NCBI RefSeq assembly: GCF_003704095.1
Contig: NW_020846501.1
Span: 496,001-560,000 of the forward strand
Direction of reading: 5' to 3'
DNA: 64,000 bases
DNA from: Pocillopora damicornis
Lineage: Eukaryota
Shown here: piece after piece, positions 1-64,000 of the stretch
How the letters are laid out: every line of letters starts with the position of its first letter
Position numbering within the stretch: the stretch's first letter is position 1
The notes under the pieces: model-generated
The model's input: only the letters and a program-made list of their open reading frames with translations
Databases searched by the model: none
What the model was told of the DNA's origin: nothing
Program-made: the position numbers and the translations under genes

Positions 1-3000
1 AGCCAGAATTCCAACAAGAGCTTAGCAACAGCGATGTCTTTGTTGGGGATACTGTATACTTTACTGTCAAGTCAAGGGGCATACCGGAACCGAAAGTCTC
101 ATGGTACAGGAACGGAGAGCTCGTGAAGGAAGACTCTCGAGTGAAGTTTATCAAAGATTCGCAGAGTGGAAACTATTCCCTTCTTATCAACAAAGTGACC
201 GTGGAGGACGAGGGCGAGTATCGTTGTGTGGCTTCCAACATGGGGGGATCTGTTGCCTGTCAAGCAAAACTTTTGGTTAAAGGTAAATGTCAAAGGGTAA
301 TGTGCATGGTGCCAAATCATAGAATTTTGTTTTGGGGTTATGTGCCTCAAGTATTCCTCAAATGATAATTCGTTGAAGTTTATGATGACTTTGAAGAGAC
401 ATTGTATTAAAATTGTCTTTTCAAAGACAAAATAAAGACGCTTCTGATGTTCGGTAGCACGTCGACATAACTCAGAATGAACAGACATGGAATAGCAAGT
501 CCGATGTTTTTATTGAAATTTTTTATTATATCCAATGCAAACAAATGTCGTGTTAGTGAAAGAAACTGGACCAGACCTCCATTTAGTGACTGAATATTGC
601 ATTTGCTTTCCCTCAGGGCATAATCAAGATGAAGCGCCTTCATTCACAGCGCCGCTGACCGATCGCTCTATCGAAGATAGCAGTGCAGCTAGGTTTGATG
701 TGCGTGTGCGCGGAAAACCTGCTCCAACAGTCTCTTGGTATAAAGACGGAAAAGAGATCAGTGATGAACAGTTTCCACACATCAAAGTTTTGCAGGAGGA
801 AGACTTGTTCTCTATTCTGATAACAGAAGGCAAGTTTGAAGATGCTGGAACGTATAAAGTGGTCGCCAAAAACGTTCTGGGAGAAGTGTCTTCTACTGGA
901 ATGTTATTTGTTGAAGGTGTGTAAGGTAGATTGTGTAGTAACTAGGATTGTTTAAGATATATGAGAAGTAGGAGTACCTCAGAATTAGGCTGCGAATAGT
1001 ATTTGGAACTTTTTATTTCCGAGGAAATCATCTTTGCACCGCACAAAAACATGCAATTTTTCTTTTAAAAATTACCCGTACTTTCCAGACCACAATTTTA
1101 CAGTCTTGAGGAAACAACTGATACTAAGATGTGCAGCGCCATATAAATTTCAGCCCATTTCAGCACCTAAATTTGTTGATTATCTGAAAATTCTTTCTTT
1201 GAAGGGAAACTCTGCTCACTTTTTTATTCATACCCTTTAAGATTAAAGAAAGAGCTAATTCGTTTCCTTCATTTTAGGAGCCGATCAGCTGCCACCCTTT
1301 GCTGGAGGAAAACCTCCGCGTAAGAACTCAGGCCTCTCAAGAGTTGAAGAGGTGAGAGTTTGATTAACCCTTTACACTCAACGTCAATATGCATATTGCA
1401 TATGTATACCAGTATATGTTTATCAGTATATGTCTACCAGTATATGTACAACGGTATATGTATATCCGTATTTGTATATCAGTATATGTTTATCAGTATA
1501 TGTACATTGGTATATGTATATCAGTATACATATTCACAATTCTGTTATTTTTACATTCCTTTTCTTGGCACTAGCAAGGAGAAGGTGTTTAACAGTTGAT
1601 GATCAGTTACTTTATTCTCATGACCTTAATGTTTGATTCAGGGCCGAGACTGTGTGGAGAAATTAGATGCTAGTCACCTTAAGGGGTTAAAGGGAAGAAG
1701 GAGTCGATATTCATAGATTAGGGAATTTTGAGAGAAGTTATATACACATACTAAATATTAGGTCAATCAGTGTTTGGTCCATAATTCATCTTGAGAGAAG
1801 ATTTCATCTTCCCTAAAAAAAAAAATTATTTTAAGTCACTGAAGAGTTATAGAAAACTTTAGTGCATAAATCTTTGTGAAGATAATACTTGGTTATATCA
1901 TAGTTTTATTCCCTCACTTGCTTCCCAGGTTCTGACGCTCAAGCTGTACACAGCCATTGAGGACTTCTATTCGGAAGAGACTGGAAACAAATTTCTTAAG
2001 AGGGGCGACAAAGTTGAAGTACTAGATACAAGCCGACCTGAGTTCTGGCTGGTCAGACGAGTGTCACGTGGGTCAGAGATTGGATTTGTACGTCACACAT
2101 GCCTGAAAAGAGACGAAGACGGGTAAGAGTACATTAAGATTGGTCACATGTTTAACTTGATTTTAGTTTTCAGCTTGATGGGTTATTACTGGCTTTCTTA
2201 GCGTACAAAGACGGCATATACGGCTCAAAAAGTTGCCTTGATGTCTTTCATTCGACTCATCACTAAGTCGATTTTCTCAGGATGATTACTAAAGCGGTGA
2301 CGGCCGTCAGTTAAGTTGCACAAAAATTTTGAATTAATGCAACTAATCGATACTTTACTTTTCAGGGATGAAACCACAGACGCACCGGTGATAGTAAGTT
2401 TTTTTAATTTCTCCTTTTACAACATGGAGATTGTTTTTAACTTTCTTCTTCCTTACTTTATTCTGATTTTAAAATTCATAAGTTTTGGCCCTTTTTTCAG
2501 GGAGAGAAACAAAAGTTTGTATGTATCACCAACTACACGGCCCAGTCCCCCGATGAGGTCTCGGTAAATGAGGGTGACATGTTAGAGATCCTTGACGACG
2601 TAGGCATGGAGAACTCGATGGTCTGCGTTATTCCTACCGGCGCCGTCGGGTGGTTACCAAGGGTCTTTATCATAAGGGCCCCTGAAGAGGATGTGAAGAA
2701 GGCCCCAAAGACTGCTAAAGGGAAAGAGAGGGAAGCACTTAATCAGCGAGAGTAAGTGAAGAATTGTTGAGAATGTTTGGTGTCAATTTCCTCCCTACAG
2801 TACAAATGAAGCTTCGAGAATTTTTCAATTATCTTTGATGGACTAAATATCTTACACTACGATTTGCTCTCATAGATTCGTGCTTAACGAATTGATAGAA
2901 TCTGAAAGGCAGTATGTTAACGACCTTCGAACTGTTGTTGAGGTAAGGAACAGATGACTTTCTATGAGTTTGATATCAAAGGTGATATGAATCCTGTTTA

Positions 3001-6000
3001 ACAATCAGTTAGTTTGGTGTGTCGGGGTTTTCTTACCTTAATAAATTACATCAACCAAAAGCTGTGCTGAGAAACACCTGTGATGCACAAGCATTTTATA
3101 TAGGCGTAATTGTTCTACCGGAGCTGCAGACTTCCGTATTTGATAATAAATTTTACCTTCGCTTAGCCCCCTCCCCCCTCCTGTATTTGCTAAATCTCTT
3201 TTTGTCGTGATTTGTTGTCACTGAATATACAAGAAACCGCTCACGTGAAGGATGATCTGTTTCGTGTGGTTTGTACAGAGTCACCTAGCTGAACTTGATG
3301 CTGCTGATATTCCTGAAGAAGTTGTTGAACATGAGGATGTTGTGTTTTCCAATATCAAGGAAATATACGGATTTCACACAAGGTATTAATTTCATGCTAC
3401 TCTTTCCTCTAACTCTCTCCGACTCACGTCATTTAATATGCCATTGCTCTGCTGCAATAGAATTACATATTTGTAGTCTGCGTGGAGTTGAACCGTTGAC
3501 TTTTGGAAGGTGAAATACGTCACAGTTAAGCATCCCGCTAAAACACTTGCTATTCGTTGTTTGTTATTGTCTCTCTGATGATATATCCATTCTTTCTTCA
3601 GACTATTCTTGCACGAACTGGAGGCTTGTGCAAAGAGTCCAGATGACGTTCCAAAGGTTATTGTACGACACGTAAGTTGCATTGCCGTAAAACATATGAA
3701 ATATTTTTAGTTAGTCTCTCTCCTCGACACTAAGTTATCTTTGTACACTTGGCTTCGTTATAACCTTCAATATGAATACGAGCAACATCTTGATTATATC
3801 TGTTGCTATTTTCGTGTAATTTTTAGAAACCAAAATTTGAAATGTACATCAAGTTCCTCGAGGGAAGGCCGCTGGCAAACGAAAAGCTGGAGAGTGAGAA
3901 AACGCAAGAGTTTTGGACGGTGAGTATTCCTCTTAAATAATCACTTTCGTTAATAAGATTTCATTCCGGTGGTTCACTTGTACAGAGATTAATTTACATG
4001 GATAATATGCGAAAAAAAAACCCACGCCAATTGCATTTTTAGTTTGAAGTACATTTAATGTTTTTAAAAAAATTTGAATATTAACTGTTTTTAAACTAAT
4101 GCTAGTTCACCTTTTTGCCGAATCTTTTGAACAATAATTATTCCAACATCAACAGGAGTTCCAAGAAGACACGAAAGATGCCATCTCTCTCTCAGAGTAC
4201 CTTAAAAAACCAGCACAGCGCCTTGATGAATACGTCCTGCATCTTAAGGTTAGAGAGAATGATCGCTAATACCTAGTACCTAACATTGATTTGGAGTACA
4301 GAAGTCTTTGCTAAGTTGTGCTGAGAGCCCCTTTTTCAAATACTTAAACTTTTTTCGTATTTTTATATACTACCTTCTGGTGCTGTTTTTATTTTTGTTT
4401 TTATTTTTTATAGTTATATATTTATATATTTTTTACGTCTAGTCTTTTGTATCGGTATGCATCCAGGCGAAGGGAAAATCGATGTACATTCTAAGCGGTG
4501 TTAATTTTATTTTTACCAAAGGAATTGCTCAAGTTCACTGTACGTGCGAATCTGCAGCATTCGGATTTTCAGGTAAGTCCCTTGTCTTTTTATTAAGCCA
4601 CAATTGACTCTGCCAAGATAAACCCAGTCAACGGTGGTTTCAATAGGACTAGAAAGAAATACAATGGTCATCACTAATCATCGGGACTCTTGCATAAACC
4701 TGATCACGTCGATAAGAGTTTAAAAGAATAATTAACTGTCGTATTCCCTCTGTCAGGTTCTTAACCCATCCCCTCACCCCACATCCCCCAATCCCCCCCT
4801 TCCTCGAAAGGAACATCGGTACGGAGGAGGGCATTGAACTTGTAAAGACCATACTTTTTACGTCTTCCAACGATTTGAAGTTCATAACTCCATTTTTTAT
4901 CTTCTCAACAGACGGCTCTTGAATTCCTAGCCAGTCTATCCCGACGAGGAAATGAAGCAGCACAAAAATTCCACATCGAAGGATATAATGTGAGTAATTA
5001 ACTCGACGCTCAAAAAATGCGATTCTTGAACTCCCCCGATCAGTCACCACCACCTGTGCAAACATCTACATCTTTCTCCTTTCACTGTGTGTATGTATTT
5101 TTTTTTTCTTTTTTTTTGCAAATATAATATTTATCCATGGTACTTATGTCCCACGTTCGTTTGCATTGTGTTAAATTTTTTTTTCCGTCACTGACTAGCT
5201 GACCAACAGAACGACGAACGGATAGACAGACCGACTGATGTATTGACTTACTCACTGACCGTCTGACGGACAGCCTTACTTGATTCACAAGAAAATTATC
5301 CAATGTTATTTCCTTATTGGTTTATTTGTCAATCTGCAGGGTGAGGTTCCTCTTGAAAATCTAGGGAGACTAATCCGCCAGGTAAGCTTCGTAAAGACCT
5401 TCATATAAATCTTCTCTGTTTACATGAAGTATTGAAGATGTTGTGCGTCTTATTTTGCAGGAGGTGGTCTTATTCTGGGAAGAGAAAGCTCGAGGAAAAG
5501 GAAAAGAACGGGACTTGTTCTTGTTCGAGAAAGGAATCGTCAACACGAAAAGAAAAGAAGGAGGAAGAAAATTCATCTTTAAAAACATGCTGAAGGTTTG
5601 ATATAACGACTGTTTGAACTTTCAAGTCCCCATCGATATTTTGTCCAACAGGTTACAAATAGAAACAATTAGAAACAAGGCCCGAGCCATGCTGTAATCA
5701 CAACCCTTACTTTGTTTTACTTTTCCGCTTTCATCCTCTTCGTTGTTTTTTATTTTTACTTGCTATAAGGTTGATCATAAGATTTATTGTTGTAATTTAA
5801 GAACTGAAACTCATTCCATCATGTGTTTAAGTAACTACTTGATAACACGGTTCTGTTGTCGTTCATTAAAATTGTCACTTAATAAGCCACACTCTTATTC
5901 TTTAGCTGACAAGTGGTAATGTTGGTCTGACTGAACATGTTGAAGGAGGTGCCCGTCAGTTCATGGTGTGGGTGGGTACCTCCATGGCCACTGCTCTTGT

Positions 6001-9000
6001 ACTTCACACATTTGAGGTAAGATGATAAAGCTGCTTAGTAAATATTGTTCGAGGGAGAAGGCCAAAACCGTTTATTAGTCATGTGTTGTAATCGTCTGGG
6101 TTAGGGTGGTCCTGAAAAGGGCTCTTGATGGTTACTGTGCCTGAGAGTTCAACATCTTTAGTGGAAATTTTCGTCAGTGTTAAGTGAAGAGTCGTTTGTA
6201 AGTCGAAAGTGATAGAGTTTTACAATGATTTTGTTGCACTCACAATGCCTCATCTAAATACAGAGCCTTTTTTAGAACGATACCAAGAGAATATGAGCAT
6301 TTGTGTCAAGTCTTAGGTGGTGCGAATTTTTTTTAATATAAAGCTTCTTTATTTACCCTTGCCTCTGTTATTTCAGACGAAGACCGAGTGGTCCAAACAG
6401 GTCTGGGTTCGTGAAATCAAAAGGCTGTTACATCTGAGTGAAAGTGAGTTCAAGTTTAAAACCTCTATTTTATTTTCGTTTCTTTTCGTTTCGTCGGCTC
6501 ACATTTCGTTTAACTCTCTCAGAATCATTAAACACTGCTGTTACACCATCTCTGGTGTTTGGTGAACTTGAAGTTCAATTGCCAAGTACTTCAGCCACAG
6601 AAGGGAACCTGGTGACCACAGTCAAAGAAACTATCACTAGTCCCTCTTACTCGCGTTTGATCGCTGAGCTCGAAAAACAGTATGTGGCCATCACACCACC
6701 GGACTCACCTGAACCTCAAAGCCTGGTAAGTGAAATGATACAATATCATCACGTGACGTAGTTTTTTGGTTCGTATCCTGCTGCTTTCCTCTTCTCTTTT
6801 TTTAAGTAACATAGGAACCTGCCATTCGCTCGTTGCATTTTCAGGGATAATTTAGTTGCATACTGGGGCTGTTTGACTGATTGGGTGTGGTCCCTTTCAG
6901 CACATTTCTGTTATGGGAAATGTTCTGTTTTACAACGTGGTCTGCCTCAGTGGGCCATGGGGAGGCGTGTGCTTGTCAGCTGATCACTGAAGAGGTTGAA
7001 AAATGCAATGAGGAGCTCATGTTCACGTGTGATTGTTACTTGTAGAACATTCAACTAGGAGGCACCTACCACTTGTCGGAAGAAACACTGGAACGAGATA
7101 CACGCGAGCGCGTAATCGGCCGCGGTGAACAAGTACGAGTGCTCCGCTCAGGCCGAGATCTCTACTTCGTGCAAACCGTCAAAGATGGAGAAACCAAAGA
7201 GGGCTGGGTTCCTGGAAGCTGGTTGCTAGAAAGAGGTTTTGACGACCAGATTACAGGCGCCCAAGTCCAGGTTGAGCTGGAAGCTGGTTTAGAAGATGAT
7301 ATTGCACAAGATTTGAGTTCAGAAGCGTCTGAACCGGAGCTGCAACGGCTCAAAGAAACTGGGGAAGGTAAATAGCTTTTTCATTGATATCTCCAGCCCA
7401 CGATTAGATAATAAATACAAATGAGTGCAGGTGATATTTTCTTAACCTTAAGATATCTAAGTAGTAGTAATCTTAAGTTTAAGCGCTTTTCGATATATCA
7501 GGCAAGTCTGCACAACGTGACCTGCCGGCCAAAAATAGCTTTGATCCCCTCACCTTGTTTCTTTGTCTATTTCCAAACAAACACTAAATACTGAATCAAA
7601 AGACGTAAAAAAAAAGTTTAAGCCAGCTCTATGGTCTCTCCTTTCTCCAGTCACGCTCGTCGAGGTATTCTTTGTTTAAGGATTCAATTACAAATTCAAA
7701 AAGCTTAATCTTAAATTGCGATGATTCTTGACAATTTCTACTCATTTTGAAGTGATACATAGTGGTGTTCTTAAAGTATTTTAAAACTTGGCTCGACTGT
7801 CGCTCTTGGAACATTCCAAGGATCCCGCGACTCCGTGGGATGGTTTATGATAAAAGAAATCAGTAAATTTTAAAACAGAAAAATCACAAGACTTCAATTG
7901 CAGGGTACTTTGAAACGCTAATGCGGCAATCAATTTAAGCGTTGTTGAAGTTATTGTTTCAAACAATAATATGCTTTGTTAACATCCTTATTCTTCGGTC
8001 GCGTCTCGTTGGTTCAGAATTACTGGGAATATTAATTATGATAATTCTGTTTTCCATCTGCAAGTGATTAATGCAGTGGAATTCACATCGCTCATCGGTG
8101 GAAATTACATATTTATGCTCTATTCTCGAAAGGGTGTTATTTGATTCAAAATAATTGTGTTAGTTGGAGTCACAGTACATCATTTTAATAAAGGCGCGAA
8201 CTGTTTTCGGATTGAGTCGGCTTTCAAATGTCTTCACGGTCAACTCTTTCGTCTTCGCGGAGTTACGGGTCTTCATCAGCTTCTGAAACTCGATCATACG
8301 AAAGGACATCGCGAATTCGTGAACATTCGGCGGACGATCGAAACGAAGGGCGACCGAGAAGGCGACGAGGTAAAAGAGATGCAGTTATTTTTTGTGATTT
8401 TTCTCGTTGAAAACGTCTCTAGTTGAGTATTTTGGTAGCAGTAGGTTCTGAAGAAAATAGTTTCTGAGAGACCTTGACTTTCTTGAATTAATGGCGCGGA
8501 CATCCAACAGTGACAACCAGGATTTTTCCAATACTGTATTACTTATAGGATAAAGTAAAGTGATAGAATGCAATTCTAATTTACCATCTTTTGAACTTTT
8601 TTATCTGCAAACTAATTTGAATTCTGATTAAGTCATTTGCAAAGGTAAGATATTGGACAGATATTGGACCACTCAAACATAAAACAAAGTCGTTTGTAAC
8701 TGTAAATATCACTTCTACCCACAGCTCAGCCAAAGTTTACAGAGGAACTTGAAGATATCGAAGTGTGTGTTGGCCAACCTGCCAGTCTGCGCTGTCGAGT
8801 GGAAGGTGACCCTTTCCCGGACATAGAATGGTTTGTAGATGATGACAAAATCAAGAAAGGGGGAAGATTCGATTTTCTCAGTAACGGAGACCTTGTTACT
8901 CTGAAAATTTCCGAAACAAGTGCCGAAGACGAAGGAGAATACAAATGTACAGCCAAGAATGAAAACGGAATGGCTACCACAAGTGCCGAGCTCATAGTAA

Positions 9001-12000
9001 ATGGTAAGTCCCTTATCCGTCAAACTGATCTTTGTATTCTTTGCGGTTTTTTTTATGGTTGACTGATAAGTGTCGTCAAAATTTTTCCTGTCATAGAAGT
9101 TATGATGAACTCATAGATACGCTATACAATAATTATTTAAAGCGCAAATAGTGTCGCAGGAATGTACACGGGTTATTTTTAACAAGCAAATTTACTTCAA
9201 AGCTCGGTAATTAGGGTTCAGTTATTAGTAAAATTTGGTCTTTACATTTTGATTGCTCTTCTCACGATACTTCCTTCTGGATGCAACATGGGATCAATCG
9301 TTCCAAAATTGTACATCAACGTTAGTATTTGTGCATGCTTCTAAATCATTAGTCAATAATTGAGGTCAATAGAAATGCTCCATTTACTCGACCAGTGTCT
9401 CTTTTGCTCCGCAGGCAGCCTTGGTTTTGTTTTGACGTTTTATTGTTGTTTTTACATTTAAACGACAGTGAGCCTTGTTTTCAATCTGCTCGTTCTTTTA
9501 TATTAAGTGTTCACTTAATGCCCACACCACCGAGACTCTGAACTGAGTGGCAGGCTAATTTCTCATCCATGTGACAAGTACTTGGACGTTCGTGGTTTAA
9601 ATTTCAAGCATGTGAAGGTTAAGTTAAGCTCAACGGCAGGGTGCCTCGCTCATTAACATCAACATTTATTATGCCATGATTTCTTCACACGCAACTACTT
9701 GAAGAACTTAGCTACAGTTTATGCTTTGACTTGCGGTGTCGAGATGTAAAATACAACTGATATTACGTTACATTGTTGGTATAATTTGTCCACACGATTT
9801 GCCGTCTCCGGATAGTCGCGCCACCCTTAAAAGGAATGTTGATCCTTCTGTAGATAACTGTCACTCCCTTTGTTACATTCACTTTACATTATAGCCTCCA
9901 CCAAATTGCGAGGCTGTTCATTTGTTGGCCTAACAGTAGCTGACACTTAAGACCTGGCAGTATGCTGATGTTTTTCGGCTTGCGTGAGTTGCTACTTGAG
10001 ATACATTTCTCGTAAACAGCCTCTTTTGGTGACCTCAATGGAATTAAATCTGAAACATCTCCAGCAAATGTAAAGAATCAAATTTCCTCCAATAACTGTT
10101 TTTAAGTTTAAAGAAGGAAGTAAAACACTTATTTCCTCCATTTACACTCGTTATGTATTAGTTACCGTGATAAAATAGCGATTCGAGTGACGTGGGTTGA
10201 AATTAGCTGAACAGATCTGTGTTGTTGATATGTTTCTTGCGTGACATGCTAATTTGGCGGCATTCGTTCGGTCCTTTTATCTTTGGTTACCTTTTTTTCG
10301 GCAATTTAGATTCATTATACCAGCCTATCAAAATAAATAAATTACACCCCGTAATCATCGGTCAAAATCTCTTTAGTACATAGCACTGTTTCTAGCAGCG
10401 CGATTTTTTTTCTTTTCGATACTGTTATTTATCCTGTATCTGTTTTAACTGGAGGATGCCCACTAAGAAGTGTAAGTCATAGGTTGTCATTTTAGAATCG
10501 TGCTACAAATATGACATCAATCCATTACTTGAAAAGGTCACTTTTTACGTTTTAAATGGCGCGTTGTAAACACGATCGTTTGGATGATCATCTGTTCTTC
10601 ACATTCACAGTATAACCGACATTACTGCGTGTAGCAAGGGACAGGCTCAGCTCATTACAACCCACCAGATGAGACCTTAGTTTTTCTTTCAAAATGTGTT
10701 AGATTTGTGACATGACTTTTAACTTCTTTAAGGCTCGAAACAAGCCGTATGACAGTATCGACGAGTGTGGTGTATGTTGAAATGCAAAATTACATTTTCG
10801 ACTTTCGAGGGCTTATTTGAAAACATCATCACGGGAGCCTTAGAGGCTGAGGGGATAGCGCCGTTAGATGGCCGTCAGAAGCAGAGTGTGGTTGACGTGC
10901 TTTTATCAGGCGTTGCAAACCAAACACTCAGCGACCTTCGGTAGCTCTACTGTTACGAAATGACTGATCAGCCCTTGAAGATCTGAAGGAACCTTTCTGG
11001 CGTTTCATTTACGATTTAGCTTATGAACAATTTTATTTGAATATCGTGCTGATTTTTGACGGCTATGTAAGAATAGAAATGTAAGTATTTTCAACTTCAC
11101 TATAATGCAAGTGACACCAAAGTCTCCTCAACTGTGGTTCAGGTCTATTCAAAGATGTCTCTGTTCAGCTCGTCACTCATTTACCTATTTTCCAATGTTA
11201 TACGTCATGATAAAATAGCCTTGAAAATGTTAAACAGCCTAAATTCTGTTCGATGTTTTAACTTAACATTAATTTTTCATCAGGTGGTTTAAAATAAGAG
11301 TAGTAACATATCCAGACGCCTTCTTCCTTAATTTTAGATCATACATTCTGTTGAACTGGAGAAGATCACATCACTGGCTTCTACTAAACAGTAATAATAC
11401 CCATCCATCGTCGACTAATGTCAAGGCTTGTGTAGCATTGAAAAATTATTTTAATTTGTTGAACTGTTAGCTCGCTTACTGTATATTTGCCGTGCCATTG
11501 ATTAGGGAACCTCAGACTTTTCTGTCATTTTATAATTGTCAAGTTCCTGAACTCTTCATAAATCAAATTGACTTTATTTTGACTTGTCGATTTGATATTA
11601 TTTTTTCTTGCAATTTTTTTCGCGTTATACGATAAGATGAACATTCCACTCGGTTGACCTCGTACAATTCCTCTCAGCTAATTTGCTATGATGTCTTTTT
11701 GAAGTTTCTGATTGAAGTTTCAGTTGAAGTGATGATGATTTTGATAAGTTGGTTTTTAAGAGACAAAAGTGCTTTCCTATATTATTTGTTACCATTTGTT
11801 TATAATTTTATGGGTGATTCATTGTAAATATAATGAGAGGTTACGATAACTGGATAAAACACTTAACATGTTTTTTTGTTTTTTTAGTGTGATAATCGAA
11901 ATAATTGCATCAAGACAACTCACAAATCAGTCTTCATTGTGATTTTTTTCCTTTTCTCGCAATATAAATGTCTCATTCTACTCGAGATTTCTAAGAATTT

Positions 12001-15000
12001 AAATGCTTCTTCGCGTTTTAAGTCGACGATTCGTGAATTCGCACAATTGTATCAGTATTGTGACCGATGACATAATGATATCGAGACGTGAAAACGCGAG
12101 GAAGCGCGGGAACTGTTTTCATGGCTTCCAGACAAACTTTATTGTGTGATTTGACCTGCTGCGACTAATTCTTGCCTTCATACTTAAATTGTTTGCAATA
12201 AAAGTTTGGATTATGTCTATCAGTCAAAATTTCCTCTCCAGCCCATAGCTGAAGTATACTTGAGCAACACGAATACAATTATTACACAGTTGATATTTGG
12301 TTCAAGTTTAGTTTCCGTCTTCCGATGATAATTTTGCCTGTTTTACTTTCCAGCTCCAGCGAAAATCGACAAAGCTCCCAAGTCTCAAACGGTCAGCGTT
12401 GGGGATGTGGTCTCTTTTAAATGTGAAATTTCTGGAAATCCCGTCCCGACTGGAACTTGGTACAAAGGCAAAAAAGAGCTAAAGGATGAAGGAAGAGTGC
12501 TTATAGAAATTGAAGAGGACTTCTCCGAGCTAGAGATTGAAAATGTTGAAACTTCCGACGAAGGAGAATACATCTGCCTGGTGAAAAACGACTTTGGGGA
12601 GGACAAGTGCTCAGTGACTCTTACTGTGAAAGGTGGGAATGGTGTTTTGAGCCGAAACCAAGTTCTTCTTGTTGAAATCACAAATAAGACTGTAACCTGT
12701 TTTATGATTAGAGCCTGATGGAATCACCAACATGAGGAACGCGTATTCAGATCAAACTTTCCTTATCACGTGTCATGACTTAGTGATATTTTACTGTCGG
12801 AAATATGTTATGTGAGAGTTCGTAACTTGTGTATTATTTATGAAATATAAATGCCATGGAACGGAAAAGTACATTTTTTTTCGATTTTCATTTTCACTCG
12901 AGAGGTACAAGAAAAACTAATCTAATCTTGTATTTTTCATTTTTCTTCTTTTCAGTGGGAGGAGATGTAAATGAAAACAACATCGCTGAAGGTGGTGATG
13001 AAGGTGTAGCGAAAGGTAAGTAACTAAACGCTCGGAAAGGAAAAAAAAGACCATTCAGTCGCTATCCATTCAATGGTCATGCACAAGGGTTTCATCACAG
13101 ACTTTTGAGTTCGTGCCACCTGTTACAACAGGATAAACATTACTATATGAAGGTACATGTAATTAGATGTAGCTTTCATTTGAATGGTCACACACAAGGG
13201 TTTCAGTTTTGTTTTGGTTTTGTTTCGGATTTGCTCCGTACTAATGATAGTAAAACTCTTATGTTTCGTACCTATTAACACACTGTTACTCTATCCAGAC
13301 GATGGCGGTGATGGAGACAGTGACGTAGAAAGCAAAGACCTTGACCTTCCGCTTCGAGATCCAATCTCCCTGCGGACGGATAAGAAATTTGATGATGCAT
13401 ACGTTTCTCAGAAAGAACTGGGAAAGTAAGGTTCATTTCTTTTATCTCTATGTGGTCTTATTGTATTTTTATCATTTTACCCTGTGTCTGAATTTAACCA
13501 TGAAATTTTACGTCAGTGGAGTCAGCCAATCGTGTCTTCAGGTACAAACAAACGTACGTACTTGCAGTGAGATGGCAACTGTCTGTTGTGATTGGCATTT
13601 GCTTTTCCGAAGGACTTGGTTGTCCAATCGTAACATTGCAGGACTTTTCAACAGATAGTTGTAGAGTTTTATATTGAAGCTTTCCTCTTCTTCTGTCTCT
13701 TTCCTCCTCTCCGCCAAGATCTTCCTTCTTTTAAAATATTTACTATCTTTACTTCCCAGGGGTAAATTTGGAGTTGTCAAAAAAGTTAAAGAAAAAAGCA
13801 CCGGGACGGAATACGCCGCCAAGTTCCTAAAAATCACCAAGGAGTCAAGGGAAGAAGTTCTGGCAGAAATGCTTATCATGAATAAACTGCACAGTAAACG
13901 GCTGATCTACCTCCATGATGCATACGAGAGACCAAAGGAGATGATTATAGTCTTGGAACTGTGAGTGAAATTAGTTATTACAGTTATTCTGCTTACTGGG
14001 GGATAAAAAGTAGAGGATGGGGGAAACAAGGAAAGATGGTAACAATGCGAGAATGAGACCTAAACTTAGATAATTTTATTACATATTTCAGTTGATCTGA
14101 TGTTAATGGTTTACGAGAAATCGCAGTTTCTGTATTATAGGAATTTGAATTGTTGATGTCTTTAGTGAATGTCAGTATATTGTAATGAACCCGAACAAAA
14201 TACATTAAGATAAGTATTGTTTCTTTCAGCTCATTACTGAAAATGAATGAGAAGATAGTAAATATTGTCATATCTGTTGTGCCCTTTAATAGAATCTCTG
14301 GAGGCGAGCTGTTTGAGAAAGTCTGTAATGATGATAACTTAACTGAGAAAGAGGTTGTGCGGTACATGAAGCAAATACTGCAAGGCGTGGAACATATGCA
14401 CAGGAAACGTATTGTCCACTTGGATCTTAAGGTAAGGGGAATTTCCTAAAGTCATCTTAAAGAGCTGCATTAGGATTAAAGAAATTGAATTCAGTGGTCA
14501 CAAATTAATATTAATAAAAGTAATAAACAGTAACACATGAAAGTGCATTTCAGAAGCTTTCATTTGAACAGCCTCGTGAGCTTTATTAAAGTTTTACCTT
14601 CAGAGGTTCATACTAAAGTCTTCCCTTTCTACTTAGCCTGAGAATGTGCTTTGTGTGATTCGTCCTGATGGTAAGGAGGATCTTAAGCTGATTGACTTTG
14701 GAATGGCGCGTGTACTTGAGCCGGGCAAAACCGTGAAAGTGGCCTGTGGTACGCCCGAATTTGTAGGTAAGAAAACAAGGCATTTATAAGCTTAACTTAA
14801 TAACCTTAGTCAATAAGAGGCCATAGGAGGTAACCTCTCGATTAGACTTGAAATGAGTGCCATCCTGGATATTTCTACATTCCTGGTAGTTACTTACTCA
14901 AAATATTTCTCTCGTACTTTTAGCGCCCGAAGTGATCAGTTACGAAGCCATCAGCCTAGCCAGTGACATGTGGTAAGAATGATTCTTAATCCTTGTTTGC

Positions 15001-18000
15001 TTCATATAAAAACATGGCTGTGCACCATTATAAGGCTGGTACATAACTGATCTAAGGTGTCCCTTTTTTTCTTTTTCTGTTTTCTTCTGCAGGAGTGTGG
15101 GCGTCATAGCATACGTTTTGTGAGTATGATTTTTCTATTTTCCCTTTCTGTCTTAGCTCATCCTTGTATTGTTAAACATAACTTTTCAAGGGTGATTTTG
15201 TATGGTTACGAGTCTTTCAATTGTTGCTTCCTTTTCTTCACCTGCCTAAAATACAAAAACGAAGTTAGGTAGTGATGTCAGATTGTCACTCAATTACAAT
15301 GTTATCTTTTCTAATTTTTTTAAAATCCATTTTACAGGCTGAGTGGTCTGTCACCCTTCATGGGAGACGATGACAACGAGACCATACAGAACGTGTCCAC
15401 CGCTGAGTGGGATTTTGAAGACGAAGCTTTTGACGTCGTGTCAGACATGTCCAAAAAGTTCATTGAGGAACTGCTCATCAGAAGTCCCGAGTCAGTAATT
15501 CTAAATAATTCTTTATTTCATTTCAAAGTCAACTTAACAATCGATACCATGACCACGAGACGTGAGTTCACAATCTCGAACATGAAAGAAAGGTCCGCTT
15601 AAAAACTTCCATATTCAGGAAGCCTGCATATCTGCATCGTTTTTTACGTGACGGTGATATTTTGGCTATAGGTTTATCAACGTTCGAGCAGATTGGGAAG
15701 GAGTTCACACACCTAAACACTTATTCCGTTAGAACAATATTTCCATAAGCCTAGAAGTGTTGTTACAGACCCTATCTTCATGATGTTACCTAGCTAATGG
15801 ATATTTGGTATTACATTCTTAGGAAGAGAAATGATGTTTTCAATTGTATGAACCATGATTGGTTGAAGGTAAGAGAGCAGATTTTTTGCTTGTAGATTCC
15901 CGTATCTCATGTGTATGTCATTGGAATCTTAAGCCTCCGTCTTTCCGCTCCCCCCTCCTCCTCTGCTATTACGGTTCCATTTTTCCGTTGATAGGATAAA
16001 TACCCGTCTAGTACGCGCCCGTGATTTCTCTGCCTTGGTAGACCCTCAAAACTTACAAAAATTCGCTATTATCCCACCTTAGGCGGGACAACTTTTACAA
16101 GCTTAGTTGCTGTCGTGCTCTCCATTTAAACTGTAAAAGTAATATAAAAGAATTAAGTCATTGTTATATTGCGTAAAACTTAGAAAGCAACTTCACGGGC
16201 ATTTTTCTTTTAAGATATACTTATCTTTTACTTTCTTTTCTTTTCCCTAATAGAAAGTCAAAACAATTAGGGCTCAGAAGCTCAGCACGGAAAACTTGAA
16301 GAAATTTATTGCGCGCCGTCGTTGGGCGGTAAGTGTCTGTCAATTTTCAAAATTGTCTTTTCAATGCGTTAGGTGATTATTTTTGTAGTGTTTGGGGACT
16401 GATAGTAAACTACATTCTCGCTCCTCTTTAGTTATGTCAGTCCTTCATTTTGACTGCTTGTTTCCTTACCCCACCCCCCTCCTCCACTTCGTATATCACT
16501 TCATTTTCTCACCCACGAAGATCAGGCAATCTAGGCCAAAACACTTTCCAAAAACTGATCTGTTTTCTGTATTTGTTCCCTGTAGAGAACAGCGAATGCC
16601 TTGCGAGCTCTGAGCCGAATGGGATCCCTTGGTGGGCTGATGGCTGGAGGAGGCAAACCCGGTGGCGCAGCTGCCGCCTCTAAACCTGGTGGCTTCCTCA
16701 AGAAGGTAAAAGAAGAGAAGGCCAAGGAGGAAGTTCAGGAGAAAGCAGCCAAAGCGGAGACGAAGAAGGAGCCATTCAAGGAGGAGGTATCTAAGGAGGA
16801 TCCGAAGAAATTTTCAGCAGGTGATAGCCTCATACCAGAAAGACGGGGCCTGAGTTATTCGGGTCGCCGAAGTCCCGCCTTGAGTGGCAGGAGAAGCCCG
16901 ATGTCTCGGGCAGAAGCCCGTAAGTATAGCACTCCTGATCCACGCGTTGTAATCACGTTCGTCTGGTTTGTGTTGTGTTGTCGATCGCCATTTAACATTG
17001 CATTATCTTAACGGGAGTACCGCTGGGCTATCTCGTCCTTCCTTCTTACCGCCTTTTTTTTCGGGCTGAATCTGATCCTGTTTGCCACGAGGTATTATAC
17101 TTCAATCAGGAGCACTTAAATGGAACCAGCTTTTTGTCATGTTCACCGGCAGTCTGTTGTTCCAAGTGGGCCTCTCAATTTTCTTTCTCACTTGTCAGTC
17201 AAATTTCAGAATCCGCTATTATTTCAATCCGCTTTCTCAAGGCGCTTTTCTGAAAAAGCGATTTTTTTAAATCCGCTTTCTTCACTTCTTTCCACTGAGC
17301 TCTTTACAGTTGATGACAAAGCGATGACAGAAGACGCAAAACTCTTTTGCGCCTGACAGATTCGTATTCATCCCCTTAAAGTGCTGTTATTTTCTCTACA
17401 TTTTTGCTTATTTTGGAAATATGGTTCTTAAAACATTTGCTCTAGAAATCATCATTCCTTTTATTCTTACAACCACGTACTTCATCCAGATATTGTGCGC
17501 TCCAGAAAAGGTGACCCTGCCGGAACTGGTCGAGTGTGTTAATTTTTATTGAGAGAACCGCTGTGGATGGAACTTTGTAAGTGTTACAGTTGACTGTAGT
17601 CGTAGACGATTCAGGGGTAACATAGGCTCTATTCCGTGTAGGTTTTATGTCGCAGCTTTGTTTTTATTTTTTGACTCAAGAGTTCACGGCCGCTCTAGCG
17701 CATTAACCGTTTTTTATTTGTAACGATTACAATGTCTCCTTTTGGGGTGCAGTGACGTTGATATATGAATATCTCAAGAAAAATTTCAACAGCTAACACT
17801 CCCAGCTATATCGATTTTTTCAGTTTGGTTTTCCGGCACGCAAACTTAGCTCAGTTCTGCCAAGTATCAACACCAGTTCATGACGACTTATAGTGCAGTT
17901 AGTAAAGGTCACATTTAATATCCGGTCTGTTTTCCTGCATTTCAACCTTCACTTGAATCACTGTATATTTTTTATTGGATTATCCATATTTAGCTCTGAA

Positions 18001-21000
18001 GGTTATTTTTACACATCCTGATAAAAAGCTGTTTTTTCTTCTTTTAATCTCGGATAAAACCTGTGAATAAATGTCTTGATATAAAGTGCTTGTGGCGCCT
18101 CTGTGATTCCTTCCTAATACTTGGAATCTAAGCGCTCTTATAACTCACTGAGCTGTTCGCCAGGTACTTTTTTAATCCAGAAACAACTTTTCGAGTGTAA
18201 CTTTTTTTTATCCTCGTTCGCTTTCAATTATACGACTCTTCGTCGAAAGAAGGCCAACAGATTTTGAAACAGTTTACTTTCTCTCATTACCTCATGACCC
18301 TCCGCATTTTTGTCTAATTACACTTAAATGCCAAGGTGTTTTTTTTGAAGACTGTTTCTGACAATAAGTAAAAGAAAAATTACTTCATAATGGTCTTATT
18401 GTTGATGTACTTTGACACTTAAAAAGTGTCAAATTTCATATGTTAATTGAAGGCGGGCGAATTTTTGTCGAAGTTTCGAGAACCTAATACATTTTATAAT
18501 GTGTCTGGTGCCAGTGAAGCCTTACTTGACGTTTGCGTGATCAATCTTTTTAACACAGAGTCAGTATTCACCCCCTAAAGAAACTGAAAATTTTCCTTCA
18601 TTTAAGCAATCATAACGTCTCGCGTGAGTTTTAAGCGGTCGTGGAGACTGGTACAGATGCTGTTATCAATTTCTGTGGTTGTTAGTACCTAAATTATTCA
18701 TTGCGCGCTGTAACTGATTGTCACTCCATGTGAAGTAATCATGAATCATAGCATTCTGTTGGCCAGGAGATTCTCTTCAACTCGTAAAGACATCAAAAGC
18801 ACCTTAACAGGTTCGTGTAAAGCGTGTAACTTTGCATTTAACATATAGAAACGTTATTGTCGGAACTACAAGTATATGTGGACAATTTTCGCTCAAACAT
18901 TCATCATAGCTATAACGTCCTCATCTGGCTCCCACCCGCGCTGAATTTAATGTGTATATTCCATGAATTATGCCTTTGAAATACTCTCTTAGTTGTGTTT
19001 CGTATGTGAACGTGTTTAGTTCAGTACTTTGAATTTTCTCTGTTAGAAAAAGCTTCACGCTTCTATCGACGTCCGTGAAATCATTCTGCGGCGTATCGTG
19101 TTAATAAGTTAAATGAGTAACATTTAAAGTTGTCTGGCACTACGTTTGGTAATCAAACGCCTCTCGTTACCCAGACTAAATTTTCGGAGCTTTGTGGTTG
19201 TGGCAGAAAAATGACGATTGCCTACAAACGTTAATTTTTTTTTCCCGTCATCTATTTCATCTTACTCTGTAAGAATAATGATGATGCTTTTTAAAATGTC
19301 AAATATTTTCGTCCAGTTCGGAAAAGGGTTTTCCTGAAGATAAAAGTGTCTAATTACATGTCAGCTGTGTTGCATTCCTTGGGTTGCACGATGTAACTCT
19401 CTTTCATAATCGAGAGTAAGATGTCAAGTTAGTTTATTATGTCGGCTTATGATTTCCAATGCTGTTTCTTTTAGTTGGAGATAATCTACGTGCTTCTGTT
19501 CTTCTCTCTAATATTTCCGGTTTTCATATCCTGTTGACGTGCTCTACATTTTAGGGTGTTGATAGGGCTGCGATGTCTTGAGAGAAAGTTCTCGTTTACT
19601 TAAGACCTGTTTCATAATTATTACATGAAAGGCGCCCTCTGATTAGTTTGCATAATTCATTTGACCAAGAAAATGTTTAATTGAATTTGATTCCATTTGG
19701 AAAATGTTTTACTTATCGTGTTGTGTGGAATAATAGTCAAACCCTGGCCTGTCACGTTGTGGGAAAGAAACACACTGATAATATTTACTTAAATCATTCC
19801 ATTGTTTTTCAGTTTGTTTATTCTTCACTTTTATCTGTCTACTTTCATCAGCGTTGTCTTTTGTTTGAAGTAGATAAATGCCTGGGGGTTATCTCGAGTG
19901 CTGTTATCGCAATAACGTCCTTGGCAAGATTTCTGTTCTGCTCTCTGTTACTCCCAAAAAAGGTTTTCTTGTTCTTGTTCAGTTTGTTAACTCCTGAATA
20001 CTTTTAAAAGGAGTGCACTGCTTCTCTTTTAGAGTATAGATGCTTTTTTTAATATTTTGTGAAATCTCATTGATGTAGTCGCTAATTATTCCAAGCTGCT
20101 TAATTTCGTAGCATGTGGTGTTTTCTATAAACACGTCACATTTTGTCACGTCAAAAATCTTTGAGTGCTGTATAATGACCAGTTCACTTTCAGATAGTTT
20201 ATTTATTCTCCTAAATGTTCCTCTTAATTGGCATCTTCATTTAGTGTTGAGAACTTGGTGGTGTATCCTAGCAAACTTTTGTATTGCGCTTGCAACGAGA
20301 AAGATAACTGGAAAAAAAAAAGATCCTTTTTCGTTAAGTGTGGGAAACTGTGCCCACGATTTCCTCTCTTTTTCCTTCTTTCACGTAGCGATGGTTGCAA
20401 TGCAATCCTATTTCACTTTGCTTCCTGACTTTCTTAATTCCTACATGATCTGAACACCCACGCGAACACGTGGGTCAAACGCTTAGGGAAATGCACCTAT
20501 TTATCTGACTTTTAATCCTTGACTGATACAAAAACTTTTTTTTATTCTTCTAACGCGCTGAAATTGATAGTATTGATTTTGACAAAATGTTCTATAGTCA
20601 CTGTACGGACCAGACTGGAGCTGTGGTTATTCTCTCTTTTTGAGCTGGTCAGAGGTCATAAAACACATCCTTTGTGACCCACACATCAGCATCGAAATCC
20701 TTCTTAAATGATCTTTTTCTGTTACGAGTTGTTTTATTATGGTATACTTGTTTCTCTGTGTTCATCACTACCTTTCTTCCTATTAATTGTATGTTTGACC
20801 TTGTACCAACTCGGTGAAGGGAAATTAACACCTTTTTCTTCTTTTAATTCGTCCAAGAATGAATGTCGTGGGTTGTTTCCTGTATGTCTTGCTTTGAGAA
20901 ATAACGTGAATTTTACTTCCCCTCCAAAATCGCCTTCTCTCCTCTACTTCACCCACTCCTTGTCGCGCTTTGTCGCGCCTTTTCCTCCCTTCAAATTGAA

Positions 21001-22835
21001 ACTGTTTCTGGAGCCACTTTTGCTGAGCTTCTCGTGACTTTTCTCCCCTATGTCTCTGAAGTCTCGCGTTGACCACGTGTAACTATCACGTGTTTGTTTC
21101 TTTAAGCCCAATCAGTACTTGCCGCCATACGTGCCATTGTGTAACACACACGTATCCATTGTTAATCATTCATCTTATTTCCCATGTAGATGGTATGCCA
21201 CTAGGCCCCCCTGTCTTCATTCAACACCTGACGAATTGCGAGATCATAGAGAACAGCGCCGCCAGATTTGAATGTAAGGTCAGCGGTAACCCTGAACCGG
21301 AAGTGGAATGGTATAAAGACGGGAAGCTACTGAAGGAAAGTAAACAACTCACATTCCTGTACGATGACAACGACAACTGCAAACTTATCATCACTAAGGG
21401 CACAGCAGCTGACGCAGGCGAATACATGGTTGTGGCCAAAAATCCTCACGGTAAAGTATCGAGTAGTGCACGATTGCTTATCGACACGGGTTCAACGGAC
21501 GATGAAACCGCGAGCGAGTCCGAACTCTCCGAACTGTCTGGCTCTGAAGCTGAGGAGAGAACGATGACCCCAAAAGAGGAAAAGATCACGAAGTACTACA
21601 CTGTTCAAGATGAGCTCGGCAAGGGACGGTTCGGTGTTGTGTGCAAGTGTATTGACAATAAAACGGGACGCGCTTATGCCGCCAAGTTCATCAAATGTAC
21701 TGCGCCCAAGGACAGACAAGACGTCATACACGAAGCAGAGATCATGAGTTCTGTTCGGCACAGGCGGCTCCTTCGGCTTCAAGATTTCTTCCAGACACCC
21801 ACAGAGATGATACTCGTCATGGATCTTGTCACGGGTGGAGAGCTGTTTGAGAAGGTGGTAGAAGATGAGTTCATCTCGGAGATAGAAGTGTCGCATTACA
21901 TGAAACAGATAATGGAAGGTGTTCAGCACTTGCATCAGCGAGAAGTTCTCCATTTAGATCTCAAACCCGAAAACATCATGCTTATTAGACCGGACAGTAA
22001 ACAAATCAAGCTTATCGACTTCGGCCTGGCGAGGAAGTACAACCCGAAGGAAAACCTTAAGGTTATGTTTGGAACACCAGAATTTGTTGCCCCAGAAGTC
22101 ATTACATACGAGCGTATTACACCTGCTACGGACTTGTGGTCCGTTGGAGTCATAGCATATATTCTGCTGAGTGGTTTATCGCCGTTTATGGGGGATACTG
22201 ATGCCGAGACCCTGACGAACGTCCAACTGGCGGAGTGGGACTTTGACGATCCTGTCTTTGATGATATCTCAGATGAAGCTAAAGACTTTATCAGCGGTCT
22301 ACTTGTGCTTAAAGCAAACAAGAGGAGTACTGTCGATCAATTACTCAAACATCGCTGGTTCACTATCGAGAAGGGCAAAGGGAAAAAACTGAAGACCGAC
22401 CGTCTCAAAGCGTTTACGGCGCGAAGGAAATGGAGGCGAGCCATCACTGCGATCCGAAGCACGAACTTTTTGAGCCGGATTCTCGGAAGCCGAGGGTCCG
22501 ATGATAAGAAGAGTAGTGGGGGTGGAGGTGGTGGATTGTTAGCCCGAGTCAAAGCAATGCATGCTGCCGGTATTCAAGGTTCGGAAGGAGGTGTTCCCCC
22601 GGCGTCCTCTCCTTTCCTATCACCTGCCTCAGCAGCGTTCAGCACCAGTAACAGCTTCACTTCGGTAACTGTAACAGAAAGAACGCAAACACAAGGAGAG
22701 ACAACTGTTTTAGAGAAGGAGACAGTGACTGTTACCAAAGACGGACAAACAACTGTTAAAGAAAAAGAAACTACAACAAGAATCGGCGAATTCAAGCAGC
22801 AAGATAGCACAACAGAAGAAGTCGATAATGGTTAG
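1..22835 (+). CDS. Obscurin/UNC-89-like giant muscle protein, 5'-partial: Ig-Ig-SH3-SH3-RhoGEF(DH)-PH-SH3-Ig-Ig-MLCK kinase 1-CaM segment-telokin-like Ig-MLCK kinase 2-CaM segment
   Basis: Frame-consistent GT-AG exons: <1-282 (Ig), 617-916 (Ig), 1278-1351, 1929-2122 (SH3, LYTAIEDF..FWLVR..IGFV), 2366-2393, 2501-2751 (SH3, GWLP), DH 2876-2942 (VLNELIESERQYV), 3279-3382, 3602-3671, 3827-3919, 4156-4248 (YLKKPAQRLDEY), 4522-4572, 4912-4989, PH 5340-5381, 5461-5595 (KERDLFLFEK), 5906-6016, 6377-6443 (KQVWVREI), 6523-6725, 7046-7367 (SH3, EGWVPGSW), Ig 8725-9003, Ig 12354-12632, 12956-13015, kinase 1 13299-13425, 13760-13960, 14293-14431 (HLDLK), 14637-14766 (PEN, DFG), 14924-14972, 15093-15119, 15338-15490, 15823-15868, 16254-16328 (KKFIARRRW), 16586-16820/16919, terminal exon 21190-22835. 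Confidence 0.88.
1364..1696 (+). mobile_element. TTAA-flanked MITE (family 1, piggyBac-like) with internal minisatellite
   Basis: Begins TTAACCCTTTACAC and ends GGGGTTAAAGGG; internal sequence is shared with the copies at 27499-27804 and 60695-60869. Confidence 0.7.
1397..1535. repeat. 14-bp minisatellite (CAGTATATGTWTAT), about 10 copies
   Basis: Units start at 1410, 1424, 1438, 1452, 1466, 1480, 1494, 1508 and 1522. Confidence 0.9.
5190..5283. repeat. Degenerate (GACT/GACA)n microsatellite
   Basis: actgactagctgaccaacagaacgacgaacggatagacagaccgactgatg... Confidence 0.65.
8228..8369 (+). CDS. Candidate alternative first coding exon (MSSRSTLSSSRSYG...) for a short Ig-Ig-MLCK isoform
   Basis: caaATG at 8228 with an in-frame TGA just upstream (8213-8215); 47 open Ser/Arg-rich codons; phase-1 donor G|gtaaaa at 8369 compatible with the phase-1 Ig exon at 8725. 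Confidence 0.6.
17310..17356 (+). CDS. Candidate alternative terminal exon (xDDKAMTEDAKLFCA*) giving a single-kinase isoform
   Basis: Pyrimidine-rich acceptor ttcacttctttccactgagctctttacag|TT is phase 1, matching donors 16820/16919; open to TGA at 17354-17356; AATAAA at about 18066. Confidence 0.5.
21190..22835 (+). CDS. Intronless terminal exon: telokin-like I-set Ig + complete myosin light chain kinase domain + calmodulin-binding segment + Thr-rich tail
   Basis: Part of ORF 21069-22835. Acceptor ttcccatgtag|AT at 21190 is phase 1, matching the phase-1 donors at 16820/16919. Motifs: ENSAARFECKVSGNPEPEVEWYKD, LGKGRFGVV, YAAKFI, HLDLKPENI, IKLIDFGLA, GTPEFVAPE, LSGLSPFMG, RLKAFTARRKWRRAITAIR. 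Confidence 0.92.
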
Positions 22836-24110
22836 CGTCAATTTGTCGTCAGAAAATGGCATCGTAAATGAAAGTTTTAAATGAAGAAGAAAGAGATCAA
22901 TCGATGATGTAGACTTTAATGTGAAAATTGTTTACGCAGAGTAATATCTTAAGTTTTGTTCCAATTTCATTTTGCTTTGTAGGTCACACGTAAGTACACT
23001 ACTAAACAGGAGTGCTATACTTAATTAATTATAACAAATATTTGATATACTTAAAAATAATTCTAGTTATGGTCGTTTTCGATGACTATCTGAAAAGAAG
23101 TGGAAACTAAAAGCGGATTTCTGCAATGTTGCCAAATTATTAAGCGTAGGGTTTTTTTTTTCGGTTTTTCGCTTTTCAACTGCGAAAACTGGCCAAAATT
23201 GTTATTTAATCTCTTCAAAAGCGAACTGTGCACTAAAGTGTTTTGTTCTTATATTTGGAGTCTATTTCACATGAGTAGTGATTGCTGTGGGTTTTTTTCC
23301 CGCCGTCCTGGTTGGCTTCTTGTTGTTAATACTGAGTTCTTGCCGTGAAGTAAGCCTATAAAGTTTAAAATCTCAAGCCGTGGAGGGAAGGTTCTTTCAG
23401 AAGCCATAACTTAAAGGAAAGCCACAACATATGTAAAATTGTTAATTAATTTAAAGGTGAAAGAGACCATGGGATAGAATGCCGTATATGGTTATATTTC
23501 TGTTCTCGAACAAACTGTTGAAAAAGGCTTAAATTTACGTTTAAAGAATTCGTATGCCAGCAGGGTGTACTTCTAAATTCACTTACATTTTCTATTCCTA
23601 CTTTTTCTGTGCCTGAACCACACAAGTTGTAGCTATTTCAAGTAATTCTATTCGACGACAGTTAATCACAGCACATTCTTTTCTCGCTTTATCACCTGAA
23701 TTACAAACAATTGTTTTATGTCAAGAAGGACACATGGTTGAAATTAAGTTAACTGTGTGTTATACACAGGAGACTAAAGAACTCCAAGTTGTGCTTTGTA
23801 TGGACTTATTTTCTTATGAAAACAATCATTAGCGCTGTTCAAGTTTAAGTACAGAGGATTATACGGATTATATTTTACAGCTAACAGAAAATTAAGTAAG
23901 ATATTGCACACAGACATGTTTCTTCGATAGCAGATTATTGCGTGACATGCAAATCATGCAGACGTCGTGCTGTTGTCGGATTTTGAATAAATCACTCGAC
24001 TGAAATTTTCTCCATTCTTGGTATTTGTTTGGTAGAGCTAATCTACTTCAGTACCTCGTGAGGTTGTTAGTGTTTTTTTGTGGTCTTATTCGTGTTTACG
24101 AGACGGCAAA

Positions 24111-27100
24111 ATGTCTAATGATGCCAGTAAGTGACTTATTTATATATTCCTCTCTAAGGCGTTAACCGCTTTAAGCTAACTTATTCACTGCTCGGTCTGT
24201 GATTCATGATATCTGTTTTGTCTTCTTTGTGTATTGAGGAAACTTCTTTTCCGAATTTGCTCTTGTTAATCGTAATATTTTGAAAAAGATCTCGTGTTGG
24301 TATTTTGAACATGATTTTCATGTGGTGTTCGTAGCCGAGCCACTAAGAGTTTAGTAGATGCTTTTCTTCGTTCAACTTGGAACTTTGAAATGTTGTTTCT
24401 TTTCAGTAATATTTCCTGTATAACTTGGCCTTCTAACCCAAAACACCTGTACAACCGCCAGTATGACATTAAAGGTTTTTGAAAAACCTTTAAAAAGAAA
24501 AAAAGTTGATGTCTGCATCAGAACAATTAATTACAAACCTTTTGGTCTTACTCTGTATAAAAAATTGTAAAAGTCATCAGCAAATTGTTGAAGCATTGCT
24601 TCAAACCATTGATATTAAGAGGTAATACTTGGCAAAATAAACATTGTTTAACAAAAAACTAACGACAAAACTAGCAAAGAATGAAGTACCGTTTTGTATG
24701 CTGAAGAAATTCTTTTGGATGCATGTTTGATTGATATTTTTTCTGTGAGAATTGTGACTGAATCGCTTTTTTTGTTCTATTAAGATCGTTTATCTCTTGC
24801 TACGTTTTGTGACATTTTCTCTTACAGTTTAATAACACGATTTATAACCCTCATTCAGTGTTAACTGTGTAGTATTTCGAAAGCAAATGTTGCAGATCTG
24901 CTCCATATGCAAATTATTTAAAATACTTCAAAATCCTGAAGCTTATTCAAGTATGTCTTGGTTTGTAATTACTTTCTGATGTTCTGCGCTTTGTTCTGTA
25001 AAGCAAACGTATTAAATCTGTTATTTCATGGAGGAAGAATTGTTTCTACAGAGGTCGCTTATGTTTTTCTGCGTTGAAATTTCGATCACAAGCTTAGAGT
25101 GATGATAAGAACTAATGTTTCCGCCTCTCTTCAGCTAGACGATTGAAAACGTACTATTAGCAGCTGTTATTACATAGGTGACTAAGGTCATCTATAATAT
25201 TATGTTGTTTTGTATAATGCAGTTGTATTCCATTTGTGAAGTAATTTTCTTAACTAACCTGGTCAACGGTCGTTGGCCTAATAGAGTCCAGTGTATCTTA
25301 AAAATGTTACAGACCAGAGGTTTTGCTTCTGAAAGATTTTGTTTCCATTATTAGCTAAGAAATTAGTGAGAAAATTACACGTTGACTGAGGAGTTTTGCT
25401 TCACTTGAAAGTGATCCTTTTCAAGAAAAGCCCTTGAATCACGTGAAAACTGCGTGATAAGCAGGACTGTTAAGTAAAGAAAGTTGGCGTTAGCACTGCA
25501 GTAATAGCCAATTAACGCCAATCTCGATCGCGCGAATCTGGCGTAAAAGCTGCCATAAAAAAAATTATCAAGGTCCGTCAAGGTATTAACTTAAGCCTGG
25601 TTTTCGCTTCATTGTAACCTAGGAGTACATAAAAACGTTGAACAACACCAGTGAAAGCATTAATTTGCTTTCGGTTGTTCATTGTTTCTATGTAATCGTT
25701 TGCTTGCCCTTTTACTCTGTAGAAAGCGACAACCAGGTTGAATTACATGTTGTGTGTATCTTAGTGTCTTTCTTGTGATAACAACTGTAGGTAAAACAGG
25801 CGGTCTTGGAGGAGCAGCCAACACTCCACAAGCCATCGCTAAGCGTTATTCCACTGGAGGAGTTGCTCTTAAACTGGAAAATGTCGACAAATTTTGGGGA
25901 ATCAAGCACGAAATAGCGAAGTAAGGGCAATTCTGCTTTTTGTTATGATGTTTAATCAGACAACTAATTCATTTGTTTTGATGTGCACGATAAAAATTTC
26001 GGTTACCTTGGAATTCTTTAGCAGTCAATTATTCTGCACTAACCTAAAGTAAATTCTCTTATTTCACCATAGGGGTCGTTTCTCAGCTATAAAGCGCTGC
26101 TTAGACGCCAAAACAAAGAAACCTTTTGTAGCGAAAATTATTAAATATGAAGACGACACAGACCGTGAAGATACTCTTCAGGAATTTGACATCCATCGAA
26201 GCATCAAAGGAGACAAAGTGGTTATGTTGCGGGATGCATTCCTCATGAGGAGATATCTTGTCCTTGTTATGGACATGTAAGTGTGACAAAAGTTGGCTAA
26301 GGGAGTACGTCCACTGAATCATCTCATACTTAAGTTCAGGAGTTTCTTTGGTCTGACTGTTTTTGTGTTTTCCTTTGTTTCAAAGGTTGGAGGGACAAGA
26401 TATCCTAAGCTTTGTAGGATCAAAACCCAGGCCGAATGAGGAAGACATTTGTTTTGTAATTCGACCTTTGCTTGATGTAGTGAATTATCTTCATGGCCAG
26501 CAGATTGTTCACTTGGACATAAGGGTATGTGAAGTAAAGCTCGATTGTAAGTGGGTATTTATATGCTTTATTTTTTTCATTTCCTTGTTTGAATACGGGT
26601 CGAACTACCTCCTGGTCTTGTATTTTCCTTTAGGAACTGAAATAGGGTTTTACAGCCAGCTTGTATGTGTAATCACTTTGTTGGTTTCTTTTTACAGCCT
26701 GCAAACATTTTCATCGCCAAAAGTAACTTGGGTGTGAAACTGATCGATTTTGGAAGTGCTCGCCGCATCAAGAACTGGAAGGAAGGAGACATGTTGGCCA
26801 TTGTTAGTTATGTTGCATTTACAGGTGAGTTGCACAAATCAGAATCCACTTTTGTAATAACCATTGACACAAGGGCGTGGTTCATTTAGCGCATGAGTTA
26901 TAGTGTATAAATATAGAATAAGAAAGATAATATAATATAAGATAAGAAATAAATAATGGACAGAATAGCGATTTGGAGAGCAAGCAAGTAATCAGGCCTA
27001 GAAGAAATTTTCTGTTATCAAAGGCTATCGTGAGACCAGTTTTTATCTGAGGAAATAGTCTGCTCTACACTTGCTATTACCGCTTTATAAATTACAATAG

Positions 27101-39538: not shown

Positions 39539-40721
39539 AACAAAAAAACTTCCTCAAAACCAATGTACAAAGATGCCGTAACTCTTAAGAGGAAACCAAA
39601 ATATAGGAGATAGCAAGATTTGGTCAAAAGGAAATGAGACCTAAGTGAGACTGTCGTTTTTCTTAACGAGCTGGTTCTCGAAGAAAGAGCGCTTTATAGA
39701 AGAAAGAAAGAGATACGAGAATAACAGACAAATCTCAGAAACATTTTTGTATTTCTTAGTGGATTGGGAATAAAGTTTCTTTGACCACTCCCGATAGTGG
39801 AGAGATTTGGACTGTTGATTTAAAACTTGCACGTAGGATAAAGAAAGTGTCACTCTTCTTTTTTATTGATCATTGACGGTTTGATTGTTGATTTTAAATC
39901 GTTTGAGGCTACATGTACGTTAACTTTAAAACAAACTTCAACTTGATGCATAATTATTATTGATGAGCCCCAGTGGAGCGAAATATGATTGCATTCTGGT
40001 GTATGTCAATTAAAAGTCGTGCGAACCTCGTTAACAATCGCTGACCAAGATGAATGCTGACACAGGCGCACCATTGGGTTACTGACCGTCTTAGCGTTTT
40101 CTTGAATAACCTAGATATGCTTTCGTATCAAATGGCTTGTTTTGATGAACCCGACAAATTTTAGCCTCTTTGTGGATACTGTGGACGCTTATTCGCACGT
40201 GCTTGAGAAATTCTCGCCATTTGTGATAAGCTCAAATCCATTCAAATAAAAACAAATCTTTGTGTTTTTATACACAAAATTATTAATTAGTTACATATTT
40301 CTATTTTTAAATTTTAGTCCTATTATCAAAGCAGAATTAGATTAGCGCATTTACACTAAGTTTTTCCAAATAGTTCCCTATTAATTTATAAATCATCATT
40401 GTCACCAACAGTGGATTAAAATGTCCTTCAAATTCTTGCTGACGCGTCTCCAGGTATGAAAGTTATTGGCGACGGTGAGCGTGAAATTGTGCTTTAGAAC
40501 AGCCTGAATTAACGCGAGCTTACCCCTTAAACTCTAATAATAACTTCGAACTGCTATAGATGATACTGTCACAATATCTTAGAAGAACTTACCTCTAGCT
40601 CTGTCCGTACTCGCAAAATTGTCTCATGTGATGGCTAGCTTGCTCTCGATTTGTGTAGCTAGTAAAAGAAAATAAACCGCTCGAGTAACCAGTCAGCGGT
40701 TCACTTCAAGAATCAACCAAC

Positions 40722-43700
40722 ATGGCTGCCCAGCCTGATCGAGAAAAACACAGCATATGGTGGGGCGATCTTTTCTCATTTACGAAGCTTTTGAACTGAT
40801 TTCAACAAAACGCAACATTGATTTATTCTGATCTTTTCTTAGCATGGTTTCCGATTTCTTTTACCCAAACATGGGCGGAGTAGAGAGTCACATTTATCAG
40901 CTGGCTCAGTATCTCATTGAGCGAGGACATAAGGTAATCTAACATTCATCGTGTTTTGTTTTCTGCAAAATGCCATAAGAAGAGAGATAAAAACAACCAT
41001 TCGAAACAGCCCTTAAAAGGTTAGATTTACAGACTGAATATATTCTCACCCGAACTGTCATTTCGTTTCAATCGTTATCGCATTACAATCATGGTTAGGG
41101 GGATTCCCCATTGACAGTTTCTTTCGCCTAGTCTGTTAGCATTAAACTTTATCCCTTCAGCACAAGTGAGTTCAAAGAATAATTTTGTTTACTGATTATA
41201 TCTGTAATGAAATCAGACATATTTAAGCCCTTCAGAGTCCTAATTTTACACTGACATACAAGTTACACTGATATACAAGTGTAAAAAGAATAGGAAAAAA
41301 ATGTCAATGACAACTACCATCAGAGTTGACAGGTCATGTTAGAATTTAATAACTTTCATGTCAGGTCGTGATTGTAACACATGCCTATGGCGAGCGAAGT
41401 GGAATACGTTATTTAACAAACTACCTCAAGGTATGCAATGGTTCCTTTGTCGCCTTTGTCATATTTTCTGTGAAATAGAAACTTTTGGAGTATGATTGTT
41501 CTAAATCTTTACTTTGTGATGTTGCTGTTTTTAGTTTTAATGCCACACTAAGTCATCCAGATGAAGTGTGCAAAATTCCAATCGATAAAGACATGCAAGC
41601 CAATCAAGTGACAGCATTAGAATCAAAACATTGCACAATCTTGAAATAATGAACACAGCGTTTATGTTTTACTGTCTTCTTACAGGTCTATTATTTACCT
41701 TTTGGTCCATTTCACAATCAGTGTGTACTGCCAACTCTGTACACAACAATTCCATTGATGAGATGTGTGTTTCTGCGAGAGAAGATAACTATAGTTCATG
41801 GACATTCTGTAAGGCATTGCTTTTAGTATCATTATTTATATTTTATTAGTGTTTTTATCATTGTAGTTATCCTTCAAGTATTGGTTCTTCTGGCAAGATT
41901 TTATATCAAAGTAAAATATAAGTTATGCAGCTAAAAATTGGAATCTTTTTTTTTTGTAAACTTTATTGCAAGCTAGCAACAGGTTTAGAATGGTGGGTGG
42001 GGGAGACAGATTAGTAGGGCAAAAAAATTCAGGTATTTTCTTTTCTCAATTTCCTTTGGTCAGTTCCATTTTCTTCATTCTTTTTCTGCATCACTTGCCT
42101 GTCTGTAGTTAATCAAATATCAGTATGAATATATTTTCTGTGTCTTTTCTTTCCTAGGCCTTTTCTACTCTTTGTCATGATGCTCTTCTTCATGCTCGCA
42201 CCATGGGACTTCGTACATTATTCACTGACCATTCTCTGTTTGGTTTTGCGGATGCTAGTTCTATCATAACCAATAAGTTTTTACAGTTTTCCTTGGCAGA
42301 CATTGATCATGTGATCTGTGTTTCACATACAAGGTTTGTGGTAACCTCAATTTTTATAACACTAGCATCTCATTTATTTCATGATGAATGTTCTTTGACT
42401 TCAAAACATTTATGTTAAACTAAAGTAAGCATATGGTGGAGCATATGCCATTAGCTCCCCACAAGGTCAGATCTTAATATAGTTGTCATATAACTATATG
42501 AATAAATAAAAGGTCGGTATAAACTAGGAAGTTATCATGATGAAAAATTGTCCACTTGAATGAAATGTAGTGAGGCTACTTCAGATAGTGATCATAATTG
42601 GATCATATATTTGTAATAATGAAGCAGAATTAATCTCCTAGGAGATTCTTGTCAGTTTGTTCTACCTGGTGTGTTATTTTTACTATCTGAATATTTAATT
42701 TTAGTTTATTCTACCTCACATCAATTGGTCTTTGTTTACCTTGATGTTGTTTACTTTACTAGTAAGGAGAACACTGTGTTGCGAGCATCAATGAAGCCTG
42801 ACATGGTATCAGTGATTCCTAATGCTGTAGATGCCAATGTATTTACACCTGATGTTTCAAAGAAAATTCCAGGAAAAAGTGAGCTGTTGAAATATTGAAG
42901 TAAATTTTTTTTTCATAAATGATTGCATGAGTGAACATTTAATCTGAGATGATAGGTAGCCAATAAGGCATGTTGTATTTGTGTGTGTCAGCTGTGACTA
43001 TCTGATATTGGACAAGTATGTGTTGAATTTAACTGAGTAATTGAAAACACGGAAACTAATATCTCAAAATCTTCCACTAACAAACACTGAAAAAAGAACT
43101 GTAAATGGAGACTAAGCTCAGATATCTTGTTTCATAAACCAAGCAAACCTCAGGATTTTCATGCTAGTTTTATATGTACACTTAGTCAATCCCGACATAT
43201 ATTTGTGATATTGTGGTGAATTAACATTTTGAGTTTTTTATTAGTCACCATTGTGGTAGTAAGTCGGTTGGTGTATAGAAAGGGTATGGATTTGTTGGCT
43301 GGAATACTCCCCATCATGTGCACCAATCATTTAGATGTCCAGTTTATTATTGGTAAGTCCATGTAGGAGAAGACACTTTTAAAGCTATTTACCAGCTTAA
43401 GTTGTCTTGAAGATCTTTGTGAAATTGTGTGTCATTATTAGCACCAGAGATCAATGGAAATCGTCAATCCCTCTCAAGATCTGATTGTTGATTCTACCCC
43501 CTCACTTCTATGCATTTCCTTGTAAATTAGTTATGAGAATTTGGTGTTAGATCAAGATAACAACTTGTATCTGTTAAGTCTGAGTATTAAAGGGTTAAAA
43601 GGACTTGAAATCTTGACTGAATAAAATGTTTGTATTATTTAATGAAGTATATTTATTTTGTGTAGGTGGTGATGGCCCAAAAAGAGCTCTCCTAGAGGAT

Positions 43701-46700
43701 GTTTGTGAACAGTGTAAACTCCAAGAAAGAGTCAAGTTTTTAGGAAAATTAAAACATGAGAAAGTTAGGGATGTAAGTTTATAACTTTACTTTCTACCAT
43801 GGAATGTTAAGAATTCTCGGATGAATTACAGATGAAATTTTATGTTTTAGTATAGAACATGTTCCTAGGCATTTCAAATTGTTGTTAATTCCTTACTAGG
43901 TGCTCACTCAAGGTGACATATTTCTCAATACATCATTAACAGAAGCATTCTGCATTGCTATTGTTGAAGCAGCTAGCTGTGGGTAAGTTTTAATTAAACA
44001 ACAAATTTTTGTTGCCAGTTTTTGACAGGCATCTTAGGGTATCAAGTTTGTGAATGACATGTTGACTTTGGATTTTGATAGTTTTCAAATTCAAACTCAA
44101 GCCCTTATTATTAGGAAAATATCAACACTATTTTGTTGGTAATACTAAGGTTGTAATAAAAGTAGCCATTCCATTGATAGCAATGATTTTTTACACCAGG
44201 CTCCAAGTGGTCAGCACCAGAGTGGGTGGGGTCCCTGAGGTACTACCAGATGACATGATAAAACTTGCTGAGCCAAGTGTGAAATGTAAGTTAAATGTCT
44301 CTATAAAGTGATTTAATGCATGGAAAAAGCCCTGAGTGACCTCTCTCTGTTAGAGTACTTCTTTCTCCTTCTACATTGTCTTGTATTTCCTCACAAAAAC
44401 ACAAGAAGAATTTGAGTTTGTATTTTAAGTTACTCTGAGCTTTTTACCTCTGTACTTTACATGTTAACCAAGCGAAGAAACAATTTGTGAAAAAAAGGTC
44501 AAAGCATTCTAACATCCTAACATCATTACTTAGTAAGACTTTTTTCGTATAACTTTTTTGCCTCAATAGAGGGCTGTATAGAAGATGACTTAAAACTTCT
44601 TTTTATCGATTAAAGGAAAACAGCAATTTTACAGAAATGTTTATGAAGAGATATTTCCACAACATTTTAACGTGGTAAAAAATTTCAAACTTGAGAAGCC
44701 AGAGTAAATTTGTGTGAAAGTGTTCTGAAAAAATTGCAGTTGACATGAATGTGACCATGTAATTTATTGAGACAGTAGTAAAAGCACAAGTGAGATTTAA
44801 TACTATACAGTTCAGTCCCCACGAGTGATAACTTAATATTGATGTCTATTAATGTGTAATGCGAGCATTCTGACAGAATTGGACCTGAAAAATTGCGCTA
44901 CTGTTCCTTCCAGTGAGTGTGAGGTGCTTGGGTGGACGAATTTTTGATTTAACAATGTTCTCAAATTGTTTAGCAGTTGGAAAGACTTCATTCACGAACT
45001 ATTGACGGTGTGCCTGTTTTGGAAACATTATGTTACAGAAAAGCGTGAGGAAAAATTCAAAGGAGAAATGTGATTCTTATGATTGAATTTGTTTCTGTTC
45101 CAGAATGCTCTTAGACATGTGAAGTGTGTTCGAAGAAACCCGAGGAACCATCTGTATAAGAAATTATCTAACGAGCGAAGCCTTAAGTTGAAAAAAAGAA
45201 TTGTTTTCTTAGTGTGGTTTGCAAGGTTGTGAAAGTCATCTCTCATCAGCAAGTCATACTTCGGGTTACGCGGTGTTAACCATTTTGCCGCAAAAACAGG
45301 AGACCAATTTTATTAGGCAATTTAGACAGTGTTCAGTTGAAAAGCATAACCAATTCTAATAAAACGACCAACAAATTAATACTAATTACACGTAGATTAA
45401 TAACTTTAACATACCGTATTTCAGCTCTCGTGGCAGCTTTGGAAAGCGCTGTAGAAGCTGCAAGAAACAATACATTTGTAGCGCCAAACGTAGCCCATGA
45501 ACGAATAAGGACAATGTATACATGGCAGAATGTAGCTCGACGAACAGAAAGAGTAAGTTTGCGCTCTCTTTTGACACATTTTCTTCACTTAATCTTAAAT
45601 TTGAAAGTTTTCCAATTCCCACGCGCTTTGCGCGGGAAAACTTGAAAAAAGCAGTAATGAACAGGAGACACGTTATCGCTGTCAGTTACGTCACCTGTCA
45701 GTCTCGTTTCCATGGTTTCTCCTTTCATAATTGGAAAATAAGCCTTGAGATTCACCCTCAGGTTCAACATCACGTAAACTGCGTGACACACAATGACAGG
45801 GAAACACATATACAACAGTTGTAGAGGTGTTTTATAGAGAGGAGAAACGAAAGCTTTATATAGCGACGAGGAATTTCACTCGTGCCTTTACTCTTGATGA
45901 GGGTTTGTTCATTGGAATCACTTATTGCTGGATAATATGTTTGCATTTTGTTTTTTAATTTGTTAGGTCTATGACTTGGTTAGCACAGTACCTCGTGTTT
46001 CATTTGACGAGCGACTCAAAAGGTAACACGTCAAGCAGTTTAACGAATATCAAATCGTTATTTCCAATCGCACGGTTTTCCCAAACTTATATCAAGTTTA
46101 TGACTTTTTTATTTATATCCCGGCAAGACTTTTCCTAAGTTCTTGCCATCAATTACTTTTATTCTCCTTTTGGATGTTCTTTTCCTTTATTTTAATCTCG
46201 ATTGTATTTTATCATTATTAGCTTGTACCACTGCGGCCGTGTGGCAGGAAAAATTTTCTGCATTTTAGCAGTAATTGATCTGTTTTTACTGTGGCTTCTC
46301 GAATGGTTTTTTCCGAGAAAGGTAGGTGCATATAACAAAGCCGTTTTCCTCAGAGTTGTCTATGCCCTGTTTATTGATCAGACATTTGACTGTCACGTGA
46401 AGCCTGTGGTCCCGTCATTTTTATGCTACACACCCCTTCCTCTCCCTCCCCTCCCTCCCCTCCTTTCCCTCTATGGGTGCTTGATATTTGAATCCTTAAT
46501 AGTCAAGAGGTTTTGGTTTCCTTTCAAGATAACAGACCCTTTAGCCCAAAAGGTTGTTCACTCATCGCTTGTTGTCTGCTGTTGTATGCTGAATTTTTTT
46601 TTTTTTTTTTTACTTTTAGAATATAGATATGGCACCCTCTTATCAAGAACAGAAAGACAAATGGAATTCCAGAGACGAAATCATAACATCTGGTCAAACA

Positions 46701-46751
46701 GCGTCAGTGATCGACAAGAAAAGACAAATCGATTGTTCTCTCGTGAGATGA
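40722..46751 (+). CDS. PIGA: Phosphatidylinositol N-acetylglucosaminyltransferase subunit A (GPI anchor biosynthesis)
   Basis: 14 exons: 40722-40759, 40843-40933 ([21 protein letters not shown]), 41365-41430, 41686-41808, 42158-42333 ([11 protein letters not shown]), 42763-42878, 43245-43352 (VSRLVYRKG), 43666-43772 (GGDGPK), 43900-43982 ([21 protein letters not shown]), 44200-44285 ([13 protein letters not shown]), 45425-45552, 45967-46022, 46222-46321 (TM), 46620-46751. Confidence 0.96.
43464..43598 (+). mobile_element. TTAA-type MITE family 2 copy in a PIGA intron
   Basis: TTTCCTTGTAAATTAGTTATGAGAATTTGGTGTTAGATCAAGATAACAACTT...AAAGGGTTAA; inverse match to 62645-62842. Confidence 0.65.
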
Positions 46752-47752
46752 CATTTGCAAAACGTACGCGATGCGAAATTACAAGGAAGTGTTATGTTAA
46801 AGCTTGAGATTAACATTGAGGGGCAAATATAAAATAAATATTTGAAATATTATGATCCTCTGTGAGCGAACATTTTGTATAGGTAATCGCAAGAGGCCGA
46901 GTAAAATTAGAGTAGTTTATTGTAACATGTATGGAAAAACTACTTAATGCTGATTGGCGAAGACAGATGGCATTATCTATTAATTTTGGTAATTATTCCG
47001 GAAGAAATTACTCGAAATTGAAAACAATGAAAAAAGCTCAACTTTAGAAACACAAGCTGTGAAAAGAAATTTCATATCTACAAGCAGCCATATATTATTT
47101 TGTTTATCACATAAACACAATAGCCCTTTACTGACAAGAAAAGTCAACTTTTTTAATGTATGAAAATAAAAGGATCGACAATCCCCCGAATAAAAGTCGT
47201 AAGGTGCGTTAGTGCTAAGGCTCAAGACGAAAAATGCGTTGAAACACCTCAAAAATGAACAATGGACGTAGTTTTCAATATACAAAATTCTCAGTTATTG
47301 ACTTGGTTTTTACCGACAAAAGAAATAATTCAGGTAAACGACCAAAATCAGCCCGTGGCAAATCTTCCAGTTGTCGATTTTCGTTCCCAGCCGCGAGAAA
47401 CGCCATTGAATACGAAGCTCTATGTTTTTCTTCCAGTATTTTGGTTCCTGTCCTTCTAGGAAAATTAGAACGTCACCGCCTGTGAGCGATACGGATTTTT
47501 CAGTGTTTTAGCAGCCACAATCCAAAAAATATTCGACAAACGACGTTAAATTAGGAATGATTTTGCCGTTCATTCATCAACCTGACCAAGTGGCGCGAAA
47601 GGCGAGTGATGTGTCATCAGCGATATAGAACACGTGAAAAAATACGATATTCTTTCACGTGTGCTGTTACGGCTTTTGTCAGGGCTGGAAATCCCTGTCT
47701 AATACCGTGGTTTATATGATGAAATCAAATTTTTACCTTTATATTGTAAACA

Positions 47753-47910
47753 AGTGATCGCATAAGGCCGAGTGAAATCAAGGATTAGTGTCACTTGTGT
47801 TTTCAGAAGTTGCAGAAATTGTCCGCGTTGCTGCGCGACACGGCCTATTTCTGGAATTTTCTAAAACTCGCGTGATATTGACTGTTAATTTTACTCGGCC
47901 CATGCGATTA
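47753..47910. mobile_element. Palindromic foldback/MITE-like repeat
   Basis: Inverted arms GTGATCGCATAAGGCCGAGTGAAAT / ATTTTACTCGGCCCATGCGATTAC around a GC-rich centre; a lone arm copy (GTAATCGCAAGAGGCCGAGTAAAATT) lies at about 46883-46908. Confidence 0.7.
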
Positions 47911-48249
47911 CATAAACTTATATAATTGTATGCACTGTTATATATACTTATCAAAGACAAGAGTGATTATGAAACCAAACAGATTTCGTGAACTAGCCGG
48001 GGATCAAGGGGGTGATTGTCCCAAAGATTCAGCCTCCCTTTCATGACTAAATATGCCTCGTTTTGGTTACAGTATACGGCTGTAATGGCGGAGGTTTATT
48101 GTCTCTAACTGACAAGATATGTTCTCTGATTAATTTTCCCCCATAGCTTGAAGTATACTTGAAGGATACTTTTTATGGCGCCGTATACTGAATTTTGTGG
48201 TCTTAAGCTCACTTAAATCAAAGTGTTGGACGCTATTGAAGTGGATAAA

Positions 48250-51200
48250 ATGGTTGAGTTGGACAGATTGAAAAAATTCATGATATGTACGTTCGTCATC
48301 GCCACGGCTTCATTTATTGTGATGTTTTACTACTCAGTCACTTTTTCGAATTATAAGGCATTGGGAACGAATTATTTAAGAGGGTTAAAGAGGAACAATC
48401 TAAGCAAAGGCATATATTTACCAGACTTGATTCTTGGCAGTTTCCAAGAGTCGTCAAACTCAACTGGAGAAACACAACTTACAAATTCCGGGCAACCAAC
48501 TTTGAGCTCGAATGAAGTAGAGATCCCCAAAGAGTCAGGGCAACAGAATACACAGGATCTAGACAATGCTATCAGCAGTTTTAACCAAGTAACGATTCGG
48601 CATACGAAAACGGAAAAAGGACAAAGCACATCAAATACCACCGTAGCCATTTTCACTCCAACTAAAGAAGCCGGTAGCAATGAAAATTCTGATCAGGAAT
48701 TGAGTTTATGTCCTGAAAAATCACCATCTTTAGGTAAGCTATGTTTTGTTTTAATCATTGATTATGTGTTATAGCCTTAGTGACTGAGGGAGAAGCTGCG
48801 TCGGAAAAAAACATTTTATTTGCTTTAAGACTGTTTTTCACATGAGTTGCTCTCTACCCGTGCATTGTAGCTTGACTGCCTAACGTTGCGATAAATTTAT
48901 AATTTACTTGGATAATAAAATTATCATCAACTGATTTACACGGGTCCTCTTTTGAGCGATCCAGCTACGCAAGTCTTAATTCATCCTAAATTGCAAGTTG
49001 ATTGGAGTTTTTTTTATCAGTTTAATACCATTTAACACCTCCTCGTTTTTCGCTTTTACCTGAAGTATTCAACCATGTTGCATAGAAACGAATCTCCTTC
49101 TTTCGAGAATGATAGTAATTAACATGCATATTACTTTTACAACGCAAAAGGTCTCCGGCAGGTCTTGTAAATGATTGTTTACTTAGAATTCTCTTAACTC
49201 TTGCTCAATGTGGCACTGATTCTCCGATCAATTACTCTGTTATGGGCTGTGTGCAAGTGATCAACGATATTGATTCTTGTTGGAAATATTTAGGACGAAA
49301 CAGTTGTCGGTGAGAGAGACTCCAAGCCAGAGAATCATAAATTGTTACTTGCAATTTTTCCTTAAACAGGAATAGAAATTATGATATCATTAGCAAAGAT
49401 ATATCTTGCCGGAGTATGCAAAATATATGGTATATAAATGCAATATTTGACCTTCCTGTTCTTCCAAAATTTCATCTATAGGATCACTGTCTCAAACAGC
49501 GCTCTAAGATTAATGATGAGTTTATGAAACTGTACAAATATTATAATTTTAGGTAAATAGCTACTATTTAACTTCTCTACAATGTCTCAACTTAAGCAGA
49601 ATCAACTATTTGATATTTAACAAATATATTCTGTGTTGCTGTGCTATTCAGTATTATCACAAATGATATCAAAATTTAATGGGGTGAGAATCAATCAAAT
49701 TGCACAGAAGACCCAGCCAAGTGTATCATTGATGTTCTTTCTATATTTTGACACATCTTCTCTGATCTAGCGAGGTACAGACCCGTAGCAACATGGAATC
49801 TATTTGTCTTACATGTTAAAAAAGAAAATGTTGTGAGTGGTGATGTCACCTGTGTATGTCCTCCAAAAGATCATGAACAAAGTGCATATAATTCAGCTTC
49901 TCATGTAAACAGTGTTCAATACATAAGCAGAAGTTTCTTTAAAAGTTTTTATAAATTCTTGTGGATGGTGAAATAGTTGTCAACAATCACAGAGGACTGT
50001 ACATTCAAGTACTAAAGAAAATATGTAATTCTTTAACAGGGGTGATAAGAGGATTTACTGAGCATTTTAAGGGGAGATGGGGTGGCTAATACTTGGCTTG
50101 TAATAAAATCGGTGTCTCAAGAAGGATTTGTGAAGGGTTAGGATGAAAAAAGGGATGGGGAGGTTCAGTGAGGCTTGAATGTTTAATTGAAATCTTACAA
50201 ATAATGAAAAAAACACAGATATCTTGTATGTTTACTTTTTGTACTCCAGGTTTGTATGGATTTTAATGTAAAGATGAATTTTTAACCTTTTTAGCCTATT
50301 AAAATACTCTCTAAGAACTAGAAAATCACTTTGTGGAGCAGACTGTATGGTGCTGTTTTGAAAACTTCACAAGTCTGATATTACATAGGAAATTTTTAGG
50401 GCAGCCTTCAACACTTCTTGTAATATCTATAGTCTCTATCAATATGGGAATTCCCTTCTGCAATGGTATGACTTATGGTGTATCTCTCATGAAAGAAACT
50501 GCAGACTACACCATTCCCTATCTTGTGGTAGGAATAAATGTTTTGATAATATTTTTTTTACTCTTTTTTAGTTGGACCTTTGTATGTAGACCCAAAAATT
50601 CCTAAGATAGAAGATGTTGAAAAGGTCATGTCAAGTGATTTTGATGGCTGGGTTGACCATGGAGGTCATTGGAAACCAACTAAATGTAAAGCCAGGAAGA
50701 AGGTAATGAGTTCAATTAGTTCTGTTTAATTGAAAAGCTCTTTTTTCTCTTTAACTCTCAAGATTTCAACAGTGGTTATACTATGCATCACATTTCATTT
50801 GTATTGTAGCATTGAACAGAAAAGGGAGCTTGCAGTTTATGTATGGATACTTAAATGAAAATAACCAAATTAGTACATTCCAGTTCAGGAAAGGGAAAGT
50901 AGAGGCATGATTGATAATTGAAATATCAATAATCTCAAATAGTTTCCATCTACCTTGTACTCAAATTATGTATTGGTTATGGACTGAAAAAAAAATTTTG
51001 CTGATTACTCTTTATAGTGTGCTGAATTTAATTTGGTAGTTATTATTGTCAAATTTATTAGTTTGCTCTTCATGGTATCTATGCATTTTGGTTGGAGAAT
51101 CAAGATCTCCTGGTCATAATTGAAAGGCTCAGAGCAAGAACGATCCCTTGATTTTTCGGCCATTTTTGAAAGTGTTCAGAAGTAGTTGAAAACTATTATT

Positions 51201-53221
51201 GTTATCTCTTGTCAGCTGGCCTTAATTATTCCATATCGCAAGCGTTACGAACAGCTGAAGATATTTGTTAGACACATGCACCCTATTCTTAAACGGCAGA
51301 ATTTGGACTACAGAATCATGGTTGTAGAACAGGTGTGTTACAATTTGCACTTGAAACAGTATGCACTAAGTCTCACTCAAAACTGAGGTGTCCTGCAGTA
51401 TTCTGAATTGATTTTGATTTGTCAACTTCAGAAAACAGGATAGTTGTGGCAAATTTATAAGAACCTCAAGACTCTACTACCTTTGGATTATTTTATTTTT
51501 CCTTACATTTGATCCTTAATCACTTAAAAAATGGACTTTAGGTGTAGACTTCTCATTTTTCTCTGATTCAAATATTACTATGATTGACAATTTTTGTCAG
51601 ATTTACTCTGAAACTCAGAAAATCATTAACACTTTGATTTGAATTTGAGGTAAATTTTTTAACAACCTATCAAAATAAAGTTTAAAATGCAAGCTACCTT
51701 CAGAACCACAAATGCATTGGCATTGAAGTTTCCAGCTCAGTTTTCTGATGCTTAATTGGCTTTTCCAAGAAACACAGTAGTTGCCCAGGGTAACAAATTG
51801 TCCCCTCAAAGTACTAGGTACATCAGTCGACCATGAAGTTTAACTATTTCTCTTAAAAGTTTCACTTGCCTTACTTTTTACACTTGATGTTGCTAATTTT
51901 TCTTTTTACTATCTAGGGTGGAACTACCATTTTTAACCGTGCCTTGCTTTTTAACATTGGCTATAAAGAAGCTCTTAAGTTTGATGATTTTGAGTGCTTT
52001 ATATTCCATGACGTTGACTTAATACCTGAAGATGACCGAAATGATTACAGCTGTCCCACATCACCCAGACACTTGTCAGTTGCCATAGATAAATTTAATT
52101 ATCGGTAAGTAGTTATGATCAACAGCCTTAAGAATACTTGTATGGTCTTCATGAATCTCAGCAAGCAGCACTTATCTAAATCTATTGGTGTATACATATT
52201 TATTTGATGATATTTCTGACAGTGATATACACAATTTCCTTGTATCCTTGTAAATTTTGCAGAACATTTACTAAATAGTTCTTTAAATTGTTCCTCTTTC
52301 AGATTGCCTTATTCAACTATTTTTGGAGGAGCTGGTGCTTTCTCCCGAGAACACTTTGAACTTGTAAATGGATTTTCAAACAAATTTTGGGGATGGGGAG
52401 GGGAAGATGATGATCTCTACAACAGGTGGAAGTTTTGTTTTTTCAGCTGATAATTTTTACAAGTCAAATTTTGCATCATGATGCAATAGGACAGTAAATC
52501 AGCCCTTCCCTACTTCCCAAAATTTTGCAGCAACATAAATGTTGATTCTCCTCTCTGTTCATTTATAAACACACTCTCTCACTCATTAACTCCTTTACCT
52601 GGGACATTTTTCCTTATCATTGATGCTTAAATAATGAAGTTAGCTCAAGTGTTGCTTGAGGCCAAGTGGGGAAACTCCTGTTGAAGCCATGTTTGCCCAT
52701 TATTTTAGGATATCAGCCAAGCAACTGAAGTTAACTCGGCCATCAATGCAAGTAGGAAGATATAAAATGTTGAAGATGTTTCACACCAGTGGCAAGGCAG
52801 ATCCAGATAGGTAAGTTTTTGACAAAATACTTGTTCATACTGATGTAGTCGATGGTAGCTGAGAAGACCTCTCCTACTGGTTAATTAAAAGTGAATTCAT
52901 CATCAGAATGAAATCAAAGTTGTTTGTCAGTCAGGTTTGTTTGTTATTTTGGTAGAAAATGTTCTTTGTTGTGGAATGGTAACAGCATATTTCAGTCAAG
53001 GCGTCCTCTTTTGTTGTTGTTGTTTTCTGAAGGTGCACGTTTTCATAACAGATGTTACTTCATTCCACAGGTTTGCTAAACTAAAAGACTCTGCCCAGAG
53101 AATGCCTACTGATGGAATTAATTCTCTTCTATATAAAGTAGAAAATGTAACAGAACATCGCCTTTACACTCAGGTTACTGTAGATGTACGAGAGGCTATG
53201 CCACAGAAATTACAAAATTAA
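48250..53221 (+). CDS. GT7-family beta-1,4-glycosyltransferase (B4GALT/bre-4-like), predicted beta-1,4-N-acetylgalactosaminyltransferase, type II membrane protein
   Basis: Exons 48250-48733 (TM + Ser/Thr stem), 50572-50702 (GGHWKPTKC), 51216-51332 (IIPYR), 51917-52104 ([18 protein letters not shown]), 52303-52425 ([19 protein letters not shown]), 52709-52810, 53071-53221. Confidence 0.93.
49619..49811. mobile_element. Degenerate inverted-repeat MITE
   Basis: ACAAATATATTCTGTGTTGCT ... AGCAACATGGAATCTATTTGT are imperfect inverted termini. Confidence 0.55.
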
Positions 53222-53514
53222 CCATCGTACAGCAATTCATTTGTGCAAATCTACTATCAGAGTTTGTAGACATCTGAAGGTAGTCAATCCAAAACTCTTA
53301 AAATCTGCATCGCTTAAAAGTTCATTAGTCAAACCTAGTGGACGTAAACAAATCAAAGTTTGGATTATTCAATGGTATGCAGCATAACACCATTGTAAAT
53401 TTACATGTTCTGTAGCCCTACATGTAAATAAGCAAATTGGTTTAACATTGGAATGATAGGTGATTAAAATATTTTATTTTTATATCTGCACAGCTAGTTG
53501 TGAGTAATATACAG

Positions 53515-53675
53515 TAGCCTCTGCATAGGCCCTCATTATTAGGACTTCGGCACAAGTGTTTCTTCAACTGCAGGAAAGTATGAAGCCTGGAACAACCCTA
53601 GCAGGGGGGAGAGGTCTGTGAGGCAGAGAAACACGCATCTTGCAACCCCAATAATGGGAGTGTGCTTGCAGGCAA
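53515..53675. mobile_element. Short MITE with 9-bp target-site duplication (Mutator-like)
   Basis: Imperfect inverted termini TAGCC..GCA..CATTATT.GG / CCAATAATG..TGCAGGCAA, flanked by direct repeats AATATACAG at 53506-53514 and 53676-53684. Confidence 0.65.
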
Positions 53676-54549
53676 AATATACAGTAAAACTACTCCTACT
53701 CCTCTGATATTTATTTGCTCTTTTTTACCTCTGCCTCTTGCACTATTTAAACCTCATTAGCTTCCATTTTGGTTTTTACACTGTGGTTTACAAAGAAATT
53801 GTTAGCAGTGGAAGAAAAATTTTGCAACTCTCTTTGACAAGTTTCTTCACCACTTTGTATGTCAAAACATTCTCCTTAAACAGTGTGCTAACAAAGGAAA
53901 CCTTTGTACACTATGGTATGTGCAGCTTAATTTTAATTAAAACGGTTAAATTGATTGGAATAGACAGCATTACCTCATCAACACCATGATTGTGTACAAC
54001 TAGGTTAAATTTTAAAAATAGAGCATAAATTTGTCATAAAAATTAGTTTGTATTTAACTTTTAGCAAGTAATATTAACTTCTGCTAAAATCATCAGTCTT
54101 AATTACACATTGTGCAAGAGAGTTCAAGGCAATTATCAGTTGGCTTTCCATCAGTATATTCAATTCTAAAGTACAATAATTGCCATTACTCTTGGTAAAT
54201 ATTCCTATTTTCTGAACAGTATTTGAAGAATAACTTTCCTGATTTTGGCTTTATGAAGACATAAGCCTGCTATGTAGTGGAGTGACATCTTAGTGGTACA
54301 GAAGTTTAATAGAAATGCTCTGTTATTTAAATAGGAGAACTTTATATTGTTGAATTTTTATATAGTTATTAAACTACAAAAAATTAAGGAAGTGATCTTG
54401 TATGTGTCCTCACTACCAGTCTGTGTTCCTGTGCCCCATTTGTTTTTAATTTCATCCTAAACTCATTAATGGTTTCACACTTCTTTTTGCATTCACTTTT
54501 TATACAATGCAACAACCACTAATAAAGAATATTAAGCATTTTCATATGC

Positions 54550-57500
54550 TTATTGAAGACCTAGAGATTTCTTTACAATCTGTCTTGCTATTTCATTGAA
54601 TTTTTCTCGATTTTCTCTCCACATTTTCTAAGAGGAAAAAAGGAAACATGAATTAAGGTCTAAAACCTGAAAAGAAAAAGAACTGTCGTGCAGAGGTTCA
54701 GATCATTTTTACCTTGGAAGAAAATATTCAAACGTAATAAGTTTGAACCACAACATTTACATGTTGTAAAACTATTATGGACTTGAAGAGGGTTCCTCAA
54801 AGTATCAAGGAAAAAAAACCATACAGAATAAAGAAGAGAAAACAACCACAGCAAACATTTTATATCTCCTTCACACTGGAATAAAATAATGACCCAATCA
54901 TAATAATACTCACCGAAGCATCTACATTTGCCCCACTTTCATCATTTGGTTCTGTGACAAACAATAACAAGGGAAAGAACTTAAAACAAATATGAACTCA
55001 AAGGTGAAAATGTGGTTTGTTGGTACTTCTTAGATGGACAATAATTATTGTCCTCAATGATCTGTCCAAACTTGCCAGTACAGATAGGTAGGCAGAATAG
55101 AGATTAGAGACAAATAACACTTAATAATGCAAAGGGTCCCACACAATTTCTTCACAGAATTAGAACTTACAGGGTACTAAGTGTTCAAGTTCAAATATTG
55201 AAATTACTTTCCGTTTTCAACATAAAGCTAGGTAAGATACTGGTACTCTCCATTGCATGTAAGTCTATATTCAAAATGGGACTTTCACCATTTAACTAAC
55301 CTGCCAGCATACTAACAACAGACAGAAGTATTTTCTCTACAGACTGAACAGGACTCCATCTTTCAGCACTACTCTCATACCCCATGGGATCATCACCAGG
55401 GGCATGTAGAATGGAGATACACACTCTTCCATCAGGATAAACTTTAAAAAAGCACAGCAGAAACAAAAAAACATTCTGTAATTGAACCATTTGCACAATC
55501 ATCCAAAATTATAAATAAGCACACCGTGAGGTAACATGTCCTATGAAACACCATCTTCATTAAAGGAACACAACACTACCTCTGACTGTGGAGCCTTGTA
55601 AGGCCTCCAATTATCAGGAGATACAATGTACATATATGTAGAAGGACACTGAGATGATTTAGTTTGTTCTGATAACTTCTTCTGTACTCCCCTCAAGTAA
55701 GAGATACAACTCTCAGATAATTCAGCAAGATGAATTTTGTGATTAAAAACCAAAAGCAAATATAATGAATAATAAGTGGAATCATGGTAAATCTCATACT
55801 CCACAGATAAACATATGATACATGAGAACAATTTGCTCATTGTACAAATTTTCCTTTGCCCCTGTGAAGCAGTTGAAAATTCTACCCAACCCACAAAATA
55901 TCTGCATGTATTACCTTTTAATACTTGATCAGGGTGCATTTAGTTTTCCATAGAAAACATACTTAATAGGTAACCAAGGTACAGCAACATTGACAAAGGA
56001 TGGGGAAGAGGGGTGCTCTGTTATATCACATGATACAGTAGATACAGGGGCCAGTTTACATTATCAGCACAGTTGATGAAACTGAATAATCTTGTTATAC
56101 TACCCCATTGACCAGCAGTATAGTTTCTTATGAAACTTACCCCCTTTATCCATTTCTTATACAGTGTGTCTGTGAACAAATTGTCTCAATAGGTTTTGAT
56201 TTCATGATTGTAGATCTGAGGGCATCTAAAAAATGAATTTTCCATTGTAAAAGGACTTTGCAAAGCTTGTTCAGTCCCATTTTTAAGGTCATACAACAGT
56301 ACTTTAATATTACTTACCATTAGGATGGAACATTTCACATGTGAACTTCATTTTTGGAGGACTCAAAGGATAATCAGGAGGGAACACAAGTCTTGTGGTA
56401 AAAACACCTCCTTCAAATGGAGTTCCTTCTGGGCCTCTATAAAGAAACAAAGATTGACTCAGACTCCTGTAAACTTATAACAGTTGGGGCAAATATGACA
56501 CTGTGGTTAGCCTGCTTGCCTCACTCCATAGTGGCCAGCATTCCCTCCACAGGAGGTTCAAGGACCTGCCATCACATGTAGGTTGAGTTTATTTTTGGTT
56601 CTCATCCTTGCCTAGAAAGTTTTCAAGGTTCTCTTATTTACCTTCCTCCACAAACACTAACAATCCAAAACTCTAATTTAACCTTGAGGGCAGCAGAGGA
56701 GAACACCACTTGTGTGGTGCTACTATCAATTCCTTTCCTTCACTTTATTCAATACATGAAAAGATGGGGAAACAAGAAATTCAGTCCAATTGACTGATAC
56801 AGAGTTTCACAGTTCCCTGACAACAGTGACTATGGATAGTAATTATTTCTTTCTGTAGAGGGGATGCTACATGTAGTTCAGAACTGAATATTTTGAGGTT
56901 TCCCTGACAGTTGAGAGGTTGCCATTCATACTCCTCTAGACAAGAAGAGGCACAATGAAAATTATCCAACCCAAAAACTAAACAGTGAACCAACTATCAC
57001 CCCATTATCCAGTGTTTATCATGCTATCACAATAACACATAACAATAACAAACGCAACAAAAATTTCCTCACTTACGTTATCAAAGCCTCCCATTCAAAA
57101 AAGTTTTCCTCAGATAGTGGTCCTTTAAACAAACAAAAACCATTGTTTAATTGAATCATTTAGCAATTAGTTTTATTCATATATTGATTTTCACTTGGAA
57201 TAAACAAAAGAGAAAACCAATTTTAGAAAAATTATCATTTTAGTTTAAAGTTCTCTAGAAATTTTTCTCCCCTCCTTTAACCAAGCATACAAATTAATAT
57301 GAGATTCCACAAAAAAAAATCAACATACATGTATCATCAAATATATTTAACACCCAAATAACTGTTATCAACTAAAAGAAACTTAGCAGACAACACACCT
57401 GCAAGAATACCTTCTGGAGAGTTCAGGGTTAGCTCTGTTGAATTGAAACACAATTTAATTAAAGTCTTCAATTGTTATTAGTTCAACTGTTATTAGTTCA

Positions 57501-57986
57501 TTCAAGAGTATTAATTTGCTGCCATTTTTCGTTTCCTTGGGATGGACCCAATGAGAGTTTAAAATATCGATTAGCGATTATTTAACGCTAACTCTGATTA
57601 CCGGTAATGAAGCGCTTTTCGAATATAACAAGATGCAATGATGTGACGGATTGAAATCTTATTCTGTAGTTACACACATTTTAACTGTTTTGACATATCA
57701 TTTTCTAATTTCAGACCTATTCATTTCACGTGAGCAGTATTTAAACAGTTCCCAAGCTCAAAAAATAAATAACCTACGTCATTGTCTACATTTACGACTA
57801 AACATTCAGATGATCAGTTTCTAAACTAAACAAATTTTTAAGTTTTCTAGCAAAATTATATTTTTTGAATCTAGGTTGGAAAAATTACGAACTGTTACAA
57901 ATAAGAATCACTACGAAATTTCAAACTTTTCGAGCTGACTTACGTTTATACTCAGCCATAAGCCTCTTGAGAGCAGCCCCTGCCAT
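54550..57986 (-). CDS. UBE2G2: Ubiquitin-conjugating enzyme E2 G2 (Ubc7, ERAD)
   Basis: Exons 57986-57944 ([14 protein letters not shown]), 57434-57399, 57122-57077 (NFFEWEAL), 56436-56318 ([16 protein letters not shown]), 55441-55301 ([38 protein letters not shown]), 54951-54914, 54627-54550. Confidence 0.97.
56485..56735 (+). mobile_element. Degenerate tRNA-derived SINE remnant in a UBE2G2 intron
   Basis: A/B-box-like GTGGTTAGC...GGTTCAAG followed by GGTTGAGTTT..TTGGTTCTC..CCTTG...CCTTCCTCCACAAA, resembling from memory the core of common invertebrate SINEs. Confidence 0.45.
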
Positions 57987-58171
57987 TTTTTTGTGCGTTT
58001 AGTTCCCAATGGCCAAAAAAGCTGCCTATTTTCTCAAGGAAACATCGCGTCTACACATCACTTTCTCAGAACTTGTTAGCCTTTGTACAAATTAGGAGCC
58101 CACTGAGATTTGGCCAGCACAGGTGCTTACGAACCGAAAGTACGTGGTATATGTCGATAACAAGATGGCGG
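57987..58171. promoter_or_regulatory. Compact bidirectional promoter region between UBE2G2 and LSM5
   Basis: Divergent ATGs separated by 178 bp; YY1-like motifs overlap both start codons (CAAGATGGCGG at 58161-58171; AAAATGGC on the minus strand). Confidence 0.7.
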
Positions 58172-60220
58172 CTGTTGCAAACGAATCCCAATTAATTCTA
58201 CCGCTAGGTGAGTTTTACGTCTGTTTCCTTACGATTTATTACTTTAAACATTGACGATGGGTACGAGCTATAATAAATAGGTAAAATTTAATCCTGCTAT
58301 AATGCAAAAAGTGGACAACTTCGTCAAATCCAGTATGGAAATGCGTCGTACACTTCTACCTTACAATAACACGTGCAACGATCGTGATTTATACGTAGCT
58401 GTCAAAGTATTAATTGCAGAAATGTTCGGCTGATGTGGAAGTAGATTCTCCCATCTGCAGCTATAAACAAATAATGAAGCAAAGTGAAAATAATTCGTTT
58501 GTAAAAAGTGTTTGTTTCTATCAGAATTAATCGACAAGTGCATTGGATCTCGAATTCACATTGTCATGAAGAGTGATAAGGAGATTGTCGGAGTACTTCT
58601 GGGGTTTGATGATTATGTCAGTATCCTTTCTGTCTGTTGACTACTTGGACAGTAACATATGCTGGTCCTACCAAATAAAACTTAACTAAATTAAACTACG
58701 CTTCAGAATAATTTAAATTAGTACAAGCTATTGTTCTTGGTCAACGAAAATGTAAGGAAAAGCTGCTGGCCTGTTAGAACCCCAACCCTATTATAGTCAA
58801 TTCTGTGGACAATTTTAGTCCCCACCTTAGTCACTTTTGGGTGAATGCAATATTTGTAATCCCAACTTTGTCACTTTCTGTTTATGTAACTACCTTATAA
58901 AGCCTTTTTGATAGGCCATTTTTAAATCCCTAGTTAGCAGCATTTTCTTAACTCCAGAATCCCAAAAATGTGCAAGCCCATTCTGATAACTCTATTAAAA
59001 ATGCAACACCATTGTGCACAATAGTCAATTAGTCACAAAAATGTGACCCCATCCAACAGCACTCTCCCAATAGCCTATTACATGGGTGTACCCCTTAGGA
59101 CTTTTGTCCTTACTTCCTTCTGTTTCAGGTCTGTCATTTGTTTTATTTTGTGAGAACAATTTGCTATTCATCCTTGATTTGTTCTCAGACATTGTTTTAG
59201 AAGATGTTACAGTATTGTAAGTATACAGAATTTCAATTTTTCGCAATCTAATTAAGAGGTGTACATTGTGCATGCATTACCAACAGCGACTTTCTCTAAC
59301 TTGTAAATAGATTTAACTGTGAGACTTGAAAGGCATTTCTCTAAATACCCTCACCCCCTCTCCACAGACATGATTTATGAGGTGGTAAGATCTAGTGGAA
59401 ATGTTATGTTTAATTTTGACAGTGAAAGCACACCAGAAGGACGAAGAATGACAAAACTTGACCAGATTCTGCTCAATGGGAATAACATAACCATGGTATG
59501 TAAATCTAAAAATGTTGATAAGATTTTTGGTCAATGTTTACTTAAAGTAATCATAGTGAAGCCTTTGTTTGTAGGCACTAGGTGCCTTTGTCATTTATTG
59601 AGACAAAGCTTACCAAGTATGTGAAAGAAATCACCACAAACCCTGTACACACATAAACACTGATGTAGTTACCTGTTTTTTTTTTCTTTTTCATGGAGAC
59701 CTTTGCATCATGTGAATATTTTGTACAGCGTGAACTGCTACCCTGAATTTATTATGTTTTCCCATGTTCCCTTCTCTTAATTTCTTTTCAGCTCATTCCT
59801 GGTGGAGAGTATCCTTTGTCAAATGACTTGCAATTGTCTCTTTTATCATTTGTAGGAGGTGTTTAAGTATTTTTGTCACTTTTCTATAAACTTGGTTCTC
59901 CTTCTTTTAGTAGTCCAGGATTTCCACATTTCCTTTTTTCCACCAAAATATACAGATTGTAAGATAAGAATTTTGCTGAGAACTTTGTCAGAATTTTTGT
60001 CAGTAAACACATACCATCCCTTTGTATTTTGATTTGGTTCAAGATTTTTCAAAAGGTTCTTTGCTCACTTGTTTGTTTAAGTGTTACATCATTTTTTTCT
60101 TTCCAGTTTTTGATATGGTAAAGAACATTACTTTCAGTTGTTAGTGACAAATTCATGAAATTGTTGCTTGGTTAATCAGCATTGAATCCTTAACAAATTC
60201 ACAGGGGCCCGGAAATCTGA
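58165..60220 (+). CDS. LSM5: U6 snRNA-associated Sm-like protein LSm5
   Basis: Exons 58165-58207, 58525-58620 ([31 protein letters not shown]), 59189-59216 (NIVLEDVT), 59423-59495 ([20 protein letters not shown]), 59792-59808 (LIPGG), 60205-60220 (EGPEI*). Introns 2 and 5 are U12-type. Confidence 0.96.
58621..59188 (+). other. U12-type (minor spliceosome) GT-AG intron 2 of LSM5
   Basis: 5' site GTATCCTTT at 58621; branch-point-like TCCTTGAT at 59171-59178, 10 nt before the 3' AG; splicing restores FDDYV-N-IVLEDVT. Confidence 0.9.
58765..59095. mobile_element. Probable interspersed repeat inserted in LSM5 U12 intron 2
   Basis: Internal inverted motifs TAGTCACTTTTGGG / CCCAAAAATGTG / AAAAATGTGACCCCATC and terminal GTACCCC, typical of short non-autonomous DNA elements. 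Confidence 0.4.
59809..60204 (+). other. U12-type (minor spliceosome) GT-AG intron 5 of LSM5
   Basis: 5' site GTATCCTTT at 59809; perfect branch point TCCTTAAC at 60187-60194; CAG at 60202-60204; splicing restores the conserved C-terminus LIPGG-E-GPEI*. Confidence 0.92.
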
Positions 60221-60694
60221 TGTGTGCAACAAGCATTGAAAGGAATCAGCCTCTAAAATCATACATCTGTATATACAATGTCTGTTTTTAACAGATACAC
60301 TCAGAGATCCTTCCCTCATTTACAGCTGTATTAGTTTCCAAGTGAAAAGAAATGGAATTAAAGAAAACATGTGGAGTCTTGATTCACTGAATAACTACTT
60401 AAGGATATCAAGGGTGGGGCTGTGACAAGACCCCTCACTTTCCCATTGCTTGTGTGGCTGGAAGAAGGGAAGTTTTTTCCAACACAAAGTGCAAATTTTG
60501 AAATGGACAAACCCCAACAATTGCACATATGTACCAAACAGGCCGCAAACCAATACACCAATTAGAACTGGTTTTAATTTGTTGTCTGGTTTAGTCCTTG
60601 CTTTTTCCCAACTCTCAAAGTCCCAATTCAACTAAGAAACAGTGGATGGACTGGCCCTCCTTAAATGTGTTACTGCTAGGTTTTTTCAAAAATT

Positions 60695-60869
60695 TTAAGC
60701 CTTTGACTCCATGGAGTGACTGGCATCTAACTTCCCCTGCCAACAACACCCCTAAATCAAAAATTGAGGTCATGACAATGAAGGAAATGATCACCTTAGC
60801 AGCCCCTTGGGAAATAAATGGAGAACAGTATGAAGAAAATGTATACTGATGTTGAGGTACAAAAGGTGT
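60695..60869 (-). mobile_element. MITE family 1 copy, inverted and degenerate
   Basis: Reverse complement reads CCTCAACATCAGTATACATTTTCTTCATACTGTTCTC...GGTGATCATTTCCTTCATTGTCATGACC...GGCTTAA, matching the 1364 and 27499 copies. Confidence 0.6.
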
Positions 60870-61396
60870 CCTAGTTTGTCCAAAGCCTGCTTTCTTTCAC
60901 ACCATTGTCCAAAGTACAAGCAAGGAGAGCAAAATGGTACCTAAGCAAACATAAAGGGTTATGGAAAAGAGAACATAGAAACATTTTTTCTTCTGCTCTA
61001 TGCCTGTTCCTGGGATGTTCTTGACTATGAAGGAAAAAACCTACAGGGTAATGTACAGATGTATAAGTGTCTTCTGAACCTGAGATGGCTACTGAGGAAG
61101 AATTGAAGAGAAAGGAAAAAGTAAAACAAAAGAAAGCATGGCACTGACAGCAATCAGTTGTCTGAAGCCAACTTCTGTTGAGCTACATGCATTATACTGT
61201 TTTATTTATTTCCAACAATTTATTCCATAGAGAAATTTATTCAACATTCATTCATTAATTCTTGTTTTTTTTTTCATCATTAGAAAACCACTCTCTAAAT
61301 ACTTAAATTAGCTCAGCATTGTGTGTTGCCATATTTCAGATGTGTTTTTCACAGTAACAAATTCTGCACAAAATCACAAAACAATAATAACTTGAG

Positions 61397-64000
61397 TTAA
61401 AGTTTCTGTTTAAGCCCATCAATATTCAGCACTTTACTCCTCTCCTGTTCACTGTTAAGGATTCTTGACAGCCTGGTGTGCATGTTTTCAAGGGTCTTGG
61501 GTGAAATCTTTGTCAACAGGTTTAACTCTTGGATCCAGTGGTGTTGAATCTCTTTCTTTTGAAGTGCATCCCTCAAAAAGGTCACAAAACCTGTAAAATG
61601 CTCTGCTAAGCTGTCTTGACCCCAGTCACTGGTTGTTTTGTTGTACCAGAGTAGACCCATTTTGAGATGGAATGATGTTAAAGGTGAAAATGTTGCTTCT
61701 TTGTGGAGAACTGTGCTTACCACTTTAAACAAGCTGTGCCGACAACCATGGTCTTTGTCCATGTCTTTAAGGAGGGCCTTCTGCATTAAGGTGTATGACT
61801 TGATCCAGGCTGTGTCCTGGACCACACCCACTGGTAAATGACTGGGTTGAGAAGATGGTGGAACAAAATACTCACTGCCAAGTTGAAATGTTGGCACAAA
61901 CTGAACCTCCAAAGCCTTTGACTGCTCACGCATGCAAACTTTCACACTACTGGAGTTTGAAGCTTTCAAAGACATTGTTGAAGCTCCTTCACTATTAATA
62001 TTCTGCACAGCACTGGTAACTAGCTTGAAAAGCCAGTTTTGGAATTTTACAGGCATAAGGAAACCATCTGGATTGGAAAACTCTTTGTAAGGAGAATCTT
62101 CTGTTGCCTTTATACCTGCATATCCTGCATCATTTACTTCAAAATCAATGAGGCTGTTTTTTGCGTTCAAGGCAAGGAAGATAACAGCATCATCAGCATC
62201 GGAATGTGTGGTTTTCAAATTTTCATACAAACTTCCACCATATTCAAACTTACTAATGAGATCAGATTTCTCCATGCAGCATTTCAGCACTCCATCTTTC
62301 ACAACCTGCTCCACAATTTCCTTACACCACTTTGTATCTTCACTGAGAATTGTGCCCAGGCTGTCAAGGAATCTTCGCAAGACTTGCAAAAGATCTGTAG
62401 AAGTTTGTGGCATATTGGGTTGACATAGCTTTGGTTTCCCTGGTGATGTGACTGGACAGTTTTCAACTCCATTGCCATTTGTAGTCATTGGAACTGTGAC
62501 TGAATAAAAAGTTCTGTTTTTTAATATGCCATGTTAATTTTTCCAAACTTTAGATCCTGGAAAAATTAAATTAGATAGGTCTCTGACCACCATACAATCT
62601 TTTGTCCTACAAATGTCAACTATTGTTATTGCTGAGTACCACACAGACTCCAAGTGATTAATAAGTAACTTCTCCTTCTAATATCCATGGAATATTCAGC
62701 CAGCTGGTGTTAAGAATATTCAAACTTATCAGGTACAAGTTGTTATCAGATCTAACATCAAATTCTCATAACTAATTTACAAGGAAATCTGTAGCAGCTG
62801 GAGGGGAGAATTACCTTCAGATTTTGGGAATTAAAGGGTTCAGATGGCTAGGAATGAGTGAGGGGTACCACACATATATTATTTTTTTGTACAGAAGATT
62901 CTTATATGTTAAGACCCAAGGTTATCTCACAGGTAAAAAATGATAAAAGCAGAAACCAATCAAAGAGACACTTACTGTTACATTTAAGGACTTTATTCCT
63001 TTCTTTGTCACTATCCAAAATCCTGCGCAGCCTACAAGCCATGTTTTCCAGAGTTTTACCAGGTACATTTTCCAAGAGGTTGACCCCTTCAATCCAGAAG
63101 TGATCCAGAATCTTGCTATTTACTGCAGCATAGAGCAACTCCAAGTACTCAATAAACCTCTCCCCAAGCATGTCTTTATCCCATGAAACCTTTGCATTAG
63201 TGTTGTACCTCAAAAATACTGTTTTTAAATGGTAACTTGTCAGTTTAGCAAAAGTTGCCTCTCCTCTAATGATGCTTTTGATAATTCGGAGAAGTTCATG
63301 TCTACAACCACCATCCTCTTTATCCATTTCTTGCAGTCTTGCTTTCTCCTTCAGTGAGAATGACTGTCGCCAGAGAAGCTTGCAATCACAGGTGGCAGCC
63401 GTGTTCCCTGTATAGGATTTTGCCACAAAGTAGTCCATGGCACCAATCCTAAATGTTGGGACCAAATCAGCAGACAGCTTCTTTCCCAAGTTGCTGTCTG
63501 TGATATCAAGCTGAACGGCTGGGCCATGCGCTCTAACCTCCATCTGAACTGGTAAAGCAAGTTCATTAACTGCCTTCTGAACAAGGCCAAAGAACCAACT
63601 TGCTCGCAGCTTCTCAGGGACAAGATAACCATCTGTGTCTGTATACTTCTTTAGTGGTGAACCATCTTTTGATACCTTTAACAGAACAAAACCAGGGACC
63701 CCAGCATCCTCTTGTATCACTTCCTGTTTGGCAGTCTGTAATACTACCATGACATCCACCTCATCAGCTGCTTCAGTTTTAAGTCTCTCATACAGGCTTC
63801 CTGTGTATTCTAGCTTACTGATGGACAGGGGTTGTGAATTGTTAAAGATGTACTGTAATACACCATTTTCTAAGTAACTGTCTACCAGACGCTTAGCTTG
63901 ATCAGTATCCTCTTTATTTATTTTCACATGGTCTGCAGAGAATCGCCTCAGCTGTTGAGTGAGCCCTGCAGTTTTGTCCAAGTTTAGTTTGGCTTGAAGC
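61397..64000 (-). CDS. Tandem cGAS-like receptor (two Mab-21/cGAS nucleotidyltransferase domains), 5'-partial
   Basis: Domain 1 exon >64000-62976 is open to the window edge (YTGSLYERLKTEAADEVDVM, SADLVPTF, WRQSFSLKEK, LTSYHLKT). A phase-1 intron 62975-62500 (A|gtaagt ... tttttattcag|TC) joins it in frame to exon 62499-61397 (YGGSLYENLK, EVQFVPTF, LTSFHLKM, NLL). Minus-strand AATAAA cluster at about 61201-61241. Confidence 0.88.
62645..62842 (-). mobile_element. TTAA-type MITE family 2 copy in the cGLR intron
   Basis: AAGTTGTTATCAGATCTAACATCAAATTCTCATAACTAATTTACAAGGAAA is the reverse complement of the core of the 43464 copy; ends TTAAAGGGTTCA. Confidence 0.65.

Follow-up and report, generated by a model that had tools for sequence, protein, structure and literature searches.

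The window analysed here, 64,000 nucleotides of Pocillopora damicornis contig NW_020846501.1, contains the 3'-terminal third of a giant muscle-type gene of this coral (Table 1). Its domains, for which Pfam was searched exon by exon, follow in the order SH3-SH3-DH-PH-SH3, Ig-Ig, kinase 1 (A1) with a calmodulin-type segment, Ig, kinase 2 (A2) with a second such segment, and kinase 3 (B). The original prediction had confined the gene to 1929-22835, wrongly on both sides. Its 5' end lies at least 65 kb upstream of the window, where SEC14-like, spectrin-like and first DH-like exons and an SH3 are followed by a long Ig array, and on the 3' side it passes 22835 to a third kinase, of obscurin kinase-2 type, which had been overlooked. 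On the same contig, profile search revealed 33 upstream Ig segments, and a spectrin repeat was detected with an E value of 1e-6. CRAL_TRIO_2, SESTD1-type spectrin and Kalirin-SH3 appeared as weak hints, and neither SEC14 nor the first DH gave a significant Pfam match in the upstream region. The first Ig exon of the window probably begins upstream of the window edge.

Table 1. Exons and domains of the gene located in the window.
Feature	Position	Strand	Basis and remarks
Ig (I-set) exon, last but one of upstream Ig array	3..282	+	Pfam I-set E 4e-24; phase-1 donor 282 from local splice scan
Ig (I-set) exon	617..916	+	Pfam I-set E 2e-18; GT-AG ends, open model
SH3 number 1 exon	1882..2122	+	Pfam SH3_2 E 4e-5; aligns with SH3 of P0050 and P0055; donor read from sequence
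Mini-exon linking the two SH3 exons (inferred)	2366..2393	+	28 nt; sole phase-compatible GT-AG path; model open
SH3 number 2 exon	2501..2751	+	Pfam SH3_1 E 1e-5
DH (RhoGEF), seven exons	2876..4989	+	2876-2942, 3279-3382, 3602-3671, 3827-3919, 4156-4248, 4522-4572, 4912-4989; Pfam RhoGEF fragments
PH, four exons	5340..6443	+	5340-5381, 5461-5595, 5906-6016, 6377-6443; Pfam SOS1_NGEF_PH E 2.5e-10; tblastn against P0050, P0055; open model
Ser/Thr/Pro-rich linker exon(s), approximate bounds	6520..6760	+	Open frame 6438-6758; 67 phase-compatible splice solutions
SH3 number 3, Kalirin-type, weak match	7046..7367	+	Pfam SH3_2 E 0.009 (7046-7372, below cut-off); donor 7367
Alternative first exon, ATG 8228	8030..8369	+	Ser/Arg-rich 47-aa leader; splices 8369->8725; GEF-less isoform
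Ig exon A	8725..9003	+	Pfam I-set E 7e-26; RNA joints on both sides
Ig exon B	12354..12632	+	Pfam I-set E 1e-25; RNA joint 9003->12354 in four runs
Acidic mini-exon	12956..13015	+	Joined 12632->12956 in three RNA runs; a loose end in all four leads from 13015 into the start of the 13299 exon
Kinase A1 (kinase 1), eight exons	13299..15868	+	13299-13425, 13760-13960, 14293-14431, 14637-14766, 14924-14972, 15093-15119, 15338-15490, 15823-15868; Pfam Pkinase on single exons; open GT-AG model; intact catalytic motifs
Kinase 1 regulatory segment	16254..16919	+	Exons 16254-16328 and 16586-16919; 1-8-14 calmodulin-type motif, then Lys/Glu/Pro-rich tail
Single intronless Ig-kinase A2 exon	21190..22830	+	Ig 21210-21479, kinase A2 21597-22361, calmodulin-type segment ~22380-22484, Ser/Thr-rich tail
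Kinase B (kinase 3, obscurin/SPEG kinase-2 type), nine exons	25791..29332	+	Logan RNA contig L010; true stop 29330-29332

Pfam placed I-set Ig spans at 3-362, 517-921, 8706-9059, 12332-12715 and 21210-21479, SH3 spans at 1863-2123 and 2441-2752, RhoGEF fragments at 2847-2954 and 4138-4266 (profile positions 1-22 and 116-149) and a SOS1/NGEF-type PH at 5428-5598. The SH3-SH3 layout proposed earlier was retained, with a predicted mini-exon between the two SH3 exons, left out at that time, now added; for SH3 number 1, an acceptor at 1882 is more likely than the start at 1929 given before. The local spliced model from Ig to PH comprised 577 aa, was open and used GT-AG introns only. This model was collinear with the amphioxus obscurin-like protein (E 3e-73), its Saccoglossus counterpart (E 3e-69) and residues 5181-5804 of opossum obscurin (E 3.5e-45). 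SH3 number 3 showed 41% identity to residues 1694-1758 of the amphioxus protein (P0050), where Pfam assigns SH3_2/SH3_KALRN. The GEF domains of vertebrate obscurin are described in PMC10118190 as showing no exchange activity in vitro.

RNA evidence was obtained from Logan contigs, from runs of four studies, placed on the window. The joint 7367->8725 was present in three runs (X1, X2 and X9), a fourth run (X8) contributed a loose end there, and further joints led on towards kinase 1 (Table 1). A 2636-nt contig (X9 record 23) ran from the exon of SH3 number 3 through both Ig exons, and by arithmetic the exons between 12957 and 16919 add up to exactly its remaining 1340 nt. The 7367 donor is thus spliced to the 8725 Ig exon and on into kinase 1, so that GEF and kinase 1 exons share transcripts and a RhoGEF and a calmodulin-type MLCK-like kinase lie on one transcript. 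The in-frame splice between them had been predicted, and the 7367 donor, on whose use that prediction hung, was indeed used. Since Logan contigs are assemblies, no single molecule was observed across the whole gene.

Transcripts also start at Ig-Ig-kinase 1 from an internal first exon with ATG 8228. A contig covered 8030-8369 in X9, the depth in X8 exceeded the intron background there, and in both runs the loose ends after 8369 continued for 11 letters into the 8725 exon, whose acceptor has the same phase (1) as the 8369 donor. The kinase start at 8228 was thus real, but not the sole start, the possibility raised at the outset: it is an alternative to the GEF-containing transcripts. At the 3' end, the donor at 22830 lies just 5' of a TAG at 22833, and cDNA contigs showed that splicing there bypasses this stop. 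Spliced RNA contigs of three runs carried the joint 22830->25791 and extended across the kinase 3 exons as far as the stop at 29330. Contig L010 matched the genome at 99-100% identity in ten GT-AG blocks, the 3' UTR extended to at least 29685, and two further contigs covered kinases 2 and 3, which therefore lie on the same transcripts.

Kinases 1 and 2 both possess the G-loop, AAK lysine, HLDLKPEN, DFG and APE, in agreement with the intact catalytic motifs claimed for them, and both regulatory segments quoted earlier were found as written. In kinase 1, the segment matched that of human MYLK (P0250) at 18 of 34 positions, counted by eye. Pfam on the 21060-22832 frame returned I-set and a complete Pkinase (E 2e-74), and the local spliced model from Ig to kinase 2 (1180 aa) was open with GT-AG introns only. 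The nearest solved sequence to kinase 2 was human MYLK4 (2X4F, E 3.5e-88); the AlphaFold model of kinase 2 (pLDDT 86) had a helix at residues 268-298, and the best fold matches were CaM-regulated kinases. Across 39 homologues the Trp of the calmodulin-type segment was invariant and the basic residues flanking it were invariant or nearly so, and the 1-8-14 pattern is common to human MYLK. The proposed likeness to smooth-muscle MLCK thus stood but was not exclusive to MYLK, an RRKW-type segment also being present after SPEG-type kinase 1 and, in a weaker version, after opossum obscurin kinase 1. In a kinase tree built without Trio or Kalirin kinase sequences, kinases 1 and 2 belonged to a clade of 53 rows (SH-aLRT 99) that also included MYLK and a titin homologue, apart from bilaterian obscurin/SPEG kinase 1, a grouping that the original prediction had named as a test, and kinase 3 grouped with obscurin/SPEG kinase 2 (SH-aLRT 97-98).

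That the GEF-kinase transcript is an artefact of assembly, produced by chimeric Logan contigs or by genomic DNA carried into the RNA libraries, appears extremely improbable. Contigs rather than raw reads were placed on the window, and low-depth intron coverage indicates pre-mRNA or DNA in the libraries; however, identical GT-AG joints recurred in runs of four studies at depths exceeding the intron background 10- to 100-fold, and they are in frame and agree with Orbicella models. Kinase 1 is probably joined to kinase 2 via 16919->21190, as judged from splice phase and the Orbicella RefSeq models. Of the single polypeptide originally proposed to carry two calmodulin-type kinases, both kinases are present, but this joint was not seen among the RNA contigs placed on the window. 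Two transcription units might exist instead, a GEF gene reading through 16919 to a stop at 17009 and an Ig-kinase 2-kinase 3 gene starting at ATG 21195, and no polypeptide would then carry two calmodulin-type kinases. This is unlikely, though not negligibly so: the long RNA contig ends exactly at 16919 (an end also consistent with a branch point), only one full codon precedes the ATG in the 21190 exon, the Oculina gene model P0333 begins at the Ig-kinase 2 exon, and word searches of ORFs gave no bridging ORF. RKYSTPDP, the peptide read through the 16919 donor, is conserved across corals, in ORFs from genomic-type contigs, and therefore some transcripts may end after kinase 1. On the other hand, the donor at 16919 has a perfect GTAAGT, no other phase-1 donor occurs in its stretch, and it fits the phase-1 acceptor at 21190 with an open joined frame. 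Moreover, in two Orbicella RefSeq isoforms (X1 and X2) the regulatory exons of kinase 1 are spliced to Ig-kinase 2 and onward to kinase 3, and an assembly gap alone divides their model from the adjacent upstream gene, an 11,601-aa model whose range includes the kinase 1 N-lobe exons. Published coral and sea-anemone connectitin models likewise have three kinases per protein (PMC12198301), and joined and separate forms may coexist as isoforms.

Kinases 1 and 2 could also be calmodulin-independent scaffolds or pseudokinases, with the RRKW segment merely an inherited relic. Drosophila obscurin PK1 is reported to be an inactive pseudokinase that has lost calmodulin binding (PMC10129394; review PMC12812942), Drosophila UNC-89 PK1 was among the best fold matches, and the vertebrate SPEG-like and opossum obscurin kinases followed by similar segments are not known as calmodulin-regulated. 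Nevertheless, the intact catalytic motifs, the conservation around the segment Trp, the proximity to MYLK4 and the position in the MYLK/titin clade outside the obscurin PK1 groups make this quite improbable. As calmodulin-regulated enzymes, both kinases would be autoinhibited by the C-terminal helix, as in smooth-muscle MLCK, and released by Ca2+/calmodulin at the W-x6-(L/I)-x5-(M/L) segment; myosin regulatory light chain, or a substrate close by, would then be phosphorylated. The short isoform would behave as a conventional MLCK-like enzyme, whereas the long one would bring kinase activity and a Rho-family GEF together on an Ig scaffold associated with filaments, putatively uniting the two arms of light-chain control within a single protein.

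Comparison with obscurin/UNC-89, including 'obscurin-MLCK' isoforms, revealed a collinear Ig-SH3-DH-PH module, a third kinase of obscurin kinase-2 type in which the catalytic-loop Lys is likewise changed to Arg, and kinase isoforms from internal starts. The coral gene differs in having three kinases rather than two, two SH3 before DH and one after PH, and no Fn3 beside its kinases, none being found by Pfam exon by exon. With MYLK it shares the succession Ig-Ig-kinase-regulatory segment-Ig, the 1-8-14 anchors of the regulatory segment and nested promoters in one locus, and kinase 2 is 44-50% identical to vertebrate MYLK. Unlike MYLK, however, the kinase sits inside a giant GEF-containing gene, without Fn3 before it and with no actin-binding repeats identified, and it occurs in two copies, with a different, third kinase after them. 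Trio/Kalirin have the same order of SEC14-like, spectrin-like, GEF1, SH3, GEF2, Kalirin-type SH3, Ig and kinase, but the coral gene carries more than 30 Ig segments between its two GEF modules, and extra kinases. A GEF with an MLCK-clade kinase is not confined to coral. The 'obscurin-like' gene models of amphioxus (XP_078621722) and the acorn worm Saccoglossus (LOC100378837) contain Ig, SH3, RhoGEF, SOS1/NGEF-type PH, Kalirin-type SH3, Ig and an MYLK-clade kinase, followed in amphioxus by a calmodulin-type segment as in the coral; these bilaterian proteins, however, have one kinase each. Both are predicted models, and we found no experimental work on either.

Most probably, the gene whose 3' part lies in the window is the connectitin orthologue of Pocillopora, a single giant plus-strand gene of ~95 kb in the Trio/obscurin/titin/MYLK family (probability about 0.85). 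All domains listed in the original prediction were present, but its 'obscurin-MYLK chimera' is not new and is the 3' part of a protein already described: the layout with RhoGEF, PH, SH3 and, in corals, three kinases has been reported from cnidarians under the name connectitin (Hanashima et al. 2025, J Mol Evol 93:306, PMC12198301). That study, with Acropora and Nematostella as the connectitin species, reported three C-terminal kinases within a single protein in coral and sea anemone, kinase A clustering with titin and MYLK and kinase B with obscurin kinase B, and considered OBSCN proper missing from cnidarians. The three C-terminal kinases and their grouping are common to Pocillopora, whereas SEC14 and spectrin repeats were only weakly detected here. 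The text of PMC12198301 contains no occurrence of calmodulin, and mentions neither regulatory segments nor internal-first-exon isoforms nor exon structure. Beyond it, our analysis adds the predicted 1-8-14 calmodulin-type segments after both A-type kinases, the alternative first exon giving a GEF-less, MLCK-like isoform, and the intronless nature of the Ig-kinase 2 exon.

Pfam searches, carried out exon by exon on the plus-strand window (assembly of 234 Mb in 4393 contigs) with joined models handled in local scripts, revealed five Ig (I-set) domains along with the SH3, RhoGEF, PH and kinase regions listed in the table. Together with open GT-AG models they confirmed the domain order originally read from the DNA. 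Splice-site reading gave two stop-free local models with GT-AG introns only, the first (577 aa) from the Ig exon at 617 to the end of the PH domain at 6443 and the second (1180 aa) from the 8725 Ig exon through kinase 2. The first model (Ig-SH3-DH-PH) aligned in one piece with an amphioxus 'obscurin-like' protein (E 3e-73), a Saccoglossus protein (E 3e-69) and residues 5181-5804 of opossum obscurin (E 3.5e-45). In both the amphioxus and the Saccoglossus protein Pfam recognised RhoGEF and a PH of the same type, along with a Kalirin-type SH3 and a kinase. The linker between 6443 and 7046, where the exon of the third SH3 domain begins, allowed 67 compatible splice solutions. RMX39400.1 of P. damicornis shares a cluster with a protein from the window. 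An interspersed repeat of ~175 bp (1519-1694), present in more than 40 genome copies of 73-87% identity, lies in the intron preceding the first SH3 exon.

Domain features of the connectitin window (Pfam matches, and the fourth kinase)
Feature	Position	Strand	Source or remark
I-set Ig	3-362, 517-921, 8706-9059, 12332-12715	+	Pfam
SH3	1863-2123 and 2441-2752	+	Pfam
RhoGEF fragments	2847-2954 and 4138-4266	+	Pfam
SOS1/NGEF-type PH	5428-5598	+	Pfam
SH3, weak	7046-7372	+	Pfam
Kinase pieces (kinase 1)	13665-14446	+	Pfam
Ig and complete kinase, one open frame	21060-22832	+	Pfam
Fourth kinase domain	32482-36569	+	43% identical to its paralogue kinase 3, introns at the same positions

Logan contigs from four RNA runs, each of a separate study, were placed on 7200-13199. 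Donor 7367, at the end of the third SH3 exon, was joined to 8725 in three runs, and in the fourth a 7.4-kb contig stopped at 7367 with a loose end matching the 8725 exon over its first 11 letters. The joint from 9003 to 12354 was present in all four runs and that from 12632 to 12956 in three, while the loose end past 13015 matched the start of the 13299 exon in 4/4 runs. Record 23 of run X9 (2636 nt) holds the third SH3 exon and both Ig exons, with 569 nt upstream and 1340 nt downstream. Since the exon lengths from 12957 to 16919, summed from our exon model, total exactly 1340, this record most likely covers all of kinase 1 and its calmodulin segment, stopping at donor 16919. The GEF module and kinase 1 share transcripts, and the central inference of the original prediction, a GEF and an MLCK-type kinase in one polypeptide, is supported by RNA contigs joining 7367 to 8725 and onward. 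In addition, low-depth RNA contigs, whose upstream letters are foreign, began at 11730 in all four runs, and a rare joint from 10471 to 12354 was seen in one run; both may stem from minor alternative exons within the 3.3-kb intron that separates the two Ig exons.

The locus also yields a GEF-less, MLCK-like isoform by way of an internal first exon. This exon (~8030-8369, ATG at 8228) was spliced to 8725 in Logan contigs of two runs. The start at 8228, which had been considered as a possible sole start for the kinase, is thus real, but it is not the only one.

All catalytic motifs (G-loop, AAK, HLDLKPEN, DFG and APE) were found in kinases 1 and 2, in agreement with the view that both are intact. 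Trees of 107-127 kinase domains (IQ-TREE quick mode with SH-aLRT, without DAPK, CaMK or Trio outgroup) placed the two in a clade of 53 rows (SH-aLRT 99) that also contains MYLK of human, shark, Ciona, mollusc and echinoderm, along with a titin homologue from an insect and the kinases belonging to the GEF proteins of amphioxus and Saccoglossus. The first kinases (PK1) of bilaterian obscurin and SPEG fell outside this clade (branch SH-aLRT 99), so that kinases 1 and 2 group with MYLK/titin-type kinases and not with those first kinases. Kinases 3 and 4 clustered with obscurin and SPEG second kinases (SH-aLRT 97-98), and a Lys-to-Arg change in the catalytic loop is common to kinase 3 and opossum obscurin kinase 2. 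The closest solved sequence to kinase 2 was human MYLK4. In an AlphaFold model (pLDDT 86), which superposed best on DAPK-calmodulin complexes, autoinhibited CaMKII and twitchin, the regulatory segment formed a long helix (residues 268-298).

Both regulatory segments quoted in the original prediction were located after kinases 1 and 2. The kinase 1 segment matches human MYLK at 18 of 34 positions by eye. The basic cluster and the Trp are kept in both coral segments, as are hydrophobic residues in positions 8 and 14 (1-8-14), the Trp being invariant in 39 homologues. A similar segment is also found behind the first kinase of two SPEG-like proteins, one from a vertebrate and one from a sea urchin, and of the amphioxus 'obscurin-like' protein, with a weaker version behind opossum obscurin kinase 1; judged by sequence, a calmodulin-type segment is not exclusive to MYLK. 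Two further loci of the coral genome (C3599:93959-104100 and C4052:256442-260600) encode A-type kinases with intron positions as in kinase 1, each with an exon ending in AKRRWQ or AKRRWK. In view of these exons, the segment looks like an ancestral feature of A-type kinases. Nematostella 'SPEG-like' XP_048590455, to which the C3599 pair is orthologous, is arranged as kinase-Ig-Ig-kinase and ends in a Death domain. In kinase 3 the homologous exon is present, without Trp or basic cluster. From family knowledge, release of autoinhibition by calmodulin, light-chain phosphorylation and Rho activation are the predicted functions. The coral calmodulin gene itself is intron-split, and one exon, without the last helix, was found.

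The splice phase and the Orbicella models together lead us to infer that kinase 1 is joined to kinase 2. Donor 16919 has a perfect GTAAGT in phase 1 and is the sole phase-1 donor of that stretch, acceptor 21190 is likewise in phase 1, and the frame joined from 16919 to 21190 is open. Orbicella RefSeq isoforms X1 and X2 carry exactly this join and run on into kinase 3. The Orbicella model starts right after an assembly gap, and the gene before that gap is an 11,601-aa model whose range contains the kinase 1 N-lobe exons. The join was not found in RNA here: a word search for a bridging ORF with residues 1-160 of the Orbicella protein model P0299 matched none, a search with the kinase 1 tail exon matched only ORFs of genomic-contig style reading through the donor, and the exact pattern of the 20 exonic bases before 16919 gave two chance matches in JGI metagenome contigs. 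Nematostella XP_048590455 was dropped as support for the link, as it is the orthologue of the C3599 locus. An alternative C-terminus, ending the protein after kinase 1, may also exist. The peptide read through past donor 16919 (RKYSTPDP..., 16920-17008, plus strand) is conserved in ORFs of several coral species with ~70% overall identity, and this conservation, along with the contig break at 16919, suggests a kinase-1-terminal isoform beside the form predicted to continue into kinase 2.

The link between kinases 2 and 3 is present on RNA. In the cluster with a 546-aa ORF that holds kinase 2, two longer members map from kinase 2 to 25790-25954 and on through the third kinase. These members derive from spliced RNA contigs, found in three runs, and one of the contigs matched the window at 99-100% identity over ten GT-AG blocks. 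Donor 22830 lies three bases ahead of a TAG, the stop falls at 29330 and the 3' UTR extends to at least 29685. The gene end earlier placed at 22835 is therefore incorrect, as donor 22830 splices past the stop at 22833 into kinase 3. When the 546-aa ORF was looked up, only TARA metagenome scaffolds with prokaryote-style ORF calls were obtained, and these do not speak for a separate gene. Every source read was a call of this style on a genomic or metagenomic contig, and the public 546-aa 'protein' stems at least partly from such calls. The public ORF calls examined split the locus into this ORF and a 358-aa 'hypothetical protein' (kinase 3), a splitting that the junctions given here would mend. 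The Ig-kinase 2 exon is intronless, kinases 1, 3 and 4 agree in where their introns lie and in phase, and kinases 1 and 3 have exons of nearly equal length.

We examined 100 kb upstream of the window and found 33 Ig-like open segments, every one on the plus strand, at 457.6-496 kb of the contig, a single exon accounting for 14 I-set domains. Helical repeat exons precede this array, and a spectrin repeat on the same strand was matched at E 1e-6 (29.6 bits; cut-off 29.9), with weaker matches to Spectrin_SESTD1 (E 0.046), CRAL_TRIO_2 (E 0.079) and spectrin (E 0.16). One upstream exon showed a DH-like start, by eye, and upstream there was also a weak match to a Kalirin-type SH3. A 9.6-kb contig of run X2 terminates at 7367, and the transcript therefore extends far 5' of the window. 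A whole-genome RhoGEF scan missed the connectitin locus and a CRAL_TRIO_2 scan listed none for this contig; the short exons of this locus escape such scans.

Cnidarian connectitin has been described with SEC14, more than 10 spectrin repeats and numerous Ig domains, with RhoGEF, PH and SH3 in a central position (Hanashima et al. 2025, PMC12198301). In the tree of that study titin, MYLK and obscurin kinase A cluster with kinase A, and obscurin kinase B with kinase B; its authors suggested that the bilaterian ancestor saw MYLK split off from connectitin and that cnidarians lack OBSCN, and calmodulin is unmentioned (PMC12198301). Our results match theirs in the Ig array, the central GEF module and the kinases, with weaker SEC14-like and spectrin-like matches towards the N-terminus. 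The coral protein has numerous Ig domains (33 upstream and five in the window), central RhoGEF, PH and SH3 domains, and three kinases, the 2-3 link seen on RNA and the 1-2 link predicted, of which kinases 1 and 2 go with MYLK/titin and kinase 3 with obscurin kinase B. With smooth-muscle-type MYLK it shares an intact CAMK-group kinase, a predicted autoinhibitory/calmodulin-binding segment directly after kinases 1 and 2, and the arrangement of Ig-Ig before kinase 1 and Ig after; Fn3, a MYLK feature, was not found between 12632 and 13299, where there is an acidic mini-exon only. A Trio-subfamily SH3-DH-PH triplet in an Ig-rich giant protein is held in common with Obscurin/UNC-89. Unlike Obscurin/UNC-89, however, there is no tandem PK1-PK2 pair orthologous to that of bilaterians: kinase 3 falls in the PK2 clade and kinases 1 and 2 outside the PK1 groups, which fits the published absence of OBSCN proper from cnidarians.

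The GEF-plus-three-kinase architecture is thus already published; new here are the two calmodulin-type segments, the internal first exon leading to an MLCK-like isoform, the splice past the 22833 stop and the intronless second kinase exon. As a tentative reading, to which we give a probability of about one in four, the coral MLCK would be a nested connectitin product (Ig-Ig-kinase-calmodulin segment-Ig) made from the ~8030-8369 exon. The nested-promoter layout of vertebrate MYLK/telokin and obscurin-MLCK would then be older than bilaterians, bilaterian MYLK would derive from connectitin split at an internal start of this kind, and the intronless Ig-kinase 2 exon would have been added later in anthozoans, possibly as a retro-inserted copy. 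Our data provide an RNA-level case, in a reef-building coral, in which a Rho-family GEF and an MLCK-like kinase of calmodulin type form one protein, and support the published descent of titin, obscurin and MYLK from a single giant Trio-like gene. The single-cell literature accepts that cnidarian muscle is under Ca2+/calmodulin-MLCK control, and the two regulatory peptides and defined exon junctions are reagents for studying Ca2+/calmodulin-myosin phosphorylation coupling in troponin-free cnidarian muscle.

Downstream, the fourth kinase has HLDIRPAN as its catalytic loop and DYG in place of DFG, and its exon at 32482 opens with an ATG. It probably belongs to a separate gene, because its position is past the 3' UTR observed for kinase 3. 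Tandem repeats of ~240 bp (30289-31780) flank an assembly gap (N run, 31348-31447) on either side. A simple repeat of ~1 kb on the plus strand (38439-39443), with SQSVSQS-type runs in all three frames, is probably non-coding. Further along the same strand, exon look-alikes of a PIG-A-type GlcNAc transferase (42158-45642), a beta-1,4-galactosyltransferase (48217-53218) and LSm5 (58494-59621) were recognised by eye.

Follow-up and report, generated by a model that had tools for sequence, protein, structure and literature searches.

A coral connectitin exon that encodes a whole kinase without introns, and its probable origin by ancient intron loss in place

Connectitin and the coral locus

Connectitin is a giant gene of the titin family in cnidarians. 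In coral and anemone it comprises spectrin repeats, many Ig domains, a RhoGEF/PH/SH3 region, and the C-terminal kinases A1, A2, and B; in jellyfish and hydra it has two kinases, and Trichoplax is listed with A1 and A2 (Hanashima et al. 2025, PMC12198301). The main text of that paper contains neither "intron" nor "retro" (0 matches). Intron losses mediated by mRNA that are adjacent and internal, with the 3' introns kept, have also been documented (Sharpton et al. 2008, PMC2395259). Neither the gene with its three kinases nor the loss mechanism is new, but literature searches yielded no account of the loss of introns from A2, a point on which supplements 2-4 and the figures of PMC12198301 may have more to say. 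What goes beyond the main text of the connectitin paper is the lack of introns in the A2 exon, the dating of that exon, and a conserved stop codon at its donor.

The window analyzed here, 64,000 nt of Pocillopora damicornis contig NW_020846501.1, contains a connectitin gene whose kinases K1, K2, and K3 correspond to A1, A2, and B of Hanashima et al. (Table 1). The gene content fits this identity. The three kinases are linked by RNA joints and placed by trees, and upstream of them are many Ig domains and a RhoGEF/PH/SH3 region, in which SH3 was found by Pfam and DH/PH matched only weakly, in exon-wise tblastn to the medusozoan DH/PH/SH3 region. A SESTD1-like spectrin match (E 4e-10) and additional weak spectrin matches lie 45-60 kb upstream on the same strand and are candidate parts of the same transcript. 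The SEC14 domain that connectitin has at its N-terminus had no match in the 21 of 62 upstream ORFs that were scanned (sequence back to contig position 426 kb).

Table 1. Features of the connectitin gene, in window positions
Feature	Position	Strand	Basis and remarks
Upstream part of the same gene	1..13015	+	Ig, SH3, RhoGEF/PH-like, and Ig exons; Pfam SH3 and I-set, weak tblastn
Kinase A1 (K1), MYLK type	13299..16919	+	10 exons, 9 introns, plus tail; RNA joints, tree
Intronless internal exon	21190..22830	+	1641 nt, phase 1-1; RNA contig joints, splice sites, frame
Telokin-like I-set Ig domain, Ig(c)	21207..21482	+	Pfam I-set E 6e-24
Kinase domain K2	21597..22361	+	Pfam Pkinase E 2e-74
Regulatory, calmodulin-type tail with motif G[GA][FL]LA[RK][VI]K	22390..22560	+	Motif found in anthozoan-type K2 tails
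Downstream intron, begins GT-TAG	22831..25790	+	Stop codon in frame at 22833-22835; RNA contigs run across the intron
Kinase B (K3), obscurin-B type	25791..29332	+	9 exons, 8 introns, ends at stop codon; RNA joints as far as 28180, tree
K4, tandem paralogue of K3	32447..39560	+	Model with approximate ends; sister to K3 (100/98)

The exon that carries K2 is intact, in frame, and spliced between two other kinases. It encodes the telokin-like Ig, an acidic linker, kinase A2, a calmodulin-type tail, and a variable tail, and the frame is open from the acceptor at 21189|21190 to the TAG just beyond the donor. A preliminary description had noted an intronless kinase 2 over 1646 nt, in frame with the Ig before it. 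The lack of introns and the frame are borne out, but the figure of 1646 nt applies to the read-through form rather than to the spliced exon. RNA evidence consists of contigs from four runs of four studies, placed on the genome. The joints 16919>21190 and 22830>25791, both GT..AG, are present in all four runs and connect the exon to K1 on the upstream side and to K3 on the downstream side. The assembled exons encode Ig-Ig-K1-tail-Ig-K2-tail-K3-stop, with the linkage of the three kinases taken from joints on separate RNA contigs. The label "telokin-like" given earlier is apt, as telokin is the best single-domain PDB match of Ig(c) (72.6 bits). This Ig scores 107 against the Ig preceding the Sanderia kinase and at most 25 against other Sanderia Igs. 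The catalytic motifs of K2 are intact by sequence (AAK lysine, HLDLKPEN, DFG, and APE), and the basic amphipathic tail is of the calmodulin-regulated MLCK type. Judged by homology, it is likely that the protein acts in a muscle scaffold as a calmodulin-regulated kinase of the myosin-light-chain type.

That the exon is an assembly artefact or a silent pseudo-exon can practically be discounted. Its support comes from RNA contigs only, but it is spliced in every run, and the two differences listed inside it are both synonymous while the next intron has many differences and indels. Orthologous ORFs on other long contigs carry similar intron-derived leaders, and the K2 kinase is 77% identical to that of Nematostella. 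An unexpressed or neutrally evolving exon had been named at the outset as a refuting result; the exon is expressed and conserved.

The sister kinases have kept nearly all of their introns. K1 and K3 have eight intron sites with equal phases in common. K1 has a ninth (after DM-W), which three A-type paralogues at other places in the genome possess as well. The earlier statement that K1 and both downstream kinases share eight sites therefore holds for K1 and K3; K4 is modelled with five internal sites, and its donors at 32540 and 36560 were additionally read from the sequence. Two more MLCK-like genes in the genome retain the same sites: C3599 92000-106000, which has two kinases, and C4052 252000-262000. 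Occupancy is 9/9 in K1, 9/9 in the first kinase of C3599, 8/8 of those tested in the second, and 8/9 in K3; in the C4052 kinase 8/9 donors are seen, and the ninth site is recognized by its acceptor. K2 occupies 0/9, compared with 8-9 of 9 in its sister domains. These nine sites are adjacent and span kinase and tail. The intron after the Ig, which is retained in one of three paralogous A-type domains of the genome, was probably lost together with them.

The size of the K2 exon is by itself not unusual in this gene. The 22 other coding exons between 8725 and 29332 average 135 nt, from which about 12 introns would be expected in 1641 nt, with a Poisson probability of 5e-6 for none. However, exons farther upstream in the same gene are far longer, for example an open frame of 1484 aa with 14 Ig domains (L020:2980-7431). 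It is thus the absence of ancestral introns, and not the length, that needs to be explained. Many exons of about 1 kb with three Igs are also found upstream in the same gene (L016, L021, and L022) and are possibly exon fusions too.

Age of the second kinase and its ancestral introns

The distribution of K2 and its position in trees show that the kinase tandem is older than corals, and it is probably older than cnidarians. Orthologues of the Ig and K2 fall into five groups (A to E), with identities of about 81-93, 75-78, 67-74 (including Nematostella), 65-69, and 49-51%. Four groups have intact ORFs from Ig to tail on contigs of 35 kb-4.4 Mb, which are too long for transcripts. The anemone-like group is found on contigs of 7.5-13.9 kb, where the ORFs end in an intron-like run-on. 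Group E, at about 50% identity, appears by tree position to represent octocorals. All anthozoan-type orthologues found are intronless. Orthologues with differing subsets of introns had been named earlier as the sign of piecemeal loss, and no such intermediate is among them. The searches favor unbroken ORFs, and the one for short relatives recovered none of the proteins from hexacorals; anthozoan forms that retain some introns could therefore have been missed.

Outside the anthozoans, related arrangements are found. Sanderia malayensis (P0137) and a medusozoan-like spliced transcript (L017) have the same Ig and kinase followed by kinase B, with no K1, and Trichoplax (P0125) has a tandem kinase-Ig-kinase. 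A metagenome scan gave 568 pattern matches and one locus, L017, which as a spliced transcript is uninformative on intron positions. The linker before the Ig in L017 (about 2250-2500) is weakly similar to the K1 tail (16586-16919), with 34/1000 shuffles reaching the score (411/1000 for Sanderia), and is perhaps a remnant of a lost K1. The coral has no FN3 before K1 and no Ig-FN3 between kinases A and B (12633-13298 and 22831-25790), whereas L017 has both an FN3 and an Ig-FN3 of this kind.

Phylogenetic analysis places K2 with the medusozoan kinase and not with K1. A quick tree of 66 rows was followed by trees of 36 and 39 chosen rows, omitting near-duplicates and long SPEG and arthropod rows. 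No full-length cnidarian connectitin was found among 137 new proteins from a profile search of 50% representatives, a search dominated by multi-Ig giants, and the trees therefore lack a K1 orthologue from another anthozoan. In the 39-row tree with tails, K2 and medusozoan kinase A form one group (11 rows, 92/85; 73/80 without tails; the clade is not starred), which Trichoplax kinase 2 joins next (91/90). K1 groups with cnidarian MLCK-like paralogues (96/92), Trichoplax kinase 1 (95/89), and bilaterian MYLK (97/91) in the 39-row tree. A clade of K1 and the intronless K2 rows is rejected (AU p=0.0047; 0.0019 for kinase domains; 1.7e-9 with tails), as is one of the K1 group and K2 (AU p=0.009), while a clade of K2 and bilaterian MYLK is not (AU p=0.11). 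The expectation that kinase 2 would prove sister to kinase 1/MYLK thus fails for K1. The K2 tail has 23/30 identities to the medusozoan kinase A tail and 12/30 to that of K1, and it is of the medusozoan-A/Trichoplax-2 type rather than the MYLK type. In a published supplementary matrix, the identity of Aurelia kinase A is 0.611 with A2 of the coral Acropora and 0.653 with anemone A2, compared with 0.531 and 0.500 for their A1 (PMC12198301). The agreement of the tree, the tail identities, and this matrix shows that the K1-K2 tandem predates corals and probably cnidarians.

Short ORFs from medusozoan-like sources suggest that the K2 orthologue there has introns. When short relatives of the Sanderia Ig region were sought, 17 proteins were recovered, including ten exon-sized ORFs of medusozoan-like type that are each nearest to Sanderia or L017. 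All seven that reach the Gly loop cease to match at ELGR, and what comes next is Y, F, or a stop, in agreement with an AG|GT donor in phase 2. One of the seven begins at the matching acceptor, and the other three of the ten break right after the Ig. The intron after the Ig varies among these ORFs (present in four, lacking in six), showing that single losses do occur. In addition, the Sanderia model jumps from a phase-2 site before KR into the Gly loop of kinase B, which implies a second ancestral intron. These breakpoints and the one gene model provide indirect evidence for two of the nine kinase sites and for the site after the Ig. The 5' edge of the coral K2 exon lies within one codon of the start of matching in the medusozoan-like ORFs.

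K1, its tail, the telokin-like Ig, and the acidic stretch (13299-21500) mirror the C-terminus of bilaterian smooth-muscle MYLK, and K3 groups with obscurin kinase B (100/100). The trees give no clear link between K2 and obscurin kinase A. The MYLK and obscurin/SPEG parts are joined in one protein in the coral. MYLK and obscurin may be the halves of one ancestral gene, with the triple-kinase gene as the unsplit ancestor. An obscurin-like model of Ptychodera (P0121) has three kinases.

These results largely refute the first origin that was proposed for the exon. Capture of a retro-exon produces a chimeric retrogene, in which a coding block that has no introns is joined by splicing to the exons of a host gene without loss of frame. 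The preliminary description envisaged that a processed MLCK cDNA had entered in frame behind the telokin-like exon and given corals an extra kinase; its source would have been K1 or some other MLCK gene. The intronless, in-frame state of K2 resembles such a captured exon, the region from K1 to the acidic linker has the look of a MYLK C-terminus, and the test against bilaterian MYLK leaves that grouping open. A GG-[FL]L-x-[KR]VK motif was also cited, and K1 and K2 do both carry it, similarly spaced from the calmodulin-type tail. The overall tail similarity of the two, however, is reached by 172/1000 shuffles and is not significant. Against capture are the rejected groupings with K1, the type of tail, and the lack of a closer parent among 40 matches in the genome. 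Unlike a captured retro-exon, K2 has neither a separate sister parent nor a new position, and its orthologues at the same place in medusozoans appear to have introns. What it shares with a retrogene is the lack of its relatives' introns. This origin is hardly credible. Nor did retroposition create a double-kinase protein, which had been suggested: K2 is ancient and sits at the same position in medusozoans. The product has three kinases, not two.

Probable loss of the introns in place

The ancient Ig-A2 module probably lost its 9-10 introns in place, by one event of cDNA recombination in the anthozoan ancestor. The Ig and kinase A2 form an old module of connectitin, flanked in the spliced transcript by kinases that are rich in introns. 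Reverse transcription of mRNA from the gene itself would have supplied a copy that recombined with the locus, removing all of the module's introns at once; it is the pattern that suggests simultaneity. Crossovers within the Ig exon and the tail exon would have preserved the native upstream acceptor and spared the introns of K1 and K3. The template was conceivably a transcript ending after K2. Such exact loss of 9-10 adjacent introns, next to domains whose introns are almost all still in place, is the kind of pattern attributed to cDNA recombination. Alignment of K2 with K1, its tandem paralogue at 52% identity, shows no gap at 7/9 sites, as precise loss without indels predicts, and small gaps close to the two that lie past the domain. 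The match of the 5' edge to the medusozoan exon edge is what retention of the native acceptor predicts and what a fresh insertion does not.

Recombination with cDNA was the second route offered in the preliminary description, and it remains the best fit, but it is not a simple loss at the 3' end, and it made no new protein. The 3' bias of mRNA-mediated loss is absent, as the eight introns of K3 are retained, which speaks against a simple poly(A)-primed loss; the bias would be seen only with a transcript ending in K2. The case resembles those in the text of Sharpton et al. (PMC2395259) in that several adjacent introns were lost precisely from an internal island while 3' introns were kept. It differs from the cases in that text in affecting 9-10 introns that make up a whole Ig-kinase module, in a giant-protein gene of animals, with fixation across deep anthozoan lineages; the event itself is reconstructed.

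Stepwise loss along the anthozoan stem, or separate loss in hexacorals and group E, seems unlikely. It would accommodate the best trees, which pair group E, itself intronless, with the intron-bearing medusozoan rows as its sister (97/87; 88/80), a position that would mean two losses. The variable intron after the Ig and the other very long exons of the gene are compatible with it. The exon has phase 1 at both ends and can be skipped in frame, and selection may have favored a one-exon cassette of this kind; however, no skipping joint was found among the 15 joints examined of 23 in RNA contigs. A single loss is not rejected (AU p=0.37 and 0.18). L017 lacks a tail motif that is common to group E and hexacoral K2. 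Stepwise loss also has to contend with the retention of essentially all sites by the sister domains and with the lack of intermediates among the orthologues found.

After so long a time, conversion in place can hardly be distinguished from local replacement by a processed copy. In the latter case a processed Ig-A2 copy would have been inserted into a neighboring intron, followed by deletion of the old intron-bearing exons, perhaps together with the Ig-FN3. An intronless end state is expected from this, and the coral is indeed without an Ig-FN3, whereas the medusozoan transcript has one after kinase A. On the other hand, a new acceptor would be needed at exactly the ancestral exon edge, and tblastn of 17000-21189 and 22836-25790 found no remnant exons. 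Neither a poly(A) tract or remnant nor a target-site duplication is visible at the exon edges, though the event is too old for either to be expected. Local replacement is rather improbable.

It is also very improbable that A2 has been intronless since its birth before cnidarians, as an old retro-duplicate of A1, and that medusozoans regained introns by conversion from a paralogue. The relationship of K1 and K2 as tandem paralogues would agree with such a birth. In C3599, however, the paralogous gene with two kinases has every intron tested in its second kinase, and the regain of introns at exact ancestral sites is a rarer event.

The in-place loss is the preferred explanation, and it has some bearing beyond this gene. 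K2 is a clean and very old case of domain-wide intron loss inside a giant gene that otherwise conserves its introns, and its history corrects a tempting retrogene reading. The exon reveals no new biochemical system, but it could serve as a rare genomic marker. If group E represents octocorals and the loss was single, it is a rare genomic change that bears on anthozoan relationships. The position of Ceriantharia has been called enigmatic (PMC6465557, PMC3903554).

The stop codon at the donor and other features

The stop codon directly after the donor is conserved and points to an overlooked isoform with two kinases. RNA contigs that read through the intron, over 22803-25819, are present in 4/4 runs, and a K2-terminal isoform formed by intron read-through is possible. 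The orthologous ORFs end in Gly-stop in 12/12 representatives of group A, 2/2 of group B, and 3/3 of group D, a count that omits one frameshifted and one short member of group D. In contrast, Gly-stop occurs in 0/4 group C proteins, and in the 20 group E proteins listed the stop is not at the donor. The downstream intron contains four poly(A) signal hexamers, but the RNA contigs continue to K3.

A more ambitious history can be outlined, although it is doubtful as a whole. One RNA-templated event in the anthozoan ancestor, with a template ending right after A2, would have erased the ten introns of exactly one domain. It would have left a nearly homoplasy-free marker that unites hexacorals and octocorals and is able to place Ceriantharia. 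It would also have left a one-exon kinase cassette, whose donor is a conserved stop switch between isoforms with two and three kinases.

K4 lies downstream of the K3 stop codon. Its first exon contains a separate ATG at 32482 as well as a phase-1 acceptor, in frame, at 32446|32447. K4 may be a separate gene or an alternative terminal module, and in the latter role it may be an alternative last kinase spliced from the donor at 22830. Between K3 and K4, degenerate tandem repeats of roughly 200 bp surround a 100-N gap (30000-31600; gap 31348-31447). The last intron of K4 includes a simple repeat (38400-39230) that is open in all three frames and rich in Ser, Gln, and Val. Short intronic stretches at 27550-27650 and about 18600-18810 attract many unrelated contigs, as a dispersed repeat would. 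A deep contig near 18700 in one RNA run is either a repeat or an unrecognized exon.

The rest of the window holds other coding sequences. On the forward strand, 40300-60000 contains fragments that we take to be like a PIG-A-type glycosyltransferase, a galactosyltransferase (48217-53218), and an LSm protein (59307-59621). On the reverse strand, two tandem long single-frame ORFs (61400-62533 and 62905-63999) presumably resemble Mab-21/cGAS-like nucleotidyltransferases.

What the first reader, a model, noticed from the sequence alone, without database searches (positions are those of the whole stretch)
61397..64000. Single-chain tandem cGAS-like receptor: an intact cyclase fused to a predicted pseudo-cyclase
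Seen: the two Mab-21 ORFs look like one gene. A gtaagt donor after ...VLKCN (62976) and a tttttattcag acceptor (62499) form a phase-1 intron that joins them in frame through a Pro/Thr/Gly linker. Domain 1 keeps the full cGAS-type triad (GS..E-V-D, then SADLVP; compare human cGAS TGSYYE..NEFDVM and VDIT). Domain 2 has Gln at the third acidic position (EVQFVPTF vs SADLVPTF) and a distorted first motif (SDADDAVIF; the alignment here is ambiguous). Neither domain has the vertebrate Zn-thumb. Established: cGAS is activated as a nucleic-acid-bridged dimer, and OAS2/OAS3 use catalytically dead duplicate domains for dsRNA binding and length sensing. Inference: this is a covalently pre-assembled active/inactive cGLR pseudo-dimer, with the dead domain acting as ligand sensor or allosteric regulator, in the opposite order to OAS3. 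More domains may lie beyond the window.
Basis: partly seen in the sequence, partly recalled or inferred. Interest (0 to 1): 0.88.

Follow-up and report, generated by a model that had tools for sequence, protein, structure and literature searches.

The report
Coral tandem cGAS-like receptor gene
This is one expressed coral gene that joins an apparently active cGAS-like immune enzyme domain to a conserved but catalytically crippled copy of itself; published work has already catalogued this architecture and this gene's orthologs, but nobody has tested it biochemically.

Summary
RNA contigs from four independent studies skip exactly window 62500-62975 (GT..AG on the minus strand). One 2412-nt contig carries a 5'UTR exon, exon 2 and exon 3. 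The two Mab-21 ORFs are therefore one mRNA, encoding 709 aa. The ATG lies at window 64002, behind an in-frame TAA, so no further domains lie upstream.

- **Domain 1** keeps G-S / E-V-D / D. This is invariant in five hexacoral species.
- **Domain 2** has Ala at the first acidic position and Gln at the third. The third position is never acidic in its clade (Q in corals, C/N/I in anemones).

Both domains fold as cGAS (Z 32.7 and 28.9). dN/dS is 0.18 for domain 1, 0.29 for domain 2 and 0.78 for the linker. The duplication predates the stony coral/anemone split.

A rigid pre-assembled pseudo-dimer is not supported: the linker is predicted disordered, pTM is 0.50, and the complex test gave no verdict.

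Novelty is limited. Li et al. 2023 already describe multi-cGLR domain fusions as similar to OAS2 and OAS3, and their Table S2 lists orthologs of this gene with two Mab-21 hits. What this work adds is that domain 2 is a degenerate site kept under selection, and that the active domain comes first, the reverse of the OAS order.

The parts
62976..64000 (-). Exon 2, coding for cGLR domain 1. In full it runs to window 64012, with the ATG at 64002, just outside the window. Codons 1-342 plus the first base of codon 343.
   Evidence: ORF and sequence. RNA contig pieces L004 2976-4012. Pfam Mab-21 4e-21 and Mab-21_C 6e-17.
63754..63762 (-). Domain 1 catalytic E81-V82-D83, with G68-S69 just upstream at 63801-63796.
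   Evidence: Sequence. Aligned to the E-F-D of cGLR1 structure 8gjy. Invariant in 5 species.
63466..63468 (-). Domain 1 third catalytic Asp (D179).
62500..62975 (-). Phase-1 GT..AG intron of 476 nt. It contains a roughly 190-bp interspersed repeat at about 62652-62893.
   Evidence: Joint 2499->2976 in 4 RNA runs from 4 studies. Repeat copies across the genome.
62389..62499 (-). Inter-domain linker, about residues 339-372 (it begins in the last codons of exon 2). Rich in Pro/Thr/Gly/Asn and poorly conserved.
   Evidence: Linker identity 26-68% among orthologs and dN/dS 0.78. pLDDT about 30 in both models.
61400..62499 (-). Coding part of exon 3: linker plus cGLR domain 2, the pseudo-NTase. The stop codon is at 61397-61399.
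   Evidence: ORF. Pfam Mab-21 2e-11 and Mab-21_C 3e-14. AlphaFold pLDDT 89.4, pTM 0.83. VIA Z 28.9 to mouse cGAS and 28.0 to MiD51.
62189..62200 (-). Domain 2 degenerate first motif D443-A444-D445-D446. Ala replaces the catalytic Glu, and the second Asp is kept.
61901..61903 (-). Domain 2 Gln542 at the position of the third catalytic Asp.
   Evidence: The position is Q in all coral orthologs and C/N/I in anemone relatives.
61205..61396 (-). 3'UTR with AATAAA signals. RNA contigs end at about 61205-61265.

Best explanation
**Shown.** A three-exon gene on the minus strand makes one spliced mRNA. The exons are a 5'UTR exon outside the window, exon 2 and exon 3. The mRNA encodes a 709-aa protein with two complete cGAS/Mab-21 folds, joined by a flexible linker of about 30-35 residues.

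**Shown by sequence and evolution.**
- The N-terminal domain carries the complete nucleotidyltransferase site (G-S, E-x-D, D).
- The C-terminal domain arose by an ancient duplication of the same kind of domain.
- That domain has lost the first and third metal-binding carboxylates, yet it has been kept under purifying selection in stony corals and sea anemones.

**Inferred.**
- The protein is a cGAS-like receptor of the coral cGLR-STING network.
- Domain 1 makes the cyclic nucleotide signal.
- Domain 2 is a non-catalytic module that binds ligand, regulates or scaffolds on a flexible tether. This is functionally comparable to the dead domains of OAS2/OAS3, but with the active domain first.
- Which ligand it senses, and whether the two domains touch, is unknown.
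For: **One mRNA.**
- The same GT..AG junction appears in RNA contigs of 4 studies.
- One 2412-nt contig covers the 5'UTR exon, exon 2 and exon 3.
- 16 RNA runs hold the stretch.
- A relative's RNA-derived contig, L006, has an uninterrupted 712-aa ORF with both domains.

**Domains and fold.**
- Pfam matches for both halves.
- VIA Z 32.7 for domain 1 (Stylophora ortholog model) and 28.9 for the window's domain 2, both to mouse cGAS.

**Active site.** Domain 1 has the triad invariant in 5 species. Domain 2 has A/G/E/S/E at the Glu position and Q/Q/Q/Q/C at the third Asp. In a 33-member family alignment the third Asp is missing almost only in the domain-2 clade.

**Conservation.**
- Proteins of about 710 aa with the same architecture occur in Stylophora, Oculina, Montipora and Actinia.
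- The domain-1 and domain-2 clades each have 100/100 support.
- dN/dS is 0.18 for domain 1, 0.29 for domain 2 and 0.78 for the linker.

**Pathway context.** The literature counts 42 cGLRs and 5 STINGs in Pocillopora damicornis.
Against: - There is no biochemical evidence for either domain.
- Domain 2 keeps G-S, the second Asp and an extra acidic cluster (D-x-D-D), so residual or altered activity cannot be excluded from sequence.
- Domain 2 of this species has a near-neutral pI (6.6, against 8.2 for domain 1). The orthologs' domain 2 has pI 8.1-8.5. This gives no consistent charge signature for nucleic-acid binding.
- No inter-domain interface was predicted: pTM 0.50, and the complex test gave no verdict.
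- Contigs cannot quantify isoforms. Low-depth contigs inside the intron leave room for an intron-retaining product of domain 1 alone.
Confidence: 0.6

Rival explanations
1. Domain 2 is a MiD51-like adaptor. It would be a Mab-21 fold that binds a nucleotide cofactor or a protein partner, for recruitment or localisation, rather than sensing nucleic acid or regulating domain 1 allosterically.
For: MiD51 structures tie with cGAS as the best structural matches for domain 2 (Z 28.0 vs 28.9). They are also top sequence hits. A source names the Stylophora ortholog MID51. Coral domain 2 keeps the S-F-H-L-K pocket motif.
Against: Domain 1 matches MiD51 about as well, so the resemblance is general to the fold. 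The Pfam MID51-like_C hit is below the cut-off and lies on domain 1. The tree places domain 2 within the hexacoral cGLR paralogs sampled rather than apart from them; no MiD sequence was included. Anemone domain-2 sequences have lost the aromatic residue of that motif.
Confidence: 0.2
2. Domain 2 is still an enzyme with a non-canonical site, so both domains would be catalytic.
For: G-S and the second Asp are retained. An acidic D-x-D-D cluster is conserved in the domain-2 clade. Purifying selection acts on it.
Against: The position of the first carboxylate varies freely (A, G, E, S, D). The third is Q, C, N or I and never acidic. From established knowledge of cGAS/OAS-type nucleotidyltransferases, loss of the third Asp abolishes activity. 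The HGPAVQLDI strand motif of domain 1 is also lost in domain 2.
Confidence: 0.07
3. Domain 2 is a decaying, functionless duplicate that merely rides along on the transcript.
For: It evolves faster than domain 1 (35-84% vs 49-84% identity). It has a long stem branch.
Against: It has been kept intact, without stops, in five species spanning stony corals and anemones. dN/dS is 0.29 overall and 0.19 in its C-terminal half, against 0.78 for the linker. The predicted fold is confident.
Confidence: 0.05
4. The two ORFs are mainly separate products, through intron retention, internal initiation or read-through assembly, and the fused protein is minor.
For: Low-depth contigs lie inside the intron. Exon 3 has an in-frame ATG four codons after the acceptor. 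Reading through the intron would stop after 24 more codons, giving a 366-aa product of domain 1 alone.
Against: The spliced contig has depth 52, against 2-3 for the intronic pieces, in X1. The same junction is present in all 4 runs. That ATG is not conserved in Oculina or Montipora. Fused proteins are annotated in four other species, and L006 has one open frame.
Confidence: 0.03

Closest known systems
Multi-cGLR domain fusions (tandem connected cGLR domains) catalogued by Li et al. 2023, bioRxiv 10.1101/2023.02.22.529553 / PMC9980059
   Same: Two Mab-21/cGLR domains sit in one polypeptide. The paper makes the comparison to OAS2 and OAS3 explicitly. Orthologs of this very gene (Stylophora XP_022800603.1, Actinia XP_031556133.1) are in its Table S2 with two Mab-21 hits each; Orbicella XP_020610981.1 is listed there with the same two-hit layout (its orthology was not checked).
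   Different: In the text I could read, the paper lists the architecture only. I found no statement that one domain is catalytically degenerate, no evolutionary analysis of it, and the two confirmed ortholog accessions (Stylophora, Actinia) were not found in its screening table (file 3). I did not find the Pocillopora product itself in the stored parts of the tables, which were cut.
OAS2 and OAS3 (vertebrate tandem oligoadenylate synthetases)
   Same: Tandem nucleotidyltransferase-fold domains of which only one is catalytic. The dead domains are retained and used for dsRNA binding (established knowledge).
   Different: A different family: Pfam gives Mab-21, not OAS. The order is reversed, with the active domain N-terminal here and C-terminal in OAS2/OAS3. 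The product and ligand are unknown here.
cGAS and single-domain cGLRs (e.g. Cv-cGLR1 8gjw, cGLR1 8gjy, Tribolium cGLR 7lt2)
   Same: Same fold (Z 27-33). Domain 1 has the same G-S / E-h-D / D site.
   Different: No Zn-thumb insertion. The segment between the strand and the LWRxSF motif is short, and its Cys residues are not conserved among orthologs. A second, dead copy is covalently attached.
MiD51/MiD49 (catalytically dead Mab-21-fold adaptors)
   Same: Domain 2 is a Mab-21 fold without a full triad. Structural similarity is Z 28.0.
   Different: No N-terminal membrane anchor. Domain 1 is catalytically intact. In the tree, domain 2 sits within the hexacoral cGLR paralogs sampled; no MiD sequence was included, so separation from the MiD lineage was not tested.

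Membership tests
cGAS-like receptor (cGLR; Mab-21 nucleotidyltransferase superfamily) | Mab-21 NTase core plus C-terminal helical (Mab-21_C) domain with a cGAS-like fold | tested here: met
   Pfam hits above cut-off for both halves. VIA Z 32.7 (domain 1, ortholog model) and 28.9 (domain 2, window sequence) to mouse cGAS.
cGAS-like receptor (cGLR; Mab-21 nucleotidyltransferase superfamily) | Complete active site: G-S, [DE]-h-[DE], and a third [DE] | tested here: met
   Met for domain 1 only: G68-S69, E81-V-D83, D179, invariant in 5 species. Domain 2 fails this test: A444 and Q542.
cGAS-like receptor (cGLR; Mab-21 nucleotidyltransferase superfamily) | Ligand-stimulated synthesis of a cyclic di- or oligonucleotide that activates STING | not testable with these tools
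   Needs biochemistry. Literature only: 5 STING and 42 cGLR genes counted in Pocillopora damicornis.
Multi-cGLR domain fusion (Li et al. 2023) | Two or more cGLR/Mab-21 domains encoded in one polypeptide | tested here: met
   Spliced RNA contigs join the two domains in frame. Orthologs are listed with two Mab-21 hits in Table S2.
OAS2/OAS3-type tandem synthetase | OAS-family domains (OAS1_C) | tested here: not met
   Pfam reports Mab-21 families only. It works like OAS2/3 at most by analogy.
OAS2/OAS3-type tandem synthetase | Only one domain catalytic, with the dead domain retained under selection | tested here: met
   by sequence and dN/dS only.
OAS2/OAS3-type tandem synthetase | The dead domain binds the nucleic-acid ligand | not testable with these tools
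   pI values are inconsistent among orthologs. Needs binding assays.
MiD51/MiD49 | Catalytically dead Mab-21 fold with an N-terminal membrane anchor, belonging to the MiD lineage | tested here: not met
   Domain 1 has a full triad. MID51-like_C scores 18.6 bits against a cut-off of 27. The tree places both domains among hexacoral cGLR paralogs; no MiD sequence was in it. No hydrophobic anchor is seen at the N-terminus of the sequence.

The most novel reading that the evidence does not exclude
Domain 2 is a dedicated pseudo-enzyme sensor or regulator, conserved since before the coral/anemone split. It would make this a single-chain asymmetric cGLR, in which the tethered dead copy captures the ligand (or a nucleotide or cyclic dinucleotide) and gates the active N-terminal domain. 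That would replace the ligand-bridged dimerisation used by cGAS and would be an independent, order-reversed reinvention of OAS2/OAS3 logic.
Probability: 0.25. Interest if true: 0.65.

Novelty: new member of a known kind. Interest (0 to 1): 0.4.

Why it matters
Corals have dozens of cGLRs and several STINGs, and how those receptors gain ligand specificity is open. This tandem cGLR has a dead domain kept under selection since before the stony coral/anemone split. It is a clean, testable case of pseudo-enzyme use in the cGLR family, parallel to OAS2/OAS3.

It would not change the field's picture by its existence, because the architecture is already published. The active/dead asymmetry and its conservation give a concrete hypothesis for biochemical work.

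Tried and rejected
- **Complex prediction of domain 1 with domain 2.** Score 0.00, no verdict. This counts neither for nor against contact.
- **Full-length AlphaFold model of the Stylophora ortholog.** pTM 0.50 with a disordered linker, so no defined inter-domain geometry could be extracted.
- **The search of earlier findings by place and by words.** Nothing returned.
- **Looking for the Pocillopora product itself in Li et al.'s tables.** Not found in the stored, truncated parts. XP_027053370.1, which was in their screen, is a different protein.
- **Literature searches for functional work on tandem cGLRs.** Nothing beyond the catalogue statement.
- **Idea that more domains lie upstream.** Rejected.
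- **Idea that the depth spike in the intron is an exon or an RNA gene.** Rejected: it is an interspersed repeat.
- **Joined protein not searched.** All database searches used each exon by reference, or natural orthologs returned by the tools. The joined coding sequence was built only inside local scripts, for translation, pI, alignment to orthologs, dN/dS and the tree.

Full report
**Where and what.** The window is G000:C3136:496001-560000 of a 234-Mb assembly with 4393 contigs. The RNA runs that hold the locus are labelled coral or marine metagenome, and the closest ortholog is from Stylophora pistillata at 84% identity. From memory, the assembly size and contig count fit Pocillopora damicornis; that naming is an inference. 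On the minus strand there are two long ORFs, 62902-63981 and 61397-62488. Each one matches both Pfam Mab-21 and Mab-21_C above the curated cut-offs. They are 37% identical to each other over their whole length.

**Gene structure.**
- The sequence shows ...AAA TGT AAC A|gtaagt at 62976/62975 and tttttattcag|TC ACA at 62500/62499. This is a phase-1 intron of 476 nt that keeps the frame.
- I extended the contig (L004 = window minus 60000). The first ORF starts at an ATG at window 64002, two bases beyond the window. It is preceded by an in-frame TAA and a polypyrimidine-cag acceptor.
- Logan contigs of four RNA runs from four studies were laid on L004:1200-4800. X1, X5 and X6 skip exactly 2500-2975, with CT..AC on the + strand, which is GT..AG on the gene strand.
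- X8 shows the same junction with a neighbouring SNP: three replaced letters that change ACA to GCA.
- A second joint, 4012->4565, defines a 5'UTR exon.
- One X1 contig of 2412 nt covers the 5'UTR exon (4565-4702), exon 2 (2976-4012) and exon 3 (1265-2499).
- The gene is therefore a three-exon unit with a single 2130-nt reading frame and a 709-aa product. Nothing more lies upstream.
- The depth spike inside the intron is an interspersed repeat of about 190 bp, with thousands of candidate copies in the genome.
- Low-depth contigs in the intron leave room for a minor intron-retaining form. That form would stop after 24 further codons.

**Active sites.**

| Position | Domain 1 | Domain 2 |
|---|---|---|
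| G-S | G68-S69 | G431-S432 |
| First acidic (Glu) | E81 | A444 |
| Second acidic (Asp) | D83 | D446 |
| Third acidic (Asp) | D179 | Q542 |

- The domain 1 residues align to G-S, E-F-D and V-D-L of the solved cGLR1 8gjy.
- BLASTP against domain 1 and phmmer against 8gjy place the domain 2 residues the same way.
- In a 33-sequence family alignment the third Asp is present in nearly all members outside the domain-2 clade.

**Relatives.**
- A full HMMER scan of 1.8 billion representatives with domain 2 found 282 relatives. They include a 66%-identical domain-2 ORF (P0001) and two other tandem proteins.
- I used the natural tandem protein P0002 as query, so that the length filter admitted proteins of about 700 aa. 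This found same-architecture proteins of 708-719 aa in Oculina patagonica, Montipora capricornis, Stylophora pistillata and the anemone Actinia tenebrosa.
- In all five species domain 1 has G-S/E-V-D/D. Domain 2 has A/G/E/S/E at the Glu position and Q/Q/Q/Q/C at the third Asp. The anemone has also lost the Ser of G-S.
- Two further anemone domain-2 ORFs have N or I at the third position.
- A maximum-likelihood tree puts all domain-1 halves in one clade and all domain-2 halves in another, each with 100/100 support. Domain 2 sits on a long stem. The duplication and fusion therefore predate the stony coral/anemone split.
- Domain 1 is more conserved than domain 2 (49-84% vs 35-84% identity), and the linker is poorly conserved.
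- I compared the window with a related species' transcript contig carrying an uninterrupted 712-aa ORF (L006). dN/dS is 0.18 for domain 1, 0.29 for domain 2 and 0.78 for the linker. Domain 2 is maintained, not decaying.

**Structure.**
- AlphaFold2 of the Stylophora ortholog, with a 28-sequence alignment, gives both domains at pLDDT about 90. The linker (357-391) is at about 30 and pTM is 0.50.
- The window's own domain 2 folds with pLDDT 89.4 and pTM 0.83.
- VIA-align gives Z 32.7 (rmsd 2.3 Å, 312 residues) for domain 1 and Z 28.9 (rmsd 2.9 Å, 303 residues) for domain 2, both against mouse cGAS. For domain 2, MiD51 (Z 28.0) and oyster Cv-cGLR1 (Z 27.5) are within the tie range.
- There is no Zn-thumb-like insertion. 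The corresponding segment is short and its cysteines are not conserved.
- The data fit two beads on a flexible tether. They neither show nor exclude a ligand-induced intramolecular pseudo-dimer.

**Mechanism.** Domain 1 is most likely the cyclic-nucleotide synthase of a cGLR-STING pathway; the literature counts 42 cGLRs and 5 STINGs in P. damicornis. Domain 2 is most likely a retained non-catalytic module. Whether it binds nucleic acid, binds a nucleotide (MiD51-like) or regulates domain 1 cannot be decided here. Its pI is 6.6 in this species but 8.1-8.5 in the orthologs, while domain 1 is 8.2-9.0 throughout. Charge therefore gives no consistent hint.

**Comparison with what is known.**
- Li et al. 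[quoted passage not shown]
- Their Table S2 lists Stylophora XP_022800603.1 and Actinia XP_031556133.1 with two Mab-21 hits each. Both accessions belong to the ortholog clusters found here. Orbicella XP_020610981.1 is listed with the same layout; I did not check its orthology.
- The two ortholog accessions did not appear in their screening table. Four further literature searches found no functional work on tandem cGLRs.
- The architecture and the OAS analogy are therefore already published, and the gene is annotated in relatives.
- This analysis adds three things: the C-terminal copy is a degenerate site under purifying selection across Hexacorallia; the active domain is N-terminal, the reverse of OAS2/OAS3; and the linker is flexible.

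**Verdict.** Novelty is modest: a new member of a known kind, with a useful and testable refinement.

Noticed in passing
window 62652-62893 (inside the intron): A roughly 190-bp interspersed repeat, SINE- or MITE-like. The first look found 2790 candidate copies in this genome, and the scored ones are 77-85% identical. It draws RNA contig depths in the thousands, with loose ends into many other contexts.
   Followed up: partly
G000:C2558:28618-97639 (another contig of the same genome): A cluster of at least nine single-exon Mab-21/cGLR-like ORFs, 29-38% identical to domain 2. One has an in-frame TAG (96650-97639). A C-terminal fragment (38190-38597) lies about 290 bp downstream of a full copy (38883-39875).
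   Followed up: no
proteins P0002 (730 aa) and P0020 (871 aa): These are other tandem cGLRs in which both halves keep the full triad. The two halves of P0002 are 94% identical, which suggests a recent duplication or an assembly effect. The halves of P0020 are 54% identical and are separated by a Gly/Ala-rich hydrophobic stretch that looks like a membrane segment. Their halves pair with each other in the tree, so tandem fusion seems to have arisen more than once.
   Followed up: partly
window 62497 (first full codon of exon 3): Run X8 carries ACA>GCA (Thr344Ala) right after the acceptor. Many other differences among the RNA runs are listed at 95-99% likeness, so the runs probably come from different Pocillopora genotypes or species.
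   Followed up: no
window 62528-62959 (intron): Low-depth RNA contigs (depth 2-3.5, against 52 for the exons in X1) lie within the intron. They could be pre-mRNA or a minor intron-retaining isoform that would end domain 1 after 24 extra codons.
   Followed up: no
L004 8942-9550 (+), i.e. about 5 kb upstream of the gene, outside the window: A 202-aa ORF of unknown nature on the opposite strand. It was not examined.
   Followed up: no
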